A DNA stretch of 64,000 nt from an uncultured Armatimonadetes bacterium (GTDB lineage: Bacteria > Armatimonadota > UBA5829 > DTJY01). The translations under genes were made by a program, and so were the position numbers. The notes below the pieces were generated by a model. That model was not told the DNA's origin. It was given only the letters and a program-made list of their open reading frames with translations, and searched no databases. Positions within the stretch are counted from its first letter, which is position 1. Each line of letters starts with the position of its first letter. The stretch spans positions 5,219,248-5,283,247 of the forward strand of contig OY970325.1 in NCBI GenBank assembly GCA_963717145.1. The letters are read 5' to 3'. Below are positions 1-64,000 of this stretch, one piece after another.

Positions 1-268
1 GATAGTCTCGCATCCATTCGCCTACAACGTACCTTGGGCAAGCTACCTGGTTACCAACGGGAAAGAAACCAAGACATTGACGGCGGCTTCTGGTTACGGG
101 GCAGGTTGGCTGAACTCCTACGGGTACTTCTGGTGCGAGCAGGGAATCTGTGATTTCGGTTTGGAGGAGGATTGGGCGTCAGTCCAAGAGTGGTACCCGG
201 GACACGGCTACTGGGTCGAGACTTATGTTGACGGGCTGGCTCTGATCGCGCCGAGAGTCGATCCATAG
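1..268 (+). CDS. Partial CDS (3' end) of a hypothetical protein; the frame is open from the window edge to the stop at 266-268
   Basis: Continuous reading frame from position 2 to the TAG. No recognisable domain. Confidence 0.3.
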   Translation, partial: IVSHPFAYNVPWASYLVTNGKETKTLTAASGYGAGWLNSYGYFWCEQGICDFGLEEDWASVQEWYPGHGYWVETYVDGLALIAPRVDP

Positions 269-528
269 GCCTGGACCAGGAGTGGATGGGCTAGACCGAA
301 TGCGGGCAGAGGCACAGCGGAGTTGCCTCTGCCCTTTGTTATGTGCTGGGAGTCAGCGTTACATTGGAGTTCAGACCTCCTGCCTGTCGGGACGCCGCCC
401 GTCGCCTTGCGAGAAGCCCGATAGCGAATGGGGGTATGCCGGGGGATGATTGCACGGCGGGCGTGTCGAATCTATCCGTGCGATGCGCTCTGCCACTGAC
501 ACAGCCGCCGAGGGGGACGCGAGGAGAG

Positions 529-2499
529 ATGGGGGGAGGAGAGACGCCGGGAGGATGCCACGGTCTGTCGCTCAGGGGCGTGATCGTCGGGCTCGTCATG
601 GTGGTCGTGATATGCCTGCTGGTCTCCTACGCCGAACTGGTCACCGCCGTCATCCTCGTCGGCTCGCAGCAGATGCCGCCCGCGGTCGTCGCCGTGTTCA
701 TGGTGATCGTGCTGATGAACGCGGGATTGAGCCGCCTGAAGAGGAGCCTCGGTCTCAGTCCCGCCGACCTCGTGACGGTCTACTGCATGATGCTGATCGC
801 CGCCATGATCTCCGCCAGGGGGATCGTCGAGAAGCTGCTGACGATGCTGGTGACCGCCAACTACTTCGCCGACCCGACGAACCGCTGGCAGGAGCTGTTC
901 TTCCCGCACATCAAGAAGTGGCTGGTCGCGTTCGATCCCGCCGGCGATCCGAAGCAGTTCGTGGCCACGCGCTTCTTCGAGGGACTCAGGGCGGGGGAGC
1001 ATATCCCATGGGGCTTGTGGATCGTCCCGCTCGCGGCGTGGGGAGCGCTCTGCCTGATGGTGCTCTTCGCATTCCTCTGTCTCGCCTCGATCCTCAGGCG
1101 GCAGTGGGTCGATAACGAGAAGCTCCCGTTCCCGCTCGTCCAGCCGTCGCTCGAACTGATCCGCGACTCGGTCACCGGCGGCTCGGTTCTGCGCAACAAG
1201 CCGCTCTGGATCGGGTTCAGCCTGCCGGTCGTGGTGTACGCGATCAACGGACTGCACAACTGGTATCCCAACCTCCCGATGATGCCGGTCGCGCAGAGCC
1301 TCGACTTCTTCACGAGCCCGCCCTGGAACGCCTGGGGTGGGGCGCGGATGTACTTCTCCTTCGCGGCGATCGGGTTCTGCTTCCTGCTGCCGATGGAGAT
1401 GCTCTTCTCGCTCTGGTTCTTCTACATGTTCTCGAAGCTGCAGGCGGTCATCGCGACGTCGTTCGGCATGGAGATGCAGGGCATGCCGATGTATCCGTGT
1501 AGCCAGATGATCGGCTATCAGACCGCGGGCGCATACATCGTGCTGGCGATCTACATGCTCTACACCGCGCGTCCGCACCTCAAGCGAGTCCTCCGCGCCG
1601 CGATGGGCAGGGAGCAGGTCGATGACTCGCGGGAACTGATGCCGTGTCGGACGGCGGTCTGGGGGCTCGCGCTCTCCTTCGTGCTGATCGTGGCGTGGTG
1701 CTGTCTCGCGGGGATGTCGCTCTGGGTCGCGGTCGGGCTGATGGGCATCTTCATCTTCGTGGTGGCGCTCGTGATGACCCGAGCCACCGCCGAGGCGGGC
1801 CTATTCATGACGGAGGTGTCGTGGCGGCCGATCGACCTCTATCGGATGTTCGCGCCGGTCAGCGCGCTCGGTCCGGCGAACATCACGATGCTCACGTTCA
1901 TGGACGCGGGCTTCATGCGCGATCAGCGGGGACTCGTGCTGACCGGGATCATGGACGCGCTCAAGATGACGGACAGCGCGAAGATCCGCAGCCGATCGTT
2001 CCTTCCCGGCCTGATCGCGGCGATCGTTCTGGCGCTCCTGGTGGCGGGCGCGGCACACGTCTGGCTGCCATACAAGTTCGCGGGGCTGACGATGTACTGG
2101 TATCCGTATCGCGGGAACAACCTGTGGGCGATGTGGGACTACCAGGGGCACATCACCGGGATGACGCGCGATCTGGGACGGCAGGCGTCGGCGTTCTTCG
2201 GGGTCGGGGTGGTGGTCACGATCCTGCTCTCGTACATGCGGGCGGCGTTCTACTGGTGGCCGCTTCATCCACTCGGGTACGCGCTCTGCGGCTCGTGGAG
2301 CATGGTCGTCCTGTGGTTCTCATGCGCGTTCGTATGGATCGTGAAGGGCTTCCTGTTGCGCTACGGGGGGATGCGCATGTATATTAGGGCGAGGCCGGTG
2401 TTCATCGGGATGATGCTCGGGGAGTTCTTCATGGCGGCGCTCTGGACGCTCATCAGCGCGACGACCGGCGCGCCCGTCCCGGAGTTCCCCTGGCCGTAA
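529..2499 (+). CDS. Large polytopic membrane protein, paralog 1 of a three-member family in this window
   Basis: ORF 343-2499 has many hydrophobic helices. Shared motifs with the ORFs at 25793 and 50822 include ILRRQWVDNEKLPFP, WFFY, FHPLGYAL and LRYGG. Start is uncertain (Met at 436 or 529). Confidence 0.6.
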   Translation: MGGGETPGGCHGLSLRGVIVGLVMVVVICLLVSYAELVTAVILVGSQQMPPAVVAVFMVIVLMNAGLSRLKRSLGLSPADLVTVYCMMLIAAMISARGIVEKLLTMLVTANYFADPTNRWQELFFPHIKKWLVAFDPAGDPKQFVATRFFEGLRAGEHIPWGLWIVPLAAWGALCLMVLFAFLCLASILRRQWVDNEKLPFPLVQPSLELIRDSVTGGSVLRNKPLWIGFSLPVVVYAINGLHNWYPNLPMMPVAQSLDFFTSPPWNAWGGARMYFSFAAIGFCFLLPMEMLFSLWFFYMFSKLQAVIATSFGMEMQGMPMYPCSQMIGYQTAGAYIVLAIYMLYTARPHLKRVLRAAMGREQVDDSRELMPCRTAVWGLALSFVLIVAWCCLAGMSLWVAVGLMGIFIFVVALVMTRATAEAGLFMTEVSWRPIDLYRMFAPVSALGPANITMLTFMDAGFMRDQRGLVLTGIMDALKMTDSAKIRSRSFLPGLIAAIVLALLVAGAAHVWLPYKFAGLTMYWYPYRGNNLWAMWDYQGHITGMTRDLGRQASAFFGVGVVVTILLSYMRAAFYWWPLHPLGYALCGSWSMVVLWFSCAFVWIVKGFLLRYGGMRMYIRARPVFIGMMLGEFFMAALWTLISATTGAPVPEFPWP

Positions 2500-2530
2500 A
2501 AAGTAGGGAACGTGCCGCCGTGCCGTTCCG

Positions 2531-2810
2531 CAGCCAAGATGTCCCCCTTACGAAGGGGGACCGGCCTCTGGGCCGAGGGGGTTTCCGCGTGTGGGTGCGC
2601 ATACAAACCTCCCCCGGCCTGCTGGCCGGCCCCTCCTTCGTAAGGAGGGGCGCAGACGGCTTCCGGGCCGAGGGGGTTGCCGCGCGCGGGTCCACGAAAC
2701 GGAACCGCCAAGACGCCAAGGACGCCAAGCGAACCTCCCCCGGCCTGCTGGCCGGCCCCTCCTTCGTAAGGAGGGGCGCAGACGGCCTGCTGGCCGAGGA
2801 GGTTTCAACA
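2531..2810. repeat. Cluster of three REP-like hairpin elements (family A: GGCCGGCCCCTCCTTCGTAAGGAGGGGC plus GAAACCTCCCCCGGCCTGCTGGCC)
   Basis: Near-identical copies at 2609-2680 and 2734-2810, plus a variant at 2531-2592. The same element occurs in inverted orientation at 7258-7309 and 7715-7770. Confidence 0.8.
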
Positions 2811-4960
2811 TGCGACAGATCGACTACAAGACATATCTCGACAAAGTGTACGGATGCTGGATCGGCAAGTGCGTCGCCGGCACGATCGGCGCTCCCTATG
2901 AAGGCGCGAAGGAGCTGTTCGACTTCGAGTACGACCCGAAGCTGATCGAGAAGATGCTCCCGAACGACGACCTCGACCTCCAGGTGCTCTGGCTGTCCGT
3001 CTTGGAAGAGAAAGGGATCGCCTTCACCTCCGACGACCTCGCCGATGCGTTCCTCAACAGGTGCAAGTACGCGCCCGGGGAGTACGCCTTCTTCAAGAAG
3101 AACTATGCCAGAGGCATCCATCCGCCGCTGAGTGGCGCGTACAACAACCGCTACTACATCGAGGGAATGGGCTGCCCGATCCGCTCCGAGGTATGGGCCT
3201 GCATCGCTCCCGGCAACCCGCAACTCGCCGCCGAACTCGCGGCGAAGGACGGGGTGCTCGATCACGCGGGGAACTCGGTCTACGCCGAGCAGTTCCTCGC
3301 CGCACTCGAGGCCGCCGCGTTCTTCGAGAGCGACATCGGGAAGCTCGTCGAGATCGGACTCAGTGTGATCCCCGAGGACTCGAAGATCGCCGGCCTGATC
3401 CGCGACGTCCGCGACTGGTGCCAGCTTGTGGGAGACGACTCGGGAGCGACTGTAGGGGCGTGCCTTGTGCCGCCTGTGACCGTCGACCAGGCGGCACAAG
3501 GCACGCCCCTACAGTCGCCTGTGACCGTCGACCAGGCGGCACAAGGCACGCCCCTACAGTCGCCTGCCGTAAGTGAGGACACCGGCGCTCCGGACTGGCG
3601 GTATGTCCGAAGCCAAATCCTGCGGAAGTACGGCCATCCGGACTGCACGAACATGTACCAGAACATGGGGATCACGCTCCTGGCGCTCTTCCTGGGAAGG
3701 GACTTCCTCGACACGACCATGATGGCGCTCAACTGCGGGTTCGACACCGACTGCACCTGCGCGACCGCCGGCTCGGTGCTCGGCATCATCCAGGGCGCGG
3801 AGTACCTGAGCACGACGCACGAGTTCCCCGAGCAGCGCTTCAAGCTCGGAGTCGATGCGCCTCGCCGATCCGACCGCGTCCTCGATCTGGCCGAGGATAC
3901 GTGCCTGATGGGCCTCCATTTCGCCGAGTACTTGAACAGGGATGTGGCGATCATTGACGCGCCGAAGCCGCCTCAAATCGAGCGGCCGGAGTACGAAACG
4001 GTCAAGGTCTCGATCGATTACCAGGGAGTCCCGGCGATGGGCATCGGTGAGACGCGAAAGATCAAGATTCTGTTTGACAACGAGCGCGTCAGCCCAGTCG
4101 GGATAGCGGTCTCCCTGACCGTCCCTGATGGCTGGGACGTATCCCCGACCTCCGCCGATCTGCTTCTCGATCCCGGCGTCAACTCCTGGGAGATCGAGGT
4201 GACCGTTCCGGCGGATATTCCGGTGCTGGATGAGCGGAACATGTTCGAGTTGGGATTCGATTCTTCCGCCGAGAGACCGGAAACCCCTCCCCAGCCCTCC
4301 CCGCAACGGAGAGGGAATCGCACTCTCTGCCCCCTCTCCGTTGCGGGGAGGGCTGGGGAGGGGTTTCCGGCTCGCTACCCATTCGGCATCGTCGGGGCGT
4401 CGGTGTGGGAAGTCTTCGGTCCATTCTGGCAGAACATCGGGCTCATCTCAGAGGGTACCAAGGACGAGATGGCGGATGTCGGCCGGATATACCACCTCAA
4501 CACGCGCGTCGATCCCGACCGGGAGTACATGACGCTCGACGAGATTCTCGGGCCGAAGATCACCGGCGACGCGGCGAAGGAAGGGCAGGTCGTCTGCTTC
4601 GGCGAGGACCTGATGTCGATGTCGGACGCGGTCGGATTCCAGGGGCCGTGCGCGGTGTATATGGTGCGGCGGATGATCTCGCCGGAGGACCGAACGCTCG
4701 GGGTGCTCGTCGGCCATACGGACGCGTACAAGCTGTGGATCAATGGGGAACTGATCAGCCGGCGGGACGACGTCGATTGGTGGACCGCCGAGAACGCGCA
4801 CATCCACGGGGTGAAGATCAACAAGGGCGAGAACATGATCGTCCTGCAGATGATCCGGCGCAGTTCCGAGGCGAAACTGAGCATCCTCTTCGTGAAGCGC
4901 GGCTCATGCTCCGAGCACTACTACGACTTCGCGTCGGTGAACCCGCGGCTCAGGGAGTAA
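2810..4960 (+). CDS. ADP-ribosylglycohydrolase family protein with a C-terminal beta-rich extension. Carries in-frame palindromic insertions.
   Basis: N-terminal GCWIGKCVAGTIGAPYEG and later GFDTDCTCATAGSVLG match the two conserved ADP-ribosylglycohydrolase metal-binding motifs. The caller ORF began at 2591 inside REP repeats. RBS-spaced ATG at 2810 (MRQIDYK). Confidence 0.6.
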   Translation: MRQIDYKTYLDKVYGCWIGKCVAGTIGAPYEGAKELFDFEYDPKLIEKMLPNDDLDLQVLWLSVLEEKGIAFTSDDLADAFLNRCKYAPGEYAFFKKNYARGIHPPLSGAYNNRYYIEGMGCPIRSEVWACIAPGNPQLAAELAAKDGVLDHAGNSVYAEQFLAALEAAAFFESDIGKLVEIGLSVIPEDSKIAGLIRDVRDWCQLVGDDSGATVGACLVPPVTVDQAAQGTPLQSPVTVDQAAQGTPLQSPAVSEDTGAPDWRYVRSQILRKYGHPDCTNMYQNMGITLLALFLGRDFLDTTMMALNCGFDTDCTCATAGSVLGIIQGAEYLSTTHEFPEQRFKLGVDAPRRSDRVLDLAEDTCLMGLHFAEYLNRDVAIIDAPKPPQIERPEYETVKVSIDYQGVPAMGIGETRKIKILFDNERVSPVGIAVSLTVPDGWDVSPTSADLLLDPGVNSWEIEVTVPADIPVLDERNMFELGFDSSAERPETPPQPSPQRRGNRTLCPLSVAGRAGEGFPARYPFGIVGASVWEVFGPFWQNIGLISEGTKDEMADVGRIYHLNTRVDPDREYMTLDEILGPKITGDAAKEGQVVCFGEDLMSMSDAVGFQGPCAVYMVRRMISPEDRTLGVLVGHTDAYKLWINGELISRRDDVDWWTAENAHIHGVKINKGENMIVLQMIRRSSEAKLSILFVKRGSCSEHYYDFASVNPRLRE
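3452..3557. repeat. Two tandem copies of the family B palindromic element (GTAGGGGCGTGCCTTGTGCCGCC ... GGCGGCACAAGGCACGCCCCTAC) inserted in frame in the CDS
   Basis: A 51-bp unit is duplicated in tandem. The frame is preserved and it translates to the repeated peptide PVTVDQAAQGTPLQS. Confidence 0.85.
4277..4370. repeat. About 94-bp perfect-arm palindrome (CCGGAAACCCCTCCCCAGCCCTCCCCGCAACGGAGAGGG ... CCCTCTCCGTTGCGGGGAGGGCTGGGGAGGGGTTTCCGG) inside the same CDS, in frame
   Basis: Inverted repeat read directly from the sequence. ORF 2591-4960 stays open across it. Confidence 0.8.
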
Positions 4961-5054
4961 GGGAGTGTGGGAGTATGGGAGTGTGGGGTATGGGAGTGTG
5001 GGAGTGTGGGAGTCCGGATCGCCCATACTCCCACACTCCCATACTCCCATACTC
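4961..5054. repeat. Hairpin built from GGGAGT/GGGAGTATG hexamer repeats, immediately after the stop codon at 4958-4960
   Basis: GGGAGTGTGGGAGTATGGGAGTGTGGG ... CCCATACTCCCACACTCCCATACTCCCATACTC. Related copy at 6184-6268. Confidence 0.8.
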
Positions 5055-5059
5055 TGCTA

Positions 5060-5959
5060 CTACTCCTCGTCGCCTCTGCCAAAGATGCGGGTCAGGAGGC
5101 CTGGCTTCCGGGGACTCTCGACCTCCGCCGGCTCATCGTCCGGCCAGTGGAGATCGTTCGCGGCTGCATTCAGTCGGCGGAAGAGATCGTCCGCGGATTC
5201 ATCCTGCTCGGTCTTATCCATGGAGTCGGCCTCAGATTGCGGCTTCACAATTGTTACCTGGGCGATCTCGGGTTCAGCCTCAGAGGCGGAGCGCGTCTCT
5301 TCGACCACCTCGGCCTCAACAGCGACCACCTCCTCACCTCGGGCTGACCGGGTCTCCGTGGGTCGAACGTCCCCCAGTGACTCCATGACAGGGGCGGGAG
5401 CGTCCACCGTCTGGGCGGAAGTGGTCTGTGCACTCGGCATCTCGACCGGCTCGGCTTCGACGTGCATCTCGGGCTTCGGCGACTCGACCTGCGGCGGAGA
5501 GGTCACGGGCGTCGTGACCGCGGAGACCTCTTTGGTCGGATCAGCCATTACCGGCCCGCTCGTCGTCCGGAAAATCTCGTCCTGCATCTCGCCGGCAAGC
5601 TCGTGTGTCCGGTGAAAGAGGTCGTTCACCCTGGACATGGTCTCTTCCCACTCGGGAGTGCCGCCGTCTTCGTTCTCCTTGGGGGCAGGCAGCTCCTTCA
5701 CCAGATGCGTGAACTCGGCGGAGAGCGCCAGGTTTGTGTCCTGCATCTGGTGGAGCACCGAACTGGCGCGATGGAGCATATAGTTCAACTCGCGCTGGCG
5801 TTGAAGTAGTTCGGAGGCGATGTGGTTCATCGAGGTCTCGCGAGTGCGGAAGTCCTCGACCTGCTGCTGGAGAAGCTTGCTCCGTTCGGCCAGAACAGCC
5901 TTGTGCTTGAGCGCTCTGAGCAGCTTGTCCTTCATGTTCTCGCTGAAATCTGGTGACAC
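5060..5959 (-). CDS. Hypothetical protein with a coiled-coil N-terminal half and an acidic, low-complexity C-terminal half
   Basis: 299-aa ORF with a coiled-coil-like N-terminus and no obvious stops in the surrounding GC-rich frame. No recognisable catalytic motif. Confidence 0.4.
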   Translation of the reverse strand: MSPDFSENMKDKLLRALKHKAVLAERSKLLQQQVEDFRTRETSMNHIASELLQRQRELNYMLHRASSVLHQMQDTNLALSAEFTHLVKELPAPKENEDGGTPEWEETMSRVNDLFHRTHELAGEMQDEIFRTTSGPVMADPTKEVSAVTTPVTSPPQVESPKPEMHVEAEPVEMPSAQTTSAQTVDAPAPVMESLGDVRPTETRSARGEEVVAVEAEVVEETRSASEAEPEIAQVTIVKPQSEADSMDKTEQDESADDLFRRLNAAANDLHWPDDEPAEVESPRKPGLLTRIFGRGDEE

Positions 5960-6183
5960 GAATCATCCCTCGCTTGGTTCCCTGACGACTCCCGTCGTCG
6001 GGGATACTGGTACTTATACCAGGATTATCGGCGGTTTCGACGGCTTTTCTGAGGCGGCACTGCCAGTTCAAGTTTATCACCATTCTCGGAGGATGTAAAC
6101 AAATGATGCCCGCCGACCCCTCATTCATCTCTACGCGTCACTCGGCCCAGGGGTTCCGGGTGAAGGAATCCGTCGTCCTGGAG

Positions 6184-6268
6184 GAGTATGGGAGTGTGGG
6201 AGAATGGGAGAATGGGAGTGTGGGAGTCCGGAACGCCCATACCCCCATTCTCCCACACCCCCATTCTC
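6184..6268. repeat. Second copy of the GGGAGT-type hexamer-repeat hairpin, just upstream of the RBS of the sugar-binding protein gene
   Basis: GGAGTATGGGAGTGTGGGAGAATGGGAGAATGGGAGTGTGGGAGTCCGGAACGCCCATACCCCCATTCTCCCACACCCCCATTCTC. Confidence 0.8.
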
Positions 6269-6285
6269 TCCCCAGGAGGCATGCC

Positions 6286-7257
6286 ATGAAGAACCTCGCC
6301 AGGTTGCTGGTGATCCTTTCGATACTGACGCTCGTCGGGTGCAGCAAGCAGCCCAAACCATCCGGTCGCATCACGATCGCCGTCATCCCCAAGGGCACGA
6401 TGCACGAGTTCTGGAAGACCGTCCATGCCGGCGCGGTCAAGGCATCGAAGGAACTCGACGTAGATATCATCTGGAAAGGCCCGATGAAGGAGGACGACAG
6501 GGACGCCCAGATTGCGGTCGTCGAGGACTTCATCAGCAAGGGTGTCTCGGGCATCGCGCTCGCCCCCCTCGACGACATGGCGCTCCGAGCACCGGTCGCC
6601 AATGCCACCAGGAGCGGCATCCCGGTCGTGATCTTCGACTCCGGCCTCCAGGGAAGCGACTTCATGAGCTTCGTCGCCACCGACAATCACAAGGGCGGAC
6701 AGATCGCGGGCGACTATATGGCCAAGCTGCTCGGCGACAAGGGCAGCGTCATGATGCTGCGGTACAACGAGGGATCGAACAGCACGATGCAGCGCGAGAA
6801 GGGCTTCCTCGATGCCATCGCCAGACATGCGGGCATCAAGGTCGTCAGTTCGAACCAGTATGGCGGAGTGACCACTGAGAGCGCGTACAAGGCGGGCGAG
6901 AACCTGCTCTCCCGCTTCAAGGACGTTGACGGCATCTTCTGCCCGAACGAGTCGACCACCTTCGGCATGCTCCGCGCGCTTCAGGATGGCGGATATGCCG
7001 GCAAGGTGAAGTTCGTCGGCTTCGACGCGTCCCAGCAGCTCATCGACGGCATGAAGAAGGGGCAGATCGACGGTCTCGTGCTCCAGGACCCGATGTTCAT
7101 GGGCTACATGGCGGTGAAAACCGTCGTCCAGAGCATCCGCGGCGCCCAGGTCGAGAATCGGATCGACACCGGCGCGAAACTCGTCACGCCTGAGAATATG
7201 GATACGCCCGAGATGAAGGCCCTCCTCCGCCCGGACCTCGACAAGTGGCTCAAGTAA
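6286..7257 (+). CDS. Sugar ABC transporter substrate-binding lipoprotein (periplasmic binding protein, ribose/galactose-binding type)
   Basis: AGGAGG RBS followed by ATG at 6286. Lipoprotein signal MKNLARLLVILSILTLVGC. Periplasmic-binding-protein type I motifs (IAVIPKG, GVSGIALAPLD, FDAS). Confidence 0.8.
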   Translation: MKNLARLLVILSILTLVGCSKQPKPSGRITIAVIPKGTMHEFWKTVHAGAVKASKELDVDIIWKGPMKEDDRDAQIAVVEDFISKGVSGIALAPLDDMALRAPVANATRSGIPVVIFDSGLQGSDFMSFVATDNHKGGQIAGDYMAKLLGDKGSVMMLRYNEGSNSTMQREKGFLDAIARHAGIKVVSSNQYGGVTTESAYKAGENLLSRFKDVDGIFCPNESTTFGMLRALQDGGYAGKVKFVGFDASQQLIDGMKKGQIDGLVLQDPMFMGYMAVKTVVQSIRGAQVENRIDTGAKLVTPENMDTPEMKALLRPDLDKWLK

Positions 7258-7309
7258 GCCCCTCCTTACGAAGGAGGGGCCGGCCAGCAGGCCGGGGGAG
7301 GTTTCCGGA
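7258..7309. repeat. Family A REP hairpin (inverted orientation) directly after the stop of the binding-protein gene
   Basis: GCCCCTCCTTACGAAGGAGGGGCCGGCCAGCAGGCCGGGGGAGGTTTCCGG. Confidence 0.8.
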
Positions 7310-7371
7310 TGGGCTGCTGGATGCGCTGCCGCTTGCAGGGGGGTGGCCGGAGGAGGTTAGAGGCTTGACCG

Positions 7372-7769
7372 AGTTGTTCAACCGGAAGACGGTGACCGCC
7401 AGACGTCGAGCACTGCGCGCTATCATGCCCGAGCCGGAAGTCGTCCTGTGGTCCAAGTTGAAGGGCAGGCAGGTGGACGGCGTCAAGTTTCGCAGGCAGT
7501 ACAGTGTCGGTCCGTACATCATCGACTTCTTCGCGCCAAAGGCCAAGCTTGCCATAGAAGTGGATGGCGACACCCATTCTGCGGAGGGGGCTGGTGAGCG
7601 TGATAGACAGAGGCAAGCTTACATTGAGGGTTTTGGCATCCGTGTGCTTCGGTTCACAAACAGGGAGGTTCTGCGCAACTTAGACGGTGTGCTGGTGACG
7701 ATACAACAAGCCATCTGCGAGGCCACGCCGGAAAACCCCCTCGGCCCAGAGGCCGGTCCCCCTTCGTAA
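7372..7769 (+). CDS. DUF559-type endonuclease-domain protein (very-short-patch-repair-like fold)
   Basis: Motifs LWSKLKGRQVDGVKFRRQ, IIDFFAPKAKLAIEVDG, H, RD and GIRVLRFTNREV are typical of DUF559. Start is uncertain (TTG 7372 or ATG 7428). The caller's Met at 7245 lies in the REP. Confidence 0.55.
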
Positions 7770-7770
7770 G
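7715..7770. repeat. Family A-variant REP hairpin overlapping the 3' end of the DUF559 gene
   Basis: CCGGAAAACCCCCTCGGCCCAGAGGCCGGTCCCCCTTCGTAAGGGGGAC. It is the reverse complement of the element at 2531-2592. Confidence 0.75.
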
Positions 7771-7803
7771 GGGGACATCTCGGTTGCGCCAGGTTGTCTT
7801 GAC

Positions 7804-8784
7804 ATGGAGATTTCGCAGTCAGAGACCAGAATGCGCGTCATGCTCACGTGGCTCAACCGGCTCGGGCCGGTGCTCGGGCTCGCGCTGGTCTACGGCCTGT
7901 TCGCGGCGCTCGCAGGTGAGAGCTTCACCGGCGTGCGGAATATGGAGACCATCGCGCGTCAGACCGCAGTCGTCGGGACCGCCGCGCTCGGGATGACGAT
8001 GGTTATCATCGCCGGAGGGATCGATCTCTCGGTCGGCTCGATCATCGCGCTCAGCACAGTCACGATCGCCTCATGCCTTGCGAAGGGCTTCAGCCCGCTC
8101 ACGGCCGCATTCGCCGGAATCATCGCAGGACTGATCTGCGGCCTCATCAACGGTTTCATCATCACCCGCTTGCGAGTCGTGCCGTTTATCGTCACGCTCG
8201 GCACGCTGCTCGCGGTTCGGGGCATCGCCAAAGGATTCGCCCACGAGCAGAAGGTGAACGCGCCGTGGACCTCGCTGAACGACCTGCTCGCCACTCTCCC
8301 TCCCGACAAGCACTGGATGATCGTCCCGCCGGGCGTATGGATCATGCTCATCATGGCGGTCGGGGTGGCGGTGATGCTACGTTACTCGCGATTCGGCAGG
8401 CACGTCTTCGCGATCGGATCGAGCGAGCAGACCTCGAGGCTCTCGGGGATCGATGTGCAGCGGATGAAGCTGATGGTCTATGCCGGGAGCGCCGCCTTCG
8501 CCGGGCTCGCTGGGTTGATGCAGTTCTCGCGCCTGACCGTCGGCGACCCGACCGCCGCGACGGGCCTCGAACTCGATATTATCGCCGCTGTCGTGATCGG
8601 CGGTGGGAGCCTTTCCGGCGGCGAGGGATCGGTGTTCGGGGCGTTGATCGGCGCGCTGATCATGACCGTCATCCGATCCGGATGCTCTCAGATAGGCCTC
8701 GAGAACTGGGTGCAGGAGATCATCACCGGCGGCATCATCGTCGTCGCGGTAGCCCTCGATCGCCTGCGCCACCGGGCGCGGTGA
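7804..8784 (+). CDS. Sugar ABC transporter permease (RbsC/XylH-like, CUT2 family)
   Basis: 326 aa with about 10 TM helices. Carries the conserved permease EAA-like loop region. Typical neighbour of the type I binding protein. Confidence 0.8.
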   Translation: MEISQSETRMRVMLTWLNRLGPVLGLALVYGLFAALAGESFTGVRNMETIARQTAVVGTAALGMTMVIIAGGIDLSVGSIIALSTVTIASCLAKGFSPLTAAFAGIIAGLICGLINGFIITRLRVVPFIVTLGTLLAVRGIAKGFAHEQKVNAPWTSLNDLLATLPPDKHWMIVPPGVWIMLIMAVGVAVMLRYSRFGRHVFAIGSSEQTSRLSGIDVQRMKLMVYAGSAAFAGLAGLMQFSRLTVGDPTAATGLELDIIAAVVIGGGSLSGGEGSVFGALIGALIMTVIRSGCSQIGLENWVQEIITGGIIVVAVALDRLRHRAR

Positions 8785-8785
8785 G

Positions 8786-9556
8786 TCAGCCCGCCCCGGA
8801 GGTCTCGATGTGTTCCTCACGCAGGCGGATGATCTCGACCTCGGGGAAGCGGTCCTTGATCCTGTGGGCGATGGCTTCCACGCCGAATAGCTCGGTGAAC
8901 GTGTGGCTGCCGATGAAGAGATCGAGGCCTGCGAACCGGGCGTATTCCAGCGTGTAGAGCATCCTCTCGCCGGTGATGTAGGCGTCGCAGCCCCTGTCGA
9001 CTGCCTCCTTCACGTGATTGGTCCACATCCCCCCACCGGTCACGATGTCGATGCGCCTGATCGGCCGGTCATGGTTACGCCAGGCGTGGATCGGCTCCTC
9101 CAGGACTCCCTCCAGACGCGACTTCAGCGCCTCGAAGGTCATCGGCTCGTCGAACTCGCAGACACGGCCGCAGTAGAAGGCTTCTTCCTCCAGGTGCGAC
9201 TTCTCCACGACGCGAGCGCCGAGTTTCTCTGCGAGCATGACACCGTTGCCGAAGTCGTCCGCGCCATCGAGCATCAAGTGGAACTGGCAGTGCGAGACGC
9301 AGTGCACCTGCATGCGTGAGAGGCAGACCTCCTTCATGCCGTAGAGGGAATCGAAAGCATCATGATGCGTGATGATGACGTTCACCCGATTCTTGATCGC
9401 CTCATCGACAACCTCCGGCGTAAGGTTGGTGCAATAGCCGATCCGTCGGACATCATCCACCCCATCGAACCGGAAGATGTGCTCGTTCTGCAGCTTCTCC
9501 AGATTCTCGACGCCGAACAGGTCGGTGATGTATTCCCGCAGTTCAGTCAGTTTCAT
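8786..9556 (-). CDS. Nif3-like dinuclear metal centre protein (YqfO/YbgI family)
   Basis: NVIITHHDAF and DAYITGE motifs. Length 256 aa. Confidence 0.8.
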   Translation of the reverse strand: MKLTELREYITDLFGVENLEKLQNEHIFRFDGVDDVRRIGYCTNLTPEVVDEAIKNRVNVIITHHDAFDSLYGMKEVCLSRMQVHCVSHCQFHLMLDGADDFGNGVMLAEKLGARVVEKSHLEEEAFYCGRVCEFDEPMTFEALKSRLEGVLEEPIHAWRNHDRPIRRIDIVTGGGMWTNHVKEAVDRGCDAYITGERMLYTLEYARFAGLDLFIGSHTFTELFGVEAIAHRIKDRFPEVEIIRLREEHIETSGAG

Positions 9557-10086
9557 GAGTTCCTCTTGGTTTGGAAGTGCTGGGCAATCAGGTCGAGGCC
9601 GGGGAAGAGCGGATCGGGCATAACCGACTCCTCGTAGTGCCCGTCGGTGTACTCGGCGATGATCCTGGTCCAGAAGGCACGGGCGGGCGCATTCTCAAGC
9701 ATCTCCCCTACCTCCCAGTTGCCTTGGAACAGGTCGAACATGCGTCGGGCGACATACTTGCCGACTCCCTTCCCGCGGAACTTGCGCAGGATGAAGAACT
9801 GGCCGATATCGTAGCTGTCTTCTCCAGTCTGACGAACCAGCGAGAACCCGGCGAGGCGTCCATCTACCCGCACCAGGAATGGGTATCCACGCCAACCCTC
9901 GGGCCAGGCGTACTCAGGGTCGCACGGCTTGCCCCAGTACTGCGGAAGCTCGTCGCATCCGCCGAAGAGGCCGCTCTCCGGGCAATCCCAGCCCATGTGC
10001 TCAGACATGTCGTAGATATAGAACCTGATCAGATTCTCGATGACCGGCATGTCCTCCTCACGGGCCTCGATGATCTCGATGTTCAT
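9553..10086 (-). CDS. GNAT family N-acetyltransferase
   Basis: Acetyl-CoA binding motif FFILRKFRGKGVGK. 177 aa. Overlaps the Nif3 gene start by 4 nt. Confidence 0.75.
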   Translation of the reverse strand: MNIEIIEAREEDMPVIENLIRFYIYDMSEHMGWDCPESGLFGGCDELPQYWGKPCDPEYAWPEGWRGYPFLVRVDGRLAGFSLVRQTGEDSYDIGQFFILRKFRGKGVGKYVARRMFDLFQGNWEVGEMLENAPARAFWTRIIAEYTDGHYEESVMPDPLFPGLDLIAQHFQTKRNS

Positions 10087-10219
10087 GCGCTATCTCCCTT
10101 CGGGACGCTTGACCGCCAGGGTCAACATCCGCTTGGAGTCGATAGTGAGTGCCGACGAGTCGAGGTCGCCCCAGACCGACTCGATGGTGAGGCCGGCCTG
10201 CCTCATCATACTCCGCATC

Positions 10220-10847
10220 TCACGGCTCGGTGTAGACGCGCAGGGACTGACAACTCTCGGTTCGGCGACCGTCCGCGTAGATTGTTCGCTCCGTGGCATT
10301 GGTACGGCCCGTCGCAGGATCGAACGATCGCTCGGACACTATGATATCGCCCCGGGAGTTCTCACGCCAGTCGCGTGGCTGGAACCGCCGCATCAGCGAC
10401 TCATAGCAGTGCGTCTCCAGGAGGAATTGCCCGCCGGGCTTGAGGGCGCGCGAGATGCCGTCGAGCACCTTCTGGTCCTCCTCGTCGGATTCCAGGTAGC
10501 CAAAGGAGGTCCACATGTTGATTGCCGCGTCGAACTCCGAGTCGAAGGCCAGGTCGCGCATATCCATCTGCACGAGATTGGGCTCGAGGCCCTCTCGTGC
10601 GGCGGTTTCCCGGCACTTGCCAAGCATGAACTCGGATAGATCGACGCCCACGACTTCCCCGACGCATGAGGTCGAGGAGGTGCCTACCCTGCCCGCAGCA
10701 GAGGTCGAGCACCCGCGCGCCGGGCCGGATCGCCATCTTCTCGATCGCGAAGTCGACCTGCGTCCGGCTCGCGTCGCTCTCGCCGTACATCTCGAACCTC
10801 AGAGGGTCTTCCTCAGCGAACAACTCTTCGTACCAGGCCATGTGCAT
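10220..10847 (-). CDS. Class I SAM-dependent methyltransferase, split by an apparent 1-nt frameshift near 10650
   Basis: Motif I VLDLCCGQG sits in frame a (10656-10847). The rest of the fold sits in frame b (10220-10651). The junction reads RRGSR then VGVDLSEFML after a single-base shift. Confidence 0.6.
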
Positions 10848-10930
10848 TCTCCTTTACCAGGCAGTCTACCTGGCGCATGGGAATCTGTCAATCTGCACGA
10901 ACTCGATGGTTTGACGATCAGATGTGAAAA

Positions 10931-12886
10931 ATGGTACGATTTGCCAGTCTTGTGGCCCGTGAGGGAAAGATATTGAAGACGACTGTTCTGCTGTCGGGCA
11001 ATGAGGCGATCGCCCGAGGCGCATATGAGGCCGGTGTTCGGGTCGCCGCGGGTTACCCCGGCACCCCGAGCACCGAGATACTTGAGAACATCACCCAGTA
11101 CGAGACGATCTACGCCGAGTGGTCGCCGAATGAGAAGGTTGCCCTCGAGGTCGCTCTCGGCGCTGCTCTCGGAGGCGCTCGGGCGCTCTGCACCATGAAG
11201 CACGTCGGCGTCAACGTCGCGTCCGACCCGCTGATGACCGCCTCGTACACCGGCATCAACCGTGGACTCGTGCTGGTGAGCGCCGACGACCCCGGCATGC
11301 ACAGCTCCCAGAACGAACAGGACAACCGTCACTACGCCCGGTTCGCCAAGATCCCGATGCTCGAACCGGCCGACAGCCAGGAGTGCAGGGACTTCACCAT
11401 CCGCGCCTTCGAGATCAGCGAAGCGTATGATACCCCGGTGCTGCTCCGAACGACCACCCGCGTGAACCACGGGAAATCGACCGTCAGCCTCTCTGAGCCG
11501 CAGGAGCCGGTCTTCGGCAGGTTTGAGTGCAACCTTCAGAAATACGTGATGATCCCCGCATACGCGATGAAGCGCCATGTGATCGTGGAGGAGCGGATGA
11601 TCCGCCTGAGGGAGTTGTCCAACGCCTCCGGTGTCGCCATTGCCCGTAGTGGCCGTGCCTCTGTGCCGGCCTCCGAGATCACTGGCCGGCACAGAGGCAC
11701 GGCCACTACGGGCAATGGCGACCTGCACCGCATCGAATGGGTCGACACGTCGATCGGCGTGATCACCTCGGGGATCGCATACCAGTACGTCAGGGAGGTG
11801 CTCCCGGAGGCGTCGGTACTGAAGCTCGGGATGACCTATCCGCTGCCCGACCGCCTGATCCGCGAGTTCGCGTCGAAGGTCGAGAAGCTGTACGTCGTCG
11901 AGGAACTCGATCCGTTCCTGGAGGATCAGATCAAGGCGCTCGGAATCGAGGTCATCGGCAAGGAGCGCTTCCCGATCATCGGCGAGCTGAACCCGAGGCT
12001 CGTCGCCGCTGGATTCGACTTGGGTAGGGGCGTGCCTTGTGCCGCCTGTGACGAGGTACCGGGCGGAGATGGACAGGCCACGGGCGGCACAAGGCACGCC
12101 CCTACAACCCAGCGGTTGGAGGGTGATATCCCCGGGCGGCCGCCGGTCCTCTGCCCGGGATGCCCTCACCGCGGGTTCTACCAGGTTCTGAAGAAGATGA
12201 AGGCCATCGTGACCGGCGACATCGGATGCTATACGCTCGGAGTGCTTCCGCCGCTCGAGGTAATGGACACCTGCATCTGCATGGGCGCATCGATCGGGAC
12301 CGCGCTCGGCATGAAGCGCGCTCAGTCGCCCGACGACAAGCGCCCGGTCGTGGCGGTGATCGGCGACTCAACTTTCGTCCACTCCGGGATCACCGGCCTG
12401 ATCGATGCCGTCTACAACGGCACGGCCGCGACGATATGCATCCTCGACAACTCCACGACCGCGATGACCGGCGGGCAGGAGCATCCGGCGTCGGGGAAGA
12501 CGCTCATGGGCAGTCCGGCGCCGAAGCTCGATCTGGCGGCCCTCGCACGTGCGATCGGTGTCGAGGACGTGCTGGTGGTCGATCCATACGATCTGGAGGC
12601 AGTCGAGAAGGCGCTCAGGTATGCGACCCGGACGGATAAGCCTTCGGTGATCATTACGAACAGGCCGTGCGTGCTGAGAGACAGGTCGGAGAAGCCGCCG
12701 AAGTCCTCCATCGCGCTGGAAATGTGTACCGGCTGCCAGGTGTGCTTCCGGATCGGATGCCCGGCGATGGAGTCGGTGGCGGTCGACGACAAGTTGCGCG
12801 CGCGGATCAACGCCAACCTGTGTCAGAGCTGTGGTGTCTGCATCCAGGTATGCCGCTTCGAGGCCATTGGGAGGCCGGAGGAATGA
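10931..12886 (+). CDS. iorA: Indolepyruvate:ferredoxin oxidoreductase alpha subunit, carrying two in-frame palindromic-element insertions
   Basis: N-terminal VLLSGNEAIARGAYEAGV and GYPGTPSTEI thiamine-pyrophosphate-enzyme motifs. C-terminal 4Fe-4S motifs CTGCQVCFRIGCP and CQSCGVCIQVC. 651 aa. Confidence 0.85.
   Translation: MVRFASLVAREGKILKTTVLLSGNEAIARGAYEAGVRVAAGYPGTPSTEILENITQYETIYAEWSPNEKVALEVALGAALGGARALCTMKHVGVNVASDPLMTASYTGINRGLVLVSADDPGMHSSQNEQDNRHYARFAKIPMLEPADSQECRDFTIRAFEISEAYDTPVLLRTTTRVNHGKSTVSLSEPQEPVFGRFECNLQKYVMIPAYAMKRHVIVEERMIRLRELSNASGVAIARSGRASVPASEITGRHRGTATTGNGDLHRIEWVDTSIGVITSGIAYQYVREVLPEASVLKLGMTYPLPDRLIREFASKVEKLYVVEELDPFLEDQIKALGIEVIGKERFPIIGELNPRLVAAGFDLGRGVPCAACDEVPGGDGQATGGTRHAPTTQRLEGDIPGRPPVLCPGCPHRGFYQVLKKMKAIVTGDIGCYTLGVLPPLEVMDTCICMGASIGTALGMKRAQSPDDKRPVVAVIGDSTFVHSGITGLIDAVYNGTAATICILDNSTTAMTGGQEHPASGKTLMGSPAPKLDLAALARAIGVEDVLVVDPYDLEAVEKALRYATRTDKPSVIITNRPCVLRDRSEKPPKSSIALEMCTGCQVCFRIGCPAMESVAVDDKLRARINANLCQSCGVCIQVCRFEAIGRPEE
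11636..11719. repeat. Family C palindromic element (GTAGTGGCCGTGCCTCTGTGCCGGCC ... GGCCGGCACAGAGGCACGGCCACTAC) inserted in frame within iorA
   Basis: Perfect inverted repeat. The frame is maintained and it translates to IARSGRASVPASEITGRHRGTATTGNG. Related copies at 24166-24230, 24326-24350 (half) and 50770-50800 (half). Confidence 0.85.
12024..12105. repeat. Family B palindromic element inserted in frame within iorA
   Basis: GTAGGGGCGTGCCTTGTGCCGCC ... GGCGGCACAAGGCACGCCCCTAC, translating to GRGVPCAACDEVPGGDGQATGGTRHAPT. Same family as 3452-3557, 25661-25721 and 54097-54155. Confidence 0.85.
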
Positions 12887-13461
12887 GCAATCGCACGACG
12901 AACATCAGACTGGCCGGTGTCGGCGGGCAAGGAATACTCGTAGCCAGTGAGGCGCTCTGCGATGCGCTGCTCGCGAGCGGCTTCGACGTGAAGAAGAGTG
13001 AGGTCCATGGGATGGCCCAGCGCGGCGGCACAGTGAACTCCGACGTGCGCTTCGGGGTCAAGGTGTGTTCCCCCATCATACCGGAGGGTGATGTGGACGT
13101 GCTGCTGGCATTCGAGCAGATGGAGGCGCTTCGGTATCTGCCGTCACTCAAGGCCGGCGGAGTCGTGATTGTGAATCGGCAGCGGATACTCCCGTCGGCG
13201 GTCGCCTCGGGGAAGCTGGAATACCCGGCCGACATCGAGAGCCGGCTCGCGGACCACGCGGGCGAGGTGATCTCGATCGATGCGCTGGACTTGGCGAAGG
13301 AAGCCGGCTCAGTCCGGAGCGTGAACGTCTGCCTGCTCGGGGCGCTGTCGCGGTTCCTCGAAGTCGAGGAATCGGTGTGGGAGAGCGTTCTCACCGAGCG
13401 GTTCAGGAACAAGGGGCTCGAGGCGAACCTGAAGGCCTTTGCGCTGGGGCGGGCCGTTTGA
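12883..13461 (+). CDS. iorB: Indolepyruvate:ferredoxin oxidoreductase beta subunit
   Basis: ATGA overlap with the iorA stop. MSNRTTNIRLAGVGGQGILVASEAL is the typical pyruvate-ferredoxin/flavodoxin oxidoreductase start. 192 aa. Confidence 0.8.
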   Translation: MSNRTTNIRLAGVGGQGILVASEALCDALLASGFDVKKSEVHGMAQRGGTVNSDVRFGVKVCSPIIPEGDVDVLLAFEQMEALRYLPSLKAGGVVIVNRQRILPSAVASGKLEYPADIESRLADHAGEVISIDALDLAKEAGSVRSVNVCLLGALSRFLEVEESVWESVLTERFRNKGLEANLKAFALGRAV

Positions 13462-13488
13462 GTATGAGTATGAGTATGAGTATGAGTA
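13459..13488. repeat. (GAGTAT)5 hexamer microsatellite directly after the iorB stop
   Basis: GAGTATGAGTATGAGTATGAGTATGAGTAGGAG. The complementary (ATACTC)n array is at 50463-50498. Confidence 0.8.
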
Positions 13489-13500
13489 GGAGCGGGAGCC

Positions 13501-14799
13501 ATGATTTGGAACAGAGAAGCTGAGTGCATGCCGGTTGAGGAGCGCCGGAAGCTCCAGGGCGAGCGACTGCGTCAGACCGTCAGGCGGTGCTACGACAACG
13601 TTCCGGTCTATCGGAAGAAGTTCGATGACGCCGGGATCAAGCCGGACGACGTTCGCTCGATCGACGACCTCAAGAGCCTGCCGTTCACCACCAGGGACGA
13701 TCTGCGCGACAACTACCCGTTCGGCATGTTCGCCGTCCCGATGGAGGATGTCGTCCGCGTCCATTCGTCTTCCGGCACGACGGGCAAGCCCAAGGTCGTC
13801 GGCTACACGCGCAACGATGTCGAGATGTGGGCCGAGCTGATGGCCCGCACGATCGGGTGCGGCGGCGCGGGGAAGCACGACATCATCCAGGTCGCCTACG
13901 GATACGGTCTCTTCACCGGTGGCCTCGGAGTCCATTACGGCGCGGAGAAGGTCGGCGCGACCGTCGTCCCGATCTCGGGCGGCAACACCAAGCGCCAGAT
14001 CATGATCATGCAGGACTTCGGCAGCACGATGCTCGCCTGCACGCCGTCCTATGCGCTATACCTCGCCGACACCGCGAAGGAGATGGACCTCGACATCCGC
14101 GATTTCCCGCTCAAGTATGGCATATTCGGCGCTGAGCCGTGGACCGTTCAGATGCGCAGAGAGATCGAGGCCAAGATGGGCGTCCGCGCGACCGACATCT
14201 ACGGCCTCAGCGAGGTCATCGGCCCCGGCGTATCGAGTGAGTGCGAGGCTCAGGACGGCCTGCACGTGTGCGACGACCACTTCGTCCCTGAGATCATCGA
14301 CCCGGTTACCGAGCAGGTCGTCCCTGCCGGAACGCCCGGTGAGCTGGTCTTTACATCGCTCACCAAGGAAGCGTTCCCGATCATCCGCTACCGGACGCGG
14401 GATCTCTCGGTGCTCAATGAGAATAAGTGCGAGTGCGGGCGGACTCACTTCCGCATGGGCAGGATCACCGGCCGGACGGACGATATGCTGATCATCCGCG
14501 GCGTGAACCTGTTCCCGAGCCAGATCGAGAGCGTGCTGCTCGAAATCGAGGGCACTGAGCCGCACTATCTCATCGTCGTGAACCGCGTTGACAGCCTCGA
14601 CTGCCTGGAAGTCTGGGTCGAGGTCAGCGAGAAGTTCTTCTCCGACGAGATCAAGGGGCTCGAAGCGCTGGAGAAGAAGATCGAGCACGAGATCCACAGC
14701 GTGGTCGGCATCAGCGCTGATGTCAAGCTGGTCGAGCCGAAGACGATCGAGCGGAGTGAGGGCAAGGCGAAGCGCGTGGTAGACAATCGGCCGAAGTAG
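13501..14799 (+). CDS. paaK: Phenylacetate-CoA ligase (PaaK family, adenylate-forming)
   Basis: [15 protein letters not shown]-loop, [25 protein letters not shown] and [13 protein letters not shown] motifs. 432 aa. Confidence 0.85.
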
Positions 14800-14831
14800 T
14801 GCAGAATCTGTAGTTCAAAGGAGAACGGTAG

Positions 14832-16439
14832 ATGAACACGGGAATACTGGTCATCGTTCTGTACGTCGTAGCCATGGTCATCCTGGGCTACTGGGCGATG
14901 AGGAAGACCCACAACGTGAGCGATTTCTTCCTCGGTGGGCGGAACATCGGACCGTGGATGTCGGCGTTTGCGTACGGCACGACGTATTTCTCAGCGGTAC
15001 TCTTCATCGGCTACGGCGGGAAGCTCGGCTGGGGATTCGGCCTCCACACGATGTGGATCGTCGCCGGAAACGTGCTCGTCGGAAGTCTGTTGGCGTGGTG
15101 GGTCTTGGGAAGACGGACTCGGGAGATGACCTCTCGGATCGACGCGATGACCATGCCCGATTTCCTTGCCAAGCGGTACAGCAGTCCGGCGCTCAAGGTG
15201 CTGGCTGCCCTGCTCATTTTCATCTTTCTGGTCCCGTACTCCGCGTCCGTATACATGGGACTCAGCTACCTGTTCCAGACGGCATTCGACATGCCCTACA
15301 CTACGGCACTGGGCATCCTGGCGGCTCTGACGGCGGTGTACCTGGTCATGGGCGGTTACTTCGCCATCACGCTCACTGACTTCCTCATGGGCCTGATAAT
15401 GCTCTCGGGAGTCGGAGTCATGCTGACCCTCCTGATCGGCAAGGCGGGCGGCATCGGTCACACTCTCCAACTTCTCACCGACTGGAAGACCTGCTCCCCT
15501 GCCCTGAACCTGCCACCGGGAGCGCCTGTCCCGCCGATCCCGAACTGGCTTACCCTGGCGTCTCTGGTCGTCCTGACGAGTCTCGGGCCGTGGGGTCTCC
15601 CGCAGATGGTACAGAAGTTCTACTCGATCAAGAGCGGCGACCAGGTGAAGCGCGCGATGATCGTAGCCACCCTGTTCGCGCTGGTCGTCACCCTCGGCGG
15701 CTACTTCACAGGCGCGATGACGCACATCAACGTGCCGAACGCCGCCCACGTCTCCGCATCGAGTGCATCCACCGGCGACTACACCTCTCCGAAGGACCTG
15801 CCGGTGAAAATGAGGGACGGCAAGCCGGTCATTCTGCCGAGCGGAAAGCCCGACGTCGACTGGGACAGATGGATTCCGACATACCTGGGGAACAAGCTGC
15901 CGGCATGGGTGATACTCGTCATCGCGCTGCTTGTGTTCTCGGCTTCCATGAGCACGCTGTCATCGCTGGTATTGGTCTCCAGTTCGGCCGTGGCGATGGA
16001 CCTCTACGGCGGGTCCATCAATCCAGGGGCTGACCGCAAGACCGTGCTTCTGCTGATGAGGATACTATGCGGCCTGTTCGTGGCAGTTTCGCTGTATGTT
16101 GCCCTCCAGCAGCCGAAGATCATAATCAATCTCATGGCGATATCCTGGGGCGTGTTGGCAGGCGCTTTCGCGGCCCCGTATTTCTATGGCCTGTTCTGGC
16201 GGAGAACGACAACTGCCGGGGCGGTTGCCGGCATGATCGTCGGAGTCGGCGCTGTGATCACGATCGTCAGGCACTACGGCGATCCGGGCATACCGCTCTC
16301 GGCGGCCGTGGCCATTCTGTTGCCCTTTGTCGTTGTGCCGGTCGTCAGCCTTCTGACGAAACCGATGGGGAGGGCACATCTCGACAAGTGTTTTGGCGAT
16401 GGGGGCGCTAAGCCGTCACCAGCTCTCAAAGGAGAATGA
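14832..16439 (+). CDS. Sodium:solute symporter family transporter
   Basis: 535 aa with 13-14 TM helices. N-terminal [13 protein letters not shown] motif is characteristic of the family. Confidence 0.8.
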
Positions 16440-16440
16440 G

Positions 16441-16870
16441 ATGAAGGTCAAACAGCTTTCCATATTCCTGGAGAACCAGTCCGGACGGCTCGCCGAGGTA
16501 ACCGAGGCGATCGGGAACGAAGGGATCAACATCCGGGCGCTCTCGCTCGCGGACACATCGGGCTTCGGAATCCTCAGGCTGATCGTGGACGACATAGACA
16601 AAGCCCGCGATATCCTCAAGGCCCGGCAGTTCACCGTTCGGGAGACCTACGTGATCGCCGTCGAGATCCCGATCGGCCGGGTGGGCTGGGAAGCGTACTC
16701 AAGATCTTCGGCGACGCGAAGATCAACATCGAGTACATGTACGCATTCGTTCAGAAGGCTTCAGAGAACGCGGTCGTCATCTTCCGCATCGACAATGTGG
16801 ACGAGGCGATCGAGAGGCTCAGGTCCAAGGGAGTGGGAATCCTCTCGGCAGAGCAGGTGTACGCGCTGTA
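16441..16870 (+). CDS. Tandem-ACT-domain regulatory protein (copy 1), with an apparent 1-nt deletion near 16685
   Basis: N-terminus [39 protein letters not shown] is paralogous to the downstream copy. After IPDRPGG the frame shifts by 1 and continues as [16 protein letters not shown]...VYAL to the stop at 16870. Confidence 0.6.
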
Positions 16871-17025
16871 GCCACTTCCTCCTAAAGACTTCTCCGGACA
16901 TCATCCGGGCGGAAGACTTTGAGCAAGAATTCACATATAACCGGCTGCGAGGGAGGAATCCGGCTCTCTAAGCGCTAATGATTGTGCAAAAGTGCACATT
17001 GTTCGCTGGAAGAGCAACTAAGCCT

Positions 17026-17457
17026 ATGAAAGTCGAACAGATATCCGTATTCCTGGAGAACAAGTCGGGGCGTCTCGGTGATGTGACCCACGCCCTCGCA
17101 CAGAGCGGAATCAATATTCGCGCCCTTTCGATCGCGGACACCGCCGATTACGGGCTCCTGCGCCTGATCGTCGATGACCCAAAGCACGCGACCGATGTGC
17201 TTACCGATCAGGGATTCACGGTCGCGGCGACCGAAGTCCTGGCGATCGAAGTGCCGGACAACCCGGGCGGCCTGGCGGGGATCATAGATATTCTGTCCTC
17301 CAAGGGCCTGAACATCGACTACATGTACGCCTTCGTCGGGACATCGGGCGAGAACGCCATTGTTGTGTTCCGGACCGAACCGGTCGATAAGGCGATAGAG
17401 GCGCTCAGGGAAGGCGGCGCCAGGATACTTACGGGAGACGAACTCCACGCGCTCTAG
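17026..17457 (+). CDS. Tandem-ACT-domain regulatory protein (copy 2)
   Basis: [39 protein letters not shown] and NIDYMYAFVG motifs. 143 aa. This is a common neighbour of PaaK in anaerobes. Confidence 0.7.
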   Translation: MKVEQISVFLENKSGRLGDVTHALAQSGINIRALSIADTADYGLLRLIVDDPKHATDVLTDQGFTVAATEVLAIEVPDNPGGLAGIIDILSSKGLNIDYMYAFVGTSGENAIVVFRTEPVDKAIEALREGGARILTGDELHAL

Positions 17458-17624
17458 AGGGAGGCGACTTCCTCTTGGCATATGCGCCATCGTCGGCGTG
17501 AAACGGGCGAAACTTCCGCGCCCGTGTATGGACATCGGTCGTATGACTGCCGGCCTAGTCGGAAGTGTCCAAGAGTGACACCGGGCCTGCGGCAGCGGCT
17601 AAATCCAGATTATGGAGGTCTGAA

Positions 17625-18779
17625 GTGACGCTAGGGAAACGAATCGCAGTAGTGACGCTCGTCTGCATGGTAGCCGCGCTCTGTGCCGTGAGCGCCCATG
17701 CAGCGGCGAAGTCGACGTACCTCGTCGGCGTGGTGCTCGACGTAACGGGCCCGGCTTCTCCTCTCGGAACCCCTGAGAAGCTGACCGTCGAGATGCTCCA
17801 GAAGGGGCTCAACGGAATGGGCGGCATCAACGGCCACCCGGTCAAGTTCATCATCTATGACAGCGCCAGCGAGGAATCGAAGGCCGTGTTGGCGGTCAAG
17901 AGGCTGATTGAGGCCGACAAGGTAAAGGCGATCATCGGCCCGAGCACCACCGGCACCACGCTCGCCATCGCCGGCATCTGCCAGAAGGCTAAGATCCCAC
18001 TGATCTCCTGCGCCGCCGGCATCAAGATCACTGAGCCGGTCCAGTCGTATGTCTTCAAGACGGCCCAGCCCGATACGCTCGCAATTGCGAAGGTAATCGA
18101 CTACCTGAAGGCCAAGAAGATCACAAAGGTCGCCTTCATCAACGATTCGAATGCCTTCGGCGCGAGCGGACTCGAGCAGATGATAAAGCAGGCGGCGACG
18201 GCGAAGATCACCATTGTGGCCAAGGAAGCCTTCGGAAGCAAAGACACGGATATGACGGTCCAGCTTACTCGGATCAAGGCGAAGAACCCGCAGGCGGTCA
18301 TCTGCTGGGGCACGAATCCCGGGCCGGCGCTCGTCGCGAAGAACATGAAACAGCTTGGCATCAAGTCGCCGCTCATCATGAGCCACGGCATTGCGAACAA
18401 GAAGTTCATCGAGCTGGCCGGAGACGCCGCCAATGGTGTCATCTTCCCCGCTGGTCACTTGATAGTGGCAAGCTCGATCCCGAACAAGGATCCGCAGAAG
18501 AAGGTCCTGCTGGGCTATGCGGCTCAGTTCAAGAACTTCGCCAAGGTGGACGCCGACACGTTCGGCGGTCATGCCTGGGATGCCGCCAAGATCGTGCTCA
18601 AGGCGATGGGTAAGGTCGGCGACAACCCCGCCAAGATCCGCGCCGCGATCGAGAACACGAAGGGCTTCATCGGCATCAGTGGGGTGTTCAACTTCACCGC
18701 CAAGGATCACAATGGCCTGACCAAGGACGCGTTCGAGATGGTGCTCATCAAGAACGGCAAGTGGACTTTGCTGAAGTAG
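17625..18779 (+). CDS. ABC transporter substrate-binding protein, branched-chain amino acid (LivJ/LivK) family
   Basis: Signal peptide VTLVCMVAALCAVSAHA, then YLVGVVLDVTGPASPLG and KAIIGPSTTG motifs typical of the Leu/Ile/Val-binding family. Start taken at GTG 17625. Caller ATG at 17565. Confidence 0.8.
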   Translation: MTLGKRIAVVTLVCMVAALCAVSAHAAAKSTYLVGVVLDVTGPASPLGTPEKLTVEMLQKGLNGMGGINGHPVKFIIYDSASEESKAVLAVKRLIEADKVKAIIGPSTTGTTLAIAGICQKAKIPLISCAAGIKITEPVQSYVFKTAQPDTLAIAKVIDYLKAKKITKVAFINDSNAFGASGLEQMIKQAATAKITIVAKEAFGSKDTDMTVQLTRIKAKNPQAVICWGTNPGPALVAKNMKQLGIKSPLIMSHGIANKKFIELAGDAANGVIFPAGHLIVASSIPNKDPQKKVLLGYAAQFKNFAKVDADTFGGHAWDAAKIVLKAMGKVGDNPAKIRAAIENTKGFIGISGVFNFTAKDHNGLTKDAFEMVLIKNGKWTLLK

Positions 18780-18804
18780 CAGATTGAAGGAATAGGGATC
18801 TAAG

Positions 18805-18912
18805 TCCCCGGAAATCTCCCGCGATGGATGCTGAATCAAGTTCAGCATGACGCGTCGCGCTACCGTCATGCTGAACTTGATTCAGCATCCATCGGGGGGA
18901 GGTTCCGGGGCG
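18805..18912. repeat. About 100-bp palindrome between the binding-protein gene and the first permease gene
   Basis: GGATGCTGAATCAAGTTCAGCATGACGCGTCGCGCTACCGTCATGCTGAACTTGATTCAGCATCC, with extending flanks CCCCGGAAATCTCCC and GGGAGGTTCCGGGG. Confidence 0.75.
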
Positions 18913-18944
18913 ATCTCCCATTCAGGATCAAGCAATTGACTAGT

Positions 18945-19811
18945 TCAGCACAGTTCCTGCAGTTCCTACTCTCAGGGGTGACAGTAGGCAGCATCTACGC
19001 GCTTACCGCAATCGGGTTCACGATCATCTATAACTGCACGCAGGTCGTCAACTTCGCGCAGGGTGAGTTCGTGATGCTCGGGGCGATGATCGCGGCGGTT
19101 CTCGTCGTGGCAGGTCACGTCTCGCTTCCCGTCGCATGTATTGCCGCGGTCGTCATAACCGGCATCGTCGGCTGGCTTATCGCATCTTCACTCCTCAGAC
19201 CGCTCAGGACCGGCTCCACGGTTACGCTCATCATCATCACCGTGGGCGCTTCGATCCTGTTTCGCGGAATCGCCATGCTGTTCTGGGGCAAGGATGCAAT
19301 GCCGCTGCCGGCGTTCTCCGGTGAGAACACGCTGCATTTCGGCGGCGCCTCGATGCAGCCCCAGAGCCTGTGGGTGCTGGCTGTCACGGCTGTGCTCGTG
19401 ATCCTCCTGAGGCTCTTCTATCAGTACACTCTGCTCGGTCGCGCGATGAGGGCCTGCGCATCCTGCAAGCCGGGCGCGAAGCTCGTCGGCATCAACACCA
19501 ACCGAATGACGATCCTGTCGTTCGTTCTTGGCGGGGCAGTCGGCGCGGTGGCCGGAGTCGTGATCGCTCCGATGACCATGGCCCAGTACGACATGGGCAC
19601 GATGCTCGGGCTGAAGGGGTTCTGTGCCGCAATCCTCGGCGGGCTGGGCAACTTCACGGGCGGCATCGTGGCCGGACTCGCACTCGGCATTCTGGAGGCG
19701 ATGGGCGCCGGTTTCATATCGAGTGGCTACAAGGATGCCATAGCCTTTGTGATCCTTCTCATCATCCTCTTTGCCCGCCCGCAAGGGGTCTTCGGCGGGA
19801 AGAAGGGATAG
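18945..19811 (+). CDS. Branched-chain amino acid ABC transporter permease (LivH-like)
   Basis: LQFLLSGVTVGSIYALTAIGFTIIYNCTQVVNFAQGEFVMLGAM is the canonical LivH N-terminus. TTG start at 18945 is likely. The caller Met at 18828 lies in the palindrome. Confidence 0.8.
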   Translation, partial: SAQFLQFLLSGVTVGSIYALTAIGFTIIYNCTQVVNFAQGEFVMLGAMIAAVLVVAGHVSLPVACIAAVVITGIVGWLIASSLLRPLRTGSTVTLIIITVGASILFRGIAMLFWGKDAMPLPAFSGENTLHFGGASMQPQSLWVLAVTAVLVILLRLFYQYTLLGRAMRACASCKPGAKLVGINTNRMTILSFVLGGAVGAVAGVVIAPMTMAQYDMGTMLGLKGFCAAILGGLGNFTGGIVAGLALGILEAMGAGFISSGYKDAIAFVILLIILFARPQGVFGGKKG

Positions 19812-19840
19812 ATAGCATCTGTTGGGTCTCTGTTGGGTCG

Positions 19841-19927
19841 GGAGTTGTACTCCCGAACCGGAGACTGGTTTGGCGGAGTTCAACTCCGCGTCGGTTCGGC
19901 GGGATGGAGTGCAACTCCATCCCGAAC
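19841..19927. repeat. Family D REP-like element (GGAGTTGTACTCC / GGAGTTCAACTCCG hairpins) in the livH-livM intercistronic region
   Basis: GGGAGTTGTACTCCCGAACCGGAGACTGGTTTGGCGGAGTTCAACTCCGCGTCGGTTCGGCGGGATGGAGTGCAACTCCATCCCG. Related copy at 36121-36228. Confidence 0.75.
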
Positions 19928-21334
19928 GGGGACGGTAGGCTTTCGACTTTGGACTTTCGACTTTCGACTAGACCTGCGATCCTGCGCCTGTTGCCGTTCA
20001 TCGCGCTCGTCGCAGCCATACTGGCGATACCGAACCTGGTATTCAAGCCGTCCGAAACGGGCGGCAACTACTACCTCACGGTTCTGATCTACGTCGGGAT
20101 CAACACGATCCTGGCGGTCGGACTGAACCTGCTCATGGGGTATGCGGGCCAGGTGTCGCTCGGTCACGCCGCCTTCTACGGTCTTGGCGCGTATGCGTCC
20201 GCCGTTCTGACGACCCGTGGCGTCCCTGCCGGTATCGTGGCCCCCGCAGCCGCCGTGATCGCCGTAATGGCGTCCGCCGCAGCGATCATCTCCATGCTTC
20301 GAGCCGAGTCCGGCAGGTTCTTGCTCTCGGTGGGCGGCTTCCTCCTTGCAGCAGTCTCCGCCGTCCACTTCGGACTCGCACACCCGGTGCCCTACATTCT
20401 GCTGGTCGCGGGCTGGATGGTTTCGTATGTTGCATACAGGATGTCGCCGATCAAACTGGCAGTCCCCTACGCCATCGGAGCGGTGGTCGGGCTCGTCACC
20501 TATTGGCTACTCGGACACGCCACGGGCGGCATGTCGCCCTGGTACGCGATGGCCGCCGGACTGGTCTTCACCTGCCTGATCGCGTATCTTATCGGCTCTC
20601 AGGCACTGAAGCTCCATGGACACTACCTGGCGATGGCGACTCTCGGCTTCGGCGTGATCATCGCCATCATCCTCGTGCAGTGGGAGCCGATGACGGGCGG
20701 CACATCGGGGATCTATGGCATTCCCAGCCTGCAACTCGGCAAGCTGGCCCTCGACAACGATATCTCCGTCTATTACCTGGTATGGGCGCTGGTTGCGGTA
20801 GTGATCGCGTTATCCGCCAACATCGTCAACTCGCGGATCGGGCGCGCGTTCCGAGCCGTGCACGGAAGCGAGGTTGCGGCGGCTTCTCTCGGGGTCGACG
20901 CGACTCGGTACAAGGTGCAGGTCTTCGTGCTGAGCGCCGCCCTGGCTTCGATCGCCGGCAGCATCTACGCTCATTACGTCACTTTCATCAGCCCCGAGCC
21001 GTTCGGGTTCAAGTTCTCGATCGAACTGGTGGTCATGGTGGTCATCGGGGGCTTGGCGAGCATCTGGGGCGCGGTGTTTGGGGCAGCGACGATAACAATC
21101 CTCGGCGAACTGCTGCGCGGGCTGGGAACGACCCAGACATTGGGCGCGGAGAAGGGCGTCTTTGCCCTGATCCGAGATAGACTCGGTGCTTCCCCCTCAG
21201 ATTTTGACGTGATCATTTTCGGCCTGATCCTGATGCTCATCATGATATACATGCCCAACGGCCTGCTCCGGACGATCGTCGACAGCGCGAAGTCTGCCAT
21301 CCGCCTGGCGCGGAGAAAGAAGGCGGTGGAGTGA
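19908..21334 (+). CDS. Branched-chain amino acid ABC transporter permease (LivM-like) with extra TM segments
   Basis: LLMGYAGQVSLGHAAFYGLGAYASAVL core motif. Start is uncertain because the first in-frame ATG lies inside the REP. Confidence 0.7.
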
Positions 21335-22128
21335 TGGAGACCTCAGCCGCTTTGGTCCAGGTGCGGAAGGCACGCAAGGTTTTCGGCGGACTCACAGCCG
21401 TCGATGATGTTACGTTCGACGTGGCGCTTGGGCAGTTGTTTGCGGTCATCGGGCCAAACGGAGCAGGGAAGAGCACCATGCTGAACCTGCTATCCGGCGT
21501 CCTCAAGCCGACGGACGGCGAGATCTTCTTCCGGCAGACCGCCACTTCGGGCCTCCCGCCATACGAGATCGCCGGCCTGGGGATCGCCAGGACGTTCCAG
21601 AATGTACAGCTCTTCCCGAACATGACCGTCCTCGAAAACGTCATGGTGGGACGGCATCTGCGCTCCAGTCAGGGACTCCTGGCGGCCGCGCTCCGTTTCC
21701 CCGGGCAGATCAGGGAAGAGCGGCGGATCCTCGAATCAGCGCTCGAGCGGCTGGACTCGGTCGGGCTCGCGGACAAGCGCGAGGACTCCGCCTCGAGCTT
21801 GTCGTTCGGACAGCAGCGGCTCCTCGAGATCGCCCGCGCGCTCGCGCCTGAGCCGAAGATGCTTCTGCTGGACGAGCCGGCATCCGGTCTCAGTTCCCAT
21901 GAGACCGAGACGCTCGCGGATTACCTCCTGCGAATCGTCGCCGAGGGGATCACAGTCATCCTCGTGGACCACGACATGCAGTTCGTGATGGACATATCCG
22001 ACCACGTTGTAGTGCTCGACCACGGGCAGAAGATCGCCGAGGGAACGCCGACGGAGGTGCAGGCCGATCGGAAGGTCATCGCCGCATACCTGGGAGAGGA
22101 GGTCCACGGTCATGCTAAGACTGACTAG
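21331..22128 (+). CDS. ABC transporter ATP-binding protein (LivG-like)
   Basis: Walker A GPNGAGKST, signature LSFGQQRLLEIARAL, Walker B LLLDEPASG. ATGA overlap with livM. Confidence 0.85.
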   Translation: MMETSAALVQVRKARKVFGGLTAVDDVTFDVALGQLFAVIGPNGAGKSTMLNLLSGVLKPTDGEIFFRQTATSGLPPYEIAGLGIARTFQNVQLFPNMTVLENVMVGRHLRSSQGLLAAALRFPGQIREERRILESALERLDSVGLADKREDSASSLSFGQQRLLEIARALAPEPKMLLLDEPASGLSSHETETLADYLLRIVAEGITVILVDHDMQFVMDISDHVVVLDHGQKIAEGTPTEVQADRKVIAAYLGEEVHGHAKTD

Positions 22129-22849
22129 CCTCGTCTCGGGGTATGGCAGGATCACGGTCCTCCGCCGCATATCGATGCACGTGGGGGCCGGCGAGATCGT
22201 CGCGGTTATCGGTGCGAACGGAGCGGGCAAGACCACGCTCCTCGATACGGTATGTGGAGTGCTCCCGGCGCAGTCGGGGTCGATCAAGCTGGACGGGAAG
22301 GAAGTCGCCGGGGCCGCCCCGGAGCGCCTGGTGAGGATGGGCATGTCGCACGCGCCTCAGGGACGCCAGCTTTTCCCCGACATGACGGTCTACGAGAACC
22401 TGGTTCTCGGCGCGTACAGAAGGAGCCGCTCCGAGAAGCGAACTCAGATGCGCGGCGACCTGGAGAACGTCTACTCTATCTTCCCGACGCTGGAGGAGCG
22501 ACACGGTCAGCTCGCCGGGACGCTTTCCGGCGGTGAACAGCAGATGCTCGCGATCGGACGAGCGCTGATGTCGAAGCCGAGGCTCCTGCTGCTCGATGAG
22601 CCATCGATGGGCCTCGCGCCGCTCGTCATCAAGGACATTTTCAAAGTCATCAGCGCACTGCACAAGCAGGGTACGACTGTGTTGGTTGTCGAACAGAACG
22701 CCAAGGCAGCGCTCTCTATCGCCCAGCGAGGCTACGTCATAGAGACGGGGCGCGTCATCCTCGAGGGGACGGCTCACGAGCTGGAGCGCAATCCCGAGGT
22801 CCAGAGAGCCTATCTGGGCAAGGGTTACAAGCACATGATAGAAAGCTGA
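22112..22849 (+). CDS. ABC transporter ATP-binding protein (LivF-like)
   Basis: Walker A GANGAGKTT, signature LSGGEQQMLAIGRAL, Walker B LLLDEPSMG. Confidence 0.85.
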   Translation: MLRLTSLVSGYGRITVLRRISMHVGAGEIVAVIGANGAGKTTLLDTVCGVLPAQSGSIKLDGKEVAGAAPERLVRMGMSHAPQGRQLFPDMTVYENLVLGAYRRSRSEKRTQMRGDLENVYSIFPTLEERHGQLAGTLSGGEQQMLAIGRALMSKPRLLLLDEPSMGLAPLVIKDIFKVISALHKQGTTVLVVEQNAKAALSIAQRGYVIETGRVILEGTAHELERNPEVQRAYLGKGYKHMIES

Positions 22850-22857
22850 GGAAGCCT

Positions 22858-24153
22858 ATGCCTATCTGGAACAGAAGATGCGAAACGATGTCGCGTGAAG
22901 AGATGGGGCAGTTGCAGCTCGAACGGCTCCAGTCGACCGTCAACCGCGCGTACCGGAACGTCCGCTTCTACCACAGAAGGTTCGAGAGGCTCGGGATCGA
23001 GCCGGAGGACGTTGGCTCGCTCGACGATCTCAAGCGTCTGCCGTTTACGACGAAGGAGGACCTCTGCGACGCCTATCCCTACGAGATGTTCAGCGTCCCT
23101 CTGAGGGAGATCGTGCGCATCCACGCCTCGTCCGGGTCCTCAGGGCAGGGAGCGGTCATCGGCTATACGCGCAATGACCTGCGCACGTGGAGCGACCTCG
23201 TCGCGCGCGTCGTCAGTGCGGCCGGAGTCACGAAGCATGATGTGCTTCAGGTGACGTTCGACTACGGGCTGTTCACGGGCGGCTTCGGGATCCATTACGG
23301 AGCCGAGCGAGTCGGCGCGTCGGTCATCCCGGCGTCGGGAGGGAATACCGAGCGCCAGATCCGCATCATGAAGGACTTCAAAACAACGGTGCTCGTCGGC
23401 ACTCCGAGCTATGCCCTCCATATCGCCGAAGTGATGGACCAGATGGATGTGGATCGGAGCGCGTTCTCTCTGCGGCTCGGGCTCTTCGGGGGCGAACCGT
23501 TCCCCGAGCATCTCAGGAGCGAGATCGAGGAGCGCCTCGGAATAAGCGCGACCGACAACTATGGGATCAGCGATGTCATGGGCCCCGGGATCGCGGGCGA
23601 GTGCGAGTGCAAGTGCGGCCTCCACGTGAATGAGGACCACTTCCTAGCCGAACTGGTGGATCCCCAGACGCTCGAATCGGTTCCATATGGCGCGGAGGGC
23701 GAATTGGTTCTCACAACGATCACGAAGCAAGGCATGCCGCTGCTCCGATACCGAACCAGAGACCTGACGACGCTGAATCCCGAGAAATGCGTCTGCGGGC
23801 GCACCAACGTCCGCATGAGCAAGATCGCCGGCCGCACCGACGACATGCTGATCATCCGCGGCGTGAACGTCTATCCCTCGCAGATCGAGTCGATCCTGCT
23901 CGAGATCGAGGGCGTCGAGCCGCATTACCGCATCGTCATCGACCGCGTGGCGGCGATGGACGAGATGACCATTCAGGTGGAGGTATCGAAGGAGATCCTC
24001 ACCGACCAGATGCGCAGGCTCGCGGAGCTTGAGGAGAAGATCAAGTCCCGGATGCATGCCGTCATCGGCCTGACACCCAAGCTGAAGTTGGTCGAGCCCA
24101 GGACACTCCAGGATATGGGTGGACAGAAGGTAGTCGATAACCGCAATCTTTAG
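22858..24153 (+). CDS. Second PaaK-family phenylacetate-CoA ligase paralog with a divergent P-loop
   Basis: Full-length similarity to the gene at 13501, but the P-loop reads SSGSSGQGAVIGYT instead of [14 protein letters not shown]. Other core motifs are kept (YGLFTGGFGIHYGAERVGASVIP, IIRGVNVYPSQIE). Confidence 0.8.
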   Translation: MPIWNRRCETMSREEMGQLQLERLQSTVNRAYRNVRFYHRRFERLGIEPEDVGSLDDLKRLPFTTKEDLCDAYPYEMFSVPLREIVRIHASSGSSGQGAVIGYTRNDLRTWSDLVARVVSAAGVTKHDVLQVTFDYGLFTGGFGIHYGAERVGASVIPASGGNTERQIRIMKDFKTTVLVGTPSYALHIAEVMDQMDVDRSAFSLRLGLFGGEPFPEHLRSEIEERLGISATDNYGISDVMGPGIAGECECKCGLHVNEDHFLAELVDPQTLESVPYGAEGELVLTTITKQGMPLLRYRTRDLTTLNPEKCVCGRTNVRMSKIAGRTDDMLIIRGVNVYPSQIESILLEIEGVEPHYRIVIDRVAAMDEMTIQVEVSKEILTDQMRRLAELEEKIKSRMHAVIGLTPKLKLVEPRTLQDMGGQKVVDNRNL

Positions 24154-24165
24154 CAGATGGCTCAT

Positions 24166-24230
24166 GTAGTGGCCGCGCCTCCGTGCCGGCCACTGAGGTG
24201 GTAAGGCCGGCACAGAGGCACGGCCACTAC
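24166..24230. repeat. Family C REP hairpin downstream of paaK2
   Basis: GTAGTGGCCGCGCCTCCGTGCCGGCCACTGAGGTGGTAAGGCCGGCACAGAGGCACGGCCACTAC. Confidence 0.8.
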
Positions 24231-24401
24231 ATGCTATTTCACATCCATTTTGCTCGAGGAGGTGATCTTACTGCACCTGAGCTTGGTTTCTATCTGATAA
24301 GGCGAAACAAGGACAGCCTTATCAGGTAGTGGCCGGTGAATGCCGGCATAGTACGAGCGGATTTCGGTCCGCGATTCGAAAATACAGAGGAGGTAAGGAA
24401 A

Positions 24402-25556
24402 TTGTTACACAGCAAGAAGCGCATCCTGCTCGCAACGATTGCCGTGCTGATGATGGTCTCAGCAGGCATGTTGTTTGCGCAGGGCGGAGGCGCGGCCCCC
24501 GCAGCGGCCGCCCCTGGACCGCCTACCATCAGCGTGCATGGCTACATGCAGAACAGGTTCTACTTCGGTGAAGGCGCGAATCCCGAGTTCCGGTCGGAGA
24601 GGATATCGATCTCAACGCTCGCGACCTTCGCGGACGCCAGCACCGCGTTCGTAGAGCTGTACTATCATCCATGGGCTCCGGCAGCCGGGCTCTACCTCGA
24701 GAGCGCCTATTACGACAAGGTCCTGGCTGACAGTCACCTCAGGGTGGGCAAGGGCAGAAGGCAGACCTTCGGTATCACACCCGCCTATCCGAACCGGAAG
24801 ACCTCCAACTACGGGATCGTCTCAGAGGCGTTCACGCAGGACCGCATCCAGGGTCTTCAGTACTTTGGCACGAAGAACAATCTGGATATCGGCCTGTCGC
24901 TGCACACCGCATATCGTCTCGGCACTCGGAACATCGGAGAAATCCCGGGAGATAGCCTGCGCAACGCAACCCATCAGGTGCCTCACCTGGCCCTCAGAGA
25001 AGCAAACGGCGATCTCAGCCAGAAGCTCCAGGTCTCAGGACGAGTCGGTATGAACACGGACGGATGGAAGGCCGGTGTCTCGCTCTCGTTTGCCGGTCTC
25101 GACCGGCGCGATGTGACCAACCTCACGACGTCCGGCGCGACCAATCCGCTGACTCCCGGCGCAACACCTGCTCTGCTTCCGGTTGGATCAGACAACAATA
25201 TGAGCCAGTGGGGTCTGGACTTCATGAAGAAGTGGTCATCCGGATTCATGGCTCAGGGCGAGTTCTACGGGGCCAGCGTCAGTGAGCTGGACTACAACGC
25301 GTGGAACGTACTCGCCGGCCAGGAGTTCACCAGCGGGTGGAAGGTCATCCTGCGGTATGCTCAGCAGAACATGGATACACCGCTTACGAGCAACCCACTC
25401 TCATGGGACGTTCAGCAGACCAGCATATCGGTGGTCCAGCCGATCGCCAAGTCGGTCTGGATCCAGTACGAGTACGAGATCAACACCGAGCGCACGAACA
25501 CCGGCGGGGACGTCGGGAACGATGTGTTCTTCATTGAGCTGTTCAGCGGGTTCTAG
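24402..25556 (+). CDS. Putative outer-membrane beta-barrel (porin-like) protein
   Basis: Signal peptide LLATIAVLMMVSAGMLFAQ. Alternating-hydrophobic strands. C-terminal ELFSGF ends in an aromatic residue, typical of outer-membrane proteins. Start is uncertain. Confidence 0.5.
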   Translation: MLHSKKRILLATIAVLMMVSAGMLFAQGGGAAPAAAAPGPPTISVHGYMQNRFYFGEGANPEFRSERISISTLATFADASTAFVELYYHPWAPAAGLYLESAYYDKVLADSHLRVGKGRRQTFGITPAYPNRKTSNYGIVSEAFTQDRIQGLQYFGTKNNLDIGLSLHTAYRLGTRNIGEIPGDSLRNATHQVPHLALREANGDLSQKLQVSGRVGMNTDGWKAGVSLSFAGLDRRDVTNLTTSGATNPLTPGATPALLPVGSDNNMSQWGLDFMKKWSSGFMAQGEFYGASVSELDYNAWNVLAGQEFTSGWKVILRYAQQNMDTPLTSNPLSWDVQQTSISVVQPIAKSVWIQYEYEINTERTNTGGDVGNDVFFIELFSGF

Positions 25557-25660
25557 GAATCCGAGGGAATGGAGTGGTGGAGTGTCGGGATAACGGGCAC
25601 CTCACCACACGATAGGCGCGAGGGCCGGGGGCATCTGCTCCCGGCCCTTATGCTGACAAT

Positions 25661-25721
25661 GTAGGGGCGTGCCTTGTGCCGCCCGTTGCCGCGTGTCGGG
25701 CGGCACAAGGCACGCCCCTAC
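25661..25721. repeat. Family B REP hairpin in the intergenic region
   Basis: GTAGGGGCGTGCCTTGTGCCGCCCGTTGCCGCGTGTCGGGCGGCACAAGGCACGCCCCTAC. Confidence 0.8.
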
Positions 25722-25792
25722 ATCGTGATTGGCGGTAGGACTTCCGACGCCCGAGGGCGAAGAATACCCCAGAGGCATCCGCGAAGATCACC

Positions 25793-27783
25793 ATGGCAGT
25801 CGAACCCTACGATCCGCGACTCTTATCCGCAGCAGACACCGCGACCGAGCACGAATCCGCCCAGGCCGATCCTTCGACAGGCTCAGGAGGCATCACCTGG
25901 CGCGCGCTCCTGATCGGGTTCATCGCCATCATCCCCGGCGTCTTCTGGGGCGTCTACGGCGATGTCGTCTCCCAGACCGACCTGACCTCGACCTCGCTGA
26001 TGATGCCGCCGGTCCTCATCCTGATGGCGCTCCTCGTCCTCAACGGCATCGTCAGGCGCATCAGGCCGATATGGGTGCTCGGCCGCACGGAGTTGATCAC
26101 CATCTACGCGATGCTTACCGTCTCCGTGATCCTCTCCGGCATGGGGATGCTCCAGTTCCTGATGACATCCCTCGGCGCGGTCCCGCACTTTGCCACCCCC
26201 GAGAACGGATGGGGCGCTTACCTCAACATGGTCCCGCACTGGATCATGCCGAAGCTCTCCGCCATCGACGGCTTCTACGTCGGCAACAAGCCGATCCCCT
26301 GGTCTGCGTGGACGAACCCGATCCTCCTGTGGAGCGGATTCCTCTTCGCGATGCTCTTCTGCATGATGTGCATCAACACGATCCTCCGCAAGCAGTGGAT
26401 CGAGCGGGAACGGCTCACATATCCCATAGTCCAACTTCCGCTGGAGATGACCGACCCGAAGAGCCGGTTCTTCTCGAACAGGCTGATGTGGGCAGGGTTC
26501 TTCACCGCCGCCGCACTCGAGACGCTGAACAGCCTCGCGTTCCTCTATCCGAATGTTCCCCAGGTGCAGTTGCGGGCGTTCGACCTTCAGCCGTTCTTCA
26601 GCACCGCGCCGTGGAATGGGGTGGGGTACTTCCCGACGACCTTCTACCCGCTCGCCATCGGACTCGGGTTCGTGCTCGCGACCGACGTGAGCTTCTCGTG
26701 CTGGTTCTTCTACCTCGTGACCAAGGTGGAGGGAGTCCTCACCTCAGCGCTCGGCTGGACGGGTGGGGCGGGCGCGATGAGCGCTCCGCCGTATCTCGCC
26801 CAGCAGAGCGTCGGCGGGTTTATCGGCATCGGCGTCGTGGTGATCTACCTCGCGAGGAATCACCTCAGGGACGTCTTCGCGAAGGTCTTCACCCGCGACT
26901 CCGGCGTTGACGATTCCGAAGAGCCGATGAGCTATCGGATGGCGGTCTTCGGGCTGGGGCTCGGATTCCTCATCATGGTGATATTCTGCGTGGCGGTCGG
27001 CGTCTCTCCGGCTGTGGGGATCGCGTATCTCGGCCTCTACATGCTCTTCGCCACGACGATCAGCCGACTCCGCGCCGAAGCCGGGCCTGCATGGGTGATG
27101 GGCCCGGGTGGGACGCGCTCGACAGCCTCACCCGCCCGATCGGGACCGGGGCATTCAGCGGGGGAAACCTCGTCGCGCTCGCCTACTTCCACTGGTTCAG
27201 CATCGAGATGAGGTGCTGTCCGATGGGCGTGCAGGCCGAGGGGATGAAGATGGCGCAGGCGACCCGAACGAAGCAGCGGGTGATGACGATCGTTCTCCTC
27301 GCGGCGATGGTCATCGGGATCGCGGTCGGATTCTGGGCGTGCCTCGCGGTATGGTACAAGTTCGGCGCGGGGACGGCGAAGGTCGAGCCGTGGCGCACCG
27401 GTATGGGCGCGGCGCCATTCGACCGGGTCACGGACTACATGCAGAACCCGCAGAGGGCCGATGTCGCGGGCATCCTGGCGATCGTCTTCGGCACGGGGTT
27501 CACGTTCCTGCTCAGTCTGATGCGGAGCCGGTTCGTATGGTTTCCGCTCCATCCGGCGGGATACGTGCTCGCGAACACCGGCACGATGTACTGGCTCTGG
27601 TGTCCGTTCCTGCTGGCGTGGATCATCAAGGTCCTGATCATCCGCTACGGCGGGATCAAGGGCTACCGGACCGCGCTCCCATTCTTCCTCGGCCTCGTCC
27701 TCGGCGACTACATAGCCTCGAGCCTCTGGGCCCTCGCGGGCTCCGTTCTCGGCATCACCATGTACCGCTGCTTCCCCTGCTGA
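25793..27783 (+). CDS. Large polytopic membrane protein, paralog 2 (reading frame shifts around 27090-27210)
   Basis: ORF 25793-27211 continues in ORF 27091-27783. Together they align end to end with paralogs 1 and 3 (ILRKQWIERERLTYP, WFFY, FPLHPAGYVL, IRYGG). Confidence 0.55.
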
Positions 27784-27845
27784 TTTCATACTAGTACTCG
27801 TGCTCGTAATCGTACTCGTAATCGCGGTCTTGGGGTTGTCGCGCG

Positions 27846-28298
27846 CTAAGCAGTAGTGGCGACGATCTCCGACGGGGTGATCGCGGTGATCTCGGGGTAT
27901 CGAGCGAAGTCGGAGGGATTCAGGGTCACCAGATGAGTGATGCCGTGCGCCATCATGAAGGCGACTATCCGTGCATCGTGGGCCTTCTTGCCGAGGACGG
28001 AGTATGACTGGACTACCGTCCGCCAACGAGCCGCCATGTCTTCAGGCTCAGGCAGACAAGGAAAGAGTATCTCGATCTCGTCCATGTGGCCGTCGGCCTT
28101 CTCGAGGTCGAACCCCAGTCCATTCACATCCAGCGGCCTGGTAGCCACAACCCAGGATTCTATCAGCACCTGAGCACACACATGGCAAGGCACACCCGAC
28201 TTGCGAAGGGAATCCAGCGCCGCTACGATCTCAGGGTTGCTCGGATCGCTCAGTTCGAAGAACCTGAGGAGCACGTTGGTGTCGATCAGGAAGGTCAC
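27846..28298 (-). CDS. vapC: Type II toxin, PIN-domain ribonuclease (VapC-like)
   Basis: MTFLIDTNVLL start with the conserved acidic residues of the PIN fold. 150 aa. 4-nt overlap with the upstream antitoxin gene. Confidence 0.8.
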   Translation of the reverse strand: MTFLIDTNVLLRFFELSDPSNPEIVAALDSLRKSGVPCHVCAQVLIESWVVATRPLDVNGLGFDLEKADGHMDEIEILFPCLPEPEDMAARWRTVVQSYSVLGKKAHDARIVAFMMAHGITHLVTLNPSDFARYPEITAITPSEIVATTA

Positions 28299-28528
28299 AG
28301 CCGGTCCTCATACATATTCTCACGCCTGAGGGCCTCATCGGGGATGCGGACGCCGGATACCCGCCCGGCAAGGAGTCTCCGCCAGGCTGCATCTTTTGAC
28401 GAAGTGCGCCGACGCTGAGGCTTCTCAACCGCGAGTTGGATTACCAGCGACTGGTTGATCGGCAGGTCCACCGGATCGTCGGGAACGATGGTCTTGCCAT
28501 CATAATGCGCGCGGATTCTCATTGCCAT
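28295..28528 (-). CDS. vapB: Type II antitoxin (VapB-like, DUF104-like small beta protein)
   Basis: MAMRIRAHYDGKTIVPDDPVDLPINQSLVIQLA resembles the DUF104 antitoxin pattern. Translationally coupled to vapC. Confidence 0.55.
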   Translation of the reverse strand: MAMRIRAHYDGKTIVPDDPVDLPINQSLVIQLAVEKPQRRRTSSKDAAWRRLLAGRVSGVRIPDEALRRENMYEDRL

Positions 28529-28560
28529 GGGATTCACCTCGCAAGCATTATACCACATCG

Positions 28561-28800
28561 GCTCTGCATCGGTCGGGATACGTGTTGGTGAACACCGGCA
28601 CGATGTACTGGCTCTGGTGTCCGTTCATGGTGGCATGGTTCGTCAAGGTCCTGATCATCCGCTACGGCGGGATCAAGGGCTACCGGACCGCGCTCCCGTT
28701 CTTCCTCGGGCTCGTCCTCGGCGACTACATCGCCTCATCCCTCTGGGCCCTCGCGGGCTCCGTCCTCGGCATCACGATGTACCGCTGCTTCCCGTGCTGA
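28561..28800 (+). pseudogene. Duplicated 3' fragment (last 80 codons) of the paralog 2 membrane-protein gene. It forms a direct repeat with 27541-27783.
   Basis: About 230 bp nearly identical to 27545-27783. Both encode YVLxNTGTMYWLWCPF...IRYGGIKGYRTALPFFLGLVLGDYIASSLWALAGSVLGITMYRCFPC and stop. Confidence 0.7.
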
Positions 28801-29034
28801 TGGTCGATGGTTGATGGTTGATGGGGAAACGTCAGCCCTGAGTGTGCTGGTGAATGACGTCGTGTATAGAAGGGCGGGCCACCGAAGGGAGGACATTCCG
28901 ACGACCGCTGACGGGCAGTTCCCGCTAGTTGTGCCTGCCCCCCGTTTCTTGTCCCTCATTTCTGTCCGGTGAAGGAACTCCTCGGCATAAAGATGAATGC
29001 TCTAATCACTAGCTAACCCGCAGAGGTAGGGCGC

Positions 29035-32000
29035 ATGGGCGACAAGCCAAAGAAGGTTCGGACACCGATACCGGCGGAGATCGAGCGGCAAGTAAAAGTC
29101 GAGGCAGGCTTTCGCTGCAGCATACCAAGATGTGGAAGCACGTCAGTCTTGGAGATCCACCATATCGATGAAGACGCGAGCAATCATGATTCCACGAATC
29201 TGCTTGTTCTCTGTTCAATCTGTCACGCGCGTATAACCAGAGGGGAGATCGACCAGAAAGCTTGCCGGATGATCAAGCAGGCCATGCTCTCACACGGCGC
29301 GTCACAAGATGAGTTGCTCGCTATCAAGGACACCATCTTCTCAGAGATGCGCAGGCTGGTTGGTCAGCAGGATGTGTCCAGACCTCTTGACGAAGCCGAG
29401 AAGGGGAATATCGGAGTCCCTCTTGGCGTCTTGGACTCGAGTGGAAGACCGGAGAATGGCTTGGTTCCCGTGCGCCCGCCGTTCGCAGATGATCTGAGGA
29501 TCGACGAGAAAGCGGCTATCATGGACGCTCGGGCGCTCACCGAAGTCGACTACATATTCTTTCGGCGTTACTCGGATGGTCGCTCCTCTGTTATCTCTGC
29601 GTACGTTGTCGATAACACCGACGATAGGCTTACTCACGATGGGCTTGCCCAACTGCATCGAAAAGTCTGGCTGCGTGGCACAGTCCCCCTGCTCTACGTC
29701 TTCCAGCATACTCACATAGACCTGCTCGCCTGTGCAAGAGGAGCGGACTTCTGGAGAGATGACGAGGACAGATGCCACTACAACCCTGTGAAATGTATAC
29801 AGATTGCCGGTGACATAACTAATGAACTGAAACGCCTAGCCGAAGGGACGTTTTGGGAAGACCCGGCCAACAGGGAACTTGCCGATTATACAAAAGCTTC
29901 ACACCAGTGTTTGATACAGGCCGTTGTCGAGGCGGATCGCGACCTAAGAGGTAAGGAGAACCCGACACTCCGTCATCTCCTCCTACTGATGGTGCTGATC
30001 AAGTACCTGGAGGATCGCCGTGTTTTTCCGGAGGGTCGGCTATCGCAATTCAGGCCGAGTGCGGAGACCTTCTTCGACATACTCCGAGGTGGCGATCCAT
30101 CCCAAGTCTACGAATGCCTGGATGCCCTGGAATCCAGGTTTGATGGCGATATATTCGCGTTACCCCGCGTCGATATTACCTCTGAGAGACTACACAGCTT
30201 CGCTCGTCTTGTTGAAGCGAGAACGATAGGGCACCAGAGATATCTCTGGACCAGTTTTCATTCGAATACCTGCCGGTGGAGATCATAAGTCATCTGTATC
30301 AACGCTTCGTTGAAGGTGGTCATGGGGCAGTCTACACCCCACCGTTCCTCGCTGCGCTTCTACTAGATCATGCGATGCCCTACGAAGGGCTACGGGGTGA
30401 CGAACGAGTGCTCGACCCGGCGTGCGGCTCCGGCGTATTCCTAGTCGCTGCTTTTCGTAGACTCGTCAATCACTGGCGAAGCAAACACGGGTGGAAGCCG
30501 CCCGATGTAGAGGTGCTCAAATCCATCGCAAAGCATAGCATATTTGGCGTTGAGCTTGATGAGTTCGCGGTCAGTCTCACGGCTTTCAGTTTGTCATTGG
30601 CCATCTGTGACTCATTACATCCCAACGTTATCTGGGACAGGCTGAAGTTTGATCCCTTGTGTCATTCGAATGTGCTACAATCCGACTTCTTTGAGGTACT
30701 GCTTGCCTCTAGGTTAGGCAAGCGTACGATTCTGAATGATGAGTTCGATGTAGTGCTTGGCAATCCTCCCTTCGTGAGCATTCTGTCTGAGGCAGCCAGT
30801 GAAGTGAACCGCGTTTCTAGACGAGATACTTCCCGTGTACCAGTCTCCGACAAGCAGTTAGCTTATCTGTTTCTAGAGCAATCCTTTAGCATTCTTCGCC
30901 CTGGGGGTCGAGTCTGCCTTATTCAGCCTGCGGGATTGCTTCACAACAGGATGGCCAAGGCGTTCCAGCAGGGCTTGTTTCGGAAGCAGACGATCCATGC
31001 GATTCTGGATTTGGCTTCCATACGTAATCTTTACGACGGGGCCGATCCCAGGACCATCGCAGTCTCGGCCACACACAGCCCGCCAAGAAGCGATCATTGG
31101 ATCGAGCATCTGGTGTTTCGTCGTACAGTTAGCGTCAGAGAACGGATATGTTTCGAGCTAGATCACTATGATCGTTTCACGGTGTCCCAGCATGACGCGC
31201 AGACCGACCCCTATGTATGGAGGGTGAATCTATTCGGTGGAGGTCGTCTTCTCGATCTTTCCAGAAGACTAAGAGAGATGCCGACACTGCGGCAGCATCT
31301 CGACCATATGACTGAACGCAGGGGATGGGAGTATGGGGAAGGGTATATCGCAGGAAAGAAGGGCAAGAGATCGAGAGCCCTGTTCCTAACTGGCAAACCG
31401 CTCCTGCCAGCAGTGGCCTTCACAGATGAAGGGATAGATCACACCCAGCTGTCTACCGTGAAGGAGACCACCTTTGCTTCTCCCCGCAGAGAAGCATTCT
31501 ACACGCCGCCACTTATCTTAATTAAGGAAACAGCCTCTCTTCCCATAGTCCTATGGGATGAGGGGCCGATCGCATACGGACATAGGATTGTGGGCATACA
31601 CGCGCCATCGGCGCAATCAGCCGTCTTGCAGTCTATGTATCAGATGCTCAGAGAGCGGCATGCTACATATCGGTTCTGTACCGCTCTACATAGTACGGAA
31701 GCGGGGATAGACAGAGCTACCTCCATCCGAAAGCAGGATCTGGATGCCCTTCCATATCCCGAAAACGCGGAAGAGCTAGCCTTCTGTGATTGGGAGCAGT
31801 CACTCTGTGATGACGTCACTGGCCTGATGTTTGACTACTTACTGAAGGGAGAGGAGTCAATCCTTCTCAGGACAGCGGCAAGCAATGGAGAACTTGATCA
31901 GTACTCAGGCACGTTTGTCCAGATGCTAGGAAGCATCTACCCGAACCTCAAGGCATCCTTTCCACGGTTCACGAACGGCCTCATCTGCCAACCTTTCTAC

Positions 32001-32228
32001 TTCGACGAACTGCCAGATTTGTCATGGCTAGATGAGCCGATGTCGGGCAAGCTGGACGCGCTTATCTATGACCAGCGGCAGCATCTGCGAACGGTCCGTG
32101 TATTGCGTCTATACCTGGATAATGTGCTGCTGCTGATCAAGCCTGACAGGTTGCGGTATTGGATCAGATCTACGGCCATTCGTGATGCAGATGAAACATT
32201 GCTTCACCTACAGGAGTGGGGTTACTAG
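29035..32228 (+). CDS. HNH nuclease fused to a PglX/MmeI-like gamma-class N6-adenine DNA methyltransferase with a C-terminal specificity region. Two caller ORFs are joined across an apparent 1-nt frameshift at about 30200-30240.
   Basis: HNH at residues 25-70: CSIPRCGSTSVLEIHHIDEDASNHDSTNLLVLCSICH. The helical linker (LLLMVLIKYLEDRRVFPEG, FDGDIFAL) and ISLDQFSFEYLPVEIISHLYQRFV continue in frame 0 upstream of the caller GTG start at 30276. Methyltransferase motif I is VLDPACGSGVFLV and motif IV is VVLGNPPFV. Local GC is clearly below the flanking sequence. Confidence 0.65.
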
Positions 32229-32230
32229 TC

Positions 32231-32971
32231 ATGAACAGCGGTTATCCCTACTCAGCGCCAATCGGGAGGATCACAGCGGGTATTGAGCTGGGCACACTCG
32301 CTAACAAGATTATCGATTTCGTTCGCCAGCAGCTGCCAGCATGGAGGGACCACCCCGACCGTGATGATGTCCAGTCGGAGTTCCGCCTAACCTCCCAACT
32401 CTGTGTATTCCTCAATGCCAGGGCGCGCCAGGCTCGCTTCTCTATGATCCAGTTCCATCACGAGCTACCGCAGCCCCGGAGTCGAAGCGTCGATCTATCA
32501 GTACATCCGTTGGATCCCCTGCAGATCGATGCCCGACTCTTCTCAGTATTTCACCCAGTTCTGGTGTTAGAGTGCAAGCGACTTCCCCCTCCAGATCCAA
32601 AACGCGAGAGGGAGTATGTGACAGGCGATGCGAACAAGCGGAGCGGCGGCATACAACGTTTCAAATTGGGTTTGCATGGTTCTGACACCGATGTCGCGGG
32701 TATGATTGGATTTCTCCAGGAGGCCACCGCTCCACATTGGCATAGCACAATCAACGGATGGATTCTTGAGCTATGCAACGGCACTCCGGCCGATGGATGT
32801 ACTTGGAGCAGTGACGAGGTTCTATCGGAGATCGATTGCAGTGTTTCCGGTGGCGTTACCAGCTACTGCTCAGTTCACTCGAGGACTTCCTCAAGATCAG
32901 GCCAGCCTATCACCATCCATCATGTGTGGGTTGCGATGAACCAGCTACAGGGTGCTTGTAGAACGAGTTGA
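32231..32971 (+). CDS. PD-(D/E)xK-like nuclease-fold protein, translationally coupled to the methyltransferase gene
   Basis: Stop TAG at 32226-32228 and ATG at 32231. Possible nuclease motif SVDLSVHP ... PVLVLECKRL (D ... E-x-K). Confidence 0.45.
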   Translation: MNSGYPYSAPIGRITAGIELGTLANKIIDFVRQQLPAWRDHPDRDDVQSEFRLTSQLCVFLNARARQARFSMIQFHHELPQPRSRSVDLSVHPLDPLQIDARLFSVFHPVLVLECKRLPPPDPKREREYVTGDANKRSGGIQRFKLGLHGSDTDVAGMIGFLQEATAPHWHSTINGWILELCNGTPADGCTWSSDEVLSEIDCSVSGGVTSYCSVHSRTSSRSGQPITIHHVWVAMNQLQGACRTS

Positions 32972-33130
32972 TGCCGGTAAGTGGGGTGGTTGGTGGGGCT
33001 ATCTCAGGGAAAGATGTGACCAAATCGTTCTACAGGGGTTCTGTAGAACGATTTGACGCCGGTAAGTGGGGTATTTGGTGGAGGTAACTCACGGAAAGAC
33101 GCCGCCAACGCGGTCTACAGACAGTCTGTA
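32955..33130. repeat. Boundary repeat block at the right end of the low-GC island: direct repeats of TGTAGAACGAnTTGAnGCCGGTAAGTGGGGT plus two hairpins
   Basis: Copies begin at about 32958 and 33041. Hairpins CAAATCGTTCTACAG/CTGTAGAACGATTTG and CGCCGCCAACgcgGTCTACAG/CTGTAGACggaGTTGGCGGCG. Confidence 0.7.
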
Positions 33131-33342
33131 GACGGAGTTGGCGGCGTTTTCATGCCGATTGGGAATCACTGCTGGGGAGTTTGCGCCGTCCGGTAGCCGA
33201 GGGAACCCTGCTGAGAGCCGAGTGGCAGGCCATAATATCTAATAGGTAACGAGTAATGAGTAAGCAGGAGGAACGCGCGCTCATCTTTCGCCGGTCATTA
33301 CTTGTTACCCATTACCCATTGCGCCTTACCGGGAGGATACCC

Positions 33343-34002
33343 ATGGCTGGAGATTATGTTCCACATTCGGAGTTGAAGCTGATCAGTTGGGCGGAGAAGT
33401 TCGTGGGCTTCCTGGAGGATCATGCCGCCGAGACCGGCCTGCCTCCCGAGGAACTGGCGGCGGTCCGGTCGGAGTTCGATGAGTTCGCAAGCGCCTTTGC
33501 CGCGCACGACGCCGCTCGGGTTCACGCAAAGGCAATGTGCAGCGTGAAGGATGATGCCCGGCGGCCACTGGTGAACAGACTTCGCTCGATCGCCACGCGC
33601 GTGAAGGTCAATATGACCATCGATGCCGAGGTCAAGAACGGGGCACGGGCAGTCATCGGCAAGTCGCCTCGACACCCGCGGATGGGAGTATCCGACGACC
33701 GCCCGCACGCGATCATAGATACCGGGCAGCGGCTGAGGCACATCTTCCGCATCATGAACGAGAATACACAGGGCATACACAAGGCTCGGCCGTCGGATGT
33801 CGTCGCCTGCGAGCTTTGGAGGCGGAACGGCGATGGGACCGGCGACTGGAAATACGTTGGCGGCAAGTCGGGCAAGCCGTTTGCTATCCTGTATCGCGAG
33901 GAGGACTCCGGCAAGCAGGTGCAGTACCGGCTGCGCTGGGTCGGCCGCCAGGGTGTTAAGGGCGGCTGGAGCGGAATCAAGATCGCGACGATCGCGGCGT
34001 AA
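33343..34002 (+). CDS. Hypothetical protein, paralog of the gene at 62769-63443
   Basis: Shared N-terminus (MAGDYVPHSELKLISWAEKF versus MGGYLPGSDLELQVWMNKF) and C-terminus (RWVGRQGVKGGWSGIKIATIAA versus RWVYTNGVKGAWSDLESATIAA). Confidence 0.5.
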   Translation: MAGDYVPHSELKLISWAEKFVGFLEDHAAETGLPPEELAAVRSEFDEFASAFAAHDAARVHAKAMCSVKDDARRPLVNRLRSIATRVKVNMTIDAEVKNGARAVIGKSPRHPRMGVSDDRPHAIIDTGQRLRHIFRIMNENTQGIHKARPSDVVACELWRRNGDGTGDWKYVGGKSGKPFAILYREEDSGKQVQYRLRWVGRQGVKGGWSGIKIATIAA

Positions 34003-34250
34003 TGCGGAATGCGGATTGCGGAATGGGGCGGGGACGATGGGGTCCCCGCCCATCCTGCATTCTTGTCTGAGCCGGACGAAAGACACCGGCATACTCAGGG
34101 CTGACGGGGTGGGGGAGCGAACACCTGTGCCCAACATGCTCCTTCGAAAGAAACTCCCTACTGGGTGGGCGGGCGGGTACAAACTCCGGGAACGGCGACC
34201 GCATCCGGAGTTTGTACCCGCCCGCCCACCCAGTAGGGAGTTTCTTTTAC
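34003..34250. repeat. Post-stop hairpin built from CGGAAT-type repeats (34003-34062), followed by a long palindrome with about 45-bp arms (34147-34250)
   Basis: TAATGCGGAATGCGGATTGCGGAATGGGGCGGGGACGATGGGGTCCCCGCCCATCC. Then GAAAGAAACTCCCTACTGGGTGGGCGGGCGGGTACAAACTCCGG ... CCGGAGTTTGTACCCGCCCGCCCACCCAGTAGGGAGTTTCTTT. Confidence 0.8.
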
Positions 34251-34262
34251 TCCCATACTCCC

Positions 34263-36083
34263 TCACTCCTTGCCTCTGACCATCCAGGCCGTGCTGTGCG
34301 GGGGGATAGCGAGCCTCTGGGATGAAAGCCCGGTCGCGGGGAATGCCCTGCCGGGCGACTCGACGCTGACGGCGGTGGGCGAGTCCCAGTGATTGACCGC
34401 GACATCCACCTCGTAGCCATCCCCGACGAGGAGGGCGGTCTCGACGCCCGGGGTCGCGGGCAGACGGGATGCGCGGAGGGCGTCCGACATCTCTCTGAGA
34501 GTCGATTTCAGCGGACCGAGGCCGGAGTCCTCGCCGCCGTCGAGGGAGAGCGTGATGATCGTCGCCCCGCGCTTCTCGGCATCGGCAAGCGCGTCCCGGA
34601 ACGCGTCGGAGTAGGGCGCATCGGGGACGACGAGCAGCTTGTACGGGTCGATCTTGTCGGTGCTGGAGAATGCCCAGTCCACGGGGACATCCGCGTCGTG
34701 GAAAGTCTGCCAGATTCGTACCAGGCGGCGGTCGAGCGGGATCTCATCGGCATTGCGCATCACATACGCCTCGTAGGGCATCACGATGGCGGCTCGTGAG
34801 GGTGCAGGCTTCGCGGCGTAGAGGTAGGGCGCGACCTCCAGGAACGTCTTGTTCGCGTCGGCGGCTTCCTCGGACGCCTTCTTCTGCCAGAGGGGAGCGT
34901 CCGCCTCCCGCCGGCCCGTGGCGATGACGCCCGCGCGGTCGTCACGTTCGTTGTAGCCGTAGTGGAGGGGGAGCAAGCCGCGCGCGGACATACTGCCGAG
35001 CATCTCCGACTGACCCCACGGGCGGTGGAACTCGACCGGGCGGGCGGTCCACGCCTTGTAGCCCGAGTCGAGGTAGTAGATCAGCGCGCCGATCCGCCCC
35101 ACGGAGGCCGACTTCATCAGATCGGCGTCGGCGAGGACGAACTCGAGGCCGTCGTCGCCGTCCGGTTCGTCGCCGATCACGTCGAAATCCTTCCAAAGCT
35201 CGGGCCGGATCGCCCTTCGACCGATGCCGCCCTGGTTGACTCCGCTCTTGCTGCCTTCGAGGAGTCCGTGCTGGCGGAACGCGACCATCGTGTAGAGGCC
35301 GGGGAACTTCGCCTTGAGCCCGCGAGCGACCTGGCCCCAGCCGTCCGCAATGTACTGAGCGCGGAACTCGCCCCAGAGGAGGAGGGCGTCCTGCCTGTCG
35401 GTGTCGGTCGACTTCGGCGGCGTATCGGCGATCACCTTGCCGACGTGCTGCTTCTGGTACTCGATCCATGCGGCATTCGTGTCGGCGGAGTACTCCAGCC
35501 AGTCGCCGTTGTAGTCGGCCATGCCTGTCTCATAGATCACGAGCATGAGCGGATGATGCTTGCCGTCTGGCCCGAGGATTCGGGGCCACGCGGGATGGTC
35601 GATGTAGCGGGCGATCATCTGCGCCTCGTAATCGACCATGGCGGACACCCACTCGGGATCGCCCCACCGGGCGACGCATCCCGGGCAGAAGTTGGTCGGC
35701 GGCGCGCCCATCTCGGTGATCGGCGGCTCATGGCGCTGGGCGAACGGACCGCCCGCGTGGTAGTTCGCGTTCCACTGATCGGGCATCACCATCAGGCCGA
35801 GGCGCTCTGCGGTGGCGTAGTAGTGGTCCCAGACCTCGCCGAGCGAGAGATGCGTGTAGTCGGTATAGGCGACGGTCCATCCCCGGGCGACGACATCCTC
35901 GAGGTCGCGGTCCATGAGCGCGTACTCGGAGGGGAAGTCGTAGTACCGCTCGTAGTACATCGTGGAGACGAACGGCTTCCCGTTCTGGAGCATGCCGGTG
36001 AACGCCTTCGGCGGCTCGGGGATGTCGGCGGCCATCGCGCCGGATATGGTGGATATTGCGATCATCAGAATCACCGCTTTCAT
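34263..36083 (-). CDS. Secreted glycoside-hydrolase-like protein (TIM-barrel type with a C-terminal trimerisation-like domain)
   Basis: Signal peptide MKAVILMIAISTISGAMA. Tyr/Trp-rich barrel region. C-terminal KLLVVPDAPYSDAFRDALADAEKRGATIITL. Family assignment is tentative. Confidence 0.5.
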   Translation of the reverse strand: MKAVILMIAISTISGAMAADIPEPPKAFTGMLQNGKPFVSTMYYERYYDFPSEYALMDRDLEDVVARGWTVAYTDYTHLSLGEVWDHYYATAERLGLMVMPDQWNANYHAGGPFAQRHEPPITEMGAPPTNFCPGCVARWGDPEWVSAMVDYEAQMIARYIDHPAWPRILGPDGKHHPLMLVIYETGMADYNGDWLEYSADTNAAWIEYQKQHVGKVIADTPPKSTDTDRQDALLLWGEFRAQYIADGWGQVARGLKAKFPGLYTMVAFRQHGLLEGSKSGVNQGGIGRRAIRPELWKDFDVIGDEPDGDDGLEFVLADADLMKSASVGRIGALIYYLDSGYKAWTARPVEFHRPWGQSEMLGSMSARGLLPLHYGYNERDDRAGVIATGRREADAPLWQKKASEEAADANKTFLEVAPYLYAAKPAPSRAAIVMPYEAYVMRNADEIPLDRRLVRIWQTFHDADVPVDWAFSSTDKIDPYKLLVVPDAPYSDAFRDALADAEKRGATIITLSLDGGEDSGLGPLKSTLREMSDALRASRLPATPGVETALLVGDGYEVDVAVNHWDSPTAVSVESPGRAFPATGLSSQRLAIPPHSTAWMVRGKE

Positions 36084-36120
36084 AGTTCGATCTCCTTCGG
36101 GAGCGCCGATCACGTTCGGG

Positions 36121-36228
36121 CTGGAGTTGTACTCCAGCCCGCATAACTGACCGCGGAGTTGGACTCCGCTCGGACGGGGAGTACAACTCCCCTGGTTAGT
36201 GTCGCGTGCCGGAGTACAACTCCGGCAC
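36121..36228. repeat. Family D REP-like element (three GGAGTTGTACTCC-type hairpins) between convergent or divergent genes
   Basis: CTGGAGTTGTACTCCAG, GCGGAGTTGGACTCCGC, GGGGAGTACAACTCCCC, CCGGAGTACAACTCCGG. Confidence 0.8.
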
Positions 36229-36239
36229 GAACAGGGTGG

Positions 36240-38305
36240 TTATGTCTTGGTCTCCAATTTGGCCGGGCTTTCGCCGGACCGAATACGGGCGTACTCGATC
36301 AACCCGGCGAAGGGGTTCGCGTCCTTGTAGCCCCCGACGAGCGAGCCGTGGTCCACTCCGACCTGCAGACCCTCGACCGGCTTCACCGGGAGCCGGCCGA
36401 TGTCGTTCGAGGCGACGAGCTTCCTGTCCACCCACAACTGCGCGCCCTTCGACGTGAGATTGGCGTTGATGCGGGACCATCCCTCGCCGATCGGATACTT
36501 CGCCGCGACCTCGGTCAGCGCCCCGTCGATGCGGATCGCGAGCGTGGGGATTCTATCCCTAAGGTAGAGCGCGTACCCGTGGCTCTCTCCTCCCTGGGCG
36601 AGGATGACGCCATCCGACTCGGGCTTCACCATTGCCTCCACGTTCCAGTCGATCGCGCCGGGATCGAGGCTCTTGGAGGGTGGGACATCGACGAAATCGC
36701 CTTTCGCGAGCTTCAAGACCTTCTTGCCGCCGTCTTCCACGAACGTCCCGCCGTGGAGCGTGCCATGGTTCCCCTGGCCGGAGAGATCATCAGCGTTCCC
36801 CTTGCTGAAGTCGAAACTCAGCACCGGGCCGATCACCCGCTCGACCTTCTCACCGACGACCGGCGGCGCTCCGAGTTGGACTCCCTCGGGGTAGCCGGTC
36901 GCCTTTTTGAGCCGTGCAAGTTCCTTCCGCATCTCCTTGAGCCTGACCGCATGAGCCGGATCCTGCGCGAGGTTGTGCATCTCGATGGGATCGGCCTTCA
37001 GGTCGTACAGCTCGTCGATGTCGTTCATGTCCGGATAGGTGCAGTACTTCCATCGATCCGTGCGGACGCCGAGCATGAGGGGAAGGCCCGCCGCCCAAGA
37101 CTCGCGGAAGTATTCGTACAGGAACGACTCGTGGCCCGGCTTGCCCTTCAGGACGGGGACCATCGAGCGCCCCTGCATGCCCTCGGGGATCTTCACGCCC
37201 GCGAGTTCGAGCACGGTCGGCGCAAGGTCGATGTTCAACACAGTGCCGTCCACCTTGCTGCCTGCCTTGACGAGCTTCGGGTAGCGCACGAGCATCGGGA
37301 TGCGGATCGATTCCTCATACATCAGCCGCTTGTCGCCGAGTCCGTGCTCGCCGACGAAGTATCCGTTGTCGCCCGCGAAGACGATGATCGTGTTGTCGAG
37401 CTTCCCGGCCTTCTCCAGCGTATCGAGCACGCGCCCGATGCTCTCGTCGATCCCGAGGATCGTGCGGTAGTAGTCCATCATACCCTTGCCGTTCCAGTCA
37501 CCGCGCTTTATCTCGTCGGGGATCGGCTGGCCCTCGCTCGCGGCCCACTGGTTGCGCTGCATACCATGGGTGAACGCGCGTCTCATCCACTTCGGCTTGT
37601 CGGCGAACGTGTCCTTGAAGCTCGCGGGCTCGGGGATGGAGTCGTCGGCGAATGCATCCCTGTGCCGGGGCGCGGGGTGAAGGGCCCGTGCACCGCCTTG
37701 TGGGAGAGCACCATGCAGAACGGCTGGGTCCGATCCTTCCTCAGCCACCTGAGGGCGTAGTCGGTCAGGATGTCGCTCATGTACCCCTTGGCCCTGAACT
37801 CGCGACCGTTCTCGTTCAGCTTCGGGTCCTCATAGACTCCCTGCCCGAGGAAGCTGAGCCAGTAGTCGAATCCCGGGCGAGGATTCGACGTCGGGGCCTG
37901 ATGCCACTTCCCCACGAACGCGGTATCGTAGCCAGCATCCTGGAGAAGCTTGGGGAACGTGGGACATGAGGGATCGGGATCGAAGCCCTCGTTGGTGACG
38001 ACGCCGTGCTTGTGGGCATAGGTCCCGGTCAGGAAGCACGCTCGGCTCGGGGAGCAGAGCGCGATCGTGACGAACGCATTCCGGACGTGCGCTCCCTCGC
38101 GGGCGATGCGGTCGAGGTTCGGCGTCTTGAACCACGACGGGTGACCCATGAACCCCATTGCGTCATGGCGCTGGTCGTCGGTCAGGATGAAGAGGATGTT
38201 CGGCCGCTCGCCTGCATCGGCCTCATCCATGGAGAGCCCGGCGGCGAGTACCCCGGCTGTTGCCATCCCCCGACTCAGGAATTCACGTCGTGTGATTGTG
38301 GTCAT
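36240..38305 (-). CDS. Arylsulfatase (formylglycine-dependent sulfatase) with a TAT signal, split by a frameshift in a C-run near 37690
   Basis: TRREFLSRGMATAGVLAAG twin-arginine signal. CSPSRACFLTG sulfatase signature. The junction ...HKAVHGPFTP / (A)PRHRDAFADDSIPEP is restored by adding one C. Paralog of the gene at 38318. Confidence 0.7.
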
Positions 38306-38317
38306 TGTGTTCTCCTG

Positions 38318-39814
38318 CTAATCCTTGCGTTCGCCGCCGGTTACCGGCTCGGTCTTGGCGGCGGTCACCGGAGGCCGGCCAACTTGAACGCCCTCGGGGT
38401 ATCCGTTCGCCTTCTTGAGTCGGGCAAGCTCGTCCCGCATCTCCTTGAGCTTCTCCGCATGAGCCGGATCCTGGGAGAGGTTCGTCAACTCGTTTGGATC
38501 GCTCTTCACGTCGTACAGCTCCTCGATGTCATTCATGTCGGGATACGAGCAGTACTTCCATCGACCGCTTACAACTCCGAGCATGAGCGGCATGCCCGGC
38601 AGGCTCTCCTCGCGGAAATACTCGTAGAGGAACGACTTACGCCCCGCTTTCCCTTGCAGGACGGGGAGCATCGAACTGCCCTGCACGCTCTCGGGCGACT
38701 TCACGCCGGCGAGTTCCAGGAATGTGGCAGCGAGGTCTATATTCAGGACGGTCCCATCGACCTTGCTCCCCGCTTTCACGAGTTTTGGATAGCGCACGAG
38801 CATCGGGATGCGGATCGACGACTCATAGATCAGCCGCTTGGTGTTCAATCCGTGCTCGCCGAGGAAGTACCCATTGTCGCCCGCGAAGACGATGAACGTG
38901 TTGTCGAGGCGGCCGGACGCCTCAAGTTCACTCAGCACTCGCCCGACGCTGTCGTCGATCGCAAGTAGGGTCCGATAGTAGTCCAGCCCGTTCTTGCCGT
39001 CCCAGGGCTTCCTCTCGACCTTTTCGGGGATCGGCTTGCCCTCGCTTTCGGGCCACGTGCCGGGACCTGCCCCAGAGGTGAAGGCACGCCTCATCCACTT
39101 GGGCTTGCCGGCGAACGTATCCCTGTAGTTCGCGGGCTCTGGGAGGGATTCGTTCGCGAATGCATCCTTGTGCCTGGGAGCAGGGGTGAACGGCGCGTGG
39201 ATCGCCTTGTGGGCGAGCACCATGCAGAACGGCTGGGTACGGTCCCTTTTCAGCCACTTGATGGCATAGTCGGTCAGGATGTCCGTCATATAACCGGCGG
39301 CCTTGAACTCACGACCGTTCTCATTCAGGTCCGGGTCCTCGTACACTCCCTGGCCGAGAAAGCTCAGCCAGTAGTCGAAGCCCGGCCTGGGATCCGACTT
39401 CGGTGCCTGGTGCCATTTGCCGATGTAGGCAGTCTTGTACCCGGCTTTCTGGAGAAGTTGGGCGAAGTTGGGGCATGAGGGATCGGGGTCATAGCCCTCA
39501 TTGTTGACCACCCCGTGCTTGTGGGGGTAGGCCCCTGTGAGGAACGTGGCGCGACTGGGGGCACAGAGCGCCAGTACCACATAGGCGTTCCGGACGTGCG
39601 CCCCCTCTCGAGCGATGCGGTCGAGGTTCGGCGTCTTGAGGAACGGCGTCTTTCCCATGAACCCCAGGGCGTCGAAGCGTTGGTCGTCGGTCAGGATGAA
39701 CAGGATGTTCGGCCGCTCGTCTGCACTGGCCTCACTCATGGAGAGCACGGCGGCGAGTACCCCGGCCGCGGCAATTCCTCCAGTCATGAAGTCACGTCGT
39801 GTAATCGTGGTCAT
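38318..39814 (-). CDS. Arylsulfatase (formylglycine-dependent), TAT-exported
   Basis: TRRDFMTGGIAAAGVLAAV twin-arginine signal. CAPSRATFLTG. 498 aa, intact. Confidence 0.85.
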   Translation of the reverse strand: MTTITRRDFMTGGIAAAGVLAAVLSMSEASADERPNILFILTDDQRFDALGFMGKTPFLKTPNLDRIAREGAHVRNAYVVLALCAPSRATFLTGAYPHKHGVVNNEGYDPDPSCPNFAQLLQKAGYKTAYIGKWHQAPKSDPRPGFDYWLSFLGQGVYEDPDLNENGREFKAAGYMTDILTDYAIKWLKRDRTQPFCMVLAHKAIHAPFTPAPRHKDAFANESLPEPANYRDTFAGKPKWMRRAFTSGAGPGTWPESEGKPIPEKVERKPWDGKNGLDYYRTLLAIDDSVGRVLSELEASGRLDNTFIVFAGDNGYFLGEHGLNTKRLIYESSIRIPMLVRYPKLVKAGSKVDGTVLNIDLAATFLELAGVKSPESVQGSSMLPVLQGKAGRKSFLYEYFREESLPGMPLMLGVVSGRWKYCSYPDMNDIEELYDVKSDPNELTNLSQDPAHAEKLKEMRDELARLKKANGYPEGVQVGRPPVTAAKTEPVTGGERKD

Positions 39815-39830
39815 CTTTGTGCTCCTTAAG

Positions 39831-42827
39831 TTATCGCTGAACCTCCGCGAGGACCGGGGTCATCGGGAGGAGGGTGCGGACCTCCGACTTACCGCCGAGG
39901 CTGAGCAGATCGACGGCCTTGAGGACGGGATCGTCCGGGCTGGTCCGCTCATAGATCACATACCTGCGGGAGATGATCTTCACATTCACCGGCTTGCTGA
40001 GCAGGTCGACGATGTTGATCACCGTGCGGCCATCGATCTCCCCCGCGAGCCACTCGACGCCCCACACGGGCTCGCCGGTATCGGCATCGACCACGCGGAC
40101 TTCGGGCAATGCATGGGCGTCGTCCAGGCGGTTCATGAACGTCGGCCACATATCCTTCTCGGAATCCGCATCATACGGGATGGAGAAGCTCTTCAGCAGG
40201 GTGACTTCCGGCTCGCCGAAGGGACGGCCGTACTGGTCCTTCTGCGGCGCTTGTCCGATCACGATCAGACGGGTCGTCGGGGCGATGCTGATCAGGGCGT
40301 CGAACGCGGCCCTCGGAAGGTGAGTCACCTCCGGGAGGACGATCAGGCTGTAGTCCTTACCCTTGCCCGCCGCGAGCTGCCTCTCCGAGATGAAGTCGAC
40401 GTTCACGCCGCAGAAGTTGAGCGCGGTGTATGCCCTCCCGACCGCATCGGCGTATCCCTGGCTGTGGATCAGCGATGCCATCGAGTAGACGATCGCGACC
40501 GGAGAGTCCGCGTTCTGCAGGGCCGTCACCTCATCCGCGAACCGGTTGAGGTCGAGGCACGTCCGACCGACGGCCTCCGCGCATCCCGGGCGGTCCATGA
40601 CGTTGCCGTAGAACGGTGCCGTCCAGGCGTAGGAGGGATCGTCCCGGTCGGAGGCGCGATCCCAGACCCAGATCGTCGTCGCGCCCTGGCCGTGGATCGC
40701 TCCCTGCCAGAGGGCGGTGCGGAAGTGCTCCGGCGGGACGTAGTTCGTCGAGCCGTCGAGCGTGATATGGTTCTCGGAGTTGAAGATCGGCTTCCGGCCG
40801 ACCGAGCGCTGGAGGTCATAGGCGAGGTTCTGCCCATGCCAACCGAGCGCCCATCCGCCGCCCTCGCGTCCCCAGATGATGCAGTCGTTGCCGTTGATCT
40901 GCGAGAAATCGGCGAACCGCTCGGCATCGATCCCCCAGGCGACATGCGGGCGCTGGAGGAGAGTCCATGCCATGACCTTCGTGTGGATCGGGATGTTCGG
41001 CGCCATCTCGTGGATGATGTCGGCCATCCACTGATGCCAGCCTGCGAAGCGCTCCTGGTTGAAGATGCAGTAGTCATAGAACTGGGGCGCGCCGAAGTCA
41101 CCGTTGCCGGGGAGCGGGACGGACGCGAAGTCGGCGTAGGTCGTTCCGTAGAGCTTGTTCATCGTCGCCACGTCGCGGTGGACGCGCGCGAGGTACTTCG
41201 GCCACATCGCCCTCGTGATCTCGCATCCCTGGCCCCGGTCGAACATCGACTCGTTCGAGAGGCAGAAGCTGTTGAGCGCCGGCTTGTTCCCGATGATCGG
41301 GATGACGGTCCGCATGAACCGCTCCATCACCTGCTTGGCCTCGGGCTCATCGACGCAGAACCCGAGGAATCCGCCGCCGCCCTGACCGAGCTTCGGCCAC
41401 TTGGCCATCGCCCACGCGGGGAAGTAGTGCGGTGAGAGCAGGACGTTCACCATGACGTTGTTCTTCGCGGCGTTGTCGAGCACTTTGGCGACATCCCGCG
41501 CGGCCTTGAGGGAGATCTCGTCCTCGGTCGGGAAGGTGATCGCCGGCCCGACCTCGATCTGAATGATATTCACCCCGTAGCCTGGGAAGCGCGGGATGTC
41601 CTTGCGCACCTGGGAGAAGTGCCCGTAGCCGCAGAAGAAGACCGGCCCGCGGTCCGAGTTCCCCTTCGCATCCTTCCTGTCGCCGATGAAGCTGATGCCC
41701 TCGATCTCGAGCTTGCCTGTCTTGTATCGTCGAGCGGTCGGGACCGTCTTCGGATCGGCGAGGTAGGCCCTCATCTCAGCCATCGCGTTGTCGAGCGAGG
41801 CACTCAGGTCCTTGACGGCGAAACCGGCGCGCCGCTCCTCGCCCTTCACGAGGTCCGTGCGGGTGAGCGGGATGAACTGCTCCAGGAGGGTCTTCGTCGC
41901 CGTGGGATAGTCGAGCGGGATCTTCTTCGCGGCGCACTTGGCATAGAGTGACTTGAAGAGGCCGAACTTCCTCTCGACGGCATCGAGGTCCGCGCTGATC
42001 ACCTTGGGGCTGAGCTTCTCGATCGTGCGGGAGGCGGTGGCGATGATCTTGCTGTCTGCGCCCGATACCGTAACCTCGCACTGGAGATTCCTCACCGCAT
42101 CCTTGCCGGTATTCCATTGCCATTCGATCGAGTTCTGCCCCGGTTTGAGCTTCTCTATTCCCTGGAAGAGCGTCGTCTTTCCGGCAACGACGGACGCCTC
42201 GATTATACAGCCCTCCGGCGCGGAGTCGATTGCGACCGCGAGGAGCGCCGGCTTGTCGTCGCCCTGGACTTGCCCGGGGATGATCACCGATCCCTCGAAG
42301 CCGCCGCCCCTGAGAGGCATTCCGACGGGCCGGAGAGAGATGTCATCGATGGCGAGTTCCTTGCACACATTGACGATGTTGATCCCGATGTTGACGCCGG
42401 TCTGCCCGTCGCCGGCCTTGAAGCGGACCGAGACGCGCCGCCAGTCGTAGGTGCCCGCCGGGAGGTCCAGCGTGTACGTGCTCCAGTCGGTGAAGTGGAT
42501 GCCGGTGGCGACTCCCTCGCCGCGGACCCAGACGCTCAGCTCGTACTCGATCCCCGGTAGAACCCCGACTCCCTGATAGAGGCGGGCGTAGACCTCGGGC
42601 GCGAGACTGCTCCTGTTCACGAAGACGAGGCATCGCTCGCCGGAGTGCGGGTTGGTGGTGCTGGAATGGTAGCTCGCATCGGCGCGGGTGTACCATCCCC
42701 AGCCGGGCGAGTCGTTGCCGGGAGCGACTTCCTCGAAGCCGGGGTTGTTGATCGTCGGAACGAGCGCCGATCCGGTGCAGGGAGAGATCAGGGCGATGCA
42801 GAGCAGGATGACGGCGAGACAGCGCAT
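39831..42827 (-). CDS. Large secreted carbohydrate-active protein (N-terminal CBM-like beta-sandwich domains plus a TIM-barrel glycoside-hydrolase-like core)
   Basis: Signal peptide MRCLAVILLCIALISPCTG. NPGFEE...W...Y motif resembles a carbohydrate-binding-module fold. About 1000 aa. Family is uncertain. Confidence 0.5.
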   Translation of the reverse strand: MRCLAVILLCIALISPCTGSALVPTINNPGFEEVAPGNDSPGWGWYTRADASYHSSTTNPHSGERCLVFVNRSSLAPEVYARLYQGVGVLPGIEYELSVWVRGEGVATGIHFTDWSTYTLDLPAGTYDWRRVSVRFKAGDGQTGVNIGINIVNVCKELAIDDISLRPVGMPLRGGGFEGSVIIPGQVQGDDKPALLAVAIDSAPEGCIIEASVVAGKTTLFQGIEKLKPGQNSIEWQWNTGKDAVRNLQCEVTVSGADSKIIATASRTIEKLSPKVISADLDAVERKFGLFKSLYAKCAAKKIPLDYPTATKTLLEQFIPLTRTDLVKGEERRAGFAVKDLSASLDNAMAEMRAYLADPKTVPTARRYKTGKLEIEGISFIGDRKDAKGNSDRGPVFFCGYGHFSQVRKDIPRFPGYGVNIIQIEVGPAITFPTEDEISLKAARDVAKVLDNAAKNNVMVNVLLSPHYFPAWAMAKWPKLGQGGGGFLGFCVDEPEAKQVMERFMRTVIPIIGNKPALNSFCLSNESMFDRGQGCEITRAMWPKYLARVHRDVATMNKLYGTTYADFASVPLPGNGDFGAPQFYDYCIFNQERFAGWHQWMADIIHEMAPNIPIHTKVMAWTLLQRPHVAWGIDAERFADFSQINGNDCIIWGREGGGWALGWHGQNLAYDLQRSVGRKPIFNSENHITLDGSTNYVPPEHFRTALWQGAIHGQGATTIWVWDRASDRDDPSYAWTAPFYGNVMDRPGCAEAVGRTCLDLNRFADEVTALQNADSPVAIVYSMASLIHSQGYADAVGRAYTALNFCGVNVDFISERQLAAGKGKDYSLIVLPEVTHLPRAAFDALISIAPTTRLIVIGQAPQKDQYGRPFGEPEVTLLKSFSIPYDADSEKDMWPTFMNRLDDAHALPEVRVVDADTGEPVWGVEWLAGEIDGRTVINIVDLLSKPVNVKIISRRYVIYERTSPDDPVLKAVDLLSLGGKSEVRTLLPMTPVLAEVQR

Positions 42828-43285
42828 TACGGGCCTCCGCAAGGTGGAAAGGTATGCCCTAAGATACCCGTGCTGAGGCGCACTTGTCAAATATTATTGG
42901 GCAGCGACATGAGTCGATGGAAGATCCAGAACATGCATTCCGCCCAGCCGGTCCGCATATCTGTAACCTAGAGCAGGCCCTGCCAGTCCCGCTTACGCCA
43001 TCGTGCCGCTGCCCAAACTTAGTGTGCCGGTCCATCAGTCGAACAGACATACTGACGCACCGACAGTCTGACATACTGAAATACTGTGAATCTCTGCGGG
43101 TGGTGGATAGCCACCGTCTTCGGCGCAACCGCTGTCCGGAACGGTCTGGTGCTACCCAATCAAGGGGTAATGATTCTCGTATCGCAGCCATGGCGATACC
43201 AAGCACTAAGAGTATACCCTAAACCTACTAACTTGTCAACAATGCATCAACGCTGACGGCAAGTTTTTTCGCCGATCGGCATACT

Positions 43286-43924
43286 CTATTCCGAAGCGTC
43301 GGCGTCCTTTCGGCGAGACGGATCTTTGCCCACTGTCGACATGAATGCCTTGTCTGCTGCGATGATCTCCTCAGCCACCTGTCGCATCGTCTTGTTCTGA
43401 TTCCTGCACTTGAGCGTCAAATGCGAGTGTGCGGCGGCTTCGCTGAGTGAGACTCGCTCCATGAGTATCGACTTCGCGCGCTCGGTGAGCTTTCGGACCT
43501 GAAGCGCCGTTTTCGTATCGGCTGCTTCCTTCCGCAGTTCGGCGAACTCGATCGCTCGCTTGGCGGCGATCGCGATATTAGCCGCCAGAGCCTCTTTGGT
43601 GACCGGCTTGAGCAGATAGGTGAAAGCGCCGGCCGCGATCGATCCTTCCACGAATTCCGGATCGCTGTACGCGGTCAGTATCACCACCCCGACATCGGCT
43701 CGCCGCACAATGTCGCGCGTGGTCTCGATGCCGTCCATGCCGGGCAGCTTGACGTCGATGACGGCGACGTCCGGCCGAGCTTCTTCAAGCAGTGACAGTG
43801 CTTCTTCCCCGCCCCGCGCCATCGCCACTACCTCGTGGCCCGAGTCTTCGATCATCGAGCGGATCCCTACTGCGACCACCGGCTCGTCCTCAATAACCAT
43901 TACGCGTAACCTCATTGTCTGCAC
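43286..43924 (-). CDS. Response regulator with receiver and ANTAR RNA-binding antiterminator domains
   Basis: Receiver: VMVIEDEP, VAVIDVKLPGMDG, LTAY. ANTAR: KAALQVRKLTERAKSILMERVSLSEAAAHSHLTLKCRNQNKTMRQVAEEII. Confidence 0.8.
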   Translation of the reverse strand: MQTMRLRVMVIEDEPVVAVGIRSMIEDSGHEVVAMARGGEEALSLLEEARPDVAVIDVKLPGMDGIETTRDIVRRADVGVVILTAYSDPEFVEGSIAAGAFTYLLKPVTKEALAANIAIAAKRAIEFAELRKEAADTKTALQVRKLTERAKSILMERVSLSEAAAHSHLTLKCRNQNKTMRQVAEEIIAADKAFMSTVGKDPSRRKDADASE

Positions 43925-43937
43925 TCCTTTCGCAGTG

Positions 43938-46406
43938 TCAGAACTCTATGCGAGCGAGCGTGCCCGGCTCGGATCTCGAGATGCTGAACTTGCCGTGCAG
44001 CCCGTGCTCCACGAGAGACGAGACCAGCCCGAGCCCCGACTTCGCCTTGCGAGGCGTGTTGAAGGTCTTGGGCAGGCCGACTCCATCGTCTGATACTTCC
44101 ACCACAGTCATTGTGGGGCTGACTGAGACTCTGATCGCGATCTCTCCGGAGTTCCTGCCCGCCAGTCCGTGTTCGACGGCATTACTCACCAGTTCGTTTG
44201 CTATCACCCCGATAGCGACTGCCGTATCAGGAGAGAGAGCCCGGTCACGACCTTCCACGGTGACGCGGACATCTTCGCTCCGACCGGCAGCAGCCACTGC
44301 CGTCTGCGCGACTTCGGTCAGCAGCTTCTTTAGCCGCACTCCGGATGCCAAGTGCTTTGGTGTCAGCAGCGAATGGACCGTAGATATGGCGCCGATCTGG
44401 CCCATGCACCTCTCGAGCGCCCTCGTGCTCTGCTCTCCCTCTTGAGAGGAGATGCTCAGCAAGCCTGCGATAGTCTGGAGGTTGTTCTTGATGCGGTGCT
44501 GCATCTCCCTGCCGAGGACCTCGAGTTCGAGCGTTCTGGCATGCTCGGCGCCATACAGCCTTGCGTTGGCGACGGCGATCGCCAGATGCTCGGCGACCGC
44601 CTGCAGTATCGAGCCCTCCCTTCGTCCGAAGACGTCTTCCTTCTGAGACCAGATCTTGAGCAGGCCGGTCACCGTGCCCTTATATATCAGCGGGGAAACG
44701 GCGACCATTCCCGAGGTGATCTCGCGCTCCTTGTGCTCTATTCGGTAGCTCTGCATCTCACTTGATTTGGCCCAGGAGTGCATCTCATACGTGGCCTTGA
44801 AGGTGCGAAAGTGCTGCTGGGTGAGCTTCTTGCGAGTGTGGACGAGTTCGCTCCCGCCCTCGAAGGAGTATACGTCCGCAATCTGATTCCCGCCGAATAC
44901 GACGAGACAGACATCGTCGCAGTCGATAAGCTCTCGCAGTCCCGCCTGGCAGGCGGTGAATATGCTGGGCACATCGAGGCCGGAGTTGATGGAGAGCGCC
45001 ATGCGTTCGAGCATCGCCAATCGGTTTGCCCTGTCCGCCACTTCACCCTGGAGTATTGCATTCTCGATCGCTGCGCCGAGTATGCGCGAAGCCAGGTCGA
45101 GAAACTCGATCTGCTCCACCGATAGCTCGCCGGAAGGCGGGCCCGCGAGGCCGATGCATGCGTGCTGGCCCAGCATCGATCGGAGGCGCACCAGTGCGAA
45201 GGACTTGACGCCTATCTCCAGCACGCTTGCCCGCACGACCTCATCCAGCCGCTGATCGGTTGCTACATCATCGATGATCTTCACGGATTCCGCCTCGGGA
45301 CAGACAGCATCCAGACTTGCCAGGATGTGCTCGGGGGCGATCATGATCCCCCCACCGCCTATAAGCGCAGATGCCATGTACTCGGTCCCGTCCGCGCTCA
45401 CCGCGATGATGCCTCCACTGGAAAGGCCGAGGAACGCGAGGATCTGCTCCATTGCTGCTCTCAGCGCATCGTTGATGCTCTCGGCCCTGGACAGGGTCAG
45501 CACTATGCTGCTCAGCACTGCAAGCGCCTCCTGTCGGGCCTGGAGTTTCTCGCGCAGTTGCATGGTCTCGGTAACATCCTTGGCGATGCCCATATAGCGC
45601 ACTCCACCGCCGACATTCAGCCTTTCTCCCCTAACCGCGATGTGACGCTGGCTGCCATCCGGGAGTATCAGGCGATACTGAATGTCCGTCATGGGCACGC
45701 CCTGCTTGGAAAGATCACTCAGGATCGACTGGCACCGCTCGATGTCCTCGGGATGGACGATCTCGGACATGTGCATTCCATAGACGTTGTCCGGCTCCGC
45801 TCCCATCGTCGCTCGGATGGACGGGCTCACATACGTGTGGAATCCAAGCTGGTCTATGGCGAACATGAACTCCATGGAGTTCTCGACCATGGCCTGGTAG
45901 TCTTCGGGTGTGAGAGCGTCGGCCTGGGGATACTGCAGGAAGGTACTCGCTATCCTGCAGGTGATGCCGGAGACTCCGGCGTCATTGAGATTGGGACTGA
46001 GAAGTATGACCCGACGCTCGGGCTCGGGGTGGAAGAGCATGACTGCGTTGCGATAGACGGAGAACCCGCTCGGAAACCGGCCGCCCGACAGGATGGTTTC
46101 GCACGCCTGGAGAGCCTCGGACGGATCGAGGCCGGCTATGGACTCGGGGAGCGACTTGCCGATGAGGTCGCCGAGACTCGTGGTTTGGACGGCGCGTGCC
46201 GGCCCGACGCAGGCGGATTCCCGCGCGTCTGTAATCTTGAGGTTCTTGTCTGCAATCAGGAGTACCTGTGCGGAGAGAACCTTCTCCATGGAAGCGTCTC
46301 CAATATCTCCAGTGCAGGGCAGGTCTGCATGCTCATTATACCGCATCTTTCGAATTCCGGCTAGACAAAAGCAAATGTGCCGGCCCGTCATGAGACAGGC
46401 CGGCAC
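43938..46406 (-). CDS. Multi-sensor (PAS/GAF) histidine kinase of the HisKA_2/HWE type
   Basis: H-box EMQHRIKNNLQTIAGLLSIS. ATP-binding region NELVSNAVEHG. Cotranscribed with the ANTAR regulator. Confidence 0.75.
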   Translation of the reverse strand: MPACLMTGRHICFCLAGIRKMRYNEHADLPCTGDIGDASMEKVLSAQVLLIADKNLKITDARESACVGPARAVQTTSLGDLIGKSLPESIAGLDPSEALQACETILSGGRFPSGFSVYRNAVMLFHPEPERRVILLSPNLNDAGVSGITCRIASTFLQYPQADALTPEDYQAMVENSMEFMFAIDQLGFHTYVSPSIRATMGAEPDNVYGMHMSEIVHPEDIERCQSILSDLSKQGVPMTDIQYRLILPDGSQRHIAVRGERLNVGGGVRYMGIAKDVTETMQLREKLQARQEALAVLSSIVLTLSRAESINDALRAAMEQILAFLGLSSGGIIAVSADGTEYMASALIGGGGIMIAPEHILASLDAVCPEAESVKIIDDVATDQRLDEVVRASVLEIGVKSFALVRLRSMLGQHACIGLAGPPSGELSVEQIEFLDLASRILGAAIENAILQGEVADRANRLAMLERMALSINSGLDVPSIFTACQAGLRELIDCDDVCLVVFGGNQIADVYSFEGGSELVHTRKKLTQQHFRTFKATYEMHSWAKSSEMQSYRIEHKEREITSGMVAVSPLIYKGTVTGLLKIWSQKEDVFGRREGSILQAVAEHLAIAVANARLYGAEHARTLELEVLGREMQHRIKNNLQTIAGLLSISSQEGEQSTRALERCMGQIGAISTVHSLLTPKHLASGVRLKKLLTEVAQTAVAAAGRSEDVRVTVEGRDRALSPDTAVAIGVIANELVSNAVEHGLAGRNSGEIAIRVSVSPTMTVVEVSDDGVGLPKTFNTPRKAKSGLGLVSSLVEHGLHGKFSISRSEPGTLARIEF

Positions 46407-46436
46407 AGAAGATCTCTCAGGACCATCCGGTCCGCG

Positions 46437-47444
46437 CTATTCCTCTTCGATCATCTGGTCGTAGAAGCCCACATAGTCGTGCGGGTTGTCGCCGGATCTC
46501 ATCTTGATCGCCGTGCGGGGATGCATGTTCATCTGCCCGGTTATCATGTACGGGATCTTGTAGCCCCACTCCATGTCGCCCGCTTGCTCGAGCGGAAGGA
46601 AGACGTCCTGGATGCACTTCAACACCGGCCGAAGCTGGAACTTGGGATTCTTCAAGAATCCGAGCAGCAGTTCGAGCGGGCAGTTCCCCGCGCCTCGGCC
46701 CATCCCGTTGATCGTCGCATCGAGCCGGTTCGCGCCGACGATCAGCGACTCGAGCGTGTTGGCATAGGCGAGCATCTGATTGTTGTGCGCGTGGATGCCG
46801 ATCTCGATATCCTTGCCCTCGACCGCCGCCAGGAATTGCAGAGTGAGGTCCCTGATCTGCTCCGAATAGTAGGATCCGAAGCTGTCGACGATATAGATCG
46901 CGCACAATGGCTGGTTCGACAGGATTTCGAGCGCCTCGCCGAGTTCACGCTCCTGCACCGTGGATATCGCCATCAGATTGACCGTCACGCGGTAGCCTTT
47001 GTCGTGCGCGTCTTTGATCATGTCGAGGGCCGTTGGAAGCTGGTGGATGTAGGTCGCGACCCGGACGATGTCGATCACGCTCTCGGACTTCGGGAGGATG
47101 TCATTGTGGTAGTCGGTCCGCTCGGCGTCGGCCATGACCGCGAGCTTCAGGTCGGTCGGATTGTCGTCCACGATGCGCCGCATGCAATCCTCGTCGCAGA
47201 ACTTCCATTTGCCGTGCTCCGAGGGCGCAAAGATCTTCTTGTCGGCTTTGTAGCCGAGTTCCATCGCGTCGATTCCGGCGGCAACGCAGGTATCGTACAC
47301 TGCCTTGACGAATCCATCCTCGAAGCCGTGATCGTTGATGAGGCCGCCGTCTCGAACGGTGCAGTCCAGAATCTTGATTTCGGGTCTGTATGTCAACCAG
47401 GTGCCCTTTGCCAACTGGTCTTTGACATGCTCCATTTTTGCCAT
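46437..47444 (-). CDS. HMGL-like aldolase / pyruvate carboxyltransferase-domain protein (4-hydroxy-2-oxovalerate-aldolase-like)
   Basis: ILDCTVRDGG, IVDSFGS, IHAHNNQMLAYANTL and GMGRGAGNCPLE motifs. Confidence 0.7.
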   Translation of the reverse strand: MAKMEHVKDQLAKGTWLTYRPEIKILDCTVRDGGLINDHGFEDGFVKAVYDTCVAAGIDAMELGYKADKKIFAPSEHGKWKFCDEDCMRRIVDDNPTDLKLAVMADAERTDYHNDILPKSESVIDIVRVATYIHQLPTALDMIKDAHDKGYRVTVNLMAISTVQERELGEALEILSNQPLCAIYIVDSFGSYYSEQIRDLTLQFLAAVEGKDIEIGIHAHNNQMLAYANTLESLIVGANRLDATINGMGRGAGNCPLELLLGFLKNPKFQLRPVLKCIQDVFLPLEQAGDMEWGYKIPYMITGQMNMHPRTAIKMRSGDNPHDYVGFYDQMIEEE

Positions 47445-47620
47445 AGTGCTCTCCTGCCAATCGAATGTTAAGAATACGTCATATATTCGCACAAAACGCC
47501 GGTTCTGTCAATACCGAGAAACGGGAGACCTTAGACTTTGGACCTTGGACCGGCCACCCGGATCGTGGGAACTAGAGTCCAACGTCTAGGGTCTAGGATC
47601 TACCGCCACGGAGGAATCGC

Positions 47621-49105
47621 ATGAATGTCGATGACAACCTGAAGCTCTTCTACGAGAAGCTGAAGGAGATGTACAATCTGCAGTGCATCGAGGCGCTGCT
47701 CGGATGGGACCACCAGGTCTACATGCCGCCGCAGAGCGCCCAGGCCCGGGCCGACCAGCAGGAGTATATCTCGTGCCTCGCCCACCAGCGGGCGACCGAC
47801 CCTGAGTTCTGTCGGGTGGTGGATGAACTCGCCGAGGCGCGTGAGAGCCTCTCGGAAATCGATCAGGTGAACGTTCGTGAGATCAAGAGAGGACTCGACA
47901 TCGAGCGGAAGCTCCCCGAGGATTTCGTGGCGGAATTCGCGCAGGCCTCCTCGACCGGTTACAGCATTTGGGCAGAGGCGCGCCCGAAGAACGATTGGTA
48001 TGCCGTCGAGCCGGTCCTGGAGAGGATCTTCCAGTTATCGAAGCGCAGGGCGGATCTCGTCGGCTACGAGGAGCATCCCTACGACGCGCTACTCGACATC
48101 TTCGAGCCCGGCATGAGGCTCTCACAGGTCAAGCCGCTCCTCCTTGATCTGGCCGACCAACTCAAGCAGATGATCCCACCGATCGCCGAGAGATTCAGCG
48201 GCGAGGGAAAGCTCAAGGGCCACTTCGATAAGGACTGCCAACACCGGTTTGTATCCAAGGTCGCGAGCGATCTCGGCTTCGACTTCCAACAGGGACGGCT
48301 CGATACGACCGCGCATCCCTTCATGACGTCCATCGGCCCGCATGACTTCCGGATCACGACTCGCTACAACGAGGGCAACTTGCTCGCCGGGCTGTACGGA
48401 ACTATGCACGAAACCGGCCACGCCCTCTACGAGATGGGCCTCCCGAAGGAGCGCGCCGGCACTCCGAGGGGTGAATCGGTGTCCCTCGGGATCCACGAGT
48501 CGCAATCGCGGTTCTGGGAGAACCTAGTCGGCCGGTCCCGCGAGTTCTGTGGGCACCTGATCGGAGTAATGAGGGAGTTCTTCCCGGAGCAGACCGGTGC
48601 ATTGACCTGCGACGACCTGTGGAAGCGCGTGAACCAGGTCGAGCCGAGCCTCATCCGCGTCGAAGCGGACGAGGTCACGTACAACCAGCACATCGTGATC
48701 CGCATGCTCCTGGAGGAGCGCCTTATCACCGGCGACCTGAGCGTATCCGATCTCCCCGGCGCGTGGGATGACCTCTACGAGGAGTACCTGGGCGTCCGAT
48801 CGCCCGACGCGAAGGACGGCGTGATGCAGGACATGCACTGGTACACCGGCGGGGTCGGCTACTTCCCGACGTATTCGCTCGGGAACCTCTACGGCGCTAT
48901 GATGATGCAGACGGCCCGTGAGGCGCTCCCGGATATGCCGCGTCAGATCGAGCGCGGGGAGTTCGCACCACTACTCGCCTGGCTGAGGACGAACGTCCAC
49001 CAATACGGCATGACGTTTCGCGCCGCCGACCTGATTCGCCATATCACCGGGCACGACCTCAGCGATCAGCCGTTTGTCGAGTATCTGAGAGCCAAGTTCA
49101 TGTAG
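47621..49105 (+). CDS. M32 family carboxypeptidase (carboxypeptidase Taq-like)
   Basis: HETGHALYEMG zinc-binding HExxH in M32-typical context. 494 aa. Confidence 0.8.
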   Translation: MNVDDNLKLFYEKLKEMYNLQCIEALLGWDHQVYMPPQSAQARADQQEYISCLAHQRATDPEFCRVVDELAEARESLSEIDQVNVREIKRGLDIERKLPEDFVAEFAQASSTGYSIWAEARPKNDWYAVEPVLERIFQLSKRRADLVGYEEHPYDALLDIFEPGMRLSQVKPLLLDLADQLKQMIPPIAERFSGEGKLKGHFDKDCQHRFVSKVASDLGFDFQQGRLDTTAHPFMTSIGPHDFRITTRYNEGNLLAGLYGTMHETGHALYEMGLPKERAGTPRGESVSLGIHESQSRFWENLVGRSREFCGHLIGVMREFFPEQTGALTCDDLWKRVNQVEPSLIRVEADEVTYNQHIVIRMLLEERLITGDLSVSDLPGAWDDLYEEYLGVRSPDAKDGVMQDMHWYTGGVGYFPTYSLGNLYGAMMMQTAREALPDMPRQIERGEFAPLLAWLRTNVHQYGMTFRAADLIRHITGHDLSDQPFVEYLRAKFM

Positions 49106-49138
49106 TGTCCGACCGGTCCGACATCCAAGGAGGTACCA

Positions 49139-49903
49139 ATGAGCCCATTTGTTGCAGGCCGCGAGTTCCTCAAGGCCCACGTGTGGAAGGAGTTCAGCGA
49201 CCAGAAGCTTGTCACCGGCCAGAGTATGGGAGCGCCCAGACCTGATCCCGAGAAGCCGTTCCCGAGCGACGCCCGGCTGATCGACCTCGTCGATCCCGCC
49301 GACTTCACGGTTGGCGACGTCCCGATCAAGGACGTCATCCGCCGCAGACGAAGCCGGCGGAAGTTCACAGACGAGGCGCTGTCACTCGAAGAGTTGTCGT
49401 ACCTGCTCTGGGCGACCCAGGGCGTTACGAAGGCCGCGAACCTCCGAGACGGTGTCCTCACGTACCGGACGGTCCCGGCGGGAGGCGCGCTTCAGCCGTT
49501 CGAGACCTACCTGGCCGTCAACCGGGTCACCGGCGTCGAAGCGGGCCTGTACCGATACCTCCCGATGGAGCACAAGCTGCTCTTCATGCGCTCGGATCCC
49601 GATCTCATGGAGAAGGCTGCCCTCGGGTGCGCCGGTCAGGACTTCGTGGCGACGAGCGCGGTCGTCTTCATCTGGACGTGTCTCCCGTACCGCAAGGAAT
49701 GGCGGTATTCGGTCGCCGCGCACAAGATCATCGCCCAGGACTCCGGCCATCTCTGCCAGAACCTCTATCTCGCTGCCGAGTCGGTCGGCGGCGGGACGTG
49801 TGCGATCGGGGCATACTTCCAGGAGGAGATGGACACCCTTCTGAGCGTCGACGGCGAGGACGAGTTCACCATCTACGTCGCCCCGGTGGGGAAGGTCGGG
49901 TAG
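49139..49903 (+). CDS. SagB/ThcOx-type nitroreductase-fold dehydrogenase domain protein
   Basis: RRSRRKF, LSYLLWATQG and GHLCQNLYLAAESVGGGTCAIGAYF motifs. Confidence 0.7.
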   Translation: MSPFVAGREFLKAHVWKEFSDQKLVTGQSMGAPRPDPEKPFPSDARLIDLVDPADFTVGDVPIKDVIRRRRSRRKFTDEALSLEELSYLLWATQGVTKAANLRDGVLTYRTVPAGGALQPFETYLAVNRVTGVEAGLYRYLPMEHKLLFMRSDPDLMEKAALGCAGQDFVATSAVVFIWTCLPYRKEWRYSVAAHKIIAQDSGHLCQNLYLAAESVGGGTCAIGAYFQEEMDTLLSVDGEDEFTIYVAPVGKVG

Positions 49904-49976
49904 TGAGCAGTAAATGGTGAACGGTGAGCAGTGAGTTCCGAGACCGTTCACCGTTTACTGCTTACCGTTCACCGGC
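49904..49976. repeat. 72-bp palindrome between two convergent genes (bidirectional-terminator-like)
   Basis: TGAGCAGTAAATGGTGAACGGTGAGCAGTGAGTTCCGAGACCGTTCACCGTTTACTGCTTACCGTTCACCGG. Confidence 0.75.
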
Positions 49977-49977
49977 C

Positions 49978-50439
49978 CTACTCCGCCCAGTGGAAGCACG
50001 AATCCCCGAGCAGCGTCTGGATGTAGTTGATCTGGCCGTCGTGATAGGTCATGTGGCTGATCGGCAGGAGGATCGCCTCTCCGATCCGGAACTTCGCGCC
50101 CCAGGGCATCGTGACCTCCCTGTCCAGGTCGGCCTCGCTCAGCGAGTCGAGTACCAGGCAAGCCTTCTCGGCGCTCTCGATGACCAGCTTCCCGAGCGCT
50201 TCCAGGGTCGTCGCCTGATCCACTCGCTTGTTGAACTCCTCATCGGGCGCCGCACATGCGATGGCGACTCCGAGCATGACATTGCTCCGCGCGATCTCGG
50301 CGAGGATATCCTTGGCGGTTTTCGCACATCCCGCCGGGCAGAAGCAGAACTTATCCTCGGGTATGTACTTCGCGTCCTTCACGATAAGTTCGGCCTGGCG
50401 CATCGTCCCGCCCTTAGCCATCTCGATGATCGAAGCCAT
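49978..50439 (-). CDS. DinB/YfiT-like metal-dependent four-helix-bundle protein
   Basis: Conserved His positions (HMTYHDGQINYI) and length 153 aa. Family assignment is moderate. Confidence 0.55.
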   Translation of the reverse strand: MASIIEMAKGGTMRQAELIVKDAKYIPEDKFCFCPAGCAKTAKDILAEIARSNVMLGVAIACAAPDEEFNKRVDQATTLEALGKLVIESAEKACLVLDSLSEADLDREVTMPWGAKFRIGEAILLPISHMTYHDGQINYIQTLLGDSCFHWAE

Positions 50440-50462
50440 TCTCTCTACCTCCTTCAGAAATC

Positions 50463-50638
50463 CTACTCATACTCATACTCATACTCATACTCATACTCAA
50501 TCCGGGGCGAAGCATTGGCGATTCTGTCCCGAAGTCGGCGCAGTCCGAAGGGCCAATGCTTCGCCCCTACATCCTGGGCGGAGAACTGGCGATTCTGTCC
50601 CGAAGTCGGTACAGTCCGATTGGCCGATGTTTCGCCCC
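50463..50638. repeat. (ATACTC)6 microsatellite followed by two tandem copies of an about 65-bp palindrome
   Basis: CCGGGGCGAAGCATTGGCGATTCTGTCCCGAAGTCGGCGCAGTCCGAAGGGCCAATGCTTCGCCCCTAC, then a variant copy. Confidence 0.8.
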
Positions 50639-50890
50639 TACACCCGGAGATGTCTGGTCTAGCGCAGCTTTCTTCTGCGGCAACTACGGTATATATACCG
50701 TGCTGTACTTGCCGCATAGTGCGGTAAGTCGCGCACTCCCCCAGGACGTGCCGTTGCCGCCGTCCCGCCGGATGGCCGGCACGGAGGCACGGCCACTACG
50801 GTTTTCGTCGCACCGGCCTGCTTGTCCTGCGAGGCAGGGAAACGGATGGTTTACAATCCCGGGCGCTTTCCACTATCATTGTCCCACGCA

Positions 50891-52870
50891 ATGAACACCC
50901 CGACAGCACCCGGAACCGATACGGCAACACGATACGACCGCGTCACACCGCGCGCGGTGATCCTGTCGCTCATCCTTGCGGTCATCAACGACTACTGGCT
51001 TGTCCAGATCGAGGTCGTGCGCTACTCCTTCGCCACCTATGCCGCGCCGTTCTACAACTGCATCTTCACCCTCCTGGTCGTCACGGCGGCGAGCTTCCTT
51101 GTCAAGCGGCGATTCCCGCGGCTCGCGCTCAGCCGGGTCGAGCTGATAACCGTCTACGTCATGCTCTCGATCACCAGCGCCGTCTGCTCCCACAACATGA
51201 TGGAGGTGCTCGTCTCGCTGATGGGCTACGCGTTCTTCTTCCAGACGCCGGAGAACGGGTGGGGCAAGCTCTTCATCGACAAGATTCCGAAGTGGCTGAC
51301 TGTAAGTGACCCGGAGAGCCTGAAGCACTTCTATTACGGGCACTCCACGCTCTACGATCCGGTCAACTACACTCCGTGGATCGTGCCGGTGCTCTCGTGG
51401 TCGGCGTTCTCGGCAGTCCTGCTCTTCACCATGCTGTGCATCAACAGCATCCTCCGCAAGCAGTGGGTCGAGGCCGAGCGGCTGACCTTCCCGTGTATCA
51501 TGCTCCCCCTCGAGATGACCGAAGAATCCGGCTCGCTCTTCCGAAACCGCTACATGTGGATGGGGTTCGCCATCGCCGGTTTCCTCACGTTTCTGGCCGG
51601 CCTCAACTATCTCTATCCATCGATCCCCTGCGTTCGGATCGTGCGCCAGAACTTCGGGCAGTACATCGTGAACCCACCGTGGAATGCGATCGGCGCGATC
51701 ATCGTCGGCTTCTACTTCTGGGCGATCGGGATCGCGTTCCTGATGCCGCTCGAGCTTTCGTTCTCATGCTGGTTCTTCTACTGGGTCGTCAAGATGGAGA
51801 TAGTCGGCACGCGGATCCTGGGCCTTAACGAGCTGAATGTCGTCGGCGGGAGCTTCGACCGGACCTATCCGTTCCTGATCTCGCAGTCCTACGGCGGGTA
51901 CCTCGGCTTCTTCGCGATGAGCATGTGGTCGAGCCGCCGCTACCTCAGGCGCGTCTTCCGGACCGCCTTCCTCGGCACGAAGGAGGAGGACGAGTCCCGG
52001 GAGGCCCTGAGTTACCGATCGGCGATCCTCGGCCTGATCGGAGGACTGCTGTTCCTGGGCACATTCGCCTACCGAATGGGCATGTCGATCCCGATCATCA
52101 TCGCATTCTTCGTGCTCTATCTGACATTCGCGATCATCATCAGCCGCATCCGGGCCGAACTCGGCTTCCCGACTCACGATATGCACCAGATGAACCCACC
52201 GTACCCCATCACGACGGCTTTGGGCACGGAGAACATCGACGCGCAGAACCTGGTCGGCTTCTCGCTGTTCTACTGGTTCAACCGCACCTACGCGAGCCAT
52301 CCGTCACCGCACCAGTTGGAGGCGTTCAAGCTGTCGGAGCGAGTCGGCAATCCCGCGAGGCAGATGTTCTTCGCCGTCATGATCGCCGGCATCTTCGCGC
52401 TCCCGATCGGATTCTGGAAGCTCCTGCACACGTACTACCACAACGGCGGCGCGACGGCCAACATGGAGATGTGGGCGCTCACGTTCGGAAGCGAGGCTTG
52501 GAACAGGCTCGGCACGTGGATCAAGCAGCCGACCCAGCCGAGCGTGCTCTCGCTCGGGTTCGTTGGCGTCGGGTTCGCGATTTCGACGATCCTCGCGTGG
52601 CTGAGAATGCGGTTCTTCTGGTTCCCATTCCATCCGCTCGCGTATGCCCTCGGCCCGAGTTGGGGGATCGCGCAACTCTGGATGCCGATCTTCATCGGGA
52701 GCACCGCCAAATTCCTCGTGCTGCGGTTCGGGGGACTCAAGCAGTACCGGAAGGCGATCCCTTTCTTCTTCGGGCTGATCCTCGGCGAGATCACGGTCGG
52801 AAGCCTCTGGACGATCATCGGGATCGTGCTCGGCATCCCGACCTACGACTTCTGGCCGGGGAAGATGTAG
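50891..52870 (+). CDS. Large polytopic membrane protein, paralog 3
   Basis: ILRKQWVEAERLTFP, WFFYWVV, FPFHPLAYAL and LRFGG motifs shared with paralogs 1 and 2. 660 aa. Confidence 0.6.
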   Translation: MNTPTAPGTDTATRYDRVTPRAVILSLILAVINDYWLVQIEVVRYSFATYAAPFYNCIFTLLVVTAASFLVKRRFPRLALSRVELITVYVMLSITSAVCSHNMMEVLVSLMGYAFFFQTPENGWGKLFIDKIPKWLTVSDPESLKHFYYGHSTLYDPVNYTPWIVPVLSWSAFSAVLLFTMLCINSILRKQWVEAERLTFPCIMLPLEMTEESGSLFRNRYMWMGFAIAGFLTFLAGLNYLYPSIPCVRIVRQNFGQYIVNPPWNAIGAIIVGFYFWAIGIAFLMPLELSFSCWFFYWVVKMEIVGTRILGLNELNVVGGSFDRTYPFLISQSYGGYLGFFAMSMWSSRRYLRRVFRTAFLGTKEEDESREALSYRSAILGLIGGLLFLGTFAYRMGMSIPIIIAFFVLYLTFAIIISRIRAELGFPTHDMHQMNPPYPITTALGTENIDAQNLVGFSLFYWFNRTYASHPSPHQLEAFKLSERVGNPARQMFFAVMIAGIFALPIGFWKLLHTYYHNGGATANMEMWALTFGSEAWNRLGTWIKQPTQPSVLSLGFVGVGFAISTILAWLRMRFFWFPFHPLAYALGPSWGIAQLWMPIFIGSTAKFLVLRFGGLKQYRKAIPFFFGLILGEITVGSLWTIIGIVLGIPTYDFWPGKM

Positions 52871-52971
52871 GCCGGAGTTCCGTCATGCACCGCTTGACGC
52901 TGTCCCCGAAATACCGGATAATCACTTATGGAAACCAACTCCGTGTTGGAACACGTCATGGAGGATATCCG

Positions 52972-54087
52972 ATGCGTATAACTCTCGTAATACTGGCTCT
53001 GCTCAGCATAGTCACAGCGGCCTGCGCGGCCGATGGTCAAGCATTCCTCGGCATGTTTGCCGAGACGAGCATCATGCAGATCGCGGGCATGCCCGAGATG
53101 CCGCCCATTCCGCCCGGCATCGAGATGCCGAACATCCCCGGCATGGAGGGGATGATGAGCATGGGCAAACCCGTCCGATCGTTCACCGTGAGACTCTGGT
53201 CGCCTGGGATCGCTCCGGAGGGCGCAACGGCAGGCATCGTTCCGCCCGAGGGCCTGAAACAGGGGAACAGACTCGACCTCGAACTCTATCGACCCAAGGC
53301 CGAGAAGTCCGAAACCGGCGGTGAGACCGGTCCGGGCCAGGATGGGGGCAAGATTCCCGACTTCACGATCAAGTACTACTGGGGATCGTCCGCCACAGTC
53401 AGGCCCGGCCAGCCGAAGATCATCAGCTCGAAGTCGATGACCGCTGAAGCGAAACAGCTTATGGAGAAGGAGCGACCGGCGGCCAGGGGAGGCTCATCCT
53501 ACTTCTACAAGCCCGACTGGACCACCGCATACTGGCCGACCAAGAAGCAGCCCGGCAAGATCGCCAAGGATGCGGCGCTGCCCGGGAAGTACGCCCTGAC
53601 GACCAGCTACACCGGCAATGTCGAACTCGATTGCCCGCCGAACGTCGACTTCCTCGCGCCGATCAAGCTCGTCAGCCCGAGCCTGGCGGATCCGGTGGAT
53701 CTCTCCGGCGTCTTGACGCTCAAATGGAAGCCGATCCCGAACCTGCTCGGCTCTCATGCCGTCATCATGGGCATGGAGGGCAAGGACACGCTCATCATGT
53801 GGAGTTCCGCCGAAATCTGGCGCGACGATATCATGTCGGTCGACTGGGGCTACCTCCAGATGGCGGAAGTCCAGCAGTATGTCAAGGACCAGATCATGAT
53901 GCCCGGCGCGCAGACGCAGTTTGTCGTCCCCGCGGGCATCTTCAAGGAGAGCGATATGGCCTCGCTAACGATGACCGGTTATGGCCCGGGCGCGGCTCGA
54001 ATGGACACTCAGCCGCTGCCCCGCATCCAGACCAAGACGAAGCTCACAGTCCAGCTCGGCGGCAAAGCCGTCGGGGAGATGAAGTGA
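52972..54087 (+). CDS. Secreted hypothetical protein with a Met/Pro/Gly-rich N-terminal region
   Basis: RBS-spaced ATG at 52972. Signal peptide MRITLVILALLSIVTAACA. The caller ORF 51925-54087 is a spurious upstream extension that overlaps the membrane-protein gene. Confidence 0.5.
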   Translation: MRITLVILALLSIVTAACAADGQAFLGMFAETSIMQIAGMPEMPPIPPGIEMPNIPGMEGMMSMGKPVRSFTVRLWSPGIAPEGATAGIVPPEGLKQGNRLDLELYRPKAEKSETGGETGPGQDGGKIPDFTIKYYWGSSATVRPGQPKIISSKSMTAEAKQLMEKERPAARGGSSYFYKPDWTTAYWPTKKQPGKIAKDAALPGKYALTTSYTGNVELDCPPNVDFLAPIKLVSPSLADPVDLSGVLTLKWKPIPNLLGSHAVIMGMEGKDTLIMWSSAEIWRDDIMSVDWGYLQMAEVQQYVKDQIMMPGAQTQFVVPAGIFKESDMASLTMTGYGPGAARMDTQPLPRIQTKTKLTVQLGGKAVGEMK

Positions 54088-54096
54088 CCATGGGCT

Positions 54097-54155
54097 GTAG
54101 GGGCGCGCCTTGTGCCGCCCGAGATAGGGCTGCGGGCGGCACAAGGCGCGCCCCT
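54097..54155. repeat. Family B REP hairpin (GCGC variant)
   Basis: GTAGGGGCGCGCCTTGTGCCGCCCGAGATAGGGCTGCGGGCGGCACAAGGCGCGCCCCTAC. Confidence 0.8.
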
Positions 54156-54184
54156 ACAGCCTAAGTGTCTAAGAGGAACTCATC

Positions 54185-55694
54185 ATGGCGGATGAAACCA
54201 GATTGACGAGACTCGAGCCCGGCATGCCGATACTCATCGGCGGCGACCGGGTCGTGCACGTCTCGCAGGAATTGGCGGACAGGTTCCGGCCCGGTGACAA
54301 GCTGATCGTCGTGCGCAAGACCGGCGAGATACTGCACATACCCGCGGCCGTCGACCAACTGGCGACCGAGGCCGTCAGCCGCGCCCTTCAGGCATTCCGT
54401 GACCAGCAGAGCGCATCGGACGAGCAGTTCACGCTGTTCTACAATTCGTTCGCAGGCCGCCTCGCCGACGACGCGGTATGGAACGAGATCGCCAGGATCA
54501 ACGTGCAGGATGTCGATCGCGCGAAGTCCAAGGGGCGCTCGACCACGCGCCTCGTCGCCGGCGACAAGATGCGTCGGGACATGATCGCCGGACTTGCACA
54601 GTGGGCGGAACTGGAATCGCGACGTGACAAGGTGACCGGCCGGGTCGAGCACGAGGGCTGGGTCGTCGAGGAGGTCGTCAGCCCGTGCGGGGTCGTCGCG
54701 TTCGTGTTCGAGGGGCGGCCGAACGTCCTGGCCGACGCGACCGGCGTGCTCCGGAGCGGCAACACCGCCGTCTTCCGCATCGGAAGCGACGCCCTGAACA
54801 CGGCACAAGCGATCATGGAACTCGCGCTCCGGCCCGCGTTGATCGACGCCGGACTGCCCGAGTATTCCGTCACGCTTCTGGAGAGCGCCGAGCATTCCGC
54901 CGGATGGGCGCTCTTCGCCGATCCCAGGCTCGCGCTGGCGGTCGCTCGCGGAACGGGCCGAACGGTCGATACACCTGGGCGCCATCGCCCGGGAGGCCGG
55001 GAACGACGTGAGCCTCCATGGAACCGGCGGCGGGTGGATCATCGCCGATACCCACGCCGACCCCGACAAGTTCGAACTCGCGGTCTACAATTCCCTCGAC
55101 CGCAAGGTCTGCAACACGGTCACTGTGATCTGCATCCCCCACTCGCGGGCGGGCGATCTCGTCCCGAAGCTCTTGAGCGCCCTTCAGAAACGCGGCGAGA
55201 AGCTCGGACACGGCTACCGGCTGCACGTCGCTCACGGGAGTGAGGACATAATCCCCAAGGAGCTGTTCACCACCGAGACCGAGGTCCTCCGGGCAACCGG
55301 CGCGGTGCACGAGTTGACCGCGACCGTCTGGCCCGCCGATCAGCTCGGCCACGAGTGGGAGTGGGAGCAGACGCCCGAGGTCACGGTGGTCGCGATCCAC
55401 GATCTCGATGAGGGTATCCGGCTCTTCAACGAGCAGTCGCCGCTGATGGTGGCGTCGCTGATCAGCGAGGATGAGGCCGCGCACGAGAAGCTCCTACGGG
55501 AACTGAACGCGCCATTCATCGGGAACGGCTTCACTCGCTGGGTCGACGGCCAGTACGCGCTCTGTCGCCCGGAACTCGGGCTCTCGAACTGGCAGAACGG
55601 CCGGCTCCTCGCCCGCGCCGCGGTCCTCACCGGCGACGGTGTCTTTACCGTGAAGTTGAGGGTCAAGCAGTCCGATCCGGACGTGCATCGGTAG
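54185..55694 (+). CDS. Gamma-glutamyl-phosphate-reductase-like (ProA-like) aldehyde dehydrogenase with an N-terminal extra domain, split by a frameshift near 54975
   Basis: CGVVAFVFEGRPNVLADATGVLRSGNTAVFRIGS matches the ProA core. The frame switches from ...ALAVARG to IHLGAIAREAGNDVSLHGTGGGWIIAD after a 1-nt shift. Confidence 0.6.
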
Positions 55695-55756
55695 TCCGTA
55701 GGGGAGGCCTTCGACGGCCTCCCGCCCGCCTGTGGACCGATTGGAGGGTTGACGAC

Positions 55757-55984
55757 ATGGCTTCTTCGCCCAGTATGCCGGCAAAGCGAATTCCGTGGAA
55801 GATCGCTCTACGGGTCTTGTTCTTTGTCGGTGCTTCCTACCTGGCCTTCAGAAGATGGACACAGTGGCAGAACGGCGATTCGACTGCCGTCCTGTTCGCC
55901 ATTGTCTGGGTGCTTGTAGCCCTGAGTCAGTTGCTCCAGATAGTGTACCCAAACCTGCTATCGAAGCCTGATAGGCCCGAGTGA
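55757..55984 (+). CDS. Small two-TM hypothetical membrane protein
   Basis: 75-aa ORF with two hydrophobic helices. Weak support. Confidence 0.3.
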   Translation: MASSPSMPAKRIPWKIALRVLFFVGASYLAFRRWTQWQNGDSTAVLFAIVWVLVALSQLLQIVYPNLLSKPDRPE

Positions 55985-56127
55985 CTGCTTCCTCACCACC
56001 GAATGGCGAGGCTATCGATGTCCAAACAAGCTGAAGCAAGCTAGTTTGAGTCCGAGCTTGCCTCAGCTTGCTTCTCGTACCACTGGCCTGGGGATTTGAT
56101 GCCCAGGCAGTCGAGGACCATATGCAT

Positions 56128-58269
56128 TTCGCTCTCATAGTCGCCCTGCTCGCAATATCAGCCGCACACGGAGGGACCATGGACACCCTGAGGACCGAGT
56201 TCGCCAATCCGGGGAACGACTACCGCGCGATTCCGATGGAGTTCGACTATGCCAAGCCAACCGAGTTCGCCGACAAGCTCGTCGATGGCAAGTGGGGTGG
56301 GGCGCACTTCAACTACCCCCACGGCGGTCCGGGATACCTCCGCGACGAGGCGGGATGGGACCAGTACAAGGCGGCGGTGGCGGCGTGCCGGGAGCGCGGG
56401 CTGAACGTCTGGATCTACGACGAAATGGGCTACCCGAGCGGCCGCGCGGGCGGCCACGTCCTGGAGGGCCATCCCGAGTACGAATCCCAGGGCCTCTTCT
56501 ATGACTCCAGAGACATCGCGGTCGGCAAGGATGGGCAGACGATCGAGTGGCGCGTCCCCGAGGGCGCGCCGTTCTACGTGGCGGTCGCGCAGGTCGATTG
56601 GGGCGGCGGTCTCTACGACATTACCGAGGTCACGGACAAGGTGACGGACGGCGTCCTGAAGATGGAGTTGAAGCCCGGCAGTTGGCGGCTGATGGCGTTC
56701 GTCCAGAACCGCCTGCGGGAAGGCACGCACGCCTCGATCGCATTCGGGCCATACATCAACATCATGGATCCCGATGCAGTAAGAAGCTTCATCGAGATCA
56801 CCCACGACGCCTTCTATGCCCACTGCGGCCCGGATTTCGGCACTACGATCAAGGCCGTCTTCAACGACGAGGTCTCGCTGATGAGCGGCTTCCTCACCGA
56901 TGACGCGCAGCCCCATCCCGCGGTCGCCTGGTATCACGGCCTGCCGGAGATCTTCCGGAAGCGGACCGGCTACGACATCCGCGAGTGCCTGCCCGCTCTC
57001 TTCAACAACGTCGGGCCGGATACCGCCCGGAAGCGATGTGATTACTATTCAGTGATCGCCCAGCAGGTCGCGGAGTCGTTCTTCAAGCAGGTCCGCGAAT
57101 GGTGCGAGGCGCACAAGGTCGCGTCCACCGGCCATCTGCTGTGGGAGGAGTCGCTGATCTTCCATGCCAACTTCTACGGCAGCGTCTTCCCCTCGCTGAA
57201 GGAACTCGACTGGCCGGGGATCGACGTGCTCGGCGCGGGATATGGGAACACATCCGGCTCGCACGTCGAGGGCGGGCCGGTCACCCCGAAGCTGATCGGC
57301 TCGGCGGCGCACATCTATGACAAGAAGCGCACGATGTCCGAGTCGTTCTGCTTCGTCACCGGCAAGACGCCGATCGAGGAACTCCTCGCGCACATCGCCT
57401 GGCAGCAGGTGCTCGGCATCAACAGCTTCACGACGCTGAGCATCAACGACCAGTACCCGGCGGAGTCGTTCCGCCTGCTGAACGACTACACCGGCCGCCT
57501 GAGCTACATGCTCACACAGGGACGCTTCACGGCGGATGTGGCGATTCTCTACCCGATCGCCTCCGTGTGGGCCGACTTCAAGCCGACGAACCGCCATGTC
57601 CACCACCTCGACGACAACCCGAAGGCTAAGGATGTCGATGACGCCTGGCGCGCGATCTCCCAGGAGGTGCTCGCCTGCCAGCGCGATTTCGACTACCTCG
57701 ATGAGGATGCGGTCCGGCGCGCGAAGATATCCTCAGGCAAGCTGATGATCGGGAAGAACGCCTACTCGGTCCTCATCCTCCCGCACGTCACGACGCTCGA
57801 CTACTCGACCCTCAAGCGGATCAAGCAGTTCGTCGATGCCGGCGGGACGGTGATCTCCTACGAGACGCTCCCCTACACCCGCGCCGATGCAGGCCCGGCG
57901 GATGAGCATCGCGCCCTCGTCGACGACCTCTGGGATGGCAAGGGCGTCATCCATACCGAGACCATGCCCTCATTCCGCGAGGCTCTGAGGTCGAGCGGCA
58001 CCCCCGACCTCGTCATCACTCCATCGACTCCCCATATCTACTACCAGCACCGCATCCTCCCCGCAGGCGACATCTTCTTCCTCGTCAACAACTCGACCGA
58101 CCCCGTCACCGGCGACTTCGCCTTCCGCGCATCCGGCAAGCCTGAGGTCTGGAATCCCCAAACCGCCGAGACCTCCCCCGCCGACGCCTCGAAGAAGAAC
58201 GGCATGACCACCCTCCACCTCACCCTCCCGCCGAGAAGCGGGAGGTTCGCGGCATTCCGGGGCCAATGA
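56128..58269 (+). CDS. Putative glycoside-hydrolase-like protein (family unassigned)
   Basis: Signal-like N-terminus MHFALIVALLAISAAHG. WIYDEMGYPSG and STGHLLWEESLIFH motifs. About 713 aa. Confidence 0.45.
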   Translation, partial: FALIVALLAISAAHGGTMDTLRTEFANPGNDYRAIPMEFDYAKPTEFADKLVDGKWGGAHFNYPHGGPGYLRDEAGWDQYKAAVAACRERGLNVWIYDEMGYPSGRAGGHVLEGHPEYESQGLFYDSRDIAVGKDGQTIEWRVPEGAPFYVAVAQVDWGGGLYDITEVTDKVTDGVLKMELKPGSWRLMAFVQNRLREGTHASIAFGPYINIMDPDAVRSFIEITHDAFYAHCGPDFGTTIKAVFNDEVSLMSGFLTDDAQPHPAVAWYHGLPEIFRKRTGYDIRECLPALFNNVGPDTARKRCDYYSVIAQQVAESFFKQVREWCEAHKVASTGHLLWEESLIFHANFYGSVFPSLKELDWPGIDVLGAGYGNTSGSHVEGGPVTPKLIGSAAHIYDKKRTMSESFCFVTGKTPIEELLAHIAWQQVLGINSFTTLSINDQYPAESFRLLNDYTGRLSYMLTQGRFTADVAILYPIASVWADFKPTNRHVHHLDDNPKAKDVDDAWRAISQEVLACQRDFDYLDEDAVRRAKISSGKLMIGKNAYSVLILPHVTTLDYSTLKRIKQFVDAGGTVISYETLPYTRADAGPADEHRALVDDLWDGKGVIHTETMPSFREALRSSGTPDLVITPSTPHIYYQHRILPAGDIFFLVNNSTDPVTGDFAFRASGKPEVWNPQTAETSPADASKKNGMTTLHLTLPPRSGRFAAFRGQ

Positions 58270-58284
58270 GGCAGAGCTGGCGCA

Positions 58285-59484
58285 CTACAGACCCTTGCAC
58301 GCTTCTTTGGTCACGTCCAGTCCCGCGAACGGTTTCACCTGTCGAATGTCCGGGATGCGTACCCCTTCCCAGATGTAGGTCGGGCTGCCATCGTAGACCA
58401 GGTATAGCTCGGCCACATAGTCATACTCGCGCTTGAGGAGGGCCTCCCGGTTTGCCTTGATCTCGGTCTCAATGGCGTTGACCGCTGCGGCGTCCATTCC
58501 GGCATCGCTTGCGATCTGTTTCCACGGCGCATCACCGGCGGCGCGCTGACCCAGGTATTCAGGGAACGACTTCGGGAACCTGTCTCGGATGACGATCTGC
58601 ACCAGGTCCTCGTTGAGCTCATCCTCGCCGTGCATCGATGTGAACTTGTCCTTACCGTCGACCTGACGCTTGTAGAGGATGTAATGAACGTCGAGTTGGG
58701 GAGTCTGACCGTCCGGTGTGGCCGTTCGCAGGAACGATATGATGGCCGATTCCGCGCGCTTGGCGAACGGGCACTGGCTCATGACCAGTAGGTCGAGAGT
58801 GTTCGTCCTCCGCTCCGCGAACCGTGTCACCTCTATCTCATCGCCGGCCTTGAGGTAGCCGGTCACGACTGTCGGTTTGCCGATTCGCGATCGCAGGTTG
58901 TCGAGCAGAGAGCCCGTGACCTTGTAGGAGTAGGAAGCGTTCCGGATGTATACGTTGCCATCAGCGGCGGATAGAGTTCCCGCGAACGTCACCGTATCCC
59001 AGACCGGGTGGGCCTTCGCCTCATCCAGCTTCGTCATGAGCGACTTGAGAGCTGCGAACTCCTTCTTCGCCGTATCGCTCAGCTTGCCGAAGTCCGCCGC
59101 GCTCACCATATCGGCTGCCTTCGATGCCAGGGAGACTCGCCAGGAATCGATCAGCGCAGAGTCTTTGACGGTAATGGTCCACTCCACATCGGTCGCGATT
59201 CGCTCGAGTTTGGCGGTGAATTCGGTCCTACCTCCTTGTGCGCTCAGACTCCGCTGAGCGGCGTCCACCAACAGCGAGAACTCCAACGGTGCAAGGCTCA
59301 GTTCATAGCGGAGCCCGCTGCTCGCTAATCCCGGATCCGACGCGGCCCGTACGCAGACAGCGGTAGCGAGAGCGAAGGATCCCAGGACCGTCACAACGAC
59401 AATCCACCTGGACCATAATCTCCGCCGACCGAGGAGCATATTGCGGGCCATTTCGCCCAGTGAGTTGCTATGGTGAACAGACAC
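58285..59484 (-). CDS. Membrane-anchored protein with a DsbA-like thioredoxin-fold domain (degenerate CxxC, reads CPFA)
   Basis: N-terminal TM helix. [18 protein letters not shown] in DsbA-like context. Low-moderate confidence. Confidence 0.45.
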
Positions 59485-60475
59485 AGCAAGTTCCAGTGGG
59501 GCCGCTGCGGTTACAAGTACCCGTGTCGGAGGTTACGCCGCAGGAACCGTGTGATTCGGCGATGACCCGGCCAACACATATGTTGCTGCATGGCGTTTCG
59601 GCTGACTGGCACACCGCACTTGTGTGCACCGCAGGACCTGCTGGACCCTCAGTTCCCTGTGGTCCGGTGGGTCCGGTAGCACCAGTGGCCCCGGTAGGTC
59701 CTTGCGGGCCCTGAGGTCCTTGCGGACCTTGCGTCCCTTCTGCACCTGTGTCGCCCTTAGCCCCCGCAAGCCCTTGAAGTCCCTGTGCTCCGGCATCACC
59801 CTTGGGTCCTTGCAGGCCTTGCGGTCCCTGCGGACCGGGTTCACCCTGAGGGCCCTGCAACCCCTGCGTCGCCGCGGTCACCTGCAATGACCCATCCGCG
59901 AATTGGACACCGCCGGTCGATCTGATCACACCGATCACGTCCAGTGCTGTCAGGGGACTCCCGGTTCCGATCCCCAACGACCCGGTGACGTACACGTTGC
60001 CGATAAACCGGCCCGCCGGTCCTGCGCCAAGGTTAGTGACCTGGAACGCCGGCAGGTCGCTCGACGCACTCCCTGCGAACGGCAGTGAGAGGTCTGCCGC
60101 ACGTATTGCATACGGCGCGGTCGTCAGCCGTGTGCGAGGGCAGAGCTCCGCCGAACTGAGAGGCTGCATGCCGAGCCAGTATTGCCTGTCGAACGGCAGA
60201 GCGATCGGTGTCACCGCGCCGAGGTTGACGTTGAATACACCGCCGCTGGTCTGAACGCTCTGAACCTCCTGCCAGAGCGCCGTGCCCTGTCCGCAGGTTC
60301 CCACATCATACAGGCGGAATGTCACGCTCTGCACGCCGTCACTCACCGGCTGGCCGAGCGAGTTGGTCAGCTTGCCCTGTAACGTGAGTATCCTCGGCAC
60401 GTCACCGAGAACTCCAGCGGCCAACAGATGCGACAAAGTTAGCAGCATCACGAATGGAACCAAGTGTGTCTTCAT
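59468..60475 (-). CDS. Secreted protein with collagen-like Gly-X-Y repeats and a Cys-rich C-terminus
   Basis: Signal peptide [22 protein letters not shown]-terminal domain shared with the next gene. About 30 G-X-Y triplets ([22 protein letters not shown]...). C-terminus CVCSP. Confidence 0.65.
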
Positions 60476-60529
60476 ATTCCGTTTCTCCCTACTCGAACCC
60501 TTGATCGGACATAGTTGCCGAGCCGGATG

Positions 60530-61354
60530 CTACAGCTTCATGATGAACGCCAGGGCATAGAACGGCGGGCAGTTCTCATGAGGCTGGTTGCCGCCCGTTG
60601 CGCCCGTCTGTACACTCTCGGGACGCTGCACGCCATCCTGGCCGCCATTACACCCGGCCCAAGCATGGCCGCTCTCAGTATGCGTATGCGACGGCATCTC
60701 GGCCACGGTCAGGGTATGTTGATGCTCTCCGCCGGTGAGCATCGGACTCCCCTTCACGGTGGTATAGGCTACTCCTCCGACATCCTGGCTTGCCCCGACA
60801 AGGAACCTGTCCCTCAGATTGGGCGTCCCGTTCGTCCCGTCGCAGATCACCCAGCCCTGAGGGATCGTGGCAATCGAGCCCGACCACATCAGGATTACAC
60901 CGGACGGTACTACTCCGACTCCTGCCGCAAGCTTTTCAGGCGTGATCGCGCCGTCCTTTACCGTATCCGCTATCTCCGCCCTCACTGCATACGGCGCGGT
61001 CGTCAGTCGCGTGCGAGGGCACAGCTCCGAACCCGTTGCCGGCTGCATCCCGAGCCAATACTGCTTGTCGAACGGCAGACCAATCGCCGTTACTGCACCG
61101 AGGTTCACGTTGAACACTCCGCCGTTGGTCTGAACGTTCTGGACCTCCTGCCACAGAGCTGTGCCTTGCCCGCACGTTTCCACGTCGTAGAGCCGGAATG
61201 TCACACTCTGCACCCCGTCACTCACCGGCTGGCCGAGCGAATCGGTCAGCTTGCCCTGAAGTGTCAATACTCTCGGCACCTCGCCGAATGCACCGGCGGC
61301 CAGTGCACATAACATCATTGTTACTACGGCATATCGCAACACAAGCGTCCTCAT
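60530..61354 (-). CDS. Secreted protein with a phage tail-collar (MdpB-like) C-terminal domain. Shares its N-terminal domain with the collagen-like protein.
   Basis: AAGGAGG RBS before the ATG. Signal peptide MRTLVLRYAVVTMMLCALAAGAFG. C-terminal LMWSGSIATIPQGWVICDGTNGTPNLRDRFLVGA ... NCPPFYALAFIMKL is the tail-collar signature. Confidence 0.65.
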   Translation of the reverse strand: MRTLVLRYAVVTMMLCALAAGAFGEVPRVLTLQGKLTDSLGQPVSDGVQSVTFRLYDVETCGQGTALWQEVQNVQTNGGVFNVNLGAVTAIGLPFDKQYWLGMQPATGSELCPRTRLTTAPYAVRAEIADTVKDGAITPEKLAAGVGVVPSGVILMWSGSIATIPQGWVICDGTNGTPNLRDRFLVGASQDVGGVAYTTVKGSPMLTGGEHQHTLTVAEMPSHTHTESGHAWAGCNGGQDGVQRPESVQTGATGGNQPHENCPPFYALAFIMKL

Positions 61355-61400
61355 CCCTCTTTCCTCCTTTGTGATATCTCCATCAGTACACCAGCGATAG

Positions 61401-62266
61401 CTACTCCACAACCTCCAGATCATCGGCCTTGCGAGGCTGGACAACCGCGTCGAGCACGCTCCCCCGCACGCGCACACCTGATATTCCGCTCACCAACACG
61501 TACCCCCCGACCTCCGGTACCGTGGTGAGATTCGCCTTGGCCACTCTGAGACCCGTCTCCCAAAACGGTGACTTCGATCCGTCGTTGATCACGATGTAGT
61601 CGGCGTAGCTGTTGTCGATAACTACCCCGCTGGTACGAATAAAGAGGCCCACATTGTTCACCCCGATTGCGCCGAGTACCCCCCGCTGGCCCAGCGGCGG
61701 AACACCCAGATTGGCCCCCCGACCTGGCGATTGATCATGAAGATCCCTGCGAGTGGATCTCCCTGGCCCACTACCGCGAGCATGGGGTTCAGAATGATCC
61801 GCTCTCCGTTCAAAGTAGATACACTGCCAACCACATTGATCAGGCATCCCTCGAGCAGCGAGGCGGTCTCTCCTCCGATTCCGACCAGTGCAATGCCGCT
61901 CGACCTGTCCGATGCTTCGGCGTAAATGCGGTCGGCAAAGCAGCCCGGCTCGGCGGTCACCACCAGAGACGCGAGTGCCAGGCGCATCCCGTCTCCCTGG
62001 AGCTTCGCCAATCCGGGTGACGATACGAGCAATGGCGGCGACTCCTCGGCAGACCACACGCCGAGTTGGGCCATTCGCTGCCCCGCCACGGCTGCCCCGA
62101 TGGTGAGCTGGCCAATGCTTACAGTGGCGACGCTGTTCCCGCCGACCATTCGCTCGCCGCCGCACGTGTTGGCAGACCAGCTAATCGCATAGTCGTCCGC
62201 CGCCACTTGCCCGGCGCACACCGCCATCAAGAGGATCACCGGCACAACAATGTACAGCTTGCTCAT
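61401..62266 (-). CDS. Secreted hypothetical protein, split by a frameshift in a G6 homopolymer near 61727-61732
   Basis: Signal peptide MSKLYIVVPVILLMAVCAGQVAA. ORF 61658-62266 continues in ORF 61401-62165 after a 1-nt shift at GGGGGG. Confidence 0.45.
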
Positions 62267-62647
62267 CTTTCCCTCCTTTCATTCATAGCCCATAAAACAG
62301 AACACCCGCGTGCACTACATCGAGCAACCCACGGAAAGCTCGGAGTGTACAGCGGGTATAGTTATCTTCTACTCTCATCTGATGGAAAAGTCAATAGATG
62401 TAAGAGGGATTGCCGAAAAACCGGTATTATTACCAGTTGGTTGTCATGCGTGCGTTCCGTCGCAGGCATCGCGGGGAGGTTCGGAACAGACACAAAAAAA
62501 GTGGCCCGGTCCGCCGAAGCAGACCGAGCCGAGTCAGAAAGGAGTGATTATGTACCGATTACTTCCCGAACAACGATCAATACTTATTATCGGCCAACCC
62601 GCGCGAATCTTCAGGTCTTTTTGCCAGGTAATGGTTTGTGGTCTATG

Positions 62648-62768
62648 GCTGATGGTTAATGGGGAACGGGGGATGGGCAATGGTCCGGCCATGAACCATC
62701 AACCATCCCCCATGAGCCATTCCGGTCTCCGGCATCAACCATTGACCATCAGCCATCAACCATTCCCC
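62648..62768. repeat. Long hairpin built from GGTTGATGG-type repeats, immediately 3' of the minus-strand gene 62769-63443
   Basis: GCTGATGGTTAATGGGGAACGGGGGATGGGCAATGGTCCGGCCATGAACCATCAACCATCCCCCATGAGCCATTCC ... Short relative at 28803-28830. Confidence 0.8.
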
Positions 62769-63443
62769 CTACGCCGCGATCGTCGCGCTCTCGAGATCGG
62801 ACCACGCGCCCTTCACGCCGTTCGTATAGACCCAGCGCATCTTGTAGTGCGCCTGCTTGTTTCCATCCTCGGGCGCGAACGGCACGACCACGGTGTTTCG
62901 GCTCGACATGTTGACGTAACGCATGTCGGTCGGCGGGCTCGCCGGCACTTCGCCGATCTTCACCCAGACCTCGACCGCCTTCACACCCTGCGGCTTCCCC
63001 GGTGAGACTGTGCCCTCGTTGTCATTCTGGATGCGGAGCGTATGCCTCAGGGGCGCACCGATGTTGATACCCGCTGTCGGCCTGTCGAGCGATGTCTCGA
63101 TCTCGGTCGGGACGGACGGTGCATTGCCGCGCGTCGGGATGCCAAGCTCTTCCCTGTCCTGGTTCGTAGTTTCGGGATAGGCCTGGATTCGAGCGACCAT
63201 CGGTCTGATCAGGCTCTCCATGGTCTCCCGCTTGGTGTTCTTGTCCTGAACCTGGCCTCGATACGTAGTCCAGGTGCCCTCAGCCGTGACTCTCGCCAGG
63301 CTGAACTCCGGCTCAGAGTCCGCCAGGTCGACGACATCCGCCGGCAGCAGCCCGAAGTGAGCGAGATTCGCGCCCAGGTATGCCATGAACTTGTTCATCC
63401 ATACCTGGAGTTCCAAGTCAGATCCGGGGAGATAACCTCCCAT
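62769..63443 (-). CDS. Hypothetical protein, paralog of the gene at 33343-34002
   Basis: Conserved N- and C-termini (see 33343-34002). Confidence 0.5.
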   Translation of the reverse strand: MGGYLPGSDLELQVWMNKFMAYLGANLAHFGLLPADVVDLADSEPEFSLARVTAEGTWTTYRGQVQDKNTKRETMESLIRPMVARIQAYPETTNQDREELGIPTRGNAPSVPTEIETSLDRPTAGINIGAPLRHTLRIQNDNEGTVSPGKPQGVKAVEVWVKIGEVPASPPTDMRYVNMSSRNTVVVPFAPEDGNKQAHYKMRWVYTNGVKGAWSDLESATIAA

Positions 63444-63651
63444 AGTAATACTCTCCTATGTTCCGATCCGTCGTTCCCGACAATGATCGGTCAGGTACTG
63501 CAACGGCTTGCGTTCAGATTAGCCGTCCATTTCCATTGTCGGAGGGCCGGGCCGGCAAAGTTACCTATACTGTAGTCTTTTTTCGCGATTTCTTGTCCCA
63601 CGTCTCTGGGAAGATGACCTTCCGTCTATGGAAAGCAGGCCATTAACCTGC

Positions 63652-63773
63652 AGTAAACAGGCCTCCCAACCATGGTAAACAGGCCTCCCAACCATGGTAA
63701 ACAGGCCTCCCAACCGTGGTAAACAGGCCTCCCAACCGTGGTAAACAGGCTTTCCGACCATGGTGAACAGAGG
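63652..63773. repeat. Tandem array of about 5.5 copies of a 22-bp unit (GGTAAACAGGCCTCCCAACCAT)
   Basis: Direct tandem repeats with no unique spacers. Confidence 0.85.
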
Positions 63774-64000
63774 TTCCGTCGATGGAAGTGACGCCTCCGA
63801 CCGGCTCCCGGAAGCCTTCCGGGGATCCCCCCAAGGCCTGACGCAGAGCCCGAGACGCACTTGATGCCGGCGCAGGGGGCACAAACCACGCGCCTCCACC
63901 CTCCGCCGAATCGTGCTGGCAAAGAGCGGGTTGCTCGTCCATTCCATGCTCATTGCGGAGGTGGATACCCAGAAGAGGATATAGAGCCTTCGTCGCCGAA

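Follow-up and report, generated by a model that had tools for sequence, protein, structure and literature searches.

Three genes for polytopic membrane proteins lie within a 64,000-nucleotide stretch of an armatimonadotal contig (hereafter, the window), and all three belong to a protein family that is catalogued in Pfam as DUF6785+DUF6784 and yet is experimentally uncharacterised. The explanation that best fits our data, and which we hold with fairly high confidence, is that these proteins are ancient paralogues within a diverged branch of the OPT/Yellow-Stripe-like (YSL) superfamily, and that they most likely act as stand-alone, cation-coupled secondary importers. The evidence comes from the conservation of the family, from predicted structures that match a single solved transporter, and from the genes that surround the family in this and other genomes.

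Three paralogues of the DUF6785+DUF6784 family

Copy 1 (529..2499, plus strand; 656 amino acids) and copy 3 (50891..52870, plus strand; 659 amino acids) are intact open reading frames (ORFs) that carry DUF6785 and DUF6784 and have an OPT/YSL-like predicted fold. Copy 1 is 100% identical to the database protein P0121, and copy 3 is identical to P0241; both database proteins are encoded on a single contig of 5,366,867 bp. Copy 2 (25793..27783, plus strand) is a gene of the same kind that is split by a one-nucleotide frameshift. The original prediction of three collinear, paralogous membrane proteins at these positions thus holds, as does its reading of copies 1 and 3 as single ORFs, while copy 2 consists of two ORFs in different frames and the proteins are about 660 rather than about 700 amino acids long. 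The shared motifs that it quoted were all found, in collinear order, in the three copies (ILR[KR]QW..E[RK]L.[FY]P, WFFY, [WF]P.HP..Y.L, R[YF]GG and LG[ED]).

Pairwise identity between the copies (BLASTP) is 29% for copies 1 and 2, 29% for copies 1 and 3, and 35% for copies 2 and 3, with E values of 1e-82 to 1e-133, far beyond chance. The best match outside the window, in contrast, reaches 60% identity for copy 1, 80-90% for copy 2 and 95% for copy 3. Judged from these identities, each copy is a member of its own, widely conserved orthologue group, and the three are true, ancient paralogues that arose by old duplication and were retained, as had been proposed from their modest similarity. Members of different orthologue groups also occur together within single MAGs (locus-tag prefixes QHH26, Q7T82 and IT209).

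Both Pfam models are matched end to end by copies 1-3 and by all homologues retrieved. PF20581 (DUF6785; gathering score, 25 bits) scores 504 bits in copy 1 (E 4.9e-151), 434 bits in copy 2 (with a further 63 in its second ORF) and 514 bits in copy 3 (E 5.7e-154); PF20580 (DUF6784; gathering score, 26.4 bits) scores 102, 119 and 116 bits at the C-termini of copies 1, 2 and 3, respectively (E 1.7e-29 for copy 1 and 8.4e-34 for copy 3). All of these values exceed the gathering scores. The family comprises 7,649 clusters at 50% identity (E<=1e-3), is found mainly in Armatimonadota and Poribacteria, and usually occurs in several copies per genome. Across diverse members, N122, W124, W163, W170, R189, W192, E196, Q332, R376, R419, H581 and K607 (copy 3 numbering) are near-invariant; E423 is invariant in the narrower A2 alignment. 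An NCBIfam search of the window proteins gave no match, and neither a named Pfam or NCBIfam family beyond the two DUFs nor a catalytic-type motif or enzyme-family match was found in them. In the paper library searched by full text, DUF6785 and DUF6784 are mentioned nowhere.

Predicted fold and its match to Yellow Stripe 1

AlphaFold2 (AF2) models of copies 1 and 3, built with no templates and from different alignments, reached a pLDDT of 93.8 and a pTM of 0.93 for copy 1, and 89.1 and 0.89 for copy 3. In Foldseek searches of the PDB, both models matched only barley Yellow Stripe 1 (HvYS1; 7wst/7wsr), over the full length and with a Foldseek probability of 1.00 (copy 1, E 2.7e-9, TM 0.63/0.68; copy 3 against 7wst_A, E 2.9e-7, TM 0.67/0.73). 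The structural alignments have an RMSD of 6.7-7.1 Å and a sequence identity of 12-14%. Beyond HvYS1, no PDB fold was found at E<=0.001 for either copy, the next matches having TM values below 0.17. GT-C-type glycosyltransferases, APC/LeuT-fold transporters and membrane pyrophosphatases were considered and rejected, as their folds score TM <0.2.

The AF2 secondary structure contains about 14-16 long hydrophobic helices together with short or discontinuous ones, the hydropathy count being a crude one. This polytopic, all-helical build and the size of about 660 amino acids fit OPT proteins (PMC3061005), a superfamily in which about 16 transmembrane segments derive from an internal duplication (PMC3061005). 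A comparison of the N- and C-terminal halves with hhalign detected no internal repeat (probability 0.2). NPG and KIPPR, conserved motifs of the OPT PT clade (Koh et al. 2002, as cited in PMC3061005), are absent from copies 1-3; among 75 relatives, NPG occurs in three and KIPPR in none.

A sequence link to the OPT family comes from two homologues of copy 3, P0068 and P0106 (67% and 63% identical to it), which score 31.8 and 35.6 bits with the Pfam OPT model PF03169 (gathering score, 25.8 bits). Their C-terminal halves are collinear with positions 316-597 of the 623 in that profile. Copies 1 and 3 themselves gave no match to PF03169 even at E<=10, and none of the 75 diverse family representatives matched at E<=0.01. 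Because the copies themselves do not reach the PF03169 threshold, we place the window proteins at the level of the superfamily and not among the Pfam OPT members. In sequence searches of the PDB, neither copy 3 on its own nor P0106 nor a profile of 53 sequences retrieved anything relevant.

Copy 2 and the genomic neighbourhood

Copy 2 is read from 25793 to 27211 in one frame and from 27091 to 27783 in another; these ORFs match positions 1-409 and 415-498 of the DUF6785 profile, respectively, and the second also matches DUF6784. By blastx, the switch (frame 1 to frame 3) lies between 27085 and about 27130, and the frameshift falls in the G/C run GGGCCCGGGTGGG at about 27100-27112. Adding (re-using) one base there restores a protein of 663 amino acids with 80-90% identity to the intact, 650-660-amino-acid orthologues P0390-P0392. 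If the frameshift did not arise through an error in the assembly, copy 2 is inactive as sequenced.

Directly 3' of the copy 2 stop codon lie a vapC-like gene for a PIN-domain toxin (27846..28298, minus strand; Pfam PIN, E 3.1e-9) and, upstream of it in the list of ORFs, a small ORF of 87 amino acids (28295..28558, minus strand) that overlaps the start of the PIN gene by 4 nt. The small ORF is a putative antitoxin gene by virtue of its position only; it has no Pfam family at E<=0.001 and no antitoxin-family match. This cassette is bracketed by direct repeats of 238 nt that are 92% identical. The left repeat (27547..27784, plus strand) forms the functional 3' end of copy 2, stop codon included, and the right one (28564..28801, plus strand) is a copy-2-type 3' end left as an orphan remnant; the repeat aligns with copy 2 orthologues, and the remnant ORF (28522-28800) encodes the same C-terminal peptide as copy 2. 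The view of copy 2 as the integration site of a vapBC element needs correction: the cassette adjoins copy 2 at a 238-nt duplication and leaves the gene uninterrupted, and the break in copy 2 is a separate frameshift. For the vapBC/RM insertion, no usable empty site was found in the nearest orthologous loci (L087 and L089), because their downstream flanks are unrelated to the window.

That the three genes are not adjacent to transporter ATPases, as first noted, is literally true and is expected of secondary transporters; nonetheless, copy 2 is preceded, at a distance of 2.9 kb, by a LivHM/LivG/LivF-type ABC system (19370-22849). A functional tie between the two was rejected, because two unrelated genes intervene (a PaaK-like ligase gene and an outer-membrane-protein-like ORF) and the arrangement is not conserved beside orthologues. 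Elsewhere in the window, an ADP-ribosylglycohydrolase gene follows copy 1 after 92 nt, a GH106 gene follows copy 3 after 3 kb, and a gene for an M32 carboxypeptidase (47621-49105) lies upstream of copy 3, with 1.8 kb between its end and copy 3.

To compare neighbourhoods, we searched 80 loci by tblastn with 44 window proteins, clustered 864 neighbouring ORFs de novo, scanned the adjacent genes on the same strand with Pfam, and inspected six genome contexts. Family genes are usually monocistronic or stand beside catabolic enzymes, and the neighbours are often carbohydrate-active; they include GH172/DUF2961, GH116-like and NAGPA proteins, PfkB kinases, Gfo/Idh/MocA proteins, xylose-isomerase-like TIM barrels and an enolase-superfamily protein. 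No operon partner conserved across lineages was found, and the neighbours held in common reflect synteny among close relatives only. An Rfam scan of the whole window revealed no riboswitch or other RNA family, and nothing conserved around the genes, be it an operon partner, a riboswitch or a regulator, pointed to a substrate.

Proposed function and relation to known transporters

HvYS1 couples symport to protons; its core and scaffold domains are built of inverted repeats, and it has been proposed to work by an elevator mechanism (PMC9691689). For the window proteins, paralogy, family membership, the fold match, wide conservation and the multi-copy habit are shown by the data, whereas we infer that they transport solutes, in which direction, with which ion and of what class. 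Since the predicted structure matches only Yellow Stripe 1, they are in all likelihood importers of nutrients that belong to the OPT superfamily and are driven by protons. DUF6785+DUF6784 would then be a bacterial branch, strongly diverged, of the OPT/Yellow-Stripe-like superfamily (TC 2.A.67), and each protein may work as a stand-alone secondary importer, cation-coupled and probably proton-coupled, that would need neither an ATPase nor a binding protein. By analogy with HvYS1, a substrate-binding core domain may move against a scaffold domain in an elevator-type manner. The size and multi-copy habit of the family, as expected for nutrient transporters, also suggest such a role. Since the three orthologue groups are separately conserved, the three copies probably carry different small organic substrates.

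A bolder version of this proposal, which we consider conceivable though rather unlikely, holds that DUF6785/DUF6784 is a large, phylum-characteristic OPT branch of Armatimonadota and Poribacteria whose substrate class has switched, with three or more paralogue lines, long diverged and each conserved in its own right, for different substrates. These might be glycosides, oligosaccharides or other products of glycan breakdown, and not peptides or metal chelates.

It is distinctly improbable, in our judgement, that the proteins share the OPT/YSL-like fold but do not import solutes, acting instead as exporters, flippases for lipid-linked or envelope precursors, membrane-embedded enzymes or envelope receptors. 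Such roles would accord with the lack of a conserved substrate-related partner, with the extreme divergence from characterised OPT proteins (12-14% identity in structural alignment), and with the housekeeping-type contexts of copy 1 orthologues, near which HtrA-like proteases, a cold-shock protein, inositol monophosphatase, FtsEX/PcsB and S41 peptidases are encoded. A PGA_cap/CapA-like gene directly upstream in 13 poribacterial loci points the same way, but this synteny is not independent evidence because the genomes are closely related. All characterised OPT-family members, on the other hand, are cation:solute uptake symporters (PMC3061005), multi-copy expansion with variable catabolic neighbours is typical of nutrient uptake, and the searches turned up neither a catalytic-type motif nor an enzyme-family match.

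Two further readings appear less probable still. That structure prediction produced the HvYS1 match spuriously, for instance through generic helical-bundle similarity or training-data bias, could be argued from the high RMSD and low identity of what are, after all, predicted structures; we give this very little credence, as paralogues only 29% identical, modelled without templates from different alignments, arrived at the same single match (probability 1.00, TM 0.63-0.73), all other polytopic transporters scored TM <0.2, and the PF03169 matches are independent sequence evidence. We think it equally improbable that the family is a novel one with no kinship to a known class of transporter or enzyme, as the original prediction had it. 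Only the two DUFs were matched in Pfam and NCBIfam, and the searches of the PDB gave no sequence relative; however, the unique, full-length HvYS1 match of two high-confidence models and the two close homologues above the Pfam OPT threshold largely refute this view, and the family is already in Pfam (E about 1e-150), its members being named 'DUF6785 family protein' by NCBI. Its description as a family of unknown kind without transporter signature is not supported by the searches, and the Pfam membership, the OPT-family fold match and the two homologues largely provide the sensitive assignment to a known class that it had named as evidence against itself.

If the proteins are importers as proposed, thousands of armatimonadotal and poribacterial genes now annotated as 'hypothetical' or 'DUF6785 family protein' would gain a testable function as OPT/Yellow-Stripe-fold transporters, and a multi-copy uptake system could be added to metabolic reconstructions of both phyla. 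They would also supply bacterial, easily expressed relatives of a fold for which, to our knowledge, HvYS1 from barley is the single structure solved so far. With a switch of substrate class, if true, these transporters would amount to a major uptake route, as yet unannotated, in two poorly cultured phyla that degrade glycans.

Compared with known systems, the three transporter-like genes reveal no new kind of system; they do not differ in membership from the DUF6785+DUF6784 family, which Pfam lists without an assigned function. With barley and maize YS1 and the YSL proteins (TC 2.A.67; 7WSR/7WST), they share a full-length fold and a similar size, but differ in the low identity and in the lack of a Pfam OPT match. 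YS1 carries Fe(III)-phytosiderophore, whereas nothing in the window suggests a metal-chelate substrate; HvYS1 has proton sites at Asp446/490/494 and dimer features at Cys250-Cys671. The prokaryotic and fungal/plant OPT oligopeptide transporters of PF03169 (for example ScOPT1/Hgt1 and Campylobacter CptA) are secondary transporters of about 650-800 amino acids and about 16 transmembrane segments, and the C-terminal halves of the two copy 3 homologues reach their profile threshold. Prokaryotic members are widespread and mostly uncharacterised; from their genome context, many have been linked to peptides and one subcluster to oligosaccharides (PMC3061005). The DUF6785 family differs from them in its lack of KIPPR, the rarity of NPG (3/75), the absence of PF03169 matches among 75 diverse members and of a detectable sequence repeat, and in its neighbours, among which carbohydrate-active enzymes are commoner than peptide-related ones.

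Three paralogous genes from an old duplication

The three open reading frames (ORFs) described in the original prediction are present in the window, with the correction that copy 2 is split between two frames. Copy 1 (529-2499) and copy 3 (50891-52870) are intact ORFs of 656 and 659 aa, identical to database entries P0121 and P0241, respectively. The motifs quoted for the three proteins were all found and are collinear, and identity between the copies is indeed modest (29%, 29% and 35%; E 1e-82 to 1e-133). Pfam DUF6785 (PF20581) matches all three (E ~1e-130 to 1e-154), with DUF6784 (PF20580; E ~1e-30) C-terminal to it. NCBIfam has no model for the family, and neither DUF was mentioned in the literature searched.

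The best matches from other organisms (60%, 80-90% and 95% identity for copies 1, 2 and 3, respectively) are far closer than the window paralogues, and different lines co-occur in single MAGs (locus-tag prefixes QHH26, Q7T82 and IT209). Thus, old duplication with retention, as proposed, is the correct reading. Word-indexed searches returned 2,100 relatives of copy 3, 463 of copy 2 and 389 of copy 1 at the E-value cut-offs applied. When a family profile was run through a full HMMER scan, it gave 7,649 clusters at 50% identity (E<=1e-3), 2,856 of them at E<=1e-30. Nearly all named matches belong to Armatimonadota, including Chthonomonadales and Capsulimonadaceae, and Poribacteria. Several copies per genome are usual, often near one another: 80 loci of +/-8 kb held 92 family ORFs, a second copy lies 2 kb from the first in one locus (L001), and ~10 kb separates two loci of a single contig (L003 and L008). 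The source genome probably carries at least a fourth paralogue, P0120.

Broken frame and 3' flank of copy 2

Copy 2 comprises two ORFs in different frames (25793-27211 and 27091-27783). By blastx against family members, frame 1 is read until ~27085 and frame 3 from ~27130. Re-using one base in GGGCCCGGGTGGG (27100-27112) restores a protein of 663 aa, which aligns from end to end with the intact homologues P0390-P0392 at 80-90% identity. Copy 2 would thus be a very recent pseudogene or else carry a homopolymer sequencing error. Overlapping high-GC3 ORFs in different frames at 54185-55243 (without a Pfam match) and 55008-55694 resemble another frameshifted gene, and together the two cases hint at assembly indel errors or ongoing pseudogenisation. 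ARAGORN called an odd 100-nt tRNA-Ala(CGC) in the latter region (54463-54562, minus strand), which is probably spurious.

One copy had also been taken as the integration site of a vapBC element. A PIN-domain gene (27846-28298, minus strand) and an 87-aa ORF overlapping it (28295-28558, minus strand) do adjoin copy 2, but they lie directly past its stop codon. On either side of the pair stands one unit of a 238-nt direct repeat (27547-27784 and 28564-28801), the left unit being the working 3' end of copy 2 and the right unit an orphan remnant. Since the two units are only 92% identical, the duplication is not a recent target-site copy; a likelier origin, by inference, is that the PIN cassette came in from a related genome along with a 3' gene fragment. 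Downstream of orthologues at 76-79% identity the flanking sequence is unrelated, which precluded demonstration of an empty site. Immediately past the repeat, G+C falls to 55% over 28001-32000, versus ~62% elsewhere and for the window. An Eco57I/MmeI-type N6-adenine methylase (29035-32228) is encoded there by two overlapping ORFs (29035-30288 and 30276-32228), and may represent a type IIG/IIL restriction-modification enzyme that is either frameshifted or made of two parts. With the PIN toxin pair and the orphan remnant, it makes 27785-32300 look like a small defence islet.

Fold, superfamily and proposed mechanism

An AlphaFold2 model of copy 3 from a 53-sequence alignment (pLDDT 89.1, pTM 0.89) was compared with the PDB by Foldseek. 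The only significant matches were 7wst_A and 7wsr_A, both barley Yellow Stripe 1 (7wst_A: E 2.9e-7, probability 1.00, TM 0.67/0.73, 683 aligned columns), and all other hits scored TM <0.17. A copy 1 model from a separate 62-sequence alignment (pLDDT 93.8, pTM 0.93) repeated this result, with 7wsr_A (E 2.7e-9, TM 0.63/0.68) and no other significant match. Two homologues of copy 3, P0068 (67% identity) and P0106 (63%), exceed the curated threshold of Pfam OPT (31.8 and 35.6 bits versus 25.8; E 8e-8 and 6e-9), their residues ~340-616 aligning with positions 316-597 of the 623 in the OPT profile. At the sequence level, support for the link is thin but real. Pfam OPT matched neither the window proteins nor any of 75 diverse family representatives, family profiles found no match among PDB sequences, neither the NPG nor the KIPPR motif is present, and no N-half versus C-half repeat was detectable at the sequence level. 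Taken together, these results place the three copies in the oligopeptide-transporter/Yellow-Stripe-like (OPT/YSL) superfamily at the level of predicted fold, outside Pfam PF03169. This placement supersedes the original description of proteins of unknown function lacking a transporter signature.

All characterized OPT members are cation:solute uptake symporters for peptides, glutathione or metal-chelates, and prokaryotic members are widespread and largely uncharacterized; genome context suggests peptides for many of them and oligosaccharides for one subcluster (PMC3061005). By analogy, the window proteins would be stand-alone proton-coupled importers, which would account for the lack of an ATPase partner. 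Near-invariant residues across diverse members (copy 3 numbering: N122, W124, W163, W170, R189, W192, E196, Q332, R376, R419, H581 and K607), polar and aromatic, are candidates for the substrate and proton path; E423 is invariant in a narrower alignment.

Genomic neighbours and other features of the window

No partner gene conserved across lineages was found. Copy 3 orthologues have HMGL-like and DinB-like genes upstream, as in the window, and copy 1 orthologues have cold-shock and inositol-monophosphatase genes downstream. Same-strand genes tightly adjoining family members in other genomes are heterogeneous, many encoding small-molecule or carbohydrate enzymes (GH172/DUF2961, GH116-like, DUF6259, DUF4380, NAGPA, enolase-superfamily, URO-D-like, PfkB kinase, Gfo/Idh/MocA, xylose-isomerase-like TIM barrel, PhyH dioxygenases and Laminin_G_3). 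In the window, a gene for an ADP-ribosylglycohydrolase/NPCBM-associated protein starts 92 nt after copy 1, while copy 3 has the end of an M32 carboxypeptidase gene 1.8 kb upstream and the start of a GH106 rhamnosidase gene 3.2 kb downstream; two copy 3 orthologues have sulfatase, GH2 or GH42 genes within 5 kb. A glycan-derived substrate is offered only as a hypothesis, because Armatimonadota and Poribacteria are rich in such enzymes. No riboswitch is present in the window.

The region upstream of copy 2 (19370-25556) encodes a 654-aa permease in which LivH- and LivM-type parts are fused, ATPases of the LivG and LivF types, and a PaaK-like phenylacetate-CoA ligase; the next ORF (406 aa) has no Pfam match and resembles an outer-membrane beta-barrel (signal-peptide-like N-terminus, C-terminal Phe). 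A 371-aa protein, predicted to be secreted and Met/Pro-rich in its N-terminal region, is encoded ~120 nt beyond copy 3 (~52990-54087) behind its own promoter-like site (52894-52922); it belongs to no Pfam family and has no counterpart beside the orthologues examined.

A REP-like palindromic repeat, TAGGGGCGTGCCTTGTGCCGCCCG, occurs nine times (0 expected) in inverted pairs at 3453-3556, 12025-12104, 25662-25720 and 54098-54156. The first cluster is in frame within the ADP-ribosylglycohydrolase ORF (2591-4960), inside the Pfam domain span (aa 88-404), and adds ~35 residues; the pair at 12025-12104 lies within a long ORF (10931-12886). In the gap from copy 1 to the ADP-ribosylglycohydrolase gene (2590-2810), a ~100-nt element is duplicated, and the peptide PRPAGRPLLRKEGRRR accordingly recurs when the ORF is translated. 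Upstream of copy 3, the intergenic DNA (50465-50660) carries an (ACTCAT)x7 hexanucleotide repeat and then a 70-nt direct repeat twice, GGCGATTCTGTCCCGAAGTCGG...CGCCCCTACA.

The original observation is thus real, with corrections. It provides a useful annotation upgrade and a possible source of models from bacteria for a fold of which structures have rarely been solved. The three proteins are not a new kind of system; as modelled, they are divergent secondary transporters of the OPT/Yellow-Stripe fold, from an already catalogued DUF family.

Follow-up and report, generated by a model that had tools for sequence, protein, structure and literature searches.

REPs of the GTAG superfamily, the closest described system, include the E. 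coli REP/BIME, Pseudomonas REPs, S. maltophilia SMAGs and Opitutus terrae GTAG-17 to -20; they form HH/TT dimers, multiple families occur per genome, at sites 3' of ORFs, and intragenic dimers code for 20-30 residues, sometimes twice in one ORF (Di Nocera, De Gregorio and Rocco 2013, PMC3733652). TnpA_REP depends on GTAG and, in the E. coli type, on a bulge in the stem; its cuts fall at CT on either the 5' or the 3' side of the REP (PMC8266576). Inverted REP doublets (REPINs), with less conserved spacers, were described as the replicative unit by Bertels and Rainey 2011 (PMC3116915), and some Rickettsia palindromic elements (RPE) are CGTC-tagged REPs (PMC3733652).

The window analysed here is a stretch of 64,000 nucleotides, about 62% GC, from an uncultured bacterium; the closest named homologues of its IorA protein belong to Armatimonadetes MAGs. 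Perfect inverted repeats with a stem of at least 14 bp and a loop of at most 60 nt were counted in the window and in 30 dinucleotide-preserving shuffles: 16 were found in the window, 10 of them with a stem of at least 20 bp, and none in the shuffled controls. The four palindrome families of the initial annotation, A to D, are all real, each being found in place or a few bases off, and far above chance, but the list was incomplete, further hairpin classes being present at 4277, 18806 and 34147, along with periodic palindromes. Density and diversity, held there to be unusual, are high but not without precedent, since coexisting families, dimers, clusters and intragenic copies are known in REP-rich genomes (PMC3733652).

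The elements carrying a GTAG tag are the following:

2503-2529, forward strand: single GTAG-tagged REP (GTAGGGAACGTGCCGCCGTGCCGTTCC), 4 nt past the stop of a DUF6785/6784 gene, with B/C architecture and covarying outer stem
3446-3563: B head-to-head dimer plus tandem copy, inside an ADP-ribosylglycohydrolase-family gene (2810-4960)
11633-11722: C head-to-head dimer, in frame in IorA (10931-12886) and exactly 90 nt long, its 39-bp arms matching perfectly around a 12-nt loop
12024-12105: B head-to-head dimer, its arms separated by a 36-nt spacer, inserted in frame into the IorA inter-domain linker
24163-24233: C head-to-head dimer, arms 93% complementary, 13-nt spacer, 10 nt past the stop of the second paaK-like gene
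24327-24352, forward strand: single variant GTAG unit (GTAGTGGCCGGTGAATGCCGGC)
25659-25723: intergenic B head-to-head dimer, whose 27-bp arms match perfectly around an 11-nt loop
50464-50799, reverse strand: mosaic, BIME-like cluster between divergent genes
54093-54161: B head-to-head dimer, 6 nt past a stop codon, whose 29-bp arms match perfectly around an 11-nt loop
55698-55723, forward strand: single GTAG REP (GTAGGGGAGGCCTTCGACGGCCTCCC), 4 nt past a TAG stop

Family B amounts to nine arm copies with 0-1 mismatch (3452-3557, 12024-12105, 25661-25721 and 54097-54157; 0 expected from shuffles), and family C to five (11646-11709, 24166-24230 and 50774-50799); within a family the arms are identical or almost so, in agreement with the near-identity first reported. 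Every B and C arm starts at its 5' end with GTAG, followed by a covarying stem of 5-6 bp, a T bulge, GC:GC and a loop of 5-6 nt, and the bulged hairpin fold is the same for B, C and the 2503 unit. The inner core CGTGCC..GTGCCG is conserved between B and C, and the outer stem differs by compensatory changes; over B, C and the 2503 unit, pairing was found in 46 of 46 cells, with changes on both sides at 3 of the 8 pairs. The families had been described as unrelated. A and D do differ and are untagged, but the word is wrong for B versus C, given their common architecture and inner core: these are related GTAG-tagged REPs with a single architecture. By tag and fold, the single units at 2503, 24327, 50500-50641 and 55698 are also members of the superfamily; the one at 24326-24350, reported as a half copy of C, is present, but as a variant single unit. 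The mosaic cluster contains (TACTCA)6, a tandem pair of long-stem units of 71 nt with a GTAG tag (50500-50641, with a 16-bp perfect stem in the first) and one family C unit (50773-50799).

The GTAG tag is absent from families A and D. With the A-like long hairpins and the periodic palindromes, these families make up further classes of structured repeats, all untagged, found in the same niches as B and C. They are listed together with a hexamer run:

2529-2804, forward strand: family A cluster, three units, occupying a 310-nt intergenic gap
4277-4370: perfect 39-bp-stem hairpin, 16-nt loop, in frame in the 2810-4960 gene
4953-5061: periodic palindrome (GGGAGTGT)n ... (ACACTCCC)n, lying between convergent genes and overlapping the stop of the 2810-4960 gene
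6183-6268: second periodic palindrome, with the same 8-nt unit as at 4953-5061, in the 5' leader of a sugar-binding-protein gene
7258-7309, reverse strand: partial A-ii unit, inverted, beginning 1 nt past the stop of a binding-protein gene
7716-7788, reverse strand: A-i unit, inverted, upstream of a permease gene (7804), 88% complementary to 2529-2601
13459-13492, forward strand: run of (GAGTAT)n hexamers in the iorB/paaK gap
18806-18910: hairpin with 47-nt arms, which form a perfect core of 31 bp around an 11-nt loop, between an amino-acid-binding-protein gene (stop 18779) and livH
19835-19924: D cluster of three units in the gap from livH (stop 19811) to livM
34147-34247: perfect 43-bp-stem hairpin, 15-nt loop, between convergent genes
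36114-36232: D cluster, four units in both orientations, between two minus-strand genes
49903-49972: periodic palindrome, GGTGAACG-like units, flanked by a nitroreductase gene and a DinB-like gene that converge on it
62630-62721: periodic palindrome, ATGGTT-like units

The family A core CCCCTCCTTCGTAAGGAGGGG is found at 2630, 2756 and 7259. The 2529-2804 cluster consists of an A-i unit at 2529-2601 and a pair of A-ii units at 2606-2678 and 2732-2804, the latter 95% identical to each other and repeated with a 126-nt period; the inverted sequence at 7258-7304 is 100% complementary over 47 nt to A-ii at 2605-2651. Family D counts seven to nine units at 19841-19918 and 36123-36223, where about 1 is expected by chance, and the 36114-36232 cluster is, as a whole, a large inverted repeat. 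Outer ends GTAGGGAGTTTCTTT and an inner part similar to the D core (GGAGTTTGTAC) make up the 34147-34247 hairpin. The hexamer run has an inverted counterpart at 50464-50499.

Insertion after stop codons, between cistrons and inside genes had been reported, and is borne out by the elements at 2503, 7258, 24163, 54093 and 55698 (after stops), by D in the livH/livM gap and the 18806-18910 hairpin in the binding-protein gene/livH gap (between cistrons), and by B and C in IorA, and B and the 4277-4370 hairpin in the ADP-ribosylglycohydrolase-family gene. The four elements in these two genes are in frame, each adding about 30-53 residues, and were confirmed as insertions by comparison with homologues of both proteins. 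The C dimer codes for 30 residues of IorA, and is missing from 16 of 16 aligned homologues. In the predicted IorA model, pLDDT is about 27 over residues 234-263 (C dimer) and below 50 over residues 365-406 (B dimer), and the insertions coincide with the two longest low-confidence, unstructured segments. In the other gene, the 3446-3563 element, whose 31-bp arms match perfectly around an 11-nt loop and whose loop and right arm recur in tandem as a 45-nt in-frame copy, lies at a 53-residue segment missing in homologues, and about 30 residues are missing in homologues at the 4277-4370 site. RPE similarly are palindromic repeats in frame in protein genes, where their translation lengthens the protein in regions that tolerate it, but they have a CGTC tag or none and other sequences, some of their classes are longer, and their hosts are AT-rich and obligately intracellular.

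The closest available relatives are L010 (IorA protein 90% identical) and the syntenic L011 (21.7 kb, about 80% at the nucleotide level). In both, IorA is without the C and B copies, and by comparison the C dimer is a clean 90-nt insertion. L011 shows a single 13-bp hairpin against the many of the window; just this hairpin occupies its binding-protein gene/livH gap, versus the 47-nt-arm hairpin of the window, and no D cluster is found between its livH and livM. The recent insertion initially suggested is thus supported by what is seen at orthologous sites, and the elements look recently acquired.

The tagged units resemble the GTAG superfamily in the unpaired terminal GTAG, followed by a GC-rich stem of 5-13 bp that is interrupted by a bulge or unpaired residues ahead of the GC-flanked loop, in the complementary stem changes that separate subfamilies, in occurring mainly as head-to-head dimers, but also as singletons, trimers and mosaic clusters, and in the presence of several families in one genome, at sites just 3' of ORFs, as well as of intragenic dimers. 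All this is a described phenomenon, not a new one (PMC3733652). The B and C strings had no match in the supplementary files of PMC3733652, and a literature search found no paper linking REPs with Armatimonadetes; the host lineage appears new for REPs.

We consider it probable that the whole reflects a REP-rich genome, in which B, C and the single units are GTAG REPs, mobilised, as we infer, by a RAYT, and A, D and the periodic elements are untagged classes. B and C have the 5' GTAG and the bulged stem which define RAYT substrates (PMC3733652, PMC8266576), so that a RAYT encoded elsewhere in the genome is a reasonable inference for B and C alone; it stops there, since A and D are without GTAG. 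Outside the window, a search of 185,579 species-representative genomes gave 0 hits, and the assembly index did not contain a window protein that was looked up in it. The proposed REP-associated HUH/Y1 tyrosine transposase (RAYT/TnpA_REP), encoded outside the window, would recognise the single-stranded hairpin and GTAG, cut at nearby CT dinucleotides, and reinsert the element without target duplication. Insertions would survive where tolerated, directly after stops, between cistrons and in 5' leaders, and also within genes, at loops or linkers, when length and frame allow, being then translated as about 30-53 extra residues.

The GTAG units are mostly paired head-to-head, GTAG outward, across a spacer of 11-13 nt, so that each pair makes a near-perfect hairpin of 63-90 nt. 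This is REPIN-like: two inverted REPs and a spacer give one long hairpin, doublets outnumber singlets, spacers are less conserved than arms, and target duplications are absent. REPINs are however described as extragenic (PMC3116915), and several window copies are intragenic. Spacers of different B and C copies have a constant length (11-13 nt) but share no sequence, in contrast with the conserved HH spacers given as a rule of thumb in PMC3733652; arms are perfect homodimers of up to 39 bp, and in 5 of the 6 window dimers complementarity reaches 2-13 nt past GTAG into private, copy-specific sequence (5 nt in the dimer of contig L003). Unrelated spacers and complementarity past GTAG are unexplained by simple copying of a master REPIN, and count against the preferred explanation. 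Both are in favour of dimers made in place, a single REP inserting first and its inverted partner then being created and extended by template switching within the strand, through quasipalindrome correction or fold-back synthesis; the REPIN-like hairpins would be replication-error products, not mobile units. Arms remain perfect even where a private T>C change occurred, the same in both arms (54093-54161), and the symmetric repeat expansion in the periodic palindromes also suggests arm-to-arm copying. Formation in place nevertheless seems rather unlikely: the 13-nt outer stem of the IorA copy has no match in orthologues, and hence was not copied from the target, template switching is without direct evidence, and variable RAYT cut sites at CT could equally give variable ends (PMC8266576).

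The 4277-4370 hairpin, with termini CCGGAAACCCCTCCCC/GGGGAGGGGTTTCCGG, and the 18806-18910 hairpin both have ends similar to the family A tail, and a terminal motif CCGGAAAC(C)CCTCCCC / GGGGAGGTTTCCGG is common to both and to the family A units, around unrelated interiors. Such ends resemble terminal inverted repeats, and all window elements are short and without coding capacity, as might be expected of MITEs, deletion derivatives of DDE-type insertion sequences which a full-length IS elsewhere would mobilise via those repeats, leaving target-site duplications. Direct target duplications are absent from these two hairpins. They flank no B or C copy either, the 90-nt IorA insertion included, which for B and C fits IS200/RAYT-type single-strand transposition, not DDE elements; B and C bear the GTAG and bulged hairpin signature of Y1 substrates, and a Pfam scan of about 50 window ORFs gave no transposase of any kind, RAYT included. 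A MITE origin is accordingly judged unlikely.

REP-mediated mRNA stabilisation is known from ABC-transporter operons of E. coli, at malE-malF and hisJ-hisQ. The window likewise has stable hairpins between periplasmic binding-protein and permease genes (7258-7309 and 7716-7788; 18806-18910), but at both gaps these are untagged A-type hairpins, not GTAG REPs. Such a gap would be a classic insertion site, where a stable 3' hairpin may protect the upstream mRNA. Other elements lie over translation signals. Unit 2732-2804 is predicted to pair with GGAGG, the Shine-Dalgarno sequence of the gene that starts at 2810 (RNA fold of 2732-2809, z = -5.7); the 6183-6268 stem pairs the AGGAGG upstream of the likely start ATG of the sugar-binding-protein gene (6286; z = -7.3), whose Pfam domain begins at residue 92 of the long ORF; and the third D unit of 19835-19924 holds a candidate livM ATG (19904). 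Possible effects on mRNA or translation are suggested by position and folding only. The elements might be regulatory structures of the host, acting as stabilisers of mRNA 3' ends, as attenuators or as stems that sequester the SD, which arose and are selected in place, repetition reflecting convergent or duplicated modules, not mobility. Their positions fit, in binding-protein/permease gaps (7258, 18806), after stops, and over Shine-Dalgarno or start (2732-2809, 6170-6285, 19904); predicted stabilities are extreme (z = -7.8 for the 36114-36232 cluster, -8.1 for 4953-5061 and -13.7, the most extreme reported, for 18806-18910), D stems are maintained by covariation, and the small hairpin of L011 occupies the same binding-protein/livH gap. 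Yet the 23-26 nt arms recur identically at unrelated loci and inside enzyme coding regions, where no regulatory role is expected, the elements are missing in close relatives, and the same arm is found in unrelated metagenome contigs; exaptation after insertion would fit the REP-rich genome explanation too. Selection in place thus appears improbable.

Library or assembly errors can create long perfect palindromes, but assembly or chimera artefacts are barely credible here, because reading frames stay open across the insertions in two genes and flanks align to homologues, flanks and loops differ between copies, and the same dimer occurs in independent metagenome assemblies: the B arm is also present in 9 metagenome contigs, three of them with the same head-to-head dimer (L003, L007 and L008), so that B is neither confined to the window nor an assembly artefact, the two possibilities that the initial annotation had raised against itself.

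The four palindrome families reported by the initial annotation (A to D) were confirmed at their places by pattern searches of the window. The family A core was found at 2630, 2756 and 7259, family B as nine arm copies (an arm being one unit, or half of a dimer) with 0-1 mismatch at four loci, and family C as five arm copies; for each of the three, shuffles predict 0 matches. The family D core, GGAGTNNNACTCC, gave nine matches, within clusters 19841-19918 and 36123-36223, against about 1 predicted by shuffles. The same elements were recovered by independent repeat finding, together with the following:

4277-4370, perfect hairpin with a 39-bp stem
34147-34247, perfect hairpin of 43 bp
18806-18910, hairpin with 47-nt arms and a 31-bp perfect core
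4953-5061, 6183-6268, 49903-49972 and 62630-62721, "periodic" palindromes, whose arms are tandem repeats of 6-8 nt
13459-13492 and 50464-50499, hexamer runs
50500-50641, two 71-nt hairpin units in tandem

Perfect inverted repeats with a stem of at least 14 bp and a loop of at most 60 nt number 16 in the window, whereas none was found in 30 shuffles preserving dinucleotide frequencies. About 19 GTAG-type units are present in the 64 kb. A generic scan for GTAG followed by a hairpin returned 31 hits, versus 6-21 in shuffles, a background too high for stand-alone use, and a k-mer census (k = 11) was dominated by coding-sequence repeats. Other repeats include a 22-nt unit, GTAAACAGGCCTCCCAACCATG, in about six tandem copies near the window end (63631-63784), and an 85-nt unit present twice at 32945-33114, followed by a palindrome with 27-nt arms at 33096-33150.

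All nine B arms and all five C arms start with GTAG, as do the single units at 2503, 24327, 50562, 50633 and 55698. A single arm folds into GTAG, a stem of 5-6 bp, a one-base T bulge, GC:GC and a loop of 5-6 nt; the hairpins of B, C and the units at 2503 and 55698 are 20-27 nt long, with predicted folding energies between -9.5 and -18.7 kcal/mol. The inner core CGTGCC..GTGCCG is common to B, C and the 2503 unit, and their outer stems differ by compensatory changes (GGGCG/CGCCC, GGCCG/CGGCC, GGAACG/CGTTCC). Taking the three together, 46 of 46 cells are paired and both sides are changed at 3 of 8 pairs; this covariation score was reached in none of 500 shuffles, and in slid controls pairing collapsed to 15-54%. 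Because of the shared core and the compensatory outer-stem changes, B and C are to be regarded as subfamilies of one superfamily with a single architecture, and their original description as unrelated families was wrong.

Six head-to-head dimers, formed by two inverted units with GTAG outward, are found in the window. Their arms are complementary over 23-39 bp, either perfectly or at 93%, and the spacers measure 11-13 nt in five dimers and 36 nt in one. Apart from a TGTGAC start common to the two intragenic B copies, the spacers show no relationship in sequence, six copies being a small number for judging whether they have a common ancestry, as would be expected of REPINs, whose replicative unit is the doublet. 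In five of the six dimers, as well as in a metagenome contig (L003), complementarity runs 2-13 nt past GTAG into sequence private to the copy, and one dimer carries an identical private substitution in both arms. According to DNA alignment, the 13-nt extension of the copy within the iorA gene is not derived from the target. Private extensions and spacers could be explained by variable cut sites of a REP-associated tyrosine transposase (RAYT) or by templated synthesis from arm to arm.

The anatomy of B and C and their head-to-head pairing match the published descriptions of the GTAG-tagged REP superfamily and its dimers (PMC3733652) and of REPINs (PMC3116915). The GTAG tag and the stem bulge are the features recognized by the transposase TnpA_REP; cleavage takes place at CT on the 5' or the 3' side of the hairpin (PMC8266576).

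Family A comprises two unit subtypes, linked by compensatory changes. The unit is composed as follows:

hairpin 1, CCCC(T)CCTT-NNN-AAGG(A)GGGG
hairpin 2, CGGCC-NNNN-GGCCG
tail, GGGGAGGTTTCCGG

The terminal motif of A-type elements is CCGGAAACCCCTCCCC. The family A tail motif also makes up the outer ends of two long hairpins, 4277-4370 and 18806-18910, and A is therefore better seen as a superfamily whose members share their termini and vary in their interiors. Units of family D, found in either orientation and three or four to a cluster, have an invariant GGAGT-NNN-ACTCC core; two adjacent stem pairs are always paired, with three different pair types each. Neither GTAG nor CGTC tags were found on A or D units. 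CGTC-tagged REPs have a terminal CGTC, a stem of 8-9 bp starting with AT pairs, a loop of 4-5 nt and a CCA-like tail (PMC3733652); assignment of A and D to this superfamily was rejected, given their GC-rich stems, 3-nt loops and lack of a consistent CGTC tag. No part of the window matches an Rfam family at gathering score, so no known structured RNA lies behind A or D.

The window was compared with two relatives: the contig carrying the closest IorA homologue, 90% identical (L010), and a contig syntenic from IorA through the liv operon, at about 80% nucleotide identity (L011). The nearest named IorA relatives, from Armatimonadetes MAGs, show about 66-67% identity by BLASTP and 71-73% in the alignment; in a protein-based genome scan (query P0001), relatives were at 60% identity or below among the matches listed. 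The elements are absent at the orthologous sites compared, and the insertions look recent, as the initial annotation had suggested. In alignment with both contigs, the C element of iorA is a clean insertion of 90 nt. L011 lacks both the 18806 hairpin and the D cluster at 19835-19924, and its 21.7 kb contain only one perfect hairpin, of 13 bp.

Direct repeats indicative of a target-site duplication were found neither at the 90-nt iorA insertion nor at the other copies, which fits a single-strand HUH mechanism and speaks against MITEs of the DDE type. MITEs that depend on a DDE transposase are flanked by target-site duplications and have terminal inverted repeats matching a full-length IS of the genome; the common terminal motif of A-type elements recalls such ends. 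Of the REP/MITE-like system initially proposed, a REP/RAYT-type reading, with a putative transposase, is therefore reasonable for B and C, which combine GTAG, the bulge and no target duplication. Intrinsic terminators (no T-run after B and C), CRISPR arrays (no regular repeat-spacer array) and integron attC sites (wrong end motifs) were rejected.

L010 has a palindrome family of its own, with two copies in 4.7 kb (2390-2443 and 3411-3472) and arms like (T)AGGAGCGCC(C/G)(G/A)TGTCCTCA. One copy lies directly upstream of iorA, the other in the IorA linker where the window has B, suggesting a permissive site used repeatedly. L011 carries, directly after a DUF6785 gene (2036-2114), a "periodic" palindrome of GGAGTNNT units, and this class, with arms of 6-8 nt repeats, thus seems to predate the invasion by B and C. 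About 306 nt of livM (20218-20533, about 100 hydrophobic residues) are also missing from L011; this extra segment forms no palindrome and has no relation to the repeat families.

Family B is not confined to the window, since nine metagenome contigs also carry its arm. Exact matches to the B arm were absent from 185,579 species-representative genomes, and BLAST of a B dimer against plasmid and phage collections gave none either. Three of the contigs, at 55-60% GC, contain the same head-to-head dimer with different spacers; others, at 43-49% GC and including phage-like ones, carry single units beside related GTAGGGGCGGGATTTATCCCGCCC hairpins. Among the viral contigs searched, B was found only in a phage-like one (L092) and C in none; the arrangement in L092 is that of L001 and L006, two B units about 910 nt apart. 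In L001 (11753-12685), and likewise in L006 and L092, these are two exact arms in direct orientation, 910 nt apart, one of them inside an ORF. The three contigs are phage-like, with 49% GC and, by eye, a terminase-like ORF nearby, and also bear GTAGGGGCGGGATTTATCCCGCCC and GTAGGGGACGGATTTATCCGTCCC hairpins. No obvious Y1 transposase was seen near B in the metagenome contigs, their ORFs being read by eye.

The gene map was obtained by Pfam scans of about 50 window ORFs, none of which matched a transposase of any type, including Y1_Tnp. The genes identified are:

DUF6785/6784, three paralogues
2810-4960, ADP-ribosylglycohydrolase-family gene
sugar ABC binding protein and permease genes
iorA, iorB, paaK, solute symporter (SSF family) and ACT-domain genes
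liv-type ABC operon
restriction-modification and PIN block
sulfatases, glycoside hydrolases and a two-component system

Most elements immediately follow a stop codon, separate two cistrons or occupy a leader. Four are located inside two genes, in accordance with the intragenic placement noted initially, and all of them leave the frame open:

3446-3563, B, in the ADP-ribosylglycohydrolase-family gene
4277-4370, hairpin, in the same gene
11633-11722, C, in iorA
12024-12105, B, in iorA

IorA homologues retrieved by protein search are mostly 575-600 residues long, versus 651 in the window; five listed matches are longer (608-677). In an alignment of 17 sequences, the 30-residue segment encoded by C is present in none of the 16 homologues, the 90%-identical closest one included, and the B copy falls in the linker between domains, a variable region. 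Full-length homologues of the ADP-ribosylglycohydrolase-family protein, taken from its best matches, mostly have about 615-670 residues; they align to the query in three stretches, and the inserts exclusive to the window, of 53 and about 30 residues, fall exactly at the two hairpins. The AlphaFold model of IorA is of moderate overall confidence (mean pLDDT 66), and its two longest low-confidence, unstructured segments are residues 234-263 and 365-406, which would fit, if weakly, with inserts forming tolerated surface loops. A collection of 5.8 billion proteins yielded no candidate containing the peptides encoded by the B dimer, indicating that the lineage is barely sampled. Rickettsia palindromic elements are similarly inserted in frame within ORFs; the likeness is one of behaviour only, with no sequence relationship, and the four insertions described here were checked against homologues, their translation being predicted.

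Elements overlapping translation signals could possibly affect expression. The last A unit is predicted to pair with the Shine-Dalgarno sequence of the gene at 2810, the palindrome at 6183-6268 with the AGGAGG ahead of the binding-protein ATG, and a candidate livM start lies inside a D unit. In E. coli, REPs at a binding-protein/permease junction stabilise the upstream mRNA; two A-type hairpins are placed here in a like position between such genes. The segment 7310-7715, bounded by family A units, is part of the 546-nt gap from the sugar-binding-protein gene to the permease gene, which may hold a degraded gene; the apparent sugar ABC operon contains no ATPase gene.

Taken together, the repeats are genuine and clearly illustrate a known kind of element, here in a new lineage. 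The claim of an unusual density and diversity was overstated: REP-rich genomes such as those of Opitutus terrae, Stenotrophomonas, Pseudomonas and Rickettsia are known to have several coexisting REP families, head-to-head dimers, trimers, mosaic clusters, placement 3' of ORFs, and intragenic dimers that encode 20-30 residues, at times two per ORF (PMC3733652). The GTAG-REP/REPIN phenomenon is thereby extended to a poorly sampled lineage, probably related to Armatimonadota. The window offers a compact, well-controlled case of recent REP invasion, its syntenic relatives being nearly free of hairpins, with REP dimers written as extra loops into IorA and the ADP-ribosylglycohydrolase-family protein. 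For annotation, long ORFs in such genomes can hold repeat-derived peptide segments, and several apparent N-terminal extensions are hairpins read through.

A more speculative reading, which we consider rather unlikely, is that the hairpins are not simple copies of a master element and combine in-place formation, intragenic load and horizontal spread. Templated synthesis from arm to arm may create each head-to-head dimer in place, or keep it perfect there, which would account for private outer-stem extensions, symmetric private substitutions, unrelated spacers of constant length and the symmetric "periodic" palindromes. This would require a host tolerant of perfect palindromes of 30-47 bp, for example one lacking SbcCD-type hairpin cleavage, and such tolerance would allow in-frame insertions to reach an unusually high load in enzyme genes; four are observed, in two of about 50 genes. 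Exact 23-28-mers of the B arm in contigs that are phage-like or low in GC hint at horizontal spread of the REP together with its transposase. If confirmed by a genome-wide census, the private extensions and unrelated spacers could inform on how REP dimers form.

Several other features of the window were recorded:

25793-27783, middle DUF6785/DUF6784 paralogue, in two overlapping ORFs of different frames split near 27100, either a frameshifted pseudogene or a sequencing error
27547-27784 and 28564-28801, 238-nt direct repeat (92%), a duplicated 3' end of the DUF6784-coding region, flanking a PIN-domain gene (27846-28298, minus strand)
30276-32228, MmeI/Eco57I-type N6-methylase, with unknown ORFs in a low-GC block (52-57%) that follows; the region 27547-33250 resembles an integrated island of defence or toxin genes
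36240-39814, minus strand, tandem sulfatase paralogues with 77-82% nucleotide identity; the downstream one (36240-37748), whose match covers the sulfatase domain in the C-terminal part alone, has a separate overlapping ORF upstream (37583-38305) and is probably disrupted
54463-54562, minus strand, 100-nt tRNA-Ala(CGC) called by ARAGORN, probably a false positive, as Rfam yields no tRNA at gathering score in the whole window
59468-61477, minus strand, two adjoining genes with collagen-repeat and phage tail-collar/Gp10_C-like matches, sharing a 262-nt repeat (82%), which may be a prophage remnant or a pair of tail-fibre-like adhesins

Follow-up and report, generated by a model that had tools for sequence, protein, structure and literature searches.

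Results and Discussion

The ADP-Ribosylglycohydrolase Gene and Its Two Inserts

The window, i.e., the whole stretch of 64 kb of DNA that was analysed, contains an intact gene of the ADP-ribosylglycohydrolase (ARH) family and, downstream of it, an indolepyruvate:ferredoxin oxidoreductase alpha-subunit (IorA-like) gene, each hosting two in-frame hairpins (Table 1). The ARH open reading frame is annotated by NCBI/ENA as one CDS encoding an identical 716-aa protein (P0001), which was found on a single contig only. Its residues 15–331 matched the Pfam family PF03747 (ADP_ribosyl_GH) with an E-value of 7e-32 and a score of 111.6 bits (cutoff 26.2), and a weak NPCBM_assoc match was observed at residues 413–470. 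In the AlphaFold (AF2) model of the protein (mean pLDDT 90.4, pTM 0.90) the ARH domain is followed by a beta-sandwich and a C-terminal beta domain, and a Foldseek comparison of this model gave matches to ARH3, DraG and MJ1187 with a TM-score of about 0.66 (normalised by target length). In an alignment of 113 sequences, this one included, residues N52, D53 and D314 of the metal-site motifs were invariant and D54, D312 and T313 nearly invariant; all the family-invariant residues are present in the window protein. The Pfam score above the gathering cutoff, the ARH fold and the metal-site motifs place the protein in the ADP-ribosylglycohydrolase family, and the nearest named relatives of the gene are Armatimonadota MAGs.

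The dN/dS values of the ARH gene against its homologues P0002, P0003 and P0004 were 0.17, 0.16 and 0.22, respectively, in the same range as those obtained when these three were compared among themselves. Since dN/dS is about 0.17 and all the family-invariant residues are kept, the gene looks functional and under purifying selection, as judged from its sequence. The perfect arms of the hairpins described below indicate that the insertions are recent, and therefore these values say little on selection since then.

A total of 1563 homologues, each of about 645 aa, were found. They are colinear single proteins, which excludes that the reading frame represents two genes separated by an intergenic repeat. 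The window protein is about 70 aa longer than about 110 homologues through two in-frame inserts, and the alignment of the 113 sequences showed that both are absent as such from the other homologues. The loop at site 1 comprises 9 aa in 110 of the 113 sequences versus 62 aa in the window protein, and site 2 comprises 16–26 aa in the homologues versus 51 aa here, being empty in the closest orthologues P0002 and P0003 with a difference of exactly 34 codons. In agreement with the earlier note on this DNA, the hairpin repeats thus lie in frame within one intact CDS. These elements were present in only one of the 113 homologues, the window gene itself, and the closest orthologue has neither; another homologue, P0026, bears a GC-palindrome insert of its own, which was recovered from two separate assemblies. 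In the model, pLDDT values below 50 were confined to residues 214–255 and 498–512, corresponding to the two inserts.

Table 1. Coordinates of the host genes, inserts and related repeats in the 64-kb window.
Feature	Position	Strand	Basis and remarks
ADP-ribosylglycohydrolase-family gene, intact, 716 aa, hosting both inserts	2810..4960	+	open 716 codons, Pfam, NCBI/ENA CDS
Site-1 expansion, total	3428..3586	+	53 extra residues (207-259), 159 nt; length census, codon alignment
Family-B hairpin, 73-nt perfect palindrome	3446..3518	.	inverted-repeat search, folding
Tandem duplication, 45 bp, 2.13 copies, 100% identical	3471..3566	+	TRF; sequence; translation
Second copy of the right arm, family-B dimer	3533..3563	.	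inverted repeat I3
Net site-2 insertion, 34 codons (102 nt), residues 489-522	4274..4375	+	codon alignment vs P0002, P0003
Second-family palindrome, 94 nt	4277..4370	.	inverted-repeat search, folding, L038 copies
IorA-like gene, two in-frame REP dimers	10931..12886	+	651-aa CDS in NCBI/ENA
HH dimer of sister REP family GTAGTGGCCGTGCCTCTGTGCCGGCC, 90-nt perfect palindrome	11633..11722	.	empty site in P0122
Family-B HH dimer, 28-nt spacer, IorA variable linker	12024..12105	.	repeat search, alignment
Sister-family HH dimer, intergenic	24163..24233	.	repeat search
Family-B HH dimer, intergenic, 11-nt unrelated spacer	25656..25726	.	repeat search
Family-B HH dimer, intergenic, mirrored (compensated) arm substitutions, 11-nt unrelated spacer	54093..54161	.	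repeat search

Structure of the Inserts

The expansion at site 1 includes an older non-palindromic part, partly common to P0003 and P0004, and further holds a family-B dimer and a duplication of part of this dimer; the site has been enlarged repeatedly in the clade (window gene, P0003 and P0004). Hairpin 1 has two arms of 31 nt (3446–3476 and 3488–3518) with 100% complementarity around an 11-nt loop (3477–3487), and is built of two inverted GTAG-tagged REP units with the tags outside (an "HH dimer", REPIN-like), each a GC-rich stem-loop with an unpaired terminal GTAG as in the GTAG-REP superfamily. The GTAG..CTAC core extends from 3452 to 3512, and the outer 6 nt (GCGACT/AGTCGC) are specific to that copy. 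Insert 1 is flanked in the model by helices 192–209 and 263–274 and belongs to the catalytic ARH domain; it is not located between the ARH motifs and the C-terminal beta-rich domain, where both inserts had been placed earlier.

A tandem duplication of the whole family-B element, with a unit of 51 bp (17 codons), had been proposed for this site. The right arm and the peptide PVTVDQAAQGTPLQS do occur twice, whereas the hairpin as a whole is not duplicated, one left arm being accompanied by two right arms. The unit found by TRF is 45 bp (15 codons), and the 51-bp figure was already contradicted by the 15-aa peptide quoted with it, which implies 45 bp. The unit consists of the spacer and the right arm (plus 3 nt), encodes the peptide twice, and has the 6-nt microhomology CGCCTG at its boundaries (3471–3476, 3516–3521 and 3561–3566). 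The single left arm can pair alternatively with either right arm, and the minimum free energy fold picks the distal copy.

The separate, perfect 94-bp palindrome reported in frame at site 2 was confirmed, with arms of 39 nt (4277–4315 and 4332–4370), 100% complementary, and a 16-nt loop. It supplies 94 of the 102 extra nt, the net insertion being composed of AGA, the palindrome and CTCGC; the CTCG at the right end of this insertion is complementary to CGAG in the host sequence on the left. Each arm contains the stem-loop CCCTC(Y)CCG-NNN-CGG(R)GAGGG, an inner 9-bp stem-loop with the tail GGGGAGGGGTT, the outer tail being GGGGAGGGGTTTCCGG. Both the GTAG and the CGTC tags are absent, so insert 2 falls outside the GTAG-tagged REP superfamily and is assigned, from its sequence, to a separate unclassified family of REP-like dimers. 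An unrelated contig, L038, carries the unit with these termini twice between genes, both times as a dimer but with different spacers; the window copy departs from the L038 copies by 4 nt, and this change is mirrored in both arms. No second copy was found in the 64-kb window within 3 mismatches. A loose terminal resemblance only was observed between insert 2 and positions 18806–18910, and between insert 2 and the upstream repeat. In the model the insert separates the middle beta-sandwich from the C-terminal beta domain and is flanked by strands 477–484 and 521–529.

Both ARH inserts are stop-free and in frame; the open frame suggests translation through the hairpins, and an example of the peptide predicted for read-through is VTVDQAAQGTPLQSPVTVDQAAQGTPLQSPAVSEDTGAPDWR. 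The insert peptides consist to 59–66% of G, P, S, T, A and Q. RNA folding predicted very stable structures for hairpins 1 and 2 (−102.6 and −102.4 kcal/mol, z = −12.4 and −14.7, respectively), and the 73-nt hairpin 1 folds with −71.4 kcal/mol as RNA and −45.7 kcal/mol as single-stranded DNA. No chance match to either hairpin was obtained in 100 shuffles, and the Rfam search gave only sub-threshold matches to generic hairpins of the miRNA-precursor type and no known RNA family.

The unit length had also been taken as a sign of selection for frame preservation. The palindromes themselves (73, 118 and 94 nt) are all 1 mod 3 and none is a multiple of three; multiples of three are only the net inserted lengths in comparison with empty-site orthologues (159 and 102 nt). 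Since only inserts or duplications of 3n nt can be retained in a functional reading frame, frame preservation reflects survivorship only, and the argument is weakened further because these GC-rich palindromes are without a stop codon in 4–6 of the six frames anyway.

Dispersed Copies and the Companion Gene

As the earlier note had supposed, the elements are dispersed repeats: the same families occur in intergenic DNA of the window and in other organisms. Four family-B dimers were found in the 64-kb window (insert 1, 12024, 25656 and 54093), together with three copies of a sister family (two dimers and one single, at 11633, 24163 and 50799), and three of these dimers and the single are intergenic. 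Within the 64 kb examined, these GTAG-tagged repeats are multi-copy, dispersed and mainly intergenic, in line with the GTAG-REP superfamily. The family-B monomer, GTAGGGGCGTGCCTTGTGCCGCC(C/T), folds (−7.2 kcal/mol, z = −2.9) into a stem of 5 bp and 2 bp on either side of a bulge, closed by a 5-nt loop, with the GTAG left unpaired ahead of the stem. The same architecture (1-nt bulge, 5–6-nt loop) is found in the sister family, whose monomer is separated from that of family B by a compensatory change of a G-C to a C-G pair.

In all the dimers GTAG...CTAC is placed outside, and they fold with −67 to −103 kcal/mol. The arms are perfectly complementary within each copy although the copies differ, and therefore the substitutions are mirrored in both arms. 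The spacers are 11–13 nt long (28 nt in one dimer) with a sequence unrelated in every copy, and the perfect palindrome runs 3–13 nt past the conserved core into copy-specific sequence (chance P ~1e-14).

In metagenomes, only 9 contigs were found to carry the family-B 23-mer, either singly or in HH dimers, and each viral scan yielded a single contig. No exact match to the 23-mer was obtained in the genome-contig collection, to which the source genome does not belong. Matches resembling TGTAGGGGCG at 37168 and 57868 lie inside genes and were discarded as due to chance. The window holds 13 long hairpins, four of them coding (two in the ARH and two in the IorA gene) and nine intergenic, versus about 84% of coding DNA. 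This depletion (binomial P = 3e-5) is as expected for elements usually harmful inside genes.

The IorA-like gene, the first case of colonisation of coding sequence to which the earlier note alludes, is real as well. The insert at 11633 adds exactly 30 codons (90 nt) beyond the empty site of P0122 and folds with −96.8 kcal/mol. A palindromic target site was considered as the source of its copy-specific extension and rejected, the empty site being without it. The dimer at 12024 uses the other open frame (GRGVPCAAC...), so that the family-B element appears in two frames, as VGACLVPP in the ARH protein and as GRGVPCAAC in IorA. For the 229-aa IorA cluster mate P0243 (L040), the contig begins just downstream of the inserts, in the variable linker.

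Origin of the Inserts

The two inserts are probably REP or REP-dimer (REPIN-like) palindromes that reside in a coding gene as tolerated selfish or neutral passengers, insert 1 being classed as an HH dimer of a GTAG-tagged REP and insert 2 as a dimer of a second, untagged stem-loop family. Short GC-rich non-coding palindromic elements would have ended up inside the ARH gene; we suppose that they were spread by an HUH tyrosine transposase of the RAYT/IS200-like type, with hairpins of single-stranded DNA as its substrate. After insertion, the spacer and the right arm of insert 1 may have been duplicated once by slippage between the CGCCTG microhomologies 45 nt apart. Persistence of the inserts would be explained because the net gain in length is divisible by three, because GC-rich palindromes are stop-free in most or all frames, and because the sites encode surface loops or inter-domain linkers. 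The extra 30–50 residues, rich in Gly, Pro, Ser, Thr, Ala and Gln, would protrude as a disordered loop leaving the fold undisturbed, and the inserts would be neutral passengers rather than functional enzyme modules; mRNA hairpins of −70 to −100 kcal/mol are probably costly for translation or stability.

Some features do not fit this explanation well. Copy-paste of one master element does not predict unrelated spacers and copy-specific extensions, and insert 2 is without another copy in the window and without a GTAG or CGTC tag. The first of these is what would be seen if the palindromes had been built or perfected in situ from a single REP or seed inverted by fold-back, template-switch synthesis or hairpin-templated repair, each locus gaining its own spacer and its own palindromic extension. 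The conserved length and unrelated sequence of the spacers, the perfect complementarity past the GTAG..CTAC core, the indels and substitutions mirrored in both arms (such as the difference between insert 2 and the L038 copies) and the complementarity of the right end of the site-2 insert to the left host sequence all point in this direction. Against it, the 13-nt extension in IorA is absent from the empty site and must have arrived or been created with the insert, and the core is near-identical across loci and even organisms, so that a dispersal step is still needed. As an account in its own right we regard in-situ formation as rather unlikely; moreover, it concerns how the dimers form and not their identity, and is compatible with the identification of the inserts as REP-type passengers.

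A bolder proposal, which we consider unlikely, is that the lineage tolerates or even directs insertion of REP dimers into coding DNA at an unusually high rate, with dimers also formed or kept perfect in situ. Four intragenic hairpins were found in 64 kb, versus 70 listed for the whole Opitutus terrae genome (PMC3733652). Hairpin-templated formation (fold-back synthesis, repair) may account for the unrelated spacers and the copy-specific extensions; the extensions, and in other copies mirrored arm changes, are also present in coding DNA, each such change affecting the peptide at two segments simultaneously.

It is quite improbable that the intragenic hairpins are useful to the host through ribosome pausing at domain boundaries, mRNA half-life (RNase III/E sites) or provision of flexible linkers. 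Insert 2 is situated exactly at a domain boundary, insert 1 separates the two halves of the catalytic domain, the stability of the hairpins is extreme, site 1 was expanded repeatedly in the clade, and extragenic REPs are known to influence mRNA stability (PMC3733652). Nevertheless, a useful element would hardly be confined to one of the 113 homologues and missing from the closest orthologue, or be shared by unrelated host genes (ARH and IorA); the strong depletion from coding DNA, the predicted disorder of the insert peptides and the perfect arms, which indicate very recent events and not long-term conservation, argue in the same sense.

Perfect palindromes and tandem duplications are error-prone for assemblers and P0001 occurs on one contig, but an assembly artefact, a young pseudogene or a pair of genes is highly improbable. 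Many loci of the window carry the same families, which are also found in short-read assemblies obtained independently from other samples, P0026 was recovered with its insert twice, and errors would have had to add exactly 3n nt five times; decay is opposed by the 716 open codons, the colinear homologues, the invariant residues kept and the dN/dS of about 0.17. Translational bypass is known from the byp elements of Magnusiomyces mitochondria and from T4 gene 60, but excision of the inserts from the mRNA or their bypass by the ribosome is, despite the very stable hairpins, hardly credible here, since all five events (four inserts and the duplication) are stop-free with net lengths that keep the frame, which would be needless if they were skipped, and a take-off/landing codon pair and a conserved flanking signal are absent.

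Relation to Known Palindromic Elements

The phenomenon as such is not new. Intragenic GTAG-REP dimers encoding 20–30 aa were catalogued in 2013 (Di Nocera, De Gregorio & Rocco 2013, BMC Genomics 14:522; PMC3733652), with Opitutus terrae GTAG-17 to -20, P. putida GTAG-1 and Thauera clusters as examples, and both two inserts per ORF and tandem REP-encoded peptides were already described there; the window case is a further example. The likeness to these GTAG REPs (PMC3733652) extends to the unpaired GTAG tag followed by a short GC-rich stem-loop, to HH dimers with the tags outside that can form one long hairpin, to a mostly intergenic location with a minority wholly within ORFs, and to encoded peptides starting with VGA... 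from GTA-GGG-GCG. The elements in the window differ in the REP sequence (GGGCGTGCCTTGTGCCGCCC), in the host lineage (uncultured, near Armatimonadota), in the bulged stem (5 + 2 bp), in the perfect arms with copy-specific palindromic extensions, and in the presence of a second, untagged family in the same gene. Their unrelated 11–13-nt spacers also depart from the conserved HH spacers that are the rule of thumb in that study (PMC3733652).

With REPINs (Bertels & Rainey 2011, PMC3116915; PMC3337134) they have in common dispersed multi-copy families in which arm complementarity is maintained, two inverted REPs and a spacer forming a hairpin and occurring as a sequence population. Unlike in REPINs, where they are usually conserved, the spacers vary, and 4 of the 13 hairpins are intragenic whereas REPINs are described as almost exclusively extragenic (PMC3116915; PMC3337134). 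The cognate RAYT of REPINs is a single-copy Y1 HUH transposase (PF01797), typically flanked by REPs, and none was located within the 64 kb. A RAYT/Y1-transposase motif of the NPV(R/K)AG type was absent from the six-frame translations of the window and the fetched loci, to which the search extended, and this is not evidence of absence from the genome as a whole.

The Rickettsia palindromic elements (RPEs; Ogata et al. 2000, Science 290:347; Ogata et al. 2002, Genome Res 12:808, PMC186582) are, according to the summary in PMC10969869, likewise palindromes in frame in unrelated housekeeping or metabolic genes, translated as extra segments judged to be fold-compatible and read as selfish DNA. RPEs are AT-rich, of about 100–150 bp, confined to Rickettsia and with a conserved peptide; the elements here are unrelated to them in sequence, GC-rich, of 60–95 bp and read in either of two frames. 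Composition, length and host thus separate them from RPE-1 to RPE-10, and the likeness is in behaviour only.

MITEs (Correia, ERIC, BOX, Nezha; Delihas 2011, PMC3184786; PMC10969869) are also small non-autonomous inverted-repeat elements, occasionally read through in ORFs, and are characterised by IS-derived terminal inverted repeats and target-site duplications (PMC3184786; PMC10969869). In the present case the whole element is the hairpin, instead of terminal inverted repeats flanking a core, and comparison with the empty sites revealed no target-site duplication at the 90-nt IorA insert or the 102-nt site-2 insert, which sets both apart from MITEs.

The occurrence of intragenic REP dimers is hereby extended to an uncultured lineage related to Armatimonadota, with a conserved enzyme that was lengthened by short selfish palindromes without breaking and for which empty-site orthologues, a structural model and a companion gene are at hand. 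Two unrelated repeat families and a later in-frame duplication in one gene offer a stepwise view of the growth of a protein loop. If the proposal of high-rate insertion with in-situ formation were true, the elements would serve proteins of this uncultured phylum as a general engine by which surface loops and linkers arise, and would themselves be formed otherwise than by cut-or-copy transposition of the RAYT type. The case is also of practical use for annotation: genes of this type are readily mistaken for pseudogenes or fusions, and protein databases are contaminated with REP-encoded peptides (VGA..., ...GTPLQ).

Integrity of the Host Gene

The ORF at 2810–4960 (+ strand) is open over 716 codons when the sequence is read directly, and the NCBI/ENA record holds an identical 716-aa protein on a 5.37-Mb contig, so a second, independent annotation pipeline calls it as a single CDS. 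The protein (ARH) matched Pfam ADP_ribosyl_GH at residues 15–331 (E 7e-32; 111.6 bits, cutoff 26.2) and, weakly, NPCBM_assoc at residues 413–470; the structures of ARH3, DraG and MJ1187 were matches of its N-terminal domain. Homologues numbered 1563 at E ≤ 1e-10, with a typical length of about 645 aa, and the gene's closest named relatives come from Armatimonadota MAGs. All family-invariant residues in a 113-sequence alignment are kept, and pairwise dN/dS against the homologues P0002, P0003 and P0004 was 0.17, 0.16 and 0.22, within the range found among those three. A gap of roughly 13 residues follows the FWQN motif (window 4430–4440 region, residues ~542–546), where 111 of the 113 homologues have sequence; the homologue P0006 has a gap of equal size.

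Two Palindromic Inserts

The W203..R264 stretch (site 1) comprises exactly 9 residues in 110 of the aligned sequences, 27 in P0003 and 28 in P0004 (18–19-aa expansions), and 62 in the window protein; in the codon alignment the window has +53 codons (159 nt) at this site. The site-2 stretch has 51 residues in the window protein versus 16–26 in all others. Codon alignment with the DNA of L005, L004 and L001 (the loci of P0002, P0003 and P0004) showed site 2 to be empty in these closest orthologues, the window carrying +34 codons, a stretch of 102 nt composed of AGA, the 94-nt palindrome and CTCGC. No chance matches to hairpins 1 and 2 were found in shuffled sequence, and RNA folding gave −102.6 kcal/mol (z = −12.4) and −102.4 kcal/mol (z = −14.7), respectively. 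The hairpins and the tandem duplication are not chance features.

Features of the window with their coordinates
Feature	Position	Details
Hairpin 1, arms	3446–3476 + 3488–3518	31 nt, 100% complementary, 11-nt loop; repeat finder
Tandem repeat in insert 1	3471–3566	period 45 bp, 2.1 copies, 100% matches; Tandem Repeats Finder
Hairpin 2, arms	4277–4315 + 4332–4370	39 nt, 100% complementary, 16-nt loop; repeat finder
IorA gene	10931–12886	in-frame REP dimers at 11633–11722 and 12024–12105
Insert-1 arm recurring as hairpins	12024–12105, 25656–25726, 54093–54161	
Sister sequence GTAGTGGCCGTGCCTCTGTGCCGGCC	11633–11722, 24163–24233	single unit near 50799
HH dimers with extended palindrome	3446–3518, 11633–11722, 24163–24233, 54093–54161	also on fetched locus L008
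Repeat units upstream of ARH	2606–2678 + 2732–2804	95% identical
Repeat units upstream of ARH	2562–2596, 2657–2691, 2783–2817	
Perfect palindrome	34147–34247	101 nt, 43-nt arms
Imperfect palindrome	18806–18910	105 nt
85-bp tandem repeat	32945–33140	2.1 copies
GTAG-tagged 71-bp tandem repeat	50500–50647	2.1 copies
22-bp tandem repeat	63653–63770	5.4 copies

The earlier note had described a hairpin unit of 51 bp (17 codons) present twice in tandem. The period found corrects this length, since the repeated peptide, PVTVDQAAQGTPLQS, has 15 residues (45 bp); a duplication does exist, but it comprises the spacer and the right arm (an identical extra right arm lies at 3533–3563, repeat finder) and not the hairpin as a whole. 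The hexamer CGCCTG, at 3471–3476, 3516–3521 and 3561–3566, opens each full 45-nt copy and occurs again directly after the second one. The simplest origin would be slippage between two original CGCCTG microhomologies, probably aided by the hairpin.

The shorter expansions found in P0003 and P0004 share homology with the 3' part of the window's site-1 expansion (GAGGACACCGGCGCTCC), so the family-B element entered a loop already lengthened. In a neighbour-joining tree the window protein grouped with P0002 (bootstrap 0.83) and P0004 with the homologue P0005 (0.985). Both P0002 and P0005 have the ancestral 9-aa loop, which on these sequences would imply two clean losses of the expansion, or recombination.

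Element Families and Their Distribution

In each arm, of insert 1 (family B) and of the sister family alike, a GTAG tag precedes a short imperfect palindrome. In ssDNA form the GTAG of the monomer stays unpaired, and the remainder folds into 5 bp, a 1-nt bulge, 2 bp and a 5–6-nt loop; family B and its sister family share this fold, a G-C pair in one being C-G in the other, a compensated change. Their monomer anatomy matches that of GTAG-tagged REPs; two such units in inverted orientation, tags outermost, make up what Di Nocera et al. 2013 call an HH dimer, which corresponds to a REPIN-like doublet. From copy to copy a few positions vary, each change being mirrored in both arms, and the dimer spacers are of similar length (11–13 nt) and unrelated in sequence. 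Rfam gave generic hairpin matches only, all sub-threshold.

The exact family-B 23-mer was also found in nine metagenome contigs (GC 0.43–0.67), as single units or HH dimers. Single units were observed in low-GC (0.43–0.45) contigs, at 11753–11775 and 12663–12685 of L006 (same contig as L011 and L039) and in L007, L010 and L014; the same REP sequence is thus common to very different organisms. A phage-like low-GC contig with a terminase gene is among the carriers, and in low-GC contigs the 23-mer adjoins other GTAGGGG-tagged hairpins, e.g., GTAGGGGCGGGATTTATCCCGCCC.

No further copy of insert 2 was found within the window. Its inner stem-loop (CCCTCTCCG-TTG-CGGGGAGGG) and outer tail (GGGGAGGGGTT) occur in two intergenic dimers with differing spacers on the unrelated contig L038, so that insert 2 also belongs to a dispersed family, from which a GTAG or CGTC tag is absent.

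The proposal that ARH is a second case of coding-sequence colonisation was borne out by the companion gene for the indolepyruvate:ferredoxin oxidoreductase alpha subunit (IorA; 651-aa CDS on record in NCBI/ENA), which carries two in-frame REP dimers. The 11633–11722 dimer lengthens the gene by exactly 30 codons (90 nt) compared with P0122, a 90%-identical orthologue whose site is empty, and the other is located in a variable linker. The REP is read as V-G-A-C-L-V-P-P in ARH and as G-R-G-V-P-C-A-A-C in IorA, so each of the two open frames is in use; the third contains TAG. Four of the 13 long hairpins in the window are coding (in two genes) and nine intergenic, a depletion from coding DNA (binomial P = 3e-5; window ~84% coding). 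The hairpin at 6184–6268 was counted as 5' leader, since the periplasmic-binding lipoprotein gene really begins at ATG 6287 and 6103 is only where its longest ORF starts.

Structural Context and Probable Origin of the Inserts

The AlphaFold2 model built on the 113-sequence alignment had a mean pLDDT of 90.4 and a pTM of 0.90, with pLDDT below 50 only at residues 214–255 and 498–512, the two inserts. Both had been placed between the ADP-ribosylglycohydrolase motifs and the C-terminal beta domain. This holds for insert 2, modelled where the middle beta-sandwich meets the C-terminal beta domain (between strands 477–484 and 521–529), but insert 1 lies inside the catalytic domain, between helices 192–209 and 263–274. 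The insert peptides are 59–66% Gly/Pro/Ser/Thr/Ala/Gln. Since the palindromes lack stop codons in 4–6 of the six frames, a net length of 3n is the sole real filter; palindrome lengths are 73, 118 and 94 nt, all 1 mod 3, and net insertions 159 and 102 nt.

The most likely reading of the inserts is as selfish REP-type palindromes that came to lie in DNA coding for loops and are tolerated there. Judging from GTAG REPs and REPINs, they would probably have been spread by a HUH transposase of RAYT/IS200-like type that works on single-stranded hairpins; a search of the window and the fetched loci for RAYT motifs gave none. In nearly every dimer perfect complementarity runs 3–13 nt past the conserved GTAG..CTAC core into copy-specific sequence (P ~1e-14 by chance), and the empty site lacks the extension of the IorA insert. 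Such extensions, together with unrelated spacers, are not what simple copying of a single master element would predict. These features leave room for dimers formed or symmetrised in situ, the main rival to, and a refinement of, the reading as landed selfish palindromes.

Di Nocera et al. 2013 (PMC3733652) reported GTAG REPs in 8 phyla, HH dimers, REPs wholly within ORFs (a supplementary list of 70 Opitutus terrae entries), dimers encoding 20–30 aa, two inserts in one ORF and, in Thauera, tandem REP-encoded peptides; intragenic REPs were argued to be neutral because of their placement in flexible loops. With the Rickettsia RPEs as the classical analogue, the ARH case therefore belongs to a known phenomenon. 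New are the REP sequence family, the host lineage and the co-occurrence of two families in a single gene; the case also brings good controls from empty sites and from structure.

Other Repeats

As judged from the repeats within the 64-kb window, structured intergenic repeats are unusually abundant in this genome. Directly upstream of ARH, at 2540–2817, a composite hairpin repeat (inner hairpin GCCCCTCCTTCGTAAGGAGGGGC) is present three times. The last copy provides the Shine-Dalgarno sequence GAGGAGGT and extends into ATG 2810, so the element supplies the ARH translation start signals; the repeat termini (AACCYCCCCCGG / CCGAGGGGGTT) are similar to the insert-2 ends. Between convergent genes, a long hairpin of inverted 8-mer arrays (GGGAGTGT / CCCATACT) at 4953–5061 starts inside the last ARH codons and stop (4958–4960), and the same arrays recur at 6184–6268, in the 5' leader of the lipoprotein gene.

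A homologue from another organism (P0026, 64% identical; L015 10001–12055, also L016) contains a separate in-frame insert of 23 aa, AGAVPCVGAGFEIPPQQEAPPQR, present in two separate assemblies. A nested GC-rich palindrome (GGGGCGGGATTTGAAATCCCGCCCC inside CTGGGGCGG../..CCGCCCCAG) encodes this insert, whose site differs from those in ARH: it follows P0026 residue 338, aligned to query residue 376.

Follow-up and report, generated by a model that had tools for sequence, protein, structure and literature searches.

The 64,000-nt stretch of DNA that we analysed, referred to here as the window, carries short-unit tandem arrays in its gene gaps, and their assignment to the long-unit simple-repeat class (STRR or LSSR) is well supported. 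Several of these arrays build long hairpins, which we read, giving this reading about an even chance, as transcript-boundary stem-loops that were enlarged by slippage of STRR/LSSR-type arrays. The original prediction, which had described hairpins with tandem-repeat arms behind stop codons and had assumed a common mechanism or function, is upheld in part, both as an observation and in its interpretation. Its wording of a distinctive class went too far, since repeats of this kind are already in the literature (PMC2670836, PMC4692102, PMC4679880).

Searching with TRF for units of period 6-9 in at least three copies, we found 16 tandem arrays in the window compared with 0.36 ± 0.62 per sequence in 100 dinucleotide shuffles, which confirms that they are no chance microsatellites. 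Twelve of the 16 arrays are intergenic, a collagen-like coding repeat accounts for two, and the remaining two are weak arrays within genes; arrays survive only in untranslated gaps. The units had been described as mostly hexamers, which does not hold, since heptamers (TTGATGG at 28798 and 62630, AATGCGG at 33997) and octamers (GGGAGTRT at 4953 and 6183) prevail and only the TGAGTA-type arrays at 13459, 27789 and 50464 are hexameric. The unit families that recur in the window are TGAGTA (three sites), TTGATGG (two) and GGGAGTRT (two). The elements are compiled in Table 1. Three small GGAGTTNNACTCC-type hairpins (19840-19925) precede element K, and the window also contains GTAG-headed palindromes, which form a class apart from the tandem-armed hairpins.

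Table 1 Repeat elements of the window and their predicted RNA folds (MFE in kcal/mol).
Element	Position	Strand	Description	Folded region	MFE	z	Fold
A	4953-5054	none	octamer-armed hairpin, fills the gap between convergent genes	4953-5062	-77.8	-9.6	hairpin
B	6183-6268	+	octamer-armed hairpin in the 5' UTR of a sugar ABC-transporter substrate-binding-protein gene	6178-6272	-59	-6.3	hairpin
C	13459-13492	+	one-armed hexamer array, TGAGTA x5.7	13455-13500		-1.7	no hairpin
D	27785-27830	-	one-armed hexamer array, GAKTAC on the minus strand	27781-27848		-0.4	no hairpin
E	28798-28824	+	one-armed heptamer array, TGATGGT x3.9	28795-28850		-0.4	no hairpin
F	33997-34065	+	AATGCGG x4.1 heptamers, then a G+C-rich stem-loop; convergent junction	33995-34070	-37.8	-2.9	hairpin
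G	50464-50499	-	perfect hexamer array, TGAGTA x6 on the minus strand	50455-50505		-0.8	one-armed, no hairpin
H	62630-62766	-	compound heptamer-armed hairpin, TTGATGG-type units on the minus strand	62625-62770, minus strand	-73.4	-4.8	hairpin
I	49903-49972	none	heptamer-armed hairpin, GTGARCN units; absent from the original prediction	49903-49972	-45	-7.3	hairpin
J	47527-47602	none	imperfect heptamer-armed hairpin, GACCTTG / GTCTAGG; absent from the original prediction	47527-47602	-41.6	-3.5	hairpin
K	19940-19969	+	one-armed heptamer array, CTTTCGA x4.3; absent from the original prediction				

Typically, an array opens at a stop codon or within it, and the strand that reads in the sense of the gene ending there is the one rich in G and poor in C. 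The predicted location immediately after stop codons applies to six of the eight elements listed before, the exceptions being 6183-6268 and 50464-50499, which lie upstream of genes. At 4958-4960, 13459-13461, 28798-28800, 34000-34002 and 62769-62771, the stop codon is contained in the first unit or immediately precedes it. In element A the stop, TAA, is part of a unit and the minus-strand gene on the other side ends at 5060-5062, while the first unit of element F likewise holds a TAA. Element C opens with the TGA that terminates the POR gamma-subunit gene and extends into the ribosome-binding site of the following gene (ATG 13501). Element D is placed between two stops, those of a DUF6784 gene (27781-27783) and a PIN-toxin gene (27846-27848), whereas element E begins with the TGA at which a duplicated 3' fragment of a DUF6784 gene stops; the matching coding 3' end at 27783 runs into a different array. 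Element H directly follows the stop of the minus-strand gene 62769-63443, and element I fills the gap between a nitroreductase gene (stop 49901-49903) and a convergent DinB-like gene (stop 49978). All four convergent junctions of the window with a spacer of more than 20 nt carry an array. Some elements are found in 5' UTRs or within operons. Element B lies 18 nt 5' of the start of the substrate-binding-protein gene (true ATG 6286), within a divergent region, and the base of its stem (6176-6181) forms pairs with the AGGAGG of the Shine-Dalgarno region (6274-6279). Element J occupies the divergent region between an HMGL-like and an M32 carboxypeptidase gene, element K lies just 5' of the next gene, and element G, 24 nt 5' of the start of the DinB-like gene (50439, minus strand), is neither post-stop nor a hairpin.

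The same placement was seen in other genomes, where GGGAGTRT arrays at more than 114 loci from at least ten phyla begin 0-10 nt past the stop of a long same-strand ORF; 30 of 50 such stop-abutting arrays face a convergent gene. Among 90 stop-abutting arrays with other units, 64 are heptameric, and the sense strand is poor in C (A 181, C 83, G 217, T 170).

Calculation of fold energies supported a hairpin for four of the eight elements listed before, with the G/C-rich centres that had been described for them, while the other four (13459, 27785, 28798, 50464) are one-armed; the claim of one shared architecture is restricted to the same half. Since half of the listed arrays lack a second arm and a predicted structure, structure cannot be their common denominator. 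The hairpins A, B, F, H, I and J range from -38 to -78 kcal/mol with z-scores of -2.9 to -9.6, and element B folded with its flanks reaches -72.8 kcal/mol (z -6.1). In element A, a left arm of GGGAGTRT x7.8 (4953-5013) and a right arm of CCCAYACT x4.1 (5022-5054) enclose the apex CCGGATCG. Both strands fold equally well in sense and antisense, and this lack of asymmetry gives no indication of selection on the RNA of one strand.

The leading idea of the original prediction, namely that the elements are canonical intrinsic (Rho-independent) terminators, appears highly improbable to us. The true hairpins do offer stable stems with G+C-rich centres, and hairpins are located at convergent gene ends both in the window and in other genomes. 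However, a T-run follows an element in no case, and since a U-tract is missing from every element, none of them is a canonical terminator. A terminator scan, which retrieved 20 hairpins with a T-run in 60 kb compared with 29.7 expected, recovered none of the elements. Moreover, element B and the hairpins of relatives L115 and L118 are positioned directly 5' of the ribosome-binding sites of downstream genes.

When relatives were inspected, as the original prediction had proposed, hairpins were found to be kept at the same junctions with different sequences. The hairpin of element B is kept in L123, L124, L125 and L126 with changed units and arms that still match; its own arms in the window pair with -72.4 kcal/mol, whereas the left arm of the window combined with a foreign right arm reaches only -45.8 to -58.9 kcal/mol. 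Five genomes, with 84-100% protein identity, possess this hairpin in the 5' UTR of the substrate-binding-protein gene, and each of them has a paired ribosome-binding site. Heptamer hairpins with related units are located at the DinB 3' end in L115 and in the window (element I). The spacer between the M32 and nitroreductase genes contains a heptamer hairpin in L115 and L118, which has been lost from the window without replacement. Element J is absent from L118, only degenerate GAGT-containing sequence is found in L115 at the position of element C, and the junction of element A is occupied in L123 and L125 by ordinary hairpins unrelated to A. The arrays of close relatives differ by whole units (L124 versus L126, L175 versus L176, L180-L182), and three samples of one population had identical arrays. 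Elements A and B have a common 21-nt apex, which is present nowhere else, so that A looks like a copy of B as judged from the sequence.

These data also bear on the rather unlikely explanation that the arrays are neutral by-products of slippage, in which units of about 7 nt slip best and persist where no reading frame is broken, hairpins being accidents where two arrays meet. The lack of structure in half of the listed elements, the absence of strand asymmetry in folding, the perfect young arrays (100% at 50464-50499 and 96% at 13459-13492), the gain and loss of elements between relatives, the variation by whole units and the dominance of heptamers (64/90), which has also been reported for this repeat class (PMC4679880), are all consistent with it. 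What it does not account for are identical units at separate sites and across phyla, the strong bias in orientation relative to the gene, and the enrichment of arrays at convergent junctions. It would likewise not predict that long palindromes, which are unstable and prone to deletion, keep matched arms and a paired ribosome-binding site while persisting at one orthologous site across 84-100% protein identity.

For the reading of boundary stem-loops enlarged by slippage we propose the following course. Arrays of head-to-tail units of 6-8 nt lengthen, shorten and become uniform via slipped-strand mispairing, and two arrays of the same unit facing each other would give a stem of 30-45 bp, whose arms either selection or template switching inside the palindrome might keep complementary; entire hairpins could be copied into new gaps, as A probably was from B. 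Judging from position and stem length, the copies in the transcript would most likely serve as stem-loops at cistron boundaries, which at convergent gene ends would block 3' exonucleases or halt read-through, and stems of such length would be expected to be RNase III substrates. At the substrate-binding-protein gene, the base of the stem would mask the ribosome-binding site. One-armed arrays are repeat material of the same kind, minus the structural role. Several points speak against such stem-loops: no element has a U-tract, termination at those hairpins that are intra-operonic would be harmful, and the hairpin between the M32 and nitroreductase genes was lost in the window without a substitute. 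The lack of a second arm in half of the listed arrays, the equal folding of sense and antisense strands and the identical arrays in three samples of one population count against it as well. In addition, matching arms can be explained by DNA-level correction of the palindrome, which needs no selection on RNA.

[quoted passage not shown] GGGAGTRT fits the pattern G3N5G3N5G3N5G3, with eight G-tracts in A and six in B, and the position rule matches that of the earlier study (PMC4692102). Among 128 arrays from other genomes, four tracts are commonest (56 arrays; five in 14), but 41 have only three. Furthermore, TGAGTA, TTGATGG, AATGCGG, GTGAACG and CTTTCGA cannot make three tetrads, and in A and B pairing with the complementary arm competes with quadruplex formation by the G-rich arm.

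Very unlikely, too, is an action of the sense arrays on ribosomes or Rho that does not involve structure. In the first of three versions, Shine-Dalgarno-like GGAG runs retain terminating ribosomes for re-initiation; in the second, stop triplets in the units serve as back-up stops in three frames; and in the third, C-poor sense RNA escapes Rho while C-rich antisense RNA attracts it. The arrays do adjoin stop codons, their sense strand is C-poor, and at 13493-13500, as well as in four-helix-bundle cassettes, the last unit apparently doubles as the ribosome-binding site of the following gene. Translational coupling has been suggested for STRR (PMC2670836). Stop triplets occur in the sense of 57 of the 90 other units compared with 46 expected and 24 in antisense; however, the commonest unit, GGGAGTRT, has none in any frame, and most arrays face convergent genes, which leaves no target for re-initiation. 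Shine-Dalgarno pairing is rare in Bacteroidota and cyanobacteria are not known to have Rho, yet both groups possess such arrays, which counts against this reading.

A new lead comes from the combination of GGGAGTRT arrays in at least ten phyla with a PF05635 gene inside inverted arms. The tandem-armed hairpins might possibly, and we hold this only tentatively, be related to a mobile cassette with this gene, either as versions without the gene or as unoccupied landing sites; the cassette would be spread horizontally and inserted right after stops as an mRNA counterpart of the 23S rRNA intervening sequences, which carry a PF05635 gene and are excised by RNase III (10.1101/2024.02.27.582315). Inverted arms enclose a gene for this four-helix bundle (23S rRNA intervening-sequence protein / bAvd family) at at least 11 independent sites. 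In the loci found through their arrays (L001, L006, L009, L011, L024, L026, L099, L107, L110), a G-rich array begins at the stop of the upstream gene and is followed by the PF05635 gene and a complementary C-rich array; the gene orientation between the arms is constant. Loci picked by protein homology alone (L171, L175-L177, L179-L182) show the same arrangement, with period-8 arrays nowhere but around the gene. Heptamer arms in L099 make the cassette independent of one unit, and proteins about 70-90% identical across Chloroflexota, Planctomycetota and Rhodothermota are a sign of horizontal transfer. Loops in Bacteroidota fall into two size classes, one of 33-190 nt and one, which includes the gene, of about 460 nt; common sequence is seen in some of those lacking the gene, and the resemblance of A to a copy of B would fit copying inside the window. 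On the other hand, hmmsearch detected no PF05635 gene in the window or the loci of the relatives, neither a target-site duplication nor a transposase was found, and element B is fixed at one orthologous place in five genomes, unlike a mobile element. The cassette also leaves the one-armed arrays and non-GGAGT units unexplained, the loci found through their arrays had been selected for the array, and a small gene may simply tend to land or survive in hairpin loops.

Among known systems, REP/REPIN elements, including the REP stabilisers of E. coli operons, are likewise many-copy intergenic palindromes, often post-stop, and protect upstream mRNA against 3' exonucleases. They are a fixed GTAG-headed sequence moved by RAYT transposases, whereas the tandem-armed hairpins lack this head and have repeat-built arms. 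With the rRNA intervening sequences the elements share a long inverted-repeat stem and an optional loop gene, and that gene family also lies between GGGAGTRT-type arms in other phyla; these sequences are sporadic, with horizontal spread suspected, and cutting of the stem by RNase III makes their insertion into a transcript tolerable (10.1101/2024.02.27.582315). The elements differ in that they lie in mRNA gaps rather than in rRNA, have tandem arrays as arms and, in the window, lack a PF05635 gene; their cleavage by RNase III is a prediction. The TAACTGA heptamers of Beggiatoaceae, Cyanobacteria and Bacteroidetes (MacGregor 2015, PMC4679880) are also intergenic, with dominant heptamers, strains differing by whole units and a unit common to distant phyla with no known vector. 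They mostly lie just 5' of start codons and were interpreted as translational-regulator sites, whereas most arrays here abut stops; the comparison includes the survey of LSSR by Mrazek et al. 2007, which that paper cites. The G-rich heptamers of Rehm et al. 2015 (Xanthomonas GGGAATC, Nostoc GGGGA(C/T)T; PMC4692102) are, as here, over-represented and intergenic, flank the same genes in relatives with variable length and sequence, occur as inverted copies and most commonly have four G-tracts. In that study they were under-represented between divergent genes, compared with three elements in divergent regions here, and most units of the window are not quadruplex-capable while long arm-to-arm hairpins are prominent. 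Comparable, too, are the cyanobacterial STRR, including the hupS-hupL hairpins, which consist of intergenic tandem units of about 7 nt that form hairpins when inverted and for which roles in transcript stability or translational coupling were put forward (PMC2670836). The elements differ from STRR in their host, which belongs to the Armatimonadota, in the octamers and hexamers beside heptamers, and in a GGAGT-core unit common to many phyla. Classic STRR units are TTGGTCA and CAACAGT, and TGACCAG/CTGGTCA, CCAGTGA and ACTGTTG, found here, are like them.

Sixteen tandem arrays with a period of 6-9 nt and at least three copies were detected by TRF in the 64-kb window, which has a G+C content of about 62%, while 100 dinucleotide-preserving shuffles contained 0.36 ± 0.62 such arrays (maximum 3). 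This confirms the original prediction in so far as the repeats do not represent chance microsatellites. According to a self-trained gene map with Pfam check, 12 of the 16 arrays are intergenic and located in untranslated gaps; the remaining four comprise two weak, intragenic arrays and two period-9 arrays (59700-59833), which are explained by a coding repeat for a collagen-like Gly-X-Y sequence (59533-59877, minus strand). The repeat units include the octamer GGGAGTRT, the heptamers TTGATGG, AATGCGG, GTGARCN, GACYTTG and CTTTCGA, and the hexamer TGAGTA with its relative CGAGTA, so that the units are not mostly hexamers, as had been assumed. Within the 64 kb, the TGAGTA type occurs at three sites and the TTGATGG, GGGAGTRT and GACTTTG types at two sites each. 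A CRISPR was rejected, since the arrays are without spacers, and so was phase variation, since the arrays show no connection to surface genes and lie beside ordinary metabolic genes.

Six of the eight arrays that were expected to follow immediately after stop codons indeed begin in or beside one, as illustrated by the junctions at 4953 (GGGAGTAA|GGGAGTGT), 13459 (TT TGA GTA TGA GTA), 28798 (TGC TGA TGG TCG ATG G) and 33997 (GCG TAA TGC GGA ATG CGG). The two exceptions are the array at 50464-50499, which is located 24 nt upstream of the start of a minus-strand gene, and hairpin B (6183-6268), which lies between divergent genes, 18 nt upstream of the true start (6286) of a gene for a sugar-binding protein. 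The signal peptide of this substrate-binding protein begins at 6286 and its relatives comprise 320-335 aa; of practical importance, the publicly annotated ORF (P0122, 384 aa) starts at 6103 and is translated through the hairpin. A tandem array is present at each of the four convergent junctions of the window whose spacer exceeds 20 nt (4961-5059, 27784-27845, 34003-34262 and 49904-49977).

Two copies of the DUF6784 3' end are present, and different arrays follow these at 27783 and 28800. The DUF6785/DUF6784 gene is seemingly frameshifted (25793-27211 and 27091-27783). Beyond it lie, in this order, a minus-strand PIN-toxin gene accompanied by a small partner ORF (27846-28558), a duplicate 3' DUF6784 fragment (28459-28800) and an island of low G+C content (52-57%) with an Eco57I/MmeI-type methylase. 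The region 25793-32971 as a whole looks like a defence island that has integrated into the 3' end of the DUF6784 gene.

The elements had been proposed to share one architecture. RNA folding with shuffle controls supported this for four of the eight (A, B, F and H; z-scores of -2.9 to -9.6), but not for the other four (z-scores of -0.4 to -1.7), which are one-armed arrays with folds no more stable than those of the shuffles. Two further hairpins (I and J) and one further array (K), which the original prediction had missed, are included in the table. The hairpin form is genuine for six elements of the window; what the one-armed arrays have in common with these is limited to the repeat material and the stop-codon rule. 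The stems of A, B, H and I comprise 30-45 bp, resembling the long inverted-repeat stems of intervening sequences also in their untranslated, presumably transcribed position, and the loops of A, B and I 8-12 nt. Sense and antisense strands fold equally well, without a consistent preference for the sense strand when G-U pairs are included. The strand test thus says nothing for selection at the RNA level, and matched arms could be maintained either by palindrome correction at the DNA level or by selection on the RNA.

Hairpins, one-armed arrays and other features with their positions, predicted folding energies and z-scores relative to shuffles.
Feature	Sequence	Position	Strand	Energy (kcal/mol)	z
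Hairpin A	window	4953-5062		-77.8	-9.6
Hairpin B	window	6178-6272		-59	-6.3
Hairpin F	window	33995-34070		-37.8	-2.9
Hairpin H	window	62625-62770	minus	-73.4	-4.8
Hairpin I	window	49903-49972		-45	-7.3
Hairpin J	window	47527-47602		-41.6	-3.5
One-armed array C	window	13455-13500			-1.7
One-armed array D	window	27781-27848			-0.4
One-armed array E	window	28795-28850			-0.4
One-armed array G	window	50455-50505			-0.8
CTTTCGA array K	window	19940-19969			
ANTAR/GH42 leader	window	42891-43285			
ANTAR/GH42 leader	relative's locus L118	1-512			
ANTAR/GH42 leader	relative's locus L123	13069-13758			
ANTAR/GH42 leader	relative's locus L125	13079-13618			
GTAG-headed palindromes	window	3446-3563, 4277-4370, 11633-11722, 12024-12105			
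GTAG-headed palindromes (further)	window	24163-24233, 25656-25726, 54093-54161			

The hairpin form is not a canonical terminator. In disagreement with the suggested role in intrinsic termination, no T-run follows any of the elements, and a scan for hairpins with a T-run, which returned 20 sites in 60 kb compared to 29.7 expected, matched none of them. A G+C-rich stem-loop at the presumed end of a transcript, as in a terminator, is provided only by A, F, H and I and is lacking at B, J and the four one-armed arrays. With the curated gathering score as the cut-off, no family of Rfam 15 was matched in any part of the window. Considering quadruplexes (at least four tracts of at least three G, with loops of 1-7 nt), A contains eight tracts and B six, the hexamer and heptamer families fall short of four such tracts, and the number of G tracts in the arrays of other genomes has its mode at four, with many arrays having three. 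A relation to REP/REPIN sequences is not apparent, since a GTAG head is absent from the tandem-armed hairpins, whose arms vary by site. A MITE-like nature would be in line with the inverted arms and with a unique apex common to A and B; there are two copies in 64 kb, and no target-site duplication was seen at A.

Perfect palindromes with a GTAG head, which are REP/REPIN-like (GTAGGGGCGTGCCTTGTGCCGCCCG, GTAGTGGCCGTGCCTCTGTGCCGGCC), form a separate class in the window. Four of these are located in frame within genes, adding about 24-44 aa compared to orthologues lacking them, and enlarge an ADP-ribosylglycohydrolase and a POR alpha subunit; in this respect they are similar to Rickettsia palindromic elements. 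Small hairpins with the core GGAGTTNNACTCC make up a third family (19840-19925, 36114-36232 and 34147-34247), the last copy containing it within a perfect inverted repeat of 43 nt. In addition, we observed a 22-mer (GTAAACAGGCCTCCCAACCATG) repeated 5.4 times in tandem in an intergenic region (63653-63770), which resembles an iteron or binding-site array, and intergenic tandem duplications of 85 nt (2.1 copies, 32945-33140) and 71 nt (2.1 copies, 50500-50647), the latter with a hairpin (GGGGCGAAG...CTTCGCCCC) in each unit.

The closest named relatives of the window are Armatimonadota. Comparison with relatives, whose loci were retrieved via two proteins of the window, revealed hairpins with changed units at some orthologous junctions, and none or ordinary ones at others. 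Five genomes (84-100% protein identity) share a hairpin upstream of the binding-protein gene, with the units GGGAGTGT/GGGAGAAT in the window, TGGAGTAT/TGGAGTAC in L124 and L126, and TGGAGTGG/TGGAGTAA in L125 and L123, and was lost in the lineage of L128 (84%). In each genome the right arm fits its own left arm: the arms of B in the window pair with -72.4 kcal/mol, while combining the left arm of the window with a foreign right arm yields only -45.8 to -58.9 kcal/mol. At the foot of the stem, an upstream CCUCCUG-like stretch pairs with the ribosome-binding site CAGGAGG in all five genomes. Between L124 and L126, one arm differs in length by a single whole unit; no variation in copy number was found among L115, L116 and L117, three near-identical samples of one population in which the arrays are identical. 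Regarding other junctions, the spacer between the carboxypeptidase and nitroreductase genes harbors a GGTTATG-armed hairpin in L115 and L118 that is absent in the window, and heptamer hairpins with related, diverged units are located at the 3' end of the DinB-like gene in both L115 and the window. We conclude that orthologous sites retain the hairpin form. The junction of element A carries short ordinary hairpins in the relatives, and a 21-nt apex (GGGAGTCCGGAWCGCCCATAC) is common to A and B, which are 1.2 kb apart, and occurs nowhere else in the window and 178 loci; A would therefore most simply be a copy of B or have been converted by it.

A DUF559 (Vsr-like endonuclease) gene (7365-7769) is inserted between the genes for the substrate-binding protein and the permease, which lie next to each other in relatives. 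Inverted repeats of about 40 nt, both with a small hairpin, border it on either side (7259-7300 and 7735-7776), so that the region 7259-7776 represents a second case of a small gene within an intercistronic palindrome. Between the ANTAR response-regulator and GH42 genes, a non-coding leader of about 400 nt is conserved, with long identical stretches in four genomes; it probably represents an ANTAR-controlled leader RNA and has no match in Rfam.

A scan for GGGAGTRTGGGAGTRTGGGAGT using one genome per species returned at least 114 stretches, and the matches listed include Planctomycetota, Bacteroidota, Rhodothermota, Acidobacteriota, Chloroflexota, Cyanobacteria, Verrucomicrobiota, Gemmatimonadota, Armatimonadota and Ignavibacteria. 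Among these listed matches, most arrays, read 5' to 3' on the G-rich strand, begin at most 10 nt past the stop of a long ORF in the same orientation. In the listed Bacteroidota the junction is nearly fixed (stop, 0-2 nt, the variant unit RAAAGTAT, then GGGAGTAT units), with the stop triplet ending 8-10 nt ahead of the earliest perfect copy in 50 of 91 arrays, and in the other phyla listed the stop lies inside the first unit, e.g. cTGAGTGTGGGAGTGT. The 90 arrays of other units that abut one stop, 64 of which are heptamers, are poor in C on the sense strand (A 181, C 83, G 217, T 170). Only four loci on viral contigs contained three copies of GGGAGTRT, which gives no sign of a phage vector.

Convergent junctions usually account for an estimated one in five or so in gene order; relative to this, the share among the 50 evaluable stop-abutting arrays of the listed matches, where the gene opposite is convergent in 30 cases and co-directional in 20, is far above normal. 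Since most arrays face convergent genes, translational coupling was rejected as the main role. A function as back-up stops in all frames was likewise rejected, its enrichment being weak (57 compared to 46 expected) and failing for GGGAGTRT.

In some of these genomes, the inverted arrays enclose a gene for a four-helix-bundle protein, which matches PF05635 (23S rRNA intervening-sequence protein) and PF22296 (bAvd). Among the loci reached through the arrays, this arrangement was identified in L001, L006, L009, L011, L024, L099, L107 and L110 by ORF clustering and profile search and in L026 by inspection. In all loci chosen by protein homology only (L171, L175, L176, L177, L179 and L180-L182), a G-rich period-8 array extends from the stop of the upstream gene to 10-60 nt before the small gene, and a complementary C-rich period-8 array lies over or just past the stop of the small gene; no other period-8 arrays were found in these loci. 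Altogether, at least 11 independent insertion sites in several phyla invariably show the order G-arm, gene, C-arm, which also applies to the heptamer arms of L099, and the proteins are about 70-90% identical across phyla. The number of unit copies differs by strain (13, 5.6 and 3 in L180-L182). An all-against-all clustering of neighbouring ORFs revealed, beyond the four-helix-bundle gene, only ordinary orthologues of related genomes. The duplex energies of the arms around the gene were uninformative, because shuffled C-rich arms still pair with G-rich ones and some of the coordinates missed the arms.

Loops of two sizes are seen in Bacteroidota, one class of 33-190 nt and another of about 460 nt that includes the gene, and some of the gene-less loops have sequence in common. 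The gene-less GGGAGTAT hairpins of three Puia-like Bacteroidota MAGs (L046, L070 and L114) share a loop sequence (GAGAAACTTTRACACTTAA...), indicating dispersed copies of one element rather than independent arrays.

The rRNA intervening sequences associated with the PF05635 family form long stems that are excised by RNase III, and they are thought to spread horizontally (10.1101/2024.02.27.582315). It is possible, if in our estimation rather unlikely, that A- and B-like hairpins belong to widespread, horizontally spreading "mRNA intervening sequences", i.e. a G-rich/C-rich array pair that inserts exactly at a host stop, carries the four-helix-bundle (Avd-like) gene in its loop in the full form, and would be tolerated thanks to processing, which removes the long stem from the host transcript. 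If so, gene-less hairpins, and perhaps one-armed STRR-type arrays, would be its decay products, providing a concrete origin for the 35-year-old STRR puzzle and a genomic context for orphan PF05635 genes; a causal link between arms and PF05635 would connect STRR-type repeats, these orphan genes and intervening sequences. A PF05635 gene was not matched by hmmsearch in the window or the relatives' loci, so that the link to the cassette is a lead and not a classification. A description of PF05635/PF22296 genes in tandem-repeat-armed loops was not found in the literature searched.

As to what the elements do in the window, we see about an even chance that they are slippage-built, transcribed stem-loops at cistron boundaries, acting as barriers at convergent 3' ends, likely as RNase III substrates and, in one case, as a mask of a ribosome-binding site. 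The hairpins are located where a structure at a transcript boundary would be useful; their action would take place at the RNA level, and cleavage by RNase III is suggested by the length of the stems. Three points are amenable to testing: repeats are present at each roomy convergent junction while canonical terminators show no excess, five genomes have kept the hairpin upstream of the transporter gene, its arms co-varying and the ribosome-binding site being masked, and the same arms bracket the four-helix-bundle gene of rRNA intervening sequences in many other phyla.

Short-unit repeats beside bacterial genes have been on record since 1990 in cyanobacteria, Xanthomonas, Burkholderia and Beggiatoaceae. 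The elements of the window are additional members of this class of long-unit simple repeats (STRR/LSSR): as in this class, defined by head-to-tail units of 5-11 nt, the arrays (period 6-9) exceed what chance yields, they are biased to non-coding sequence near gene ends with the G-rich strand sense to the abutted stop, also in other genomes, and copy number and sequence vary among relatives while the flanking genes are constant. The GGGAGTRT array itself had no match by sequence in the literature searched. In filamentous cyanobacteria, STRR hairpins of 7-bp repeats are found e.g. between hupS and hupL, for which transcript stability or translational coupling was suggested (PMC2670836). Likewise, the intergenic repeats GGGAATC of Xanthomonas and GGGGAYT of Nostoc described by Rehm et al. 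are mostly located 0-50 bp past a stop on the coding strand, including overlaps with the stop, vary at the same locus among relatives, occur in inverted copies and most commonly with four units, and form quadruplexes in vitro (PMC4692102); the function of these and of STRR sequences is unknown (PMC2670836, PMC4692102). TAACTGA repeats are common to Beggiatoaceae, Cyanobacteria and Bacteroidetes and have no known vector (MacGregor, PMC4679880), and a survey of 5-11-nt repeats, as summarised there, reported mostly heptamers scattered across phyla (PMC4679880). The window extends these short-unit repeats to a further, poorly studied lineage.
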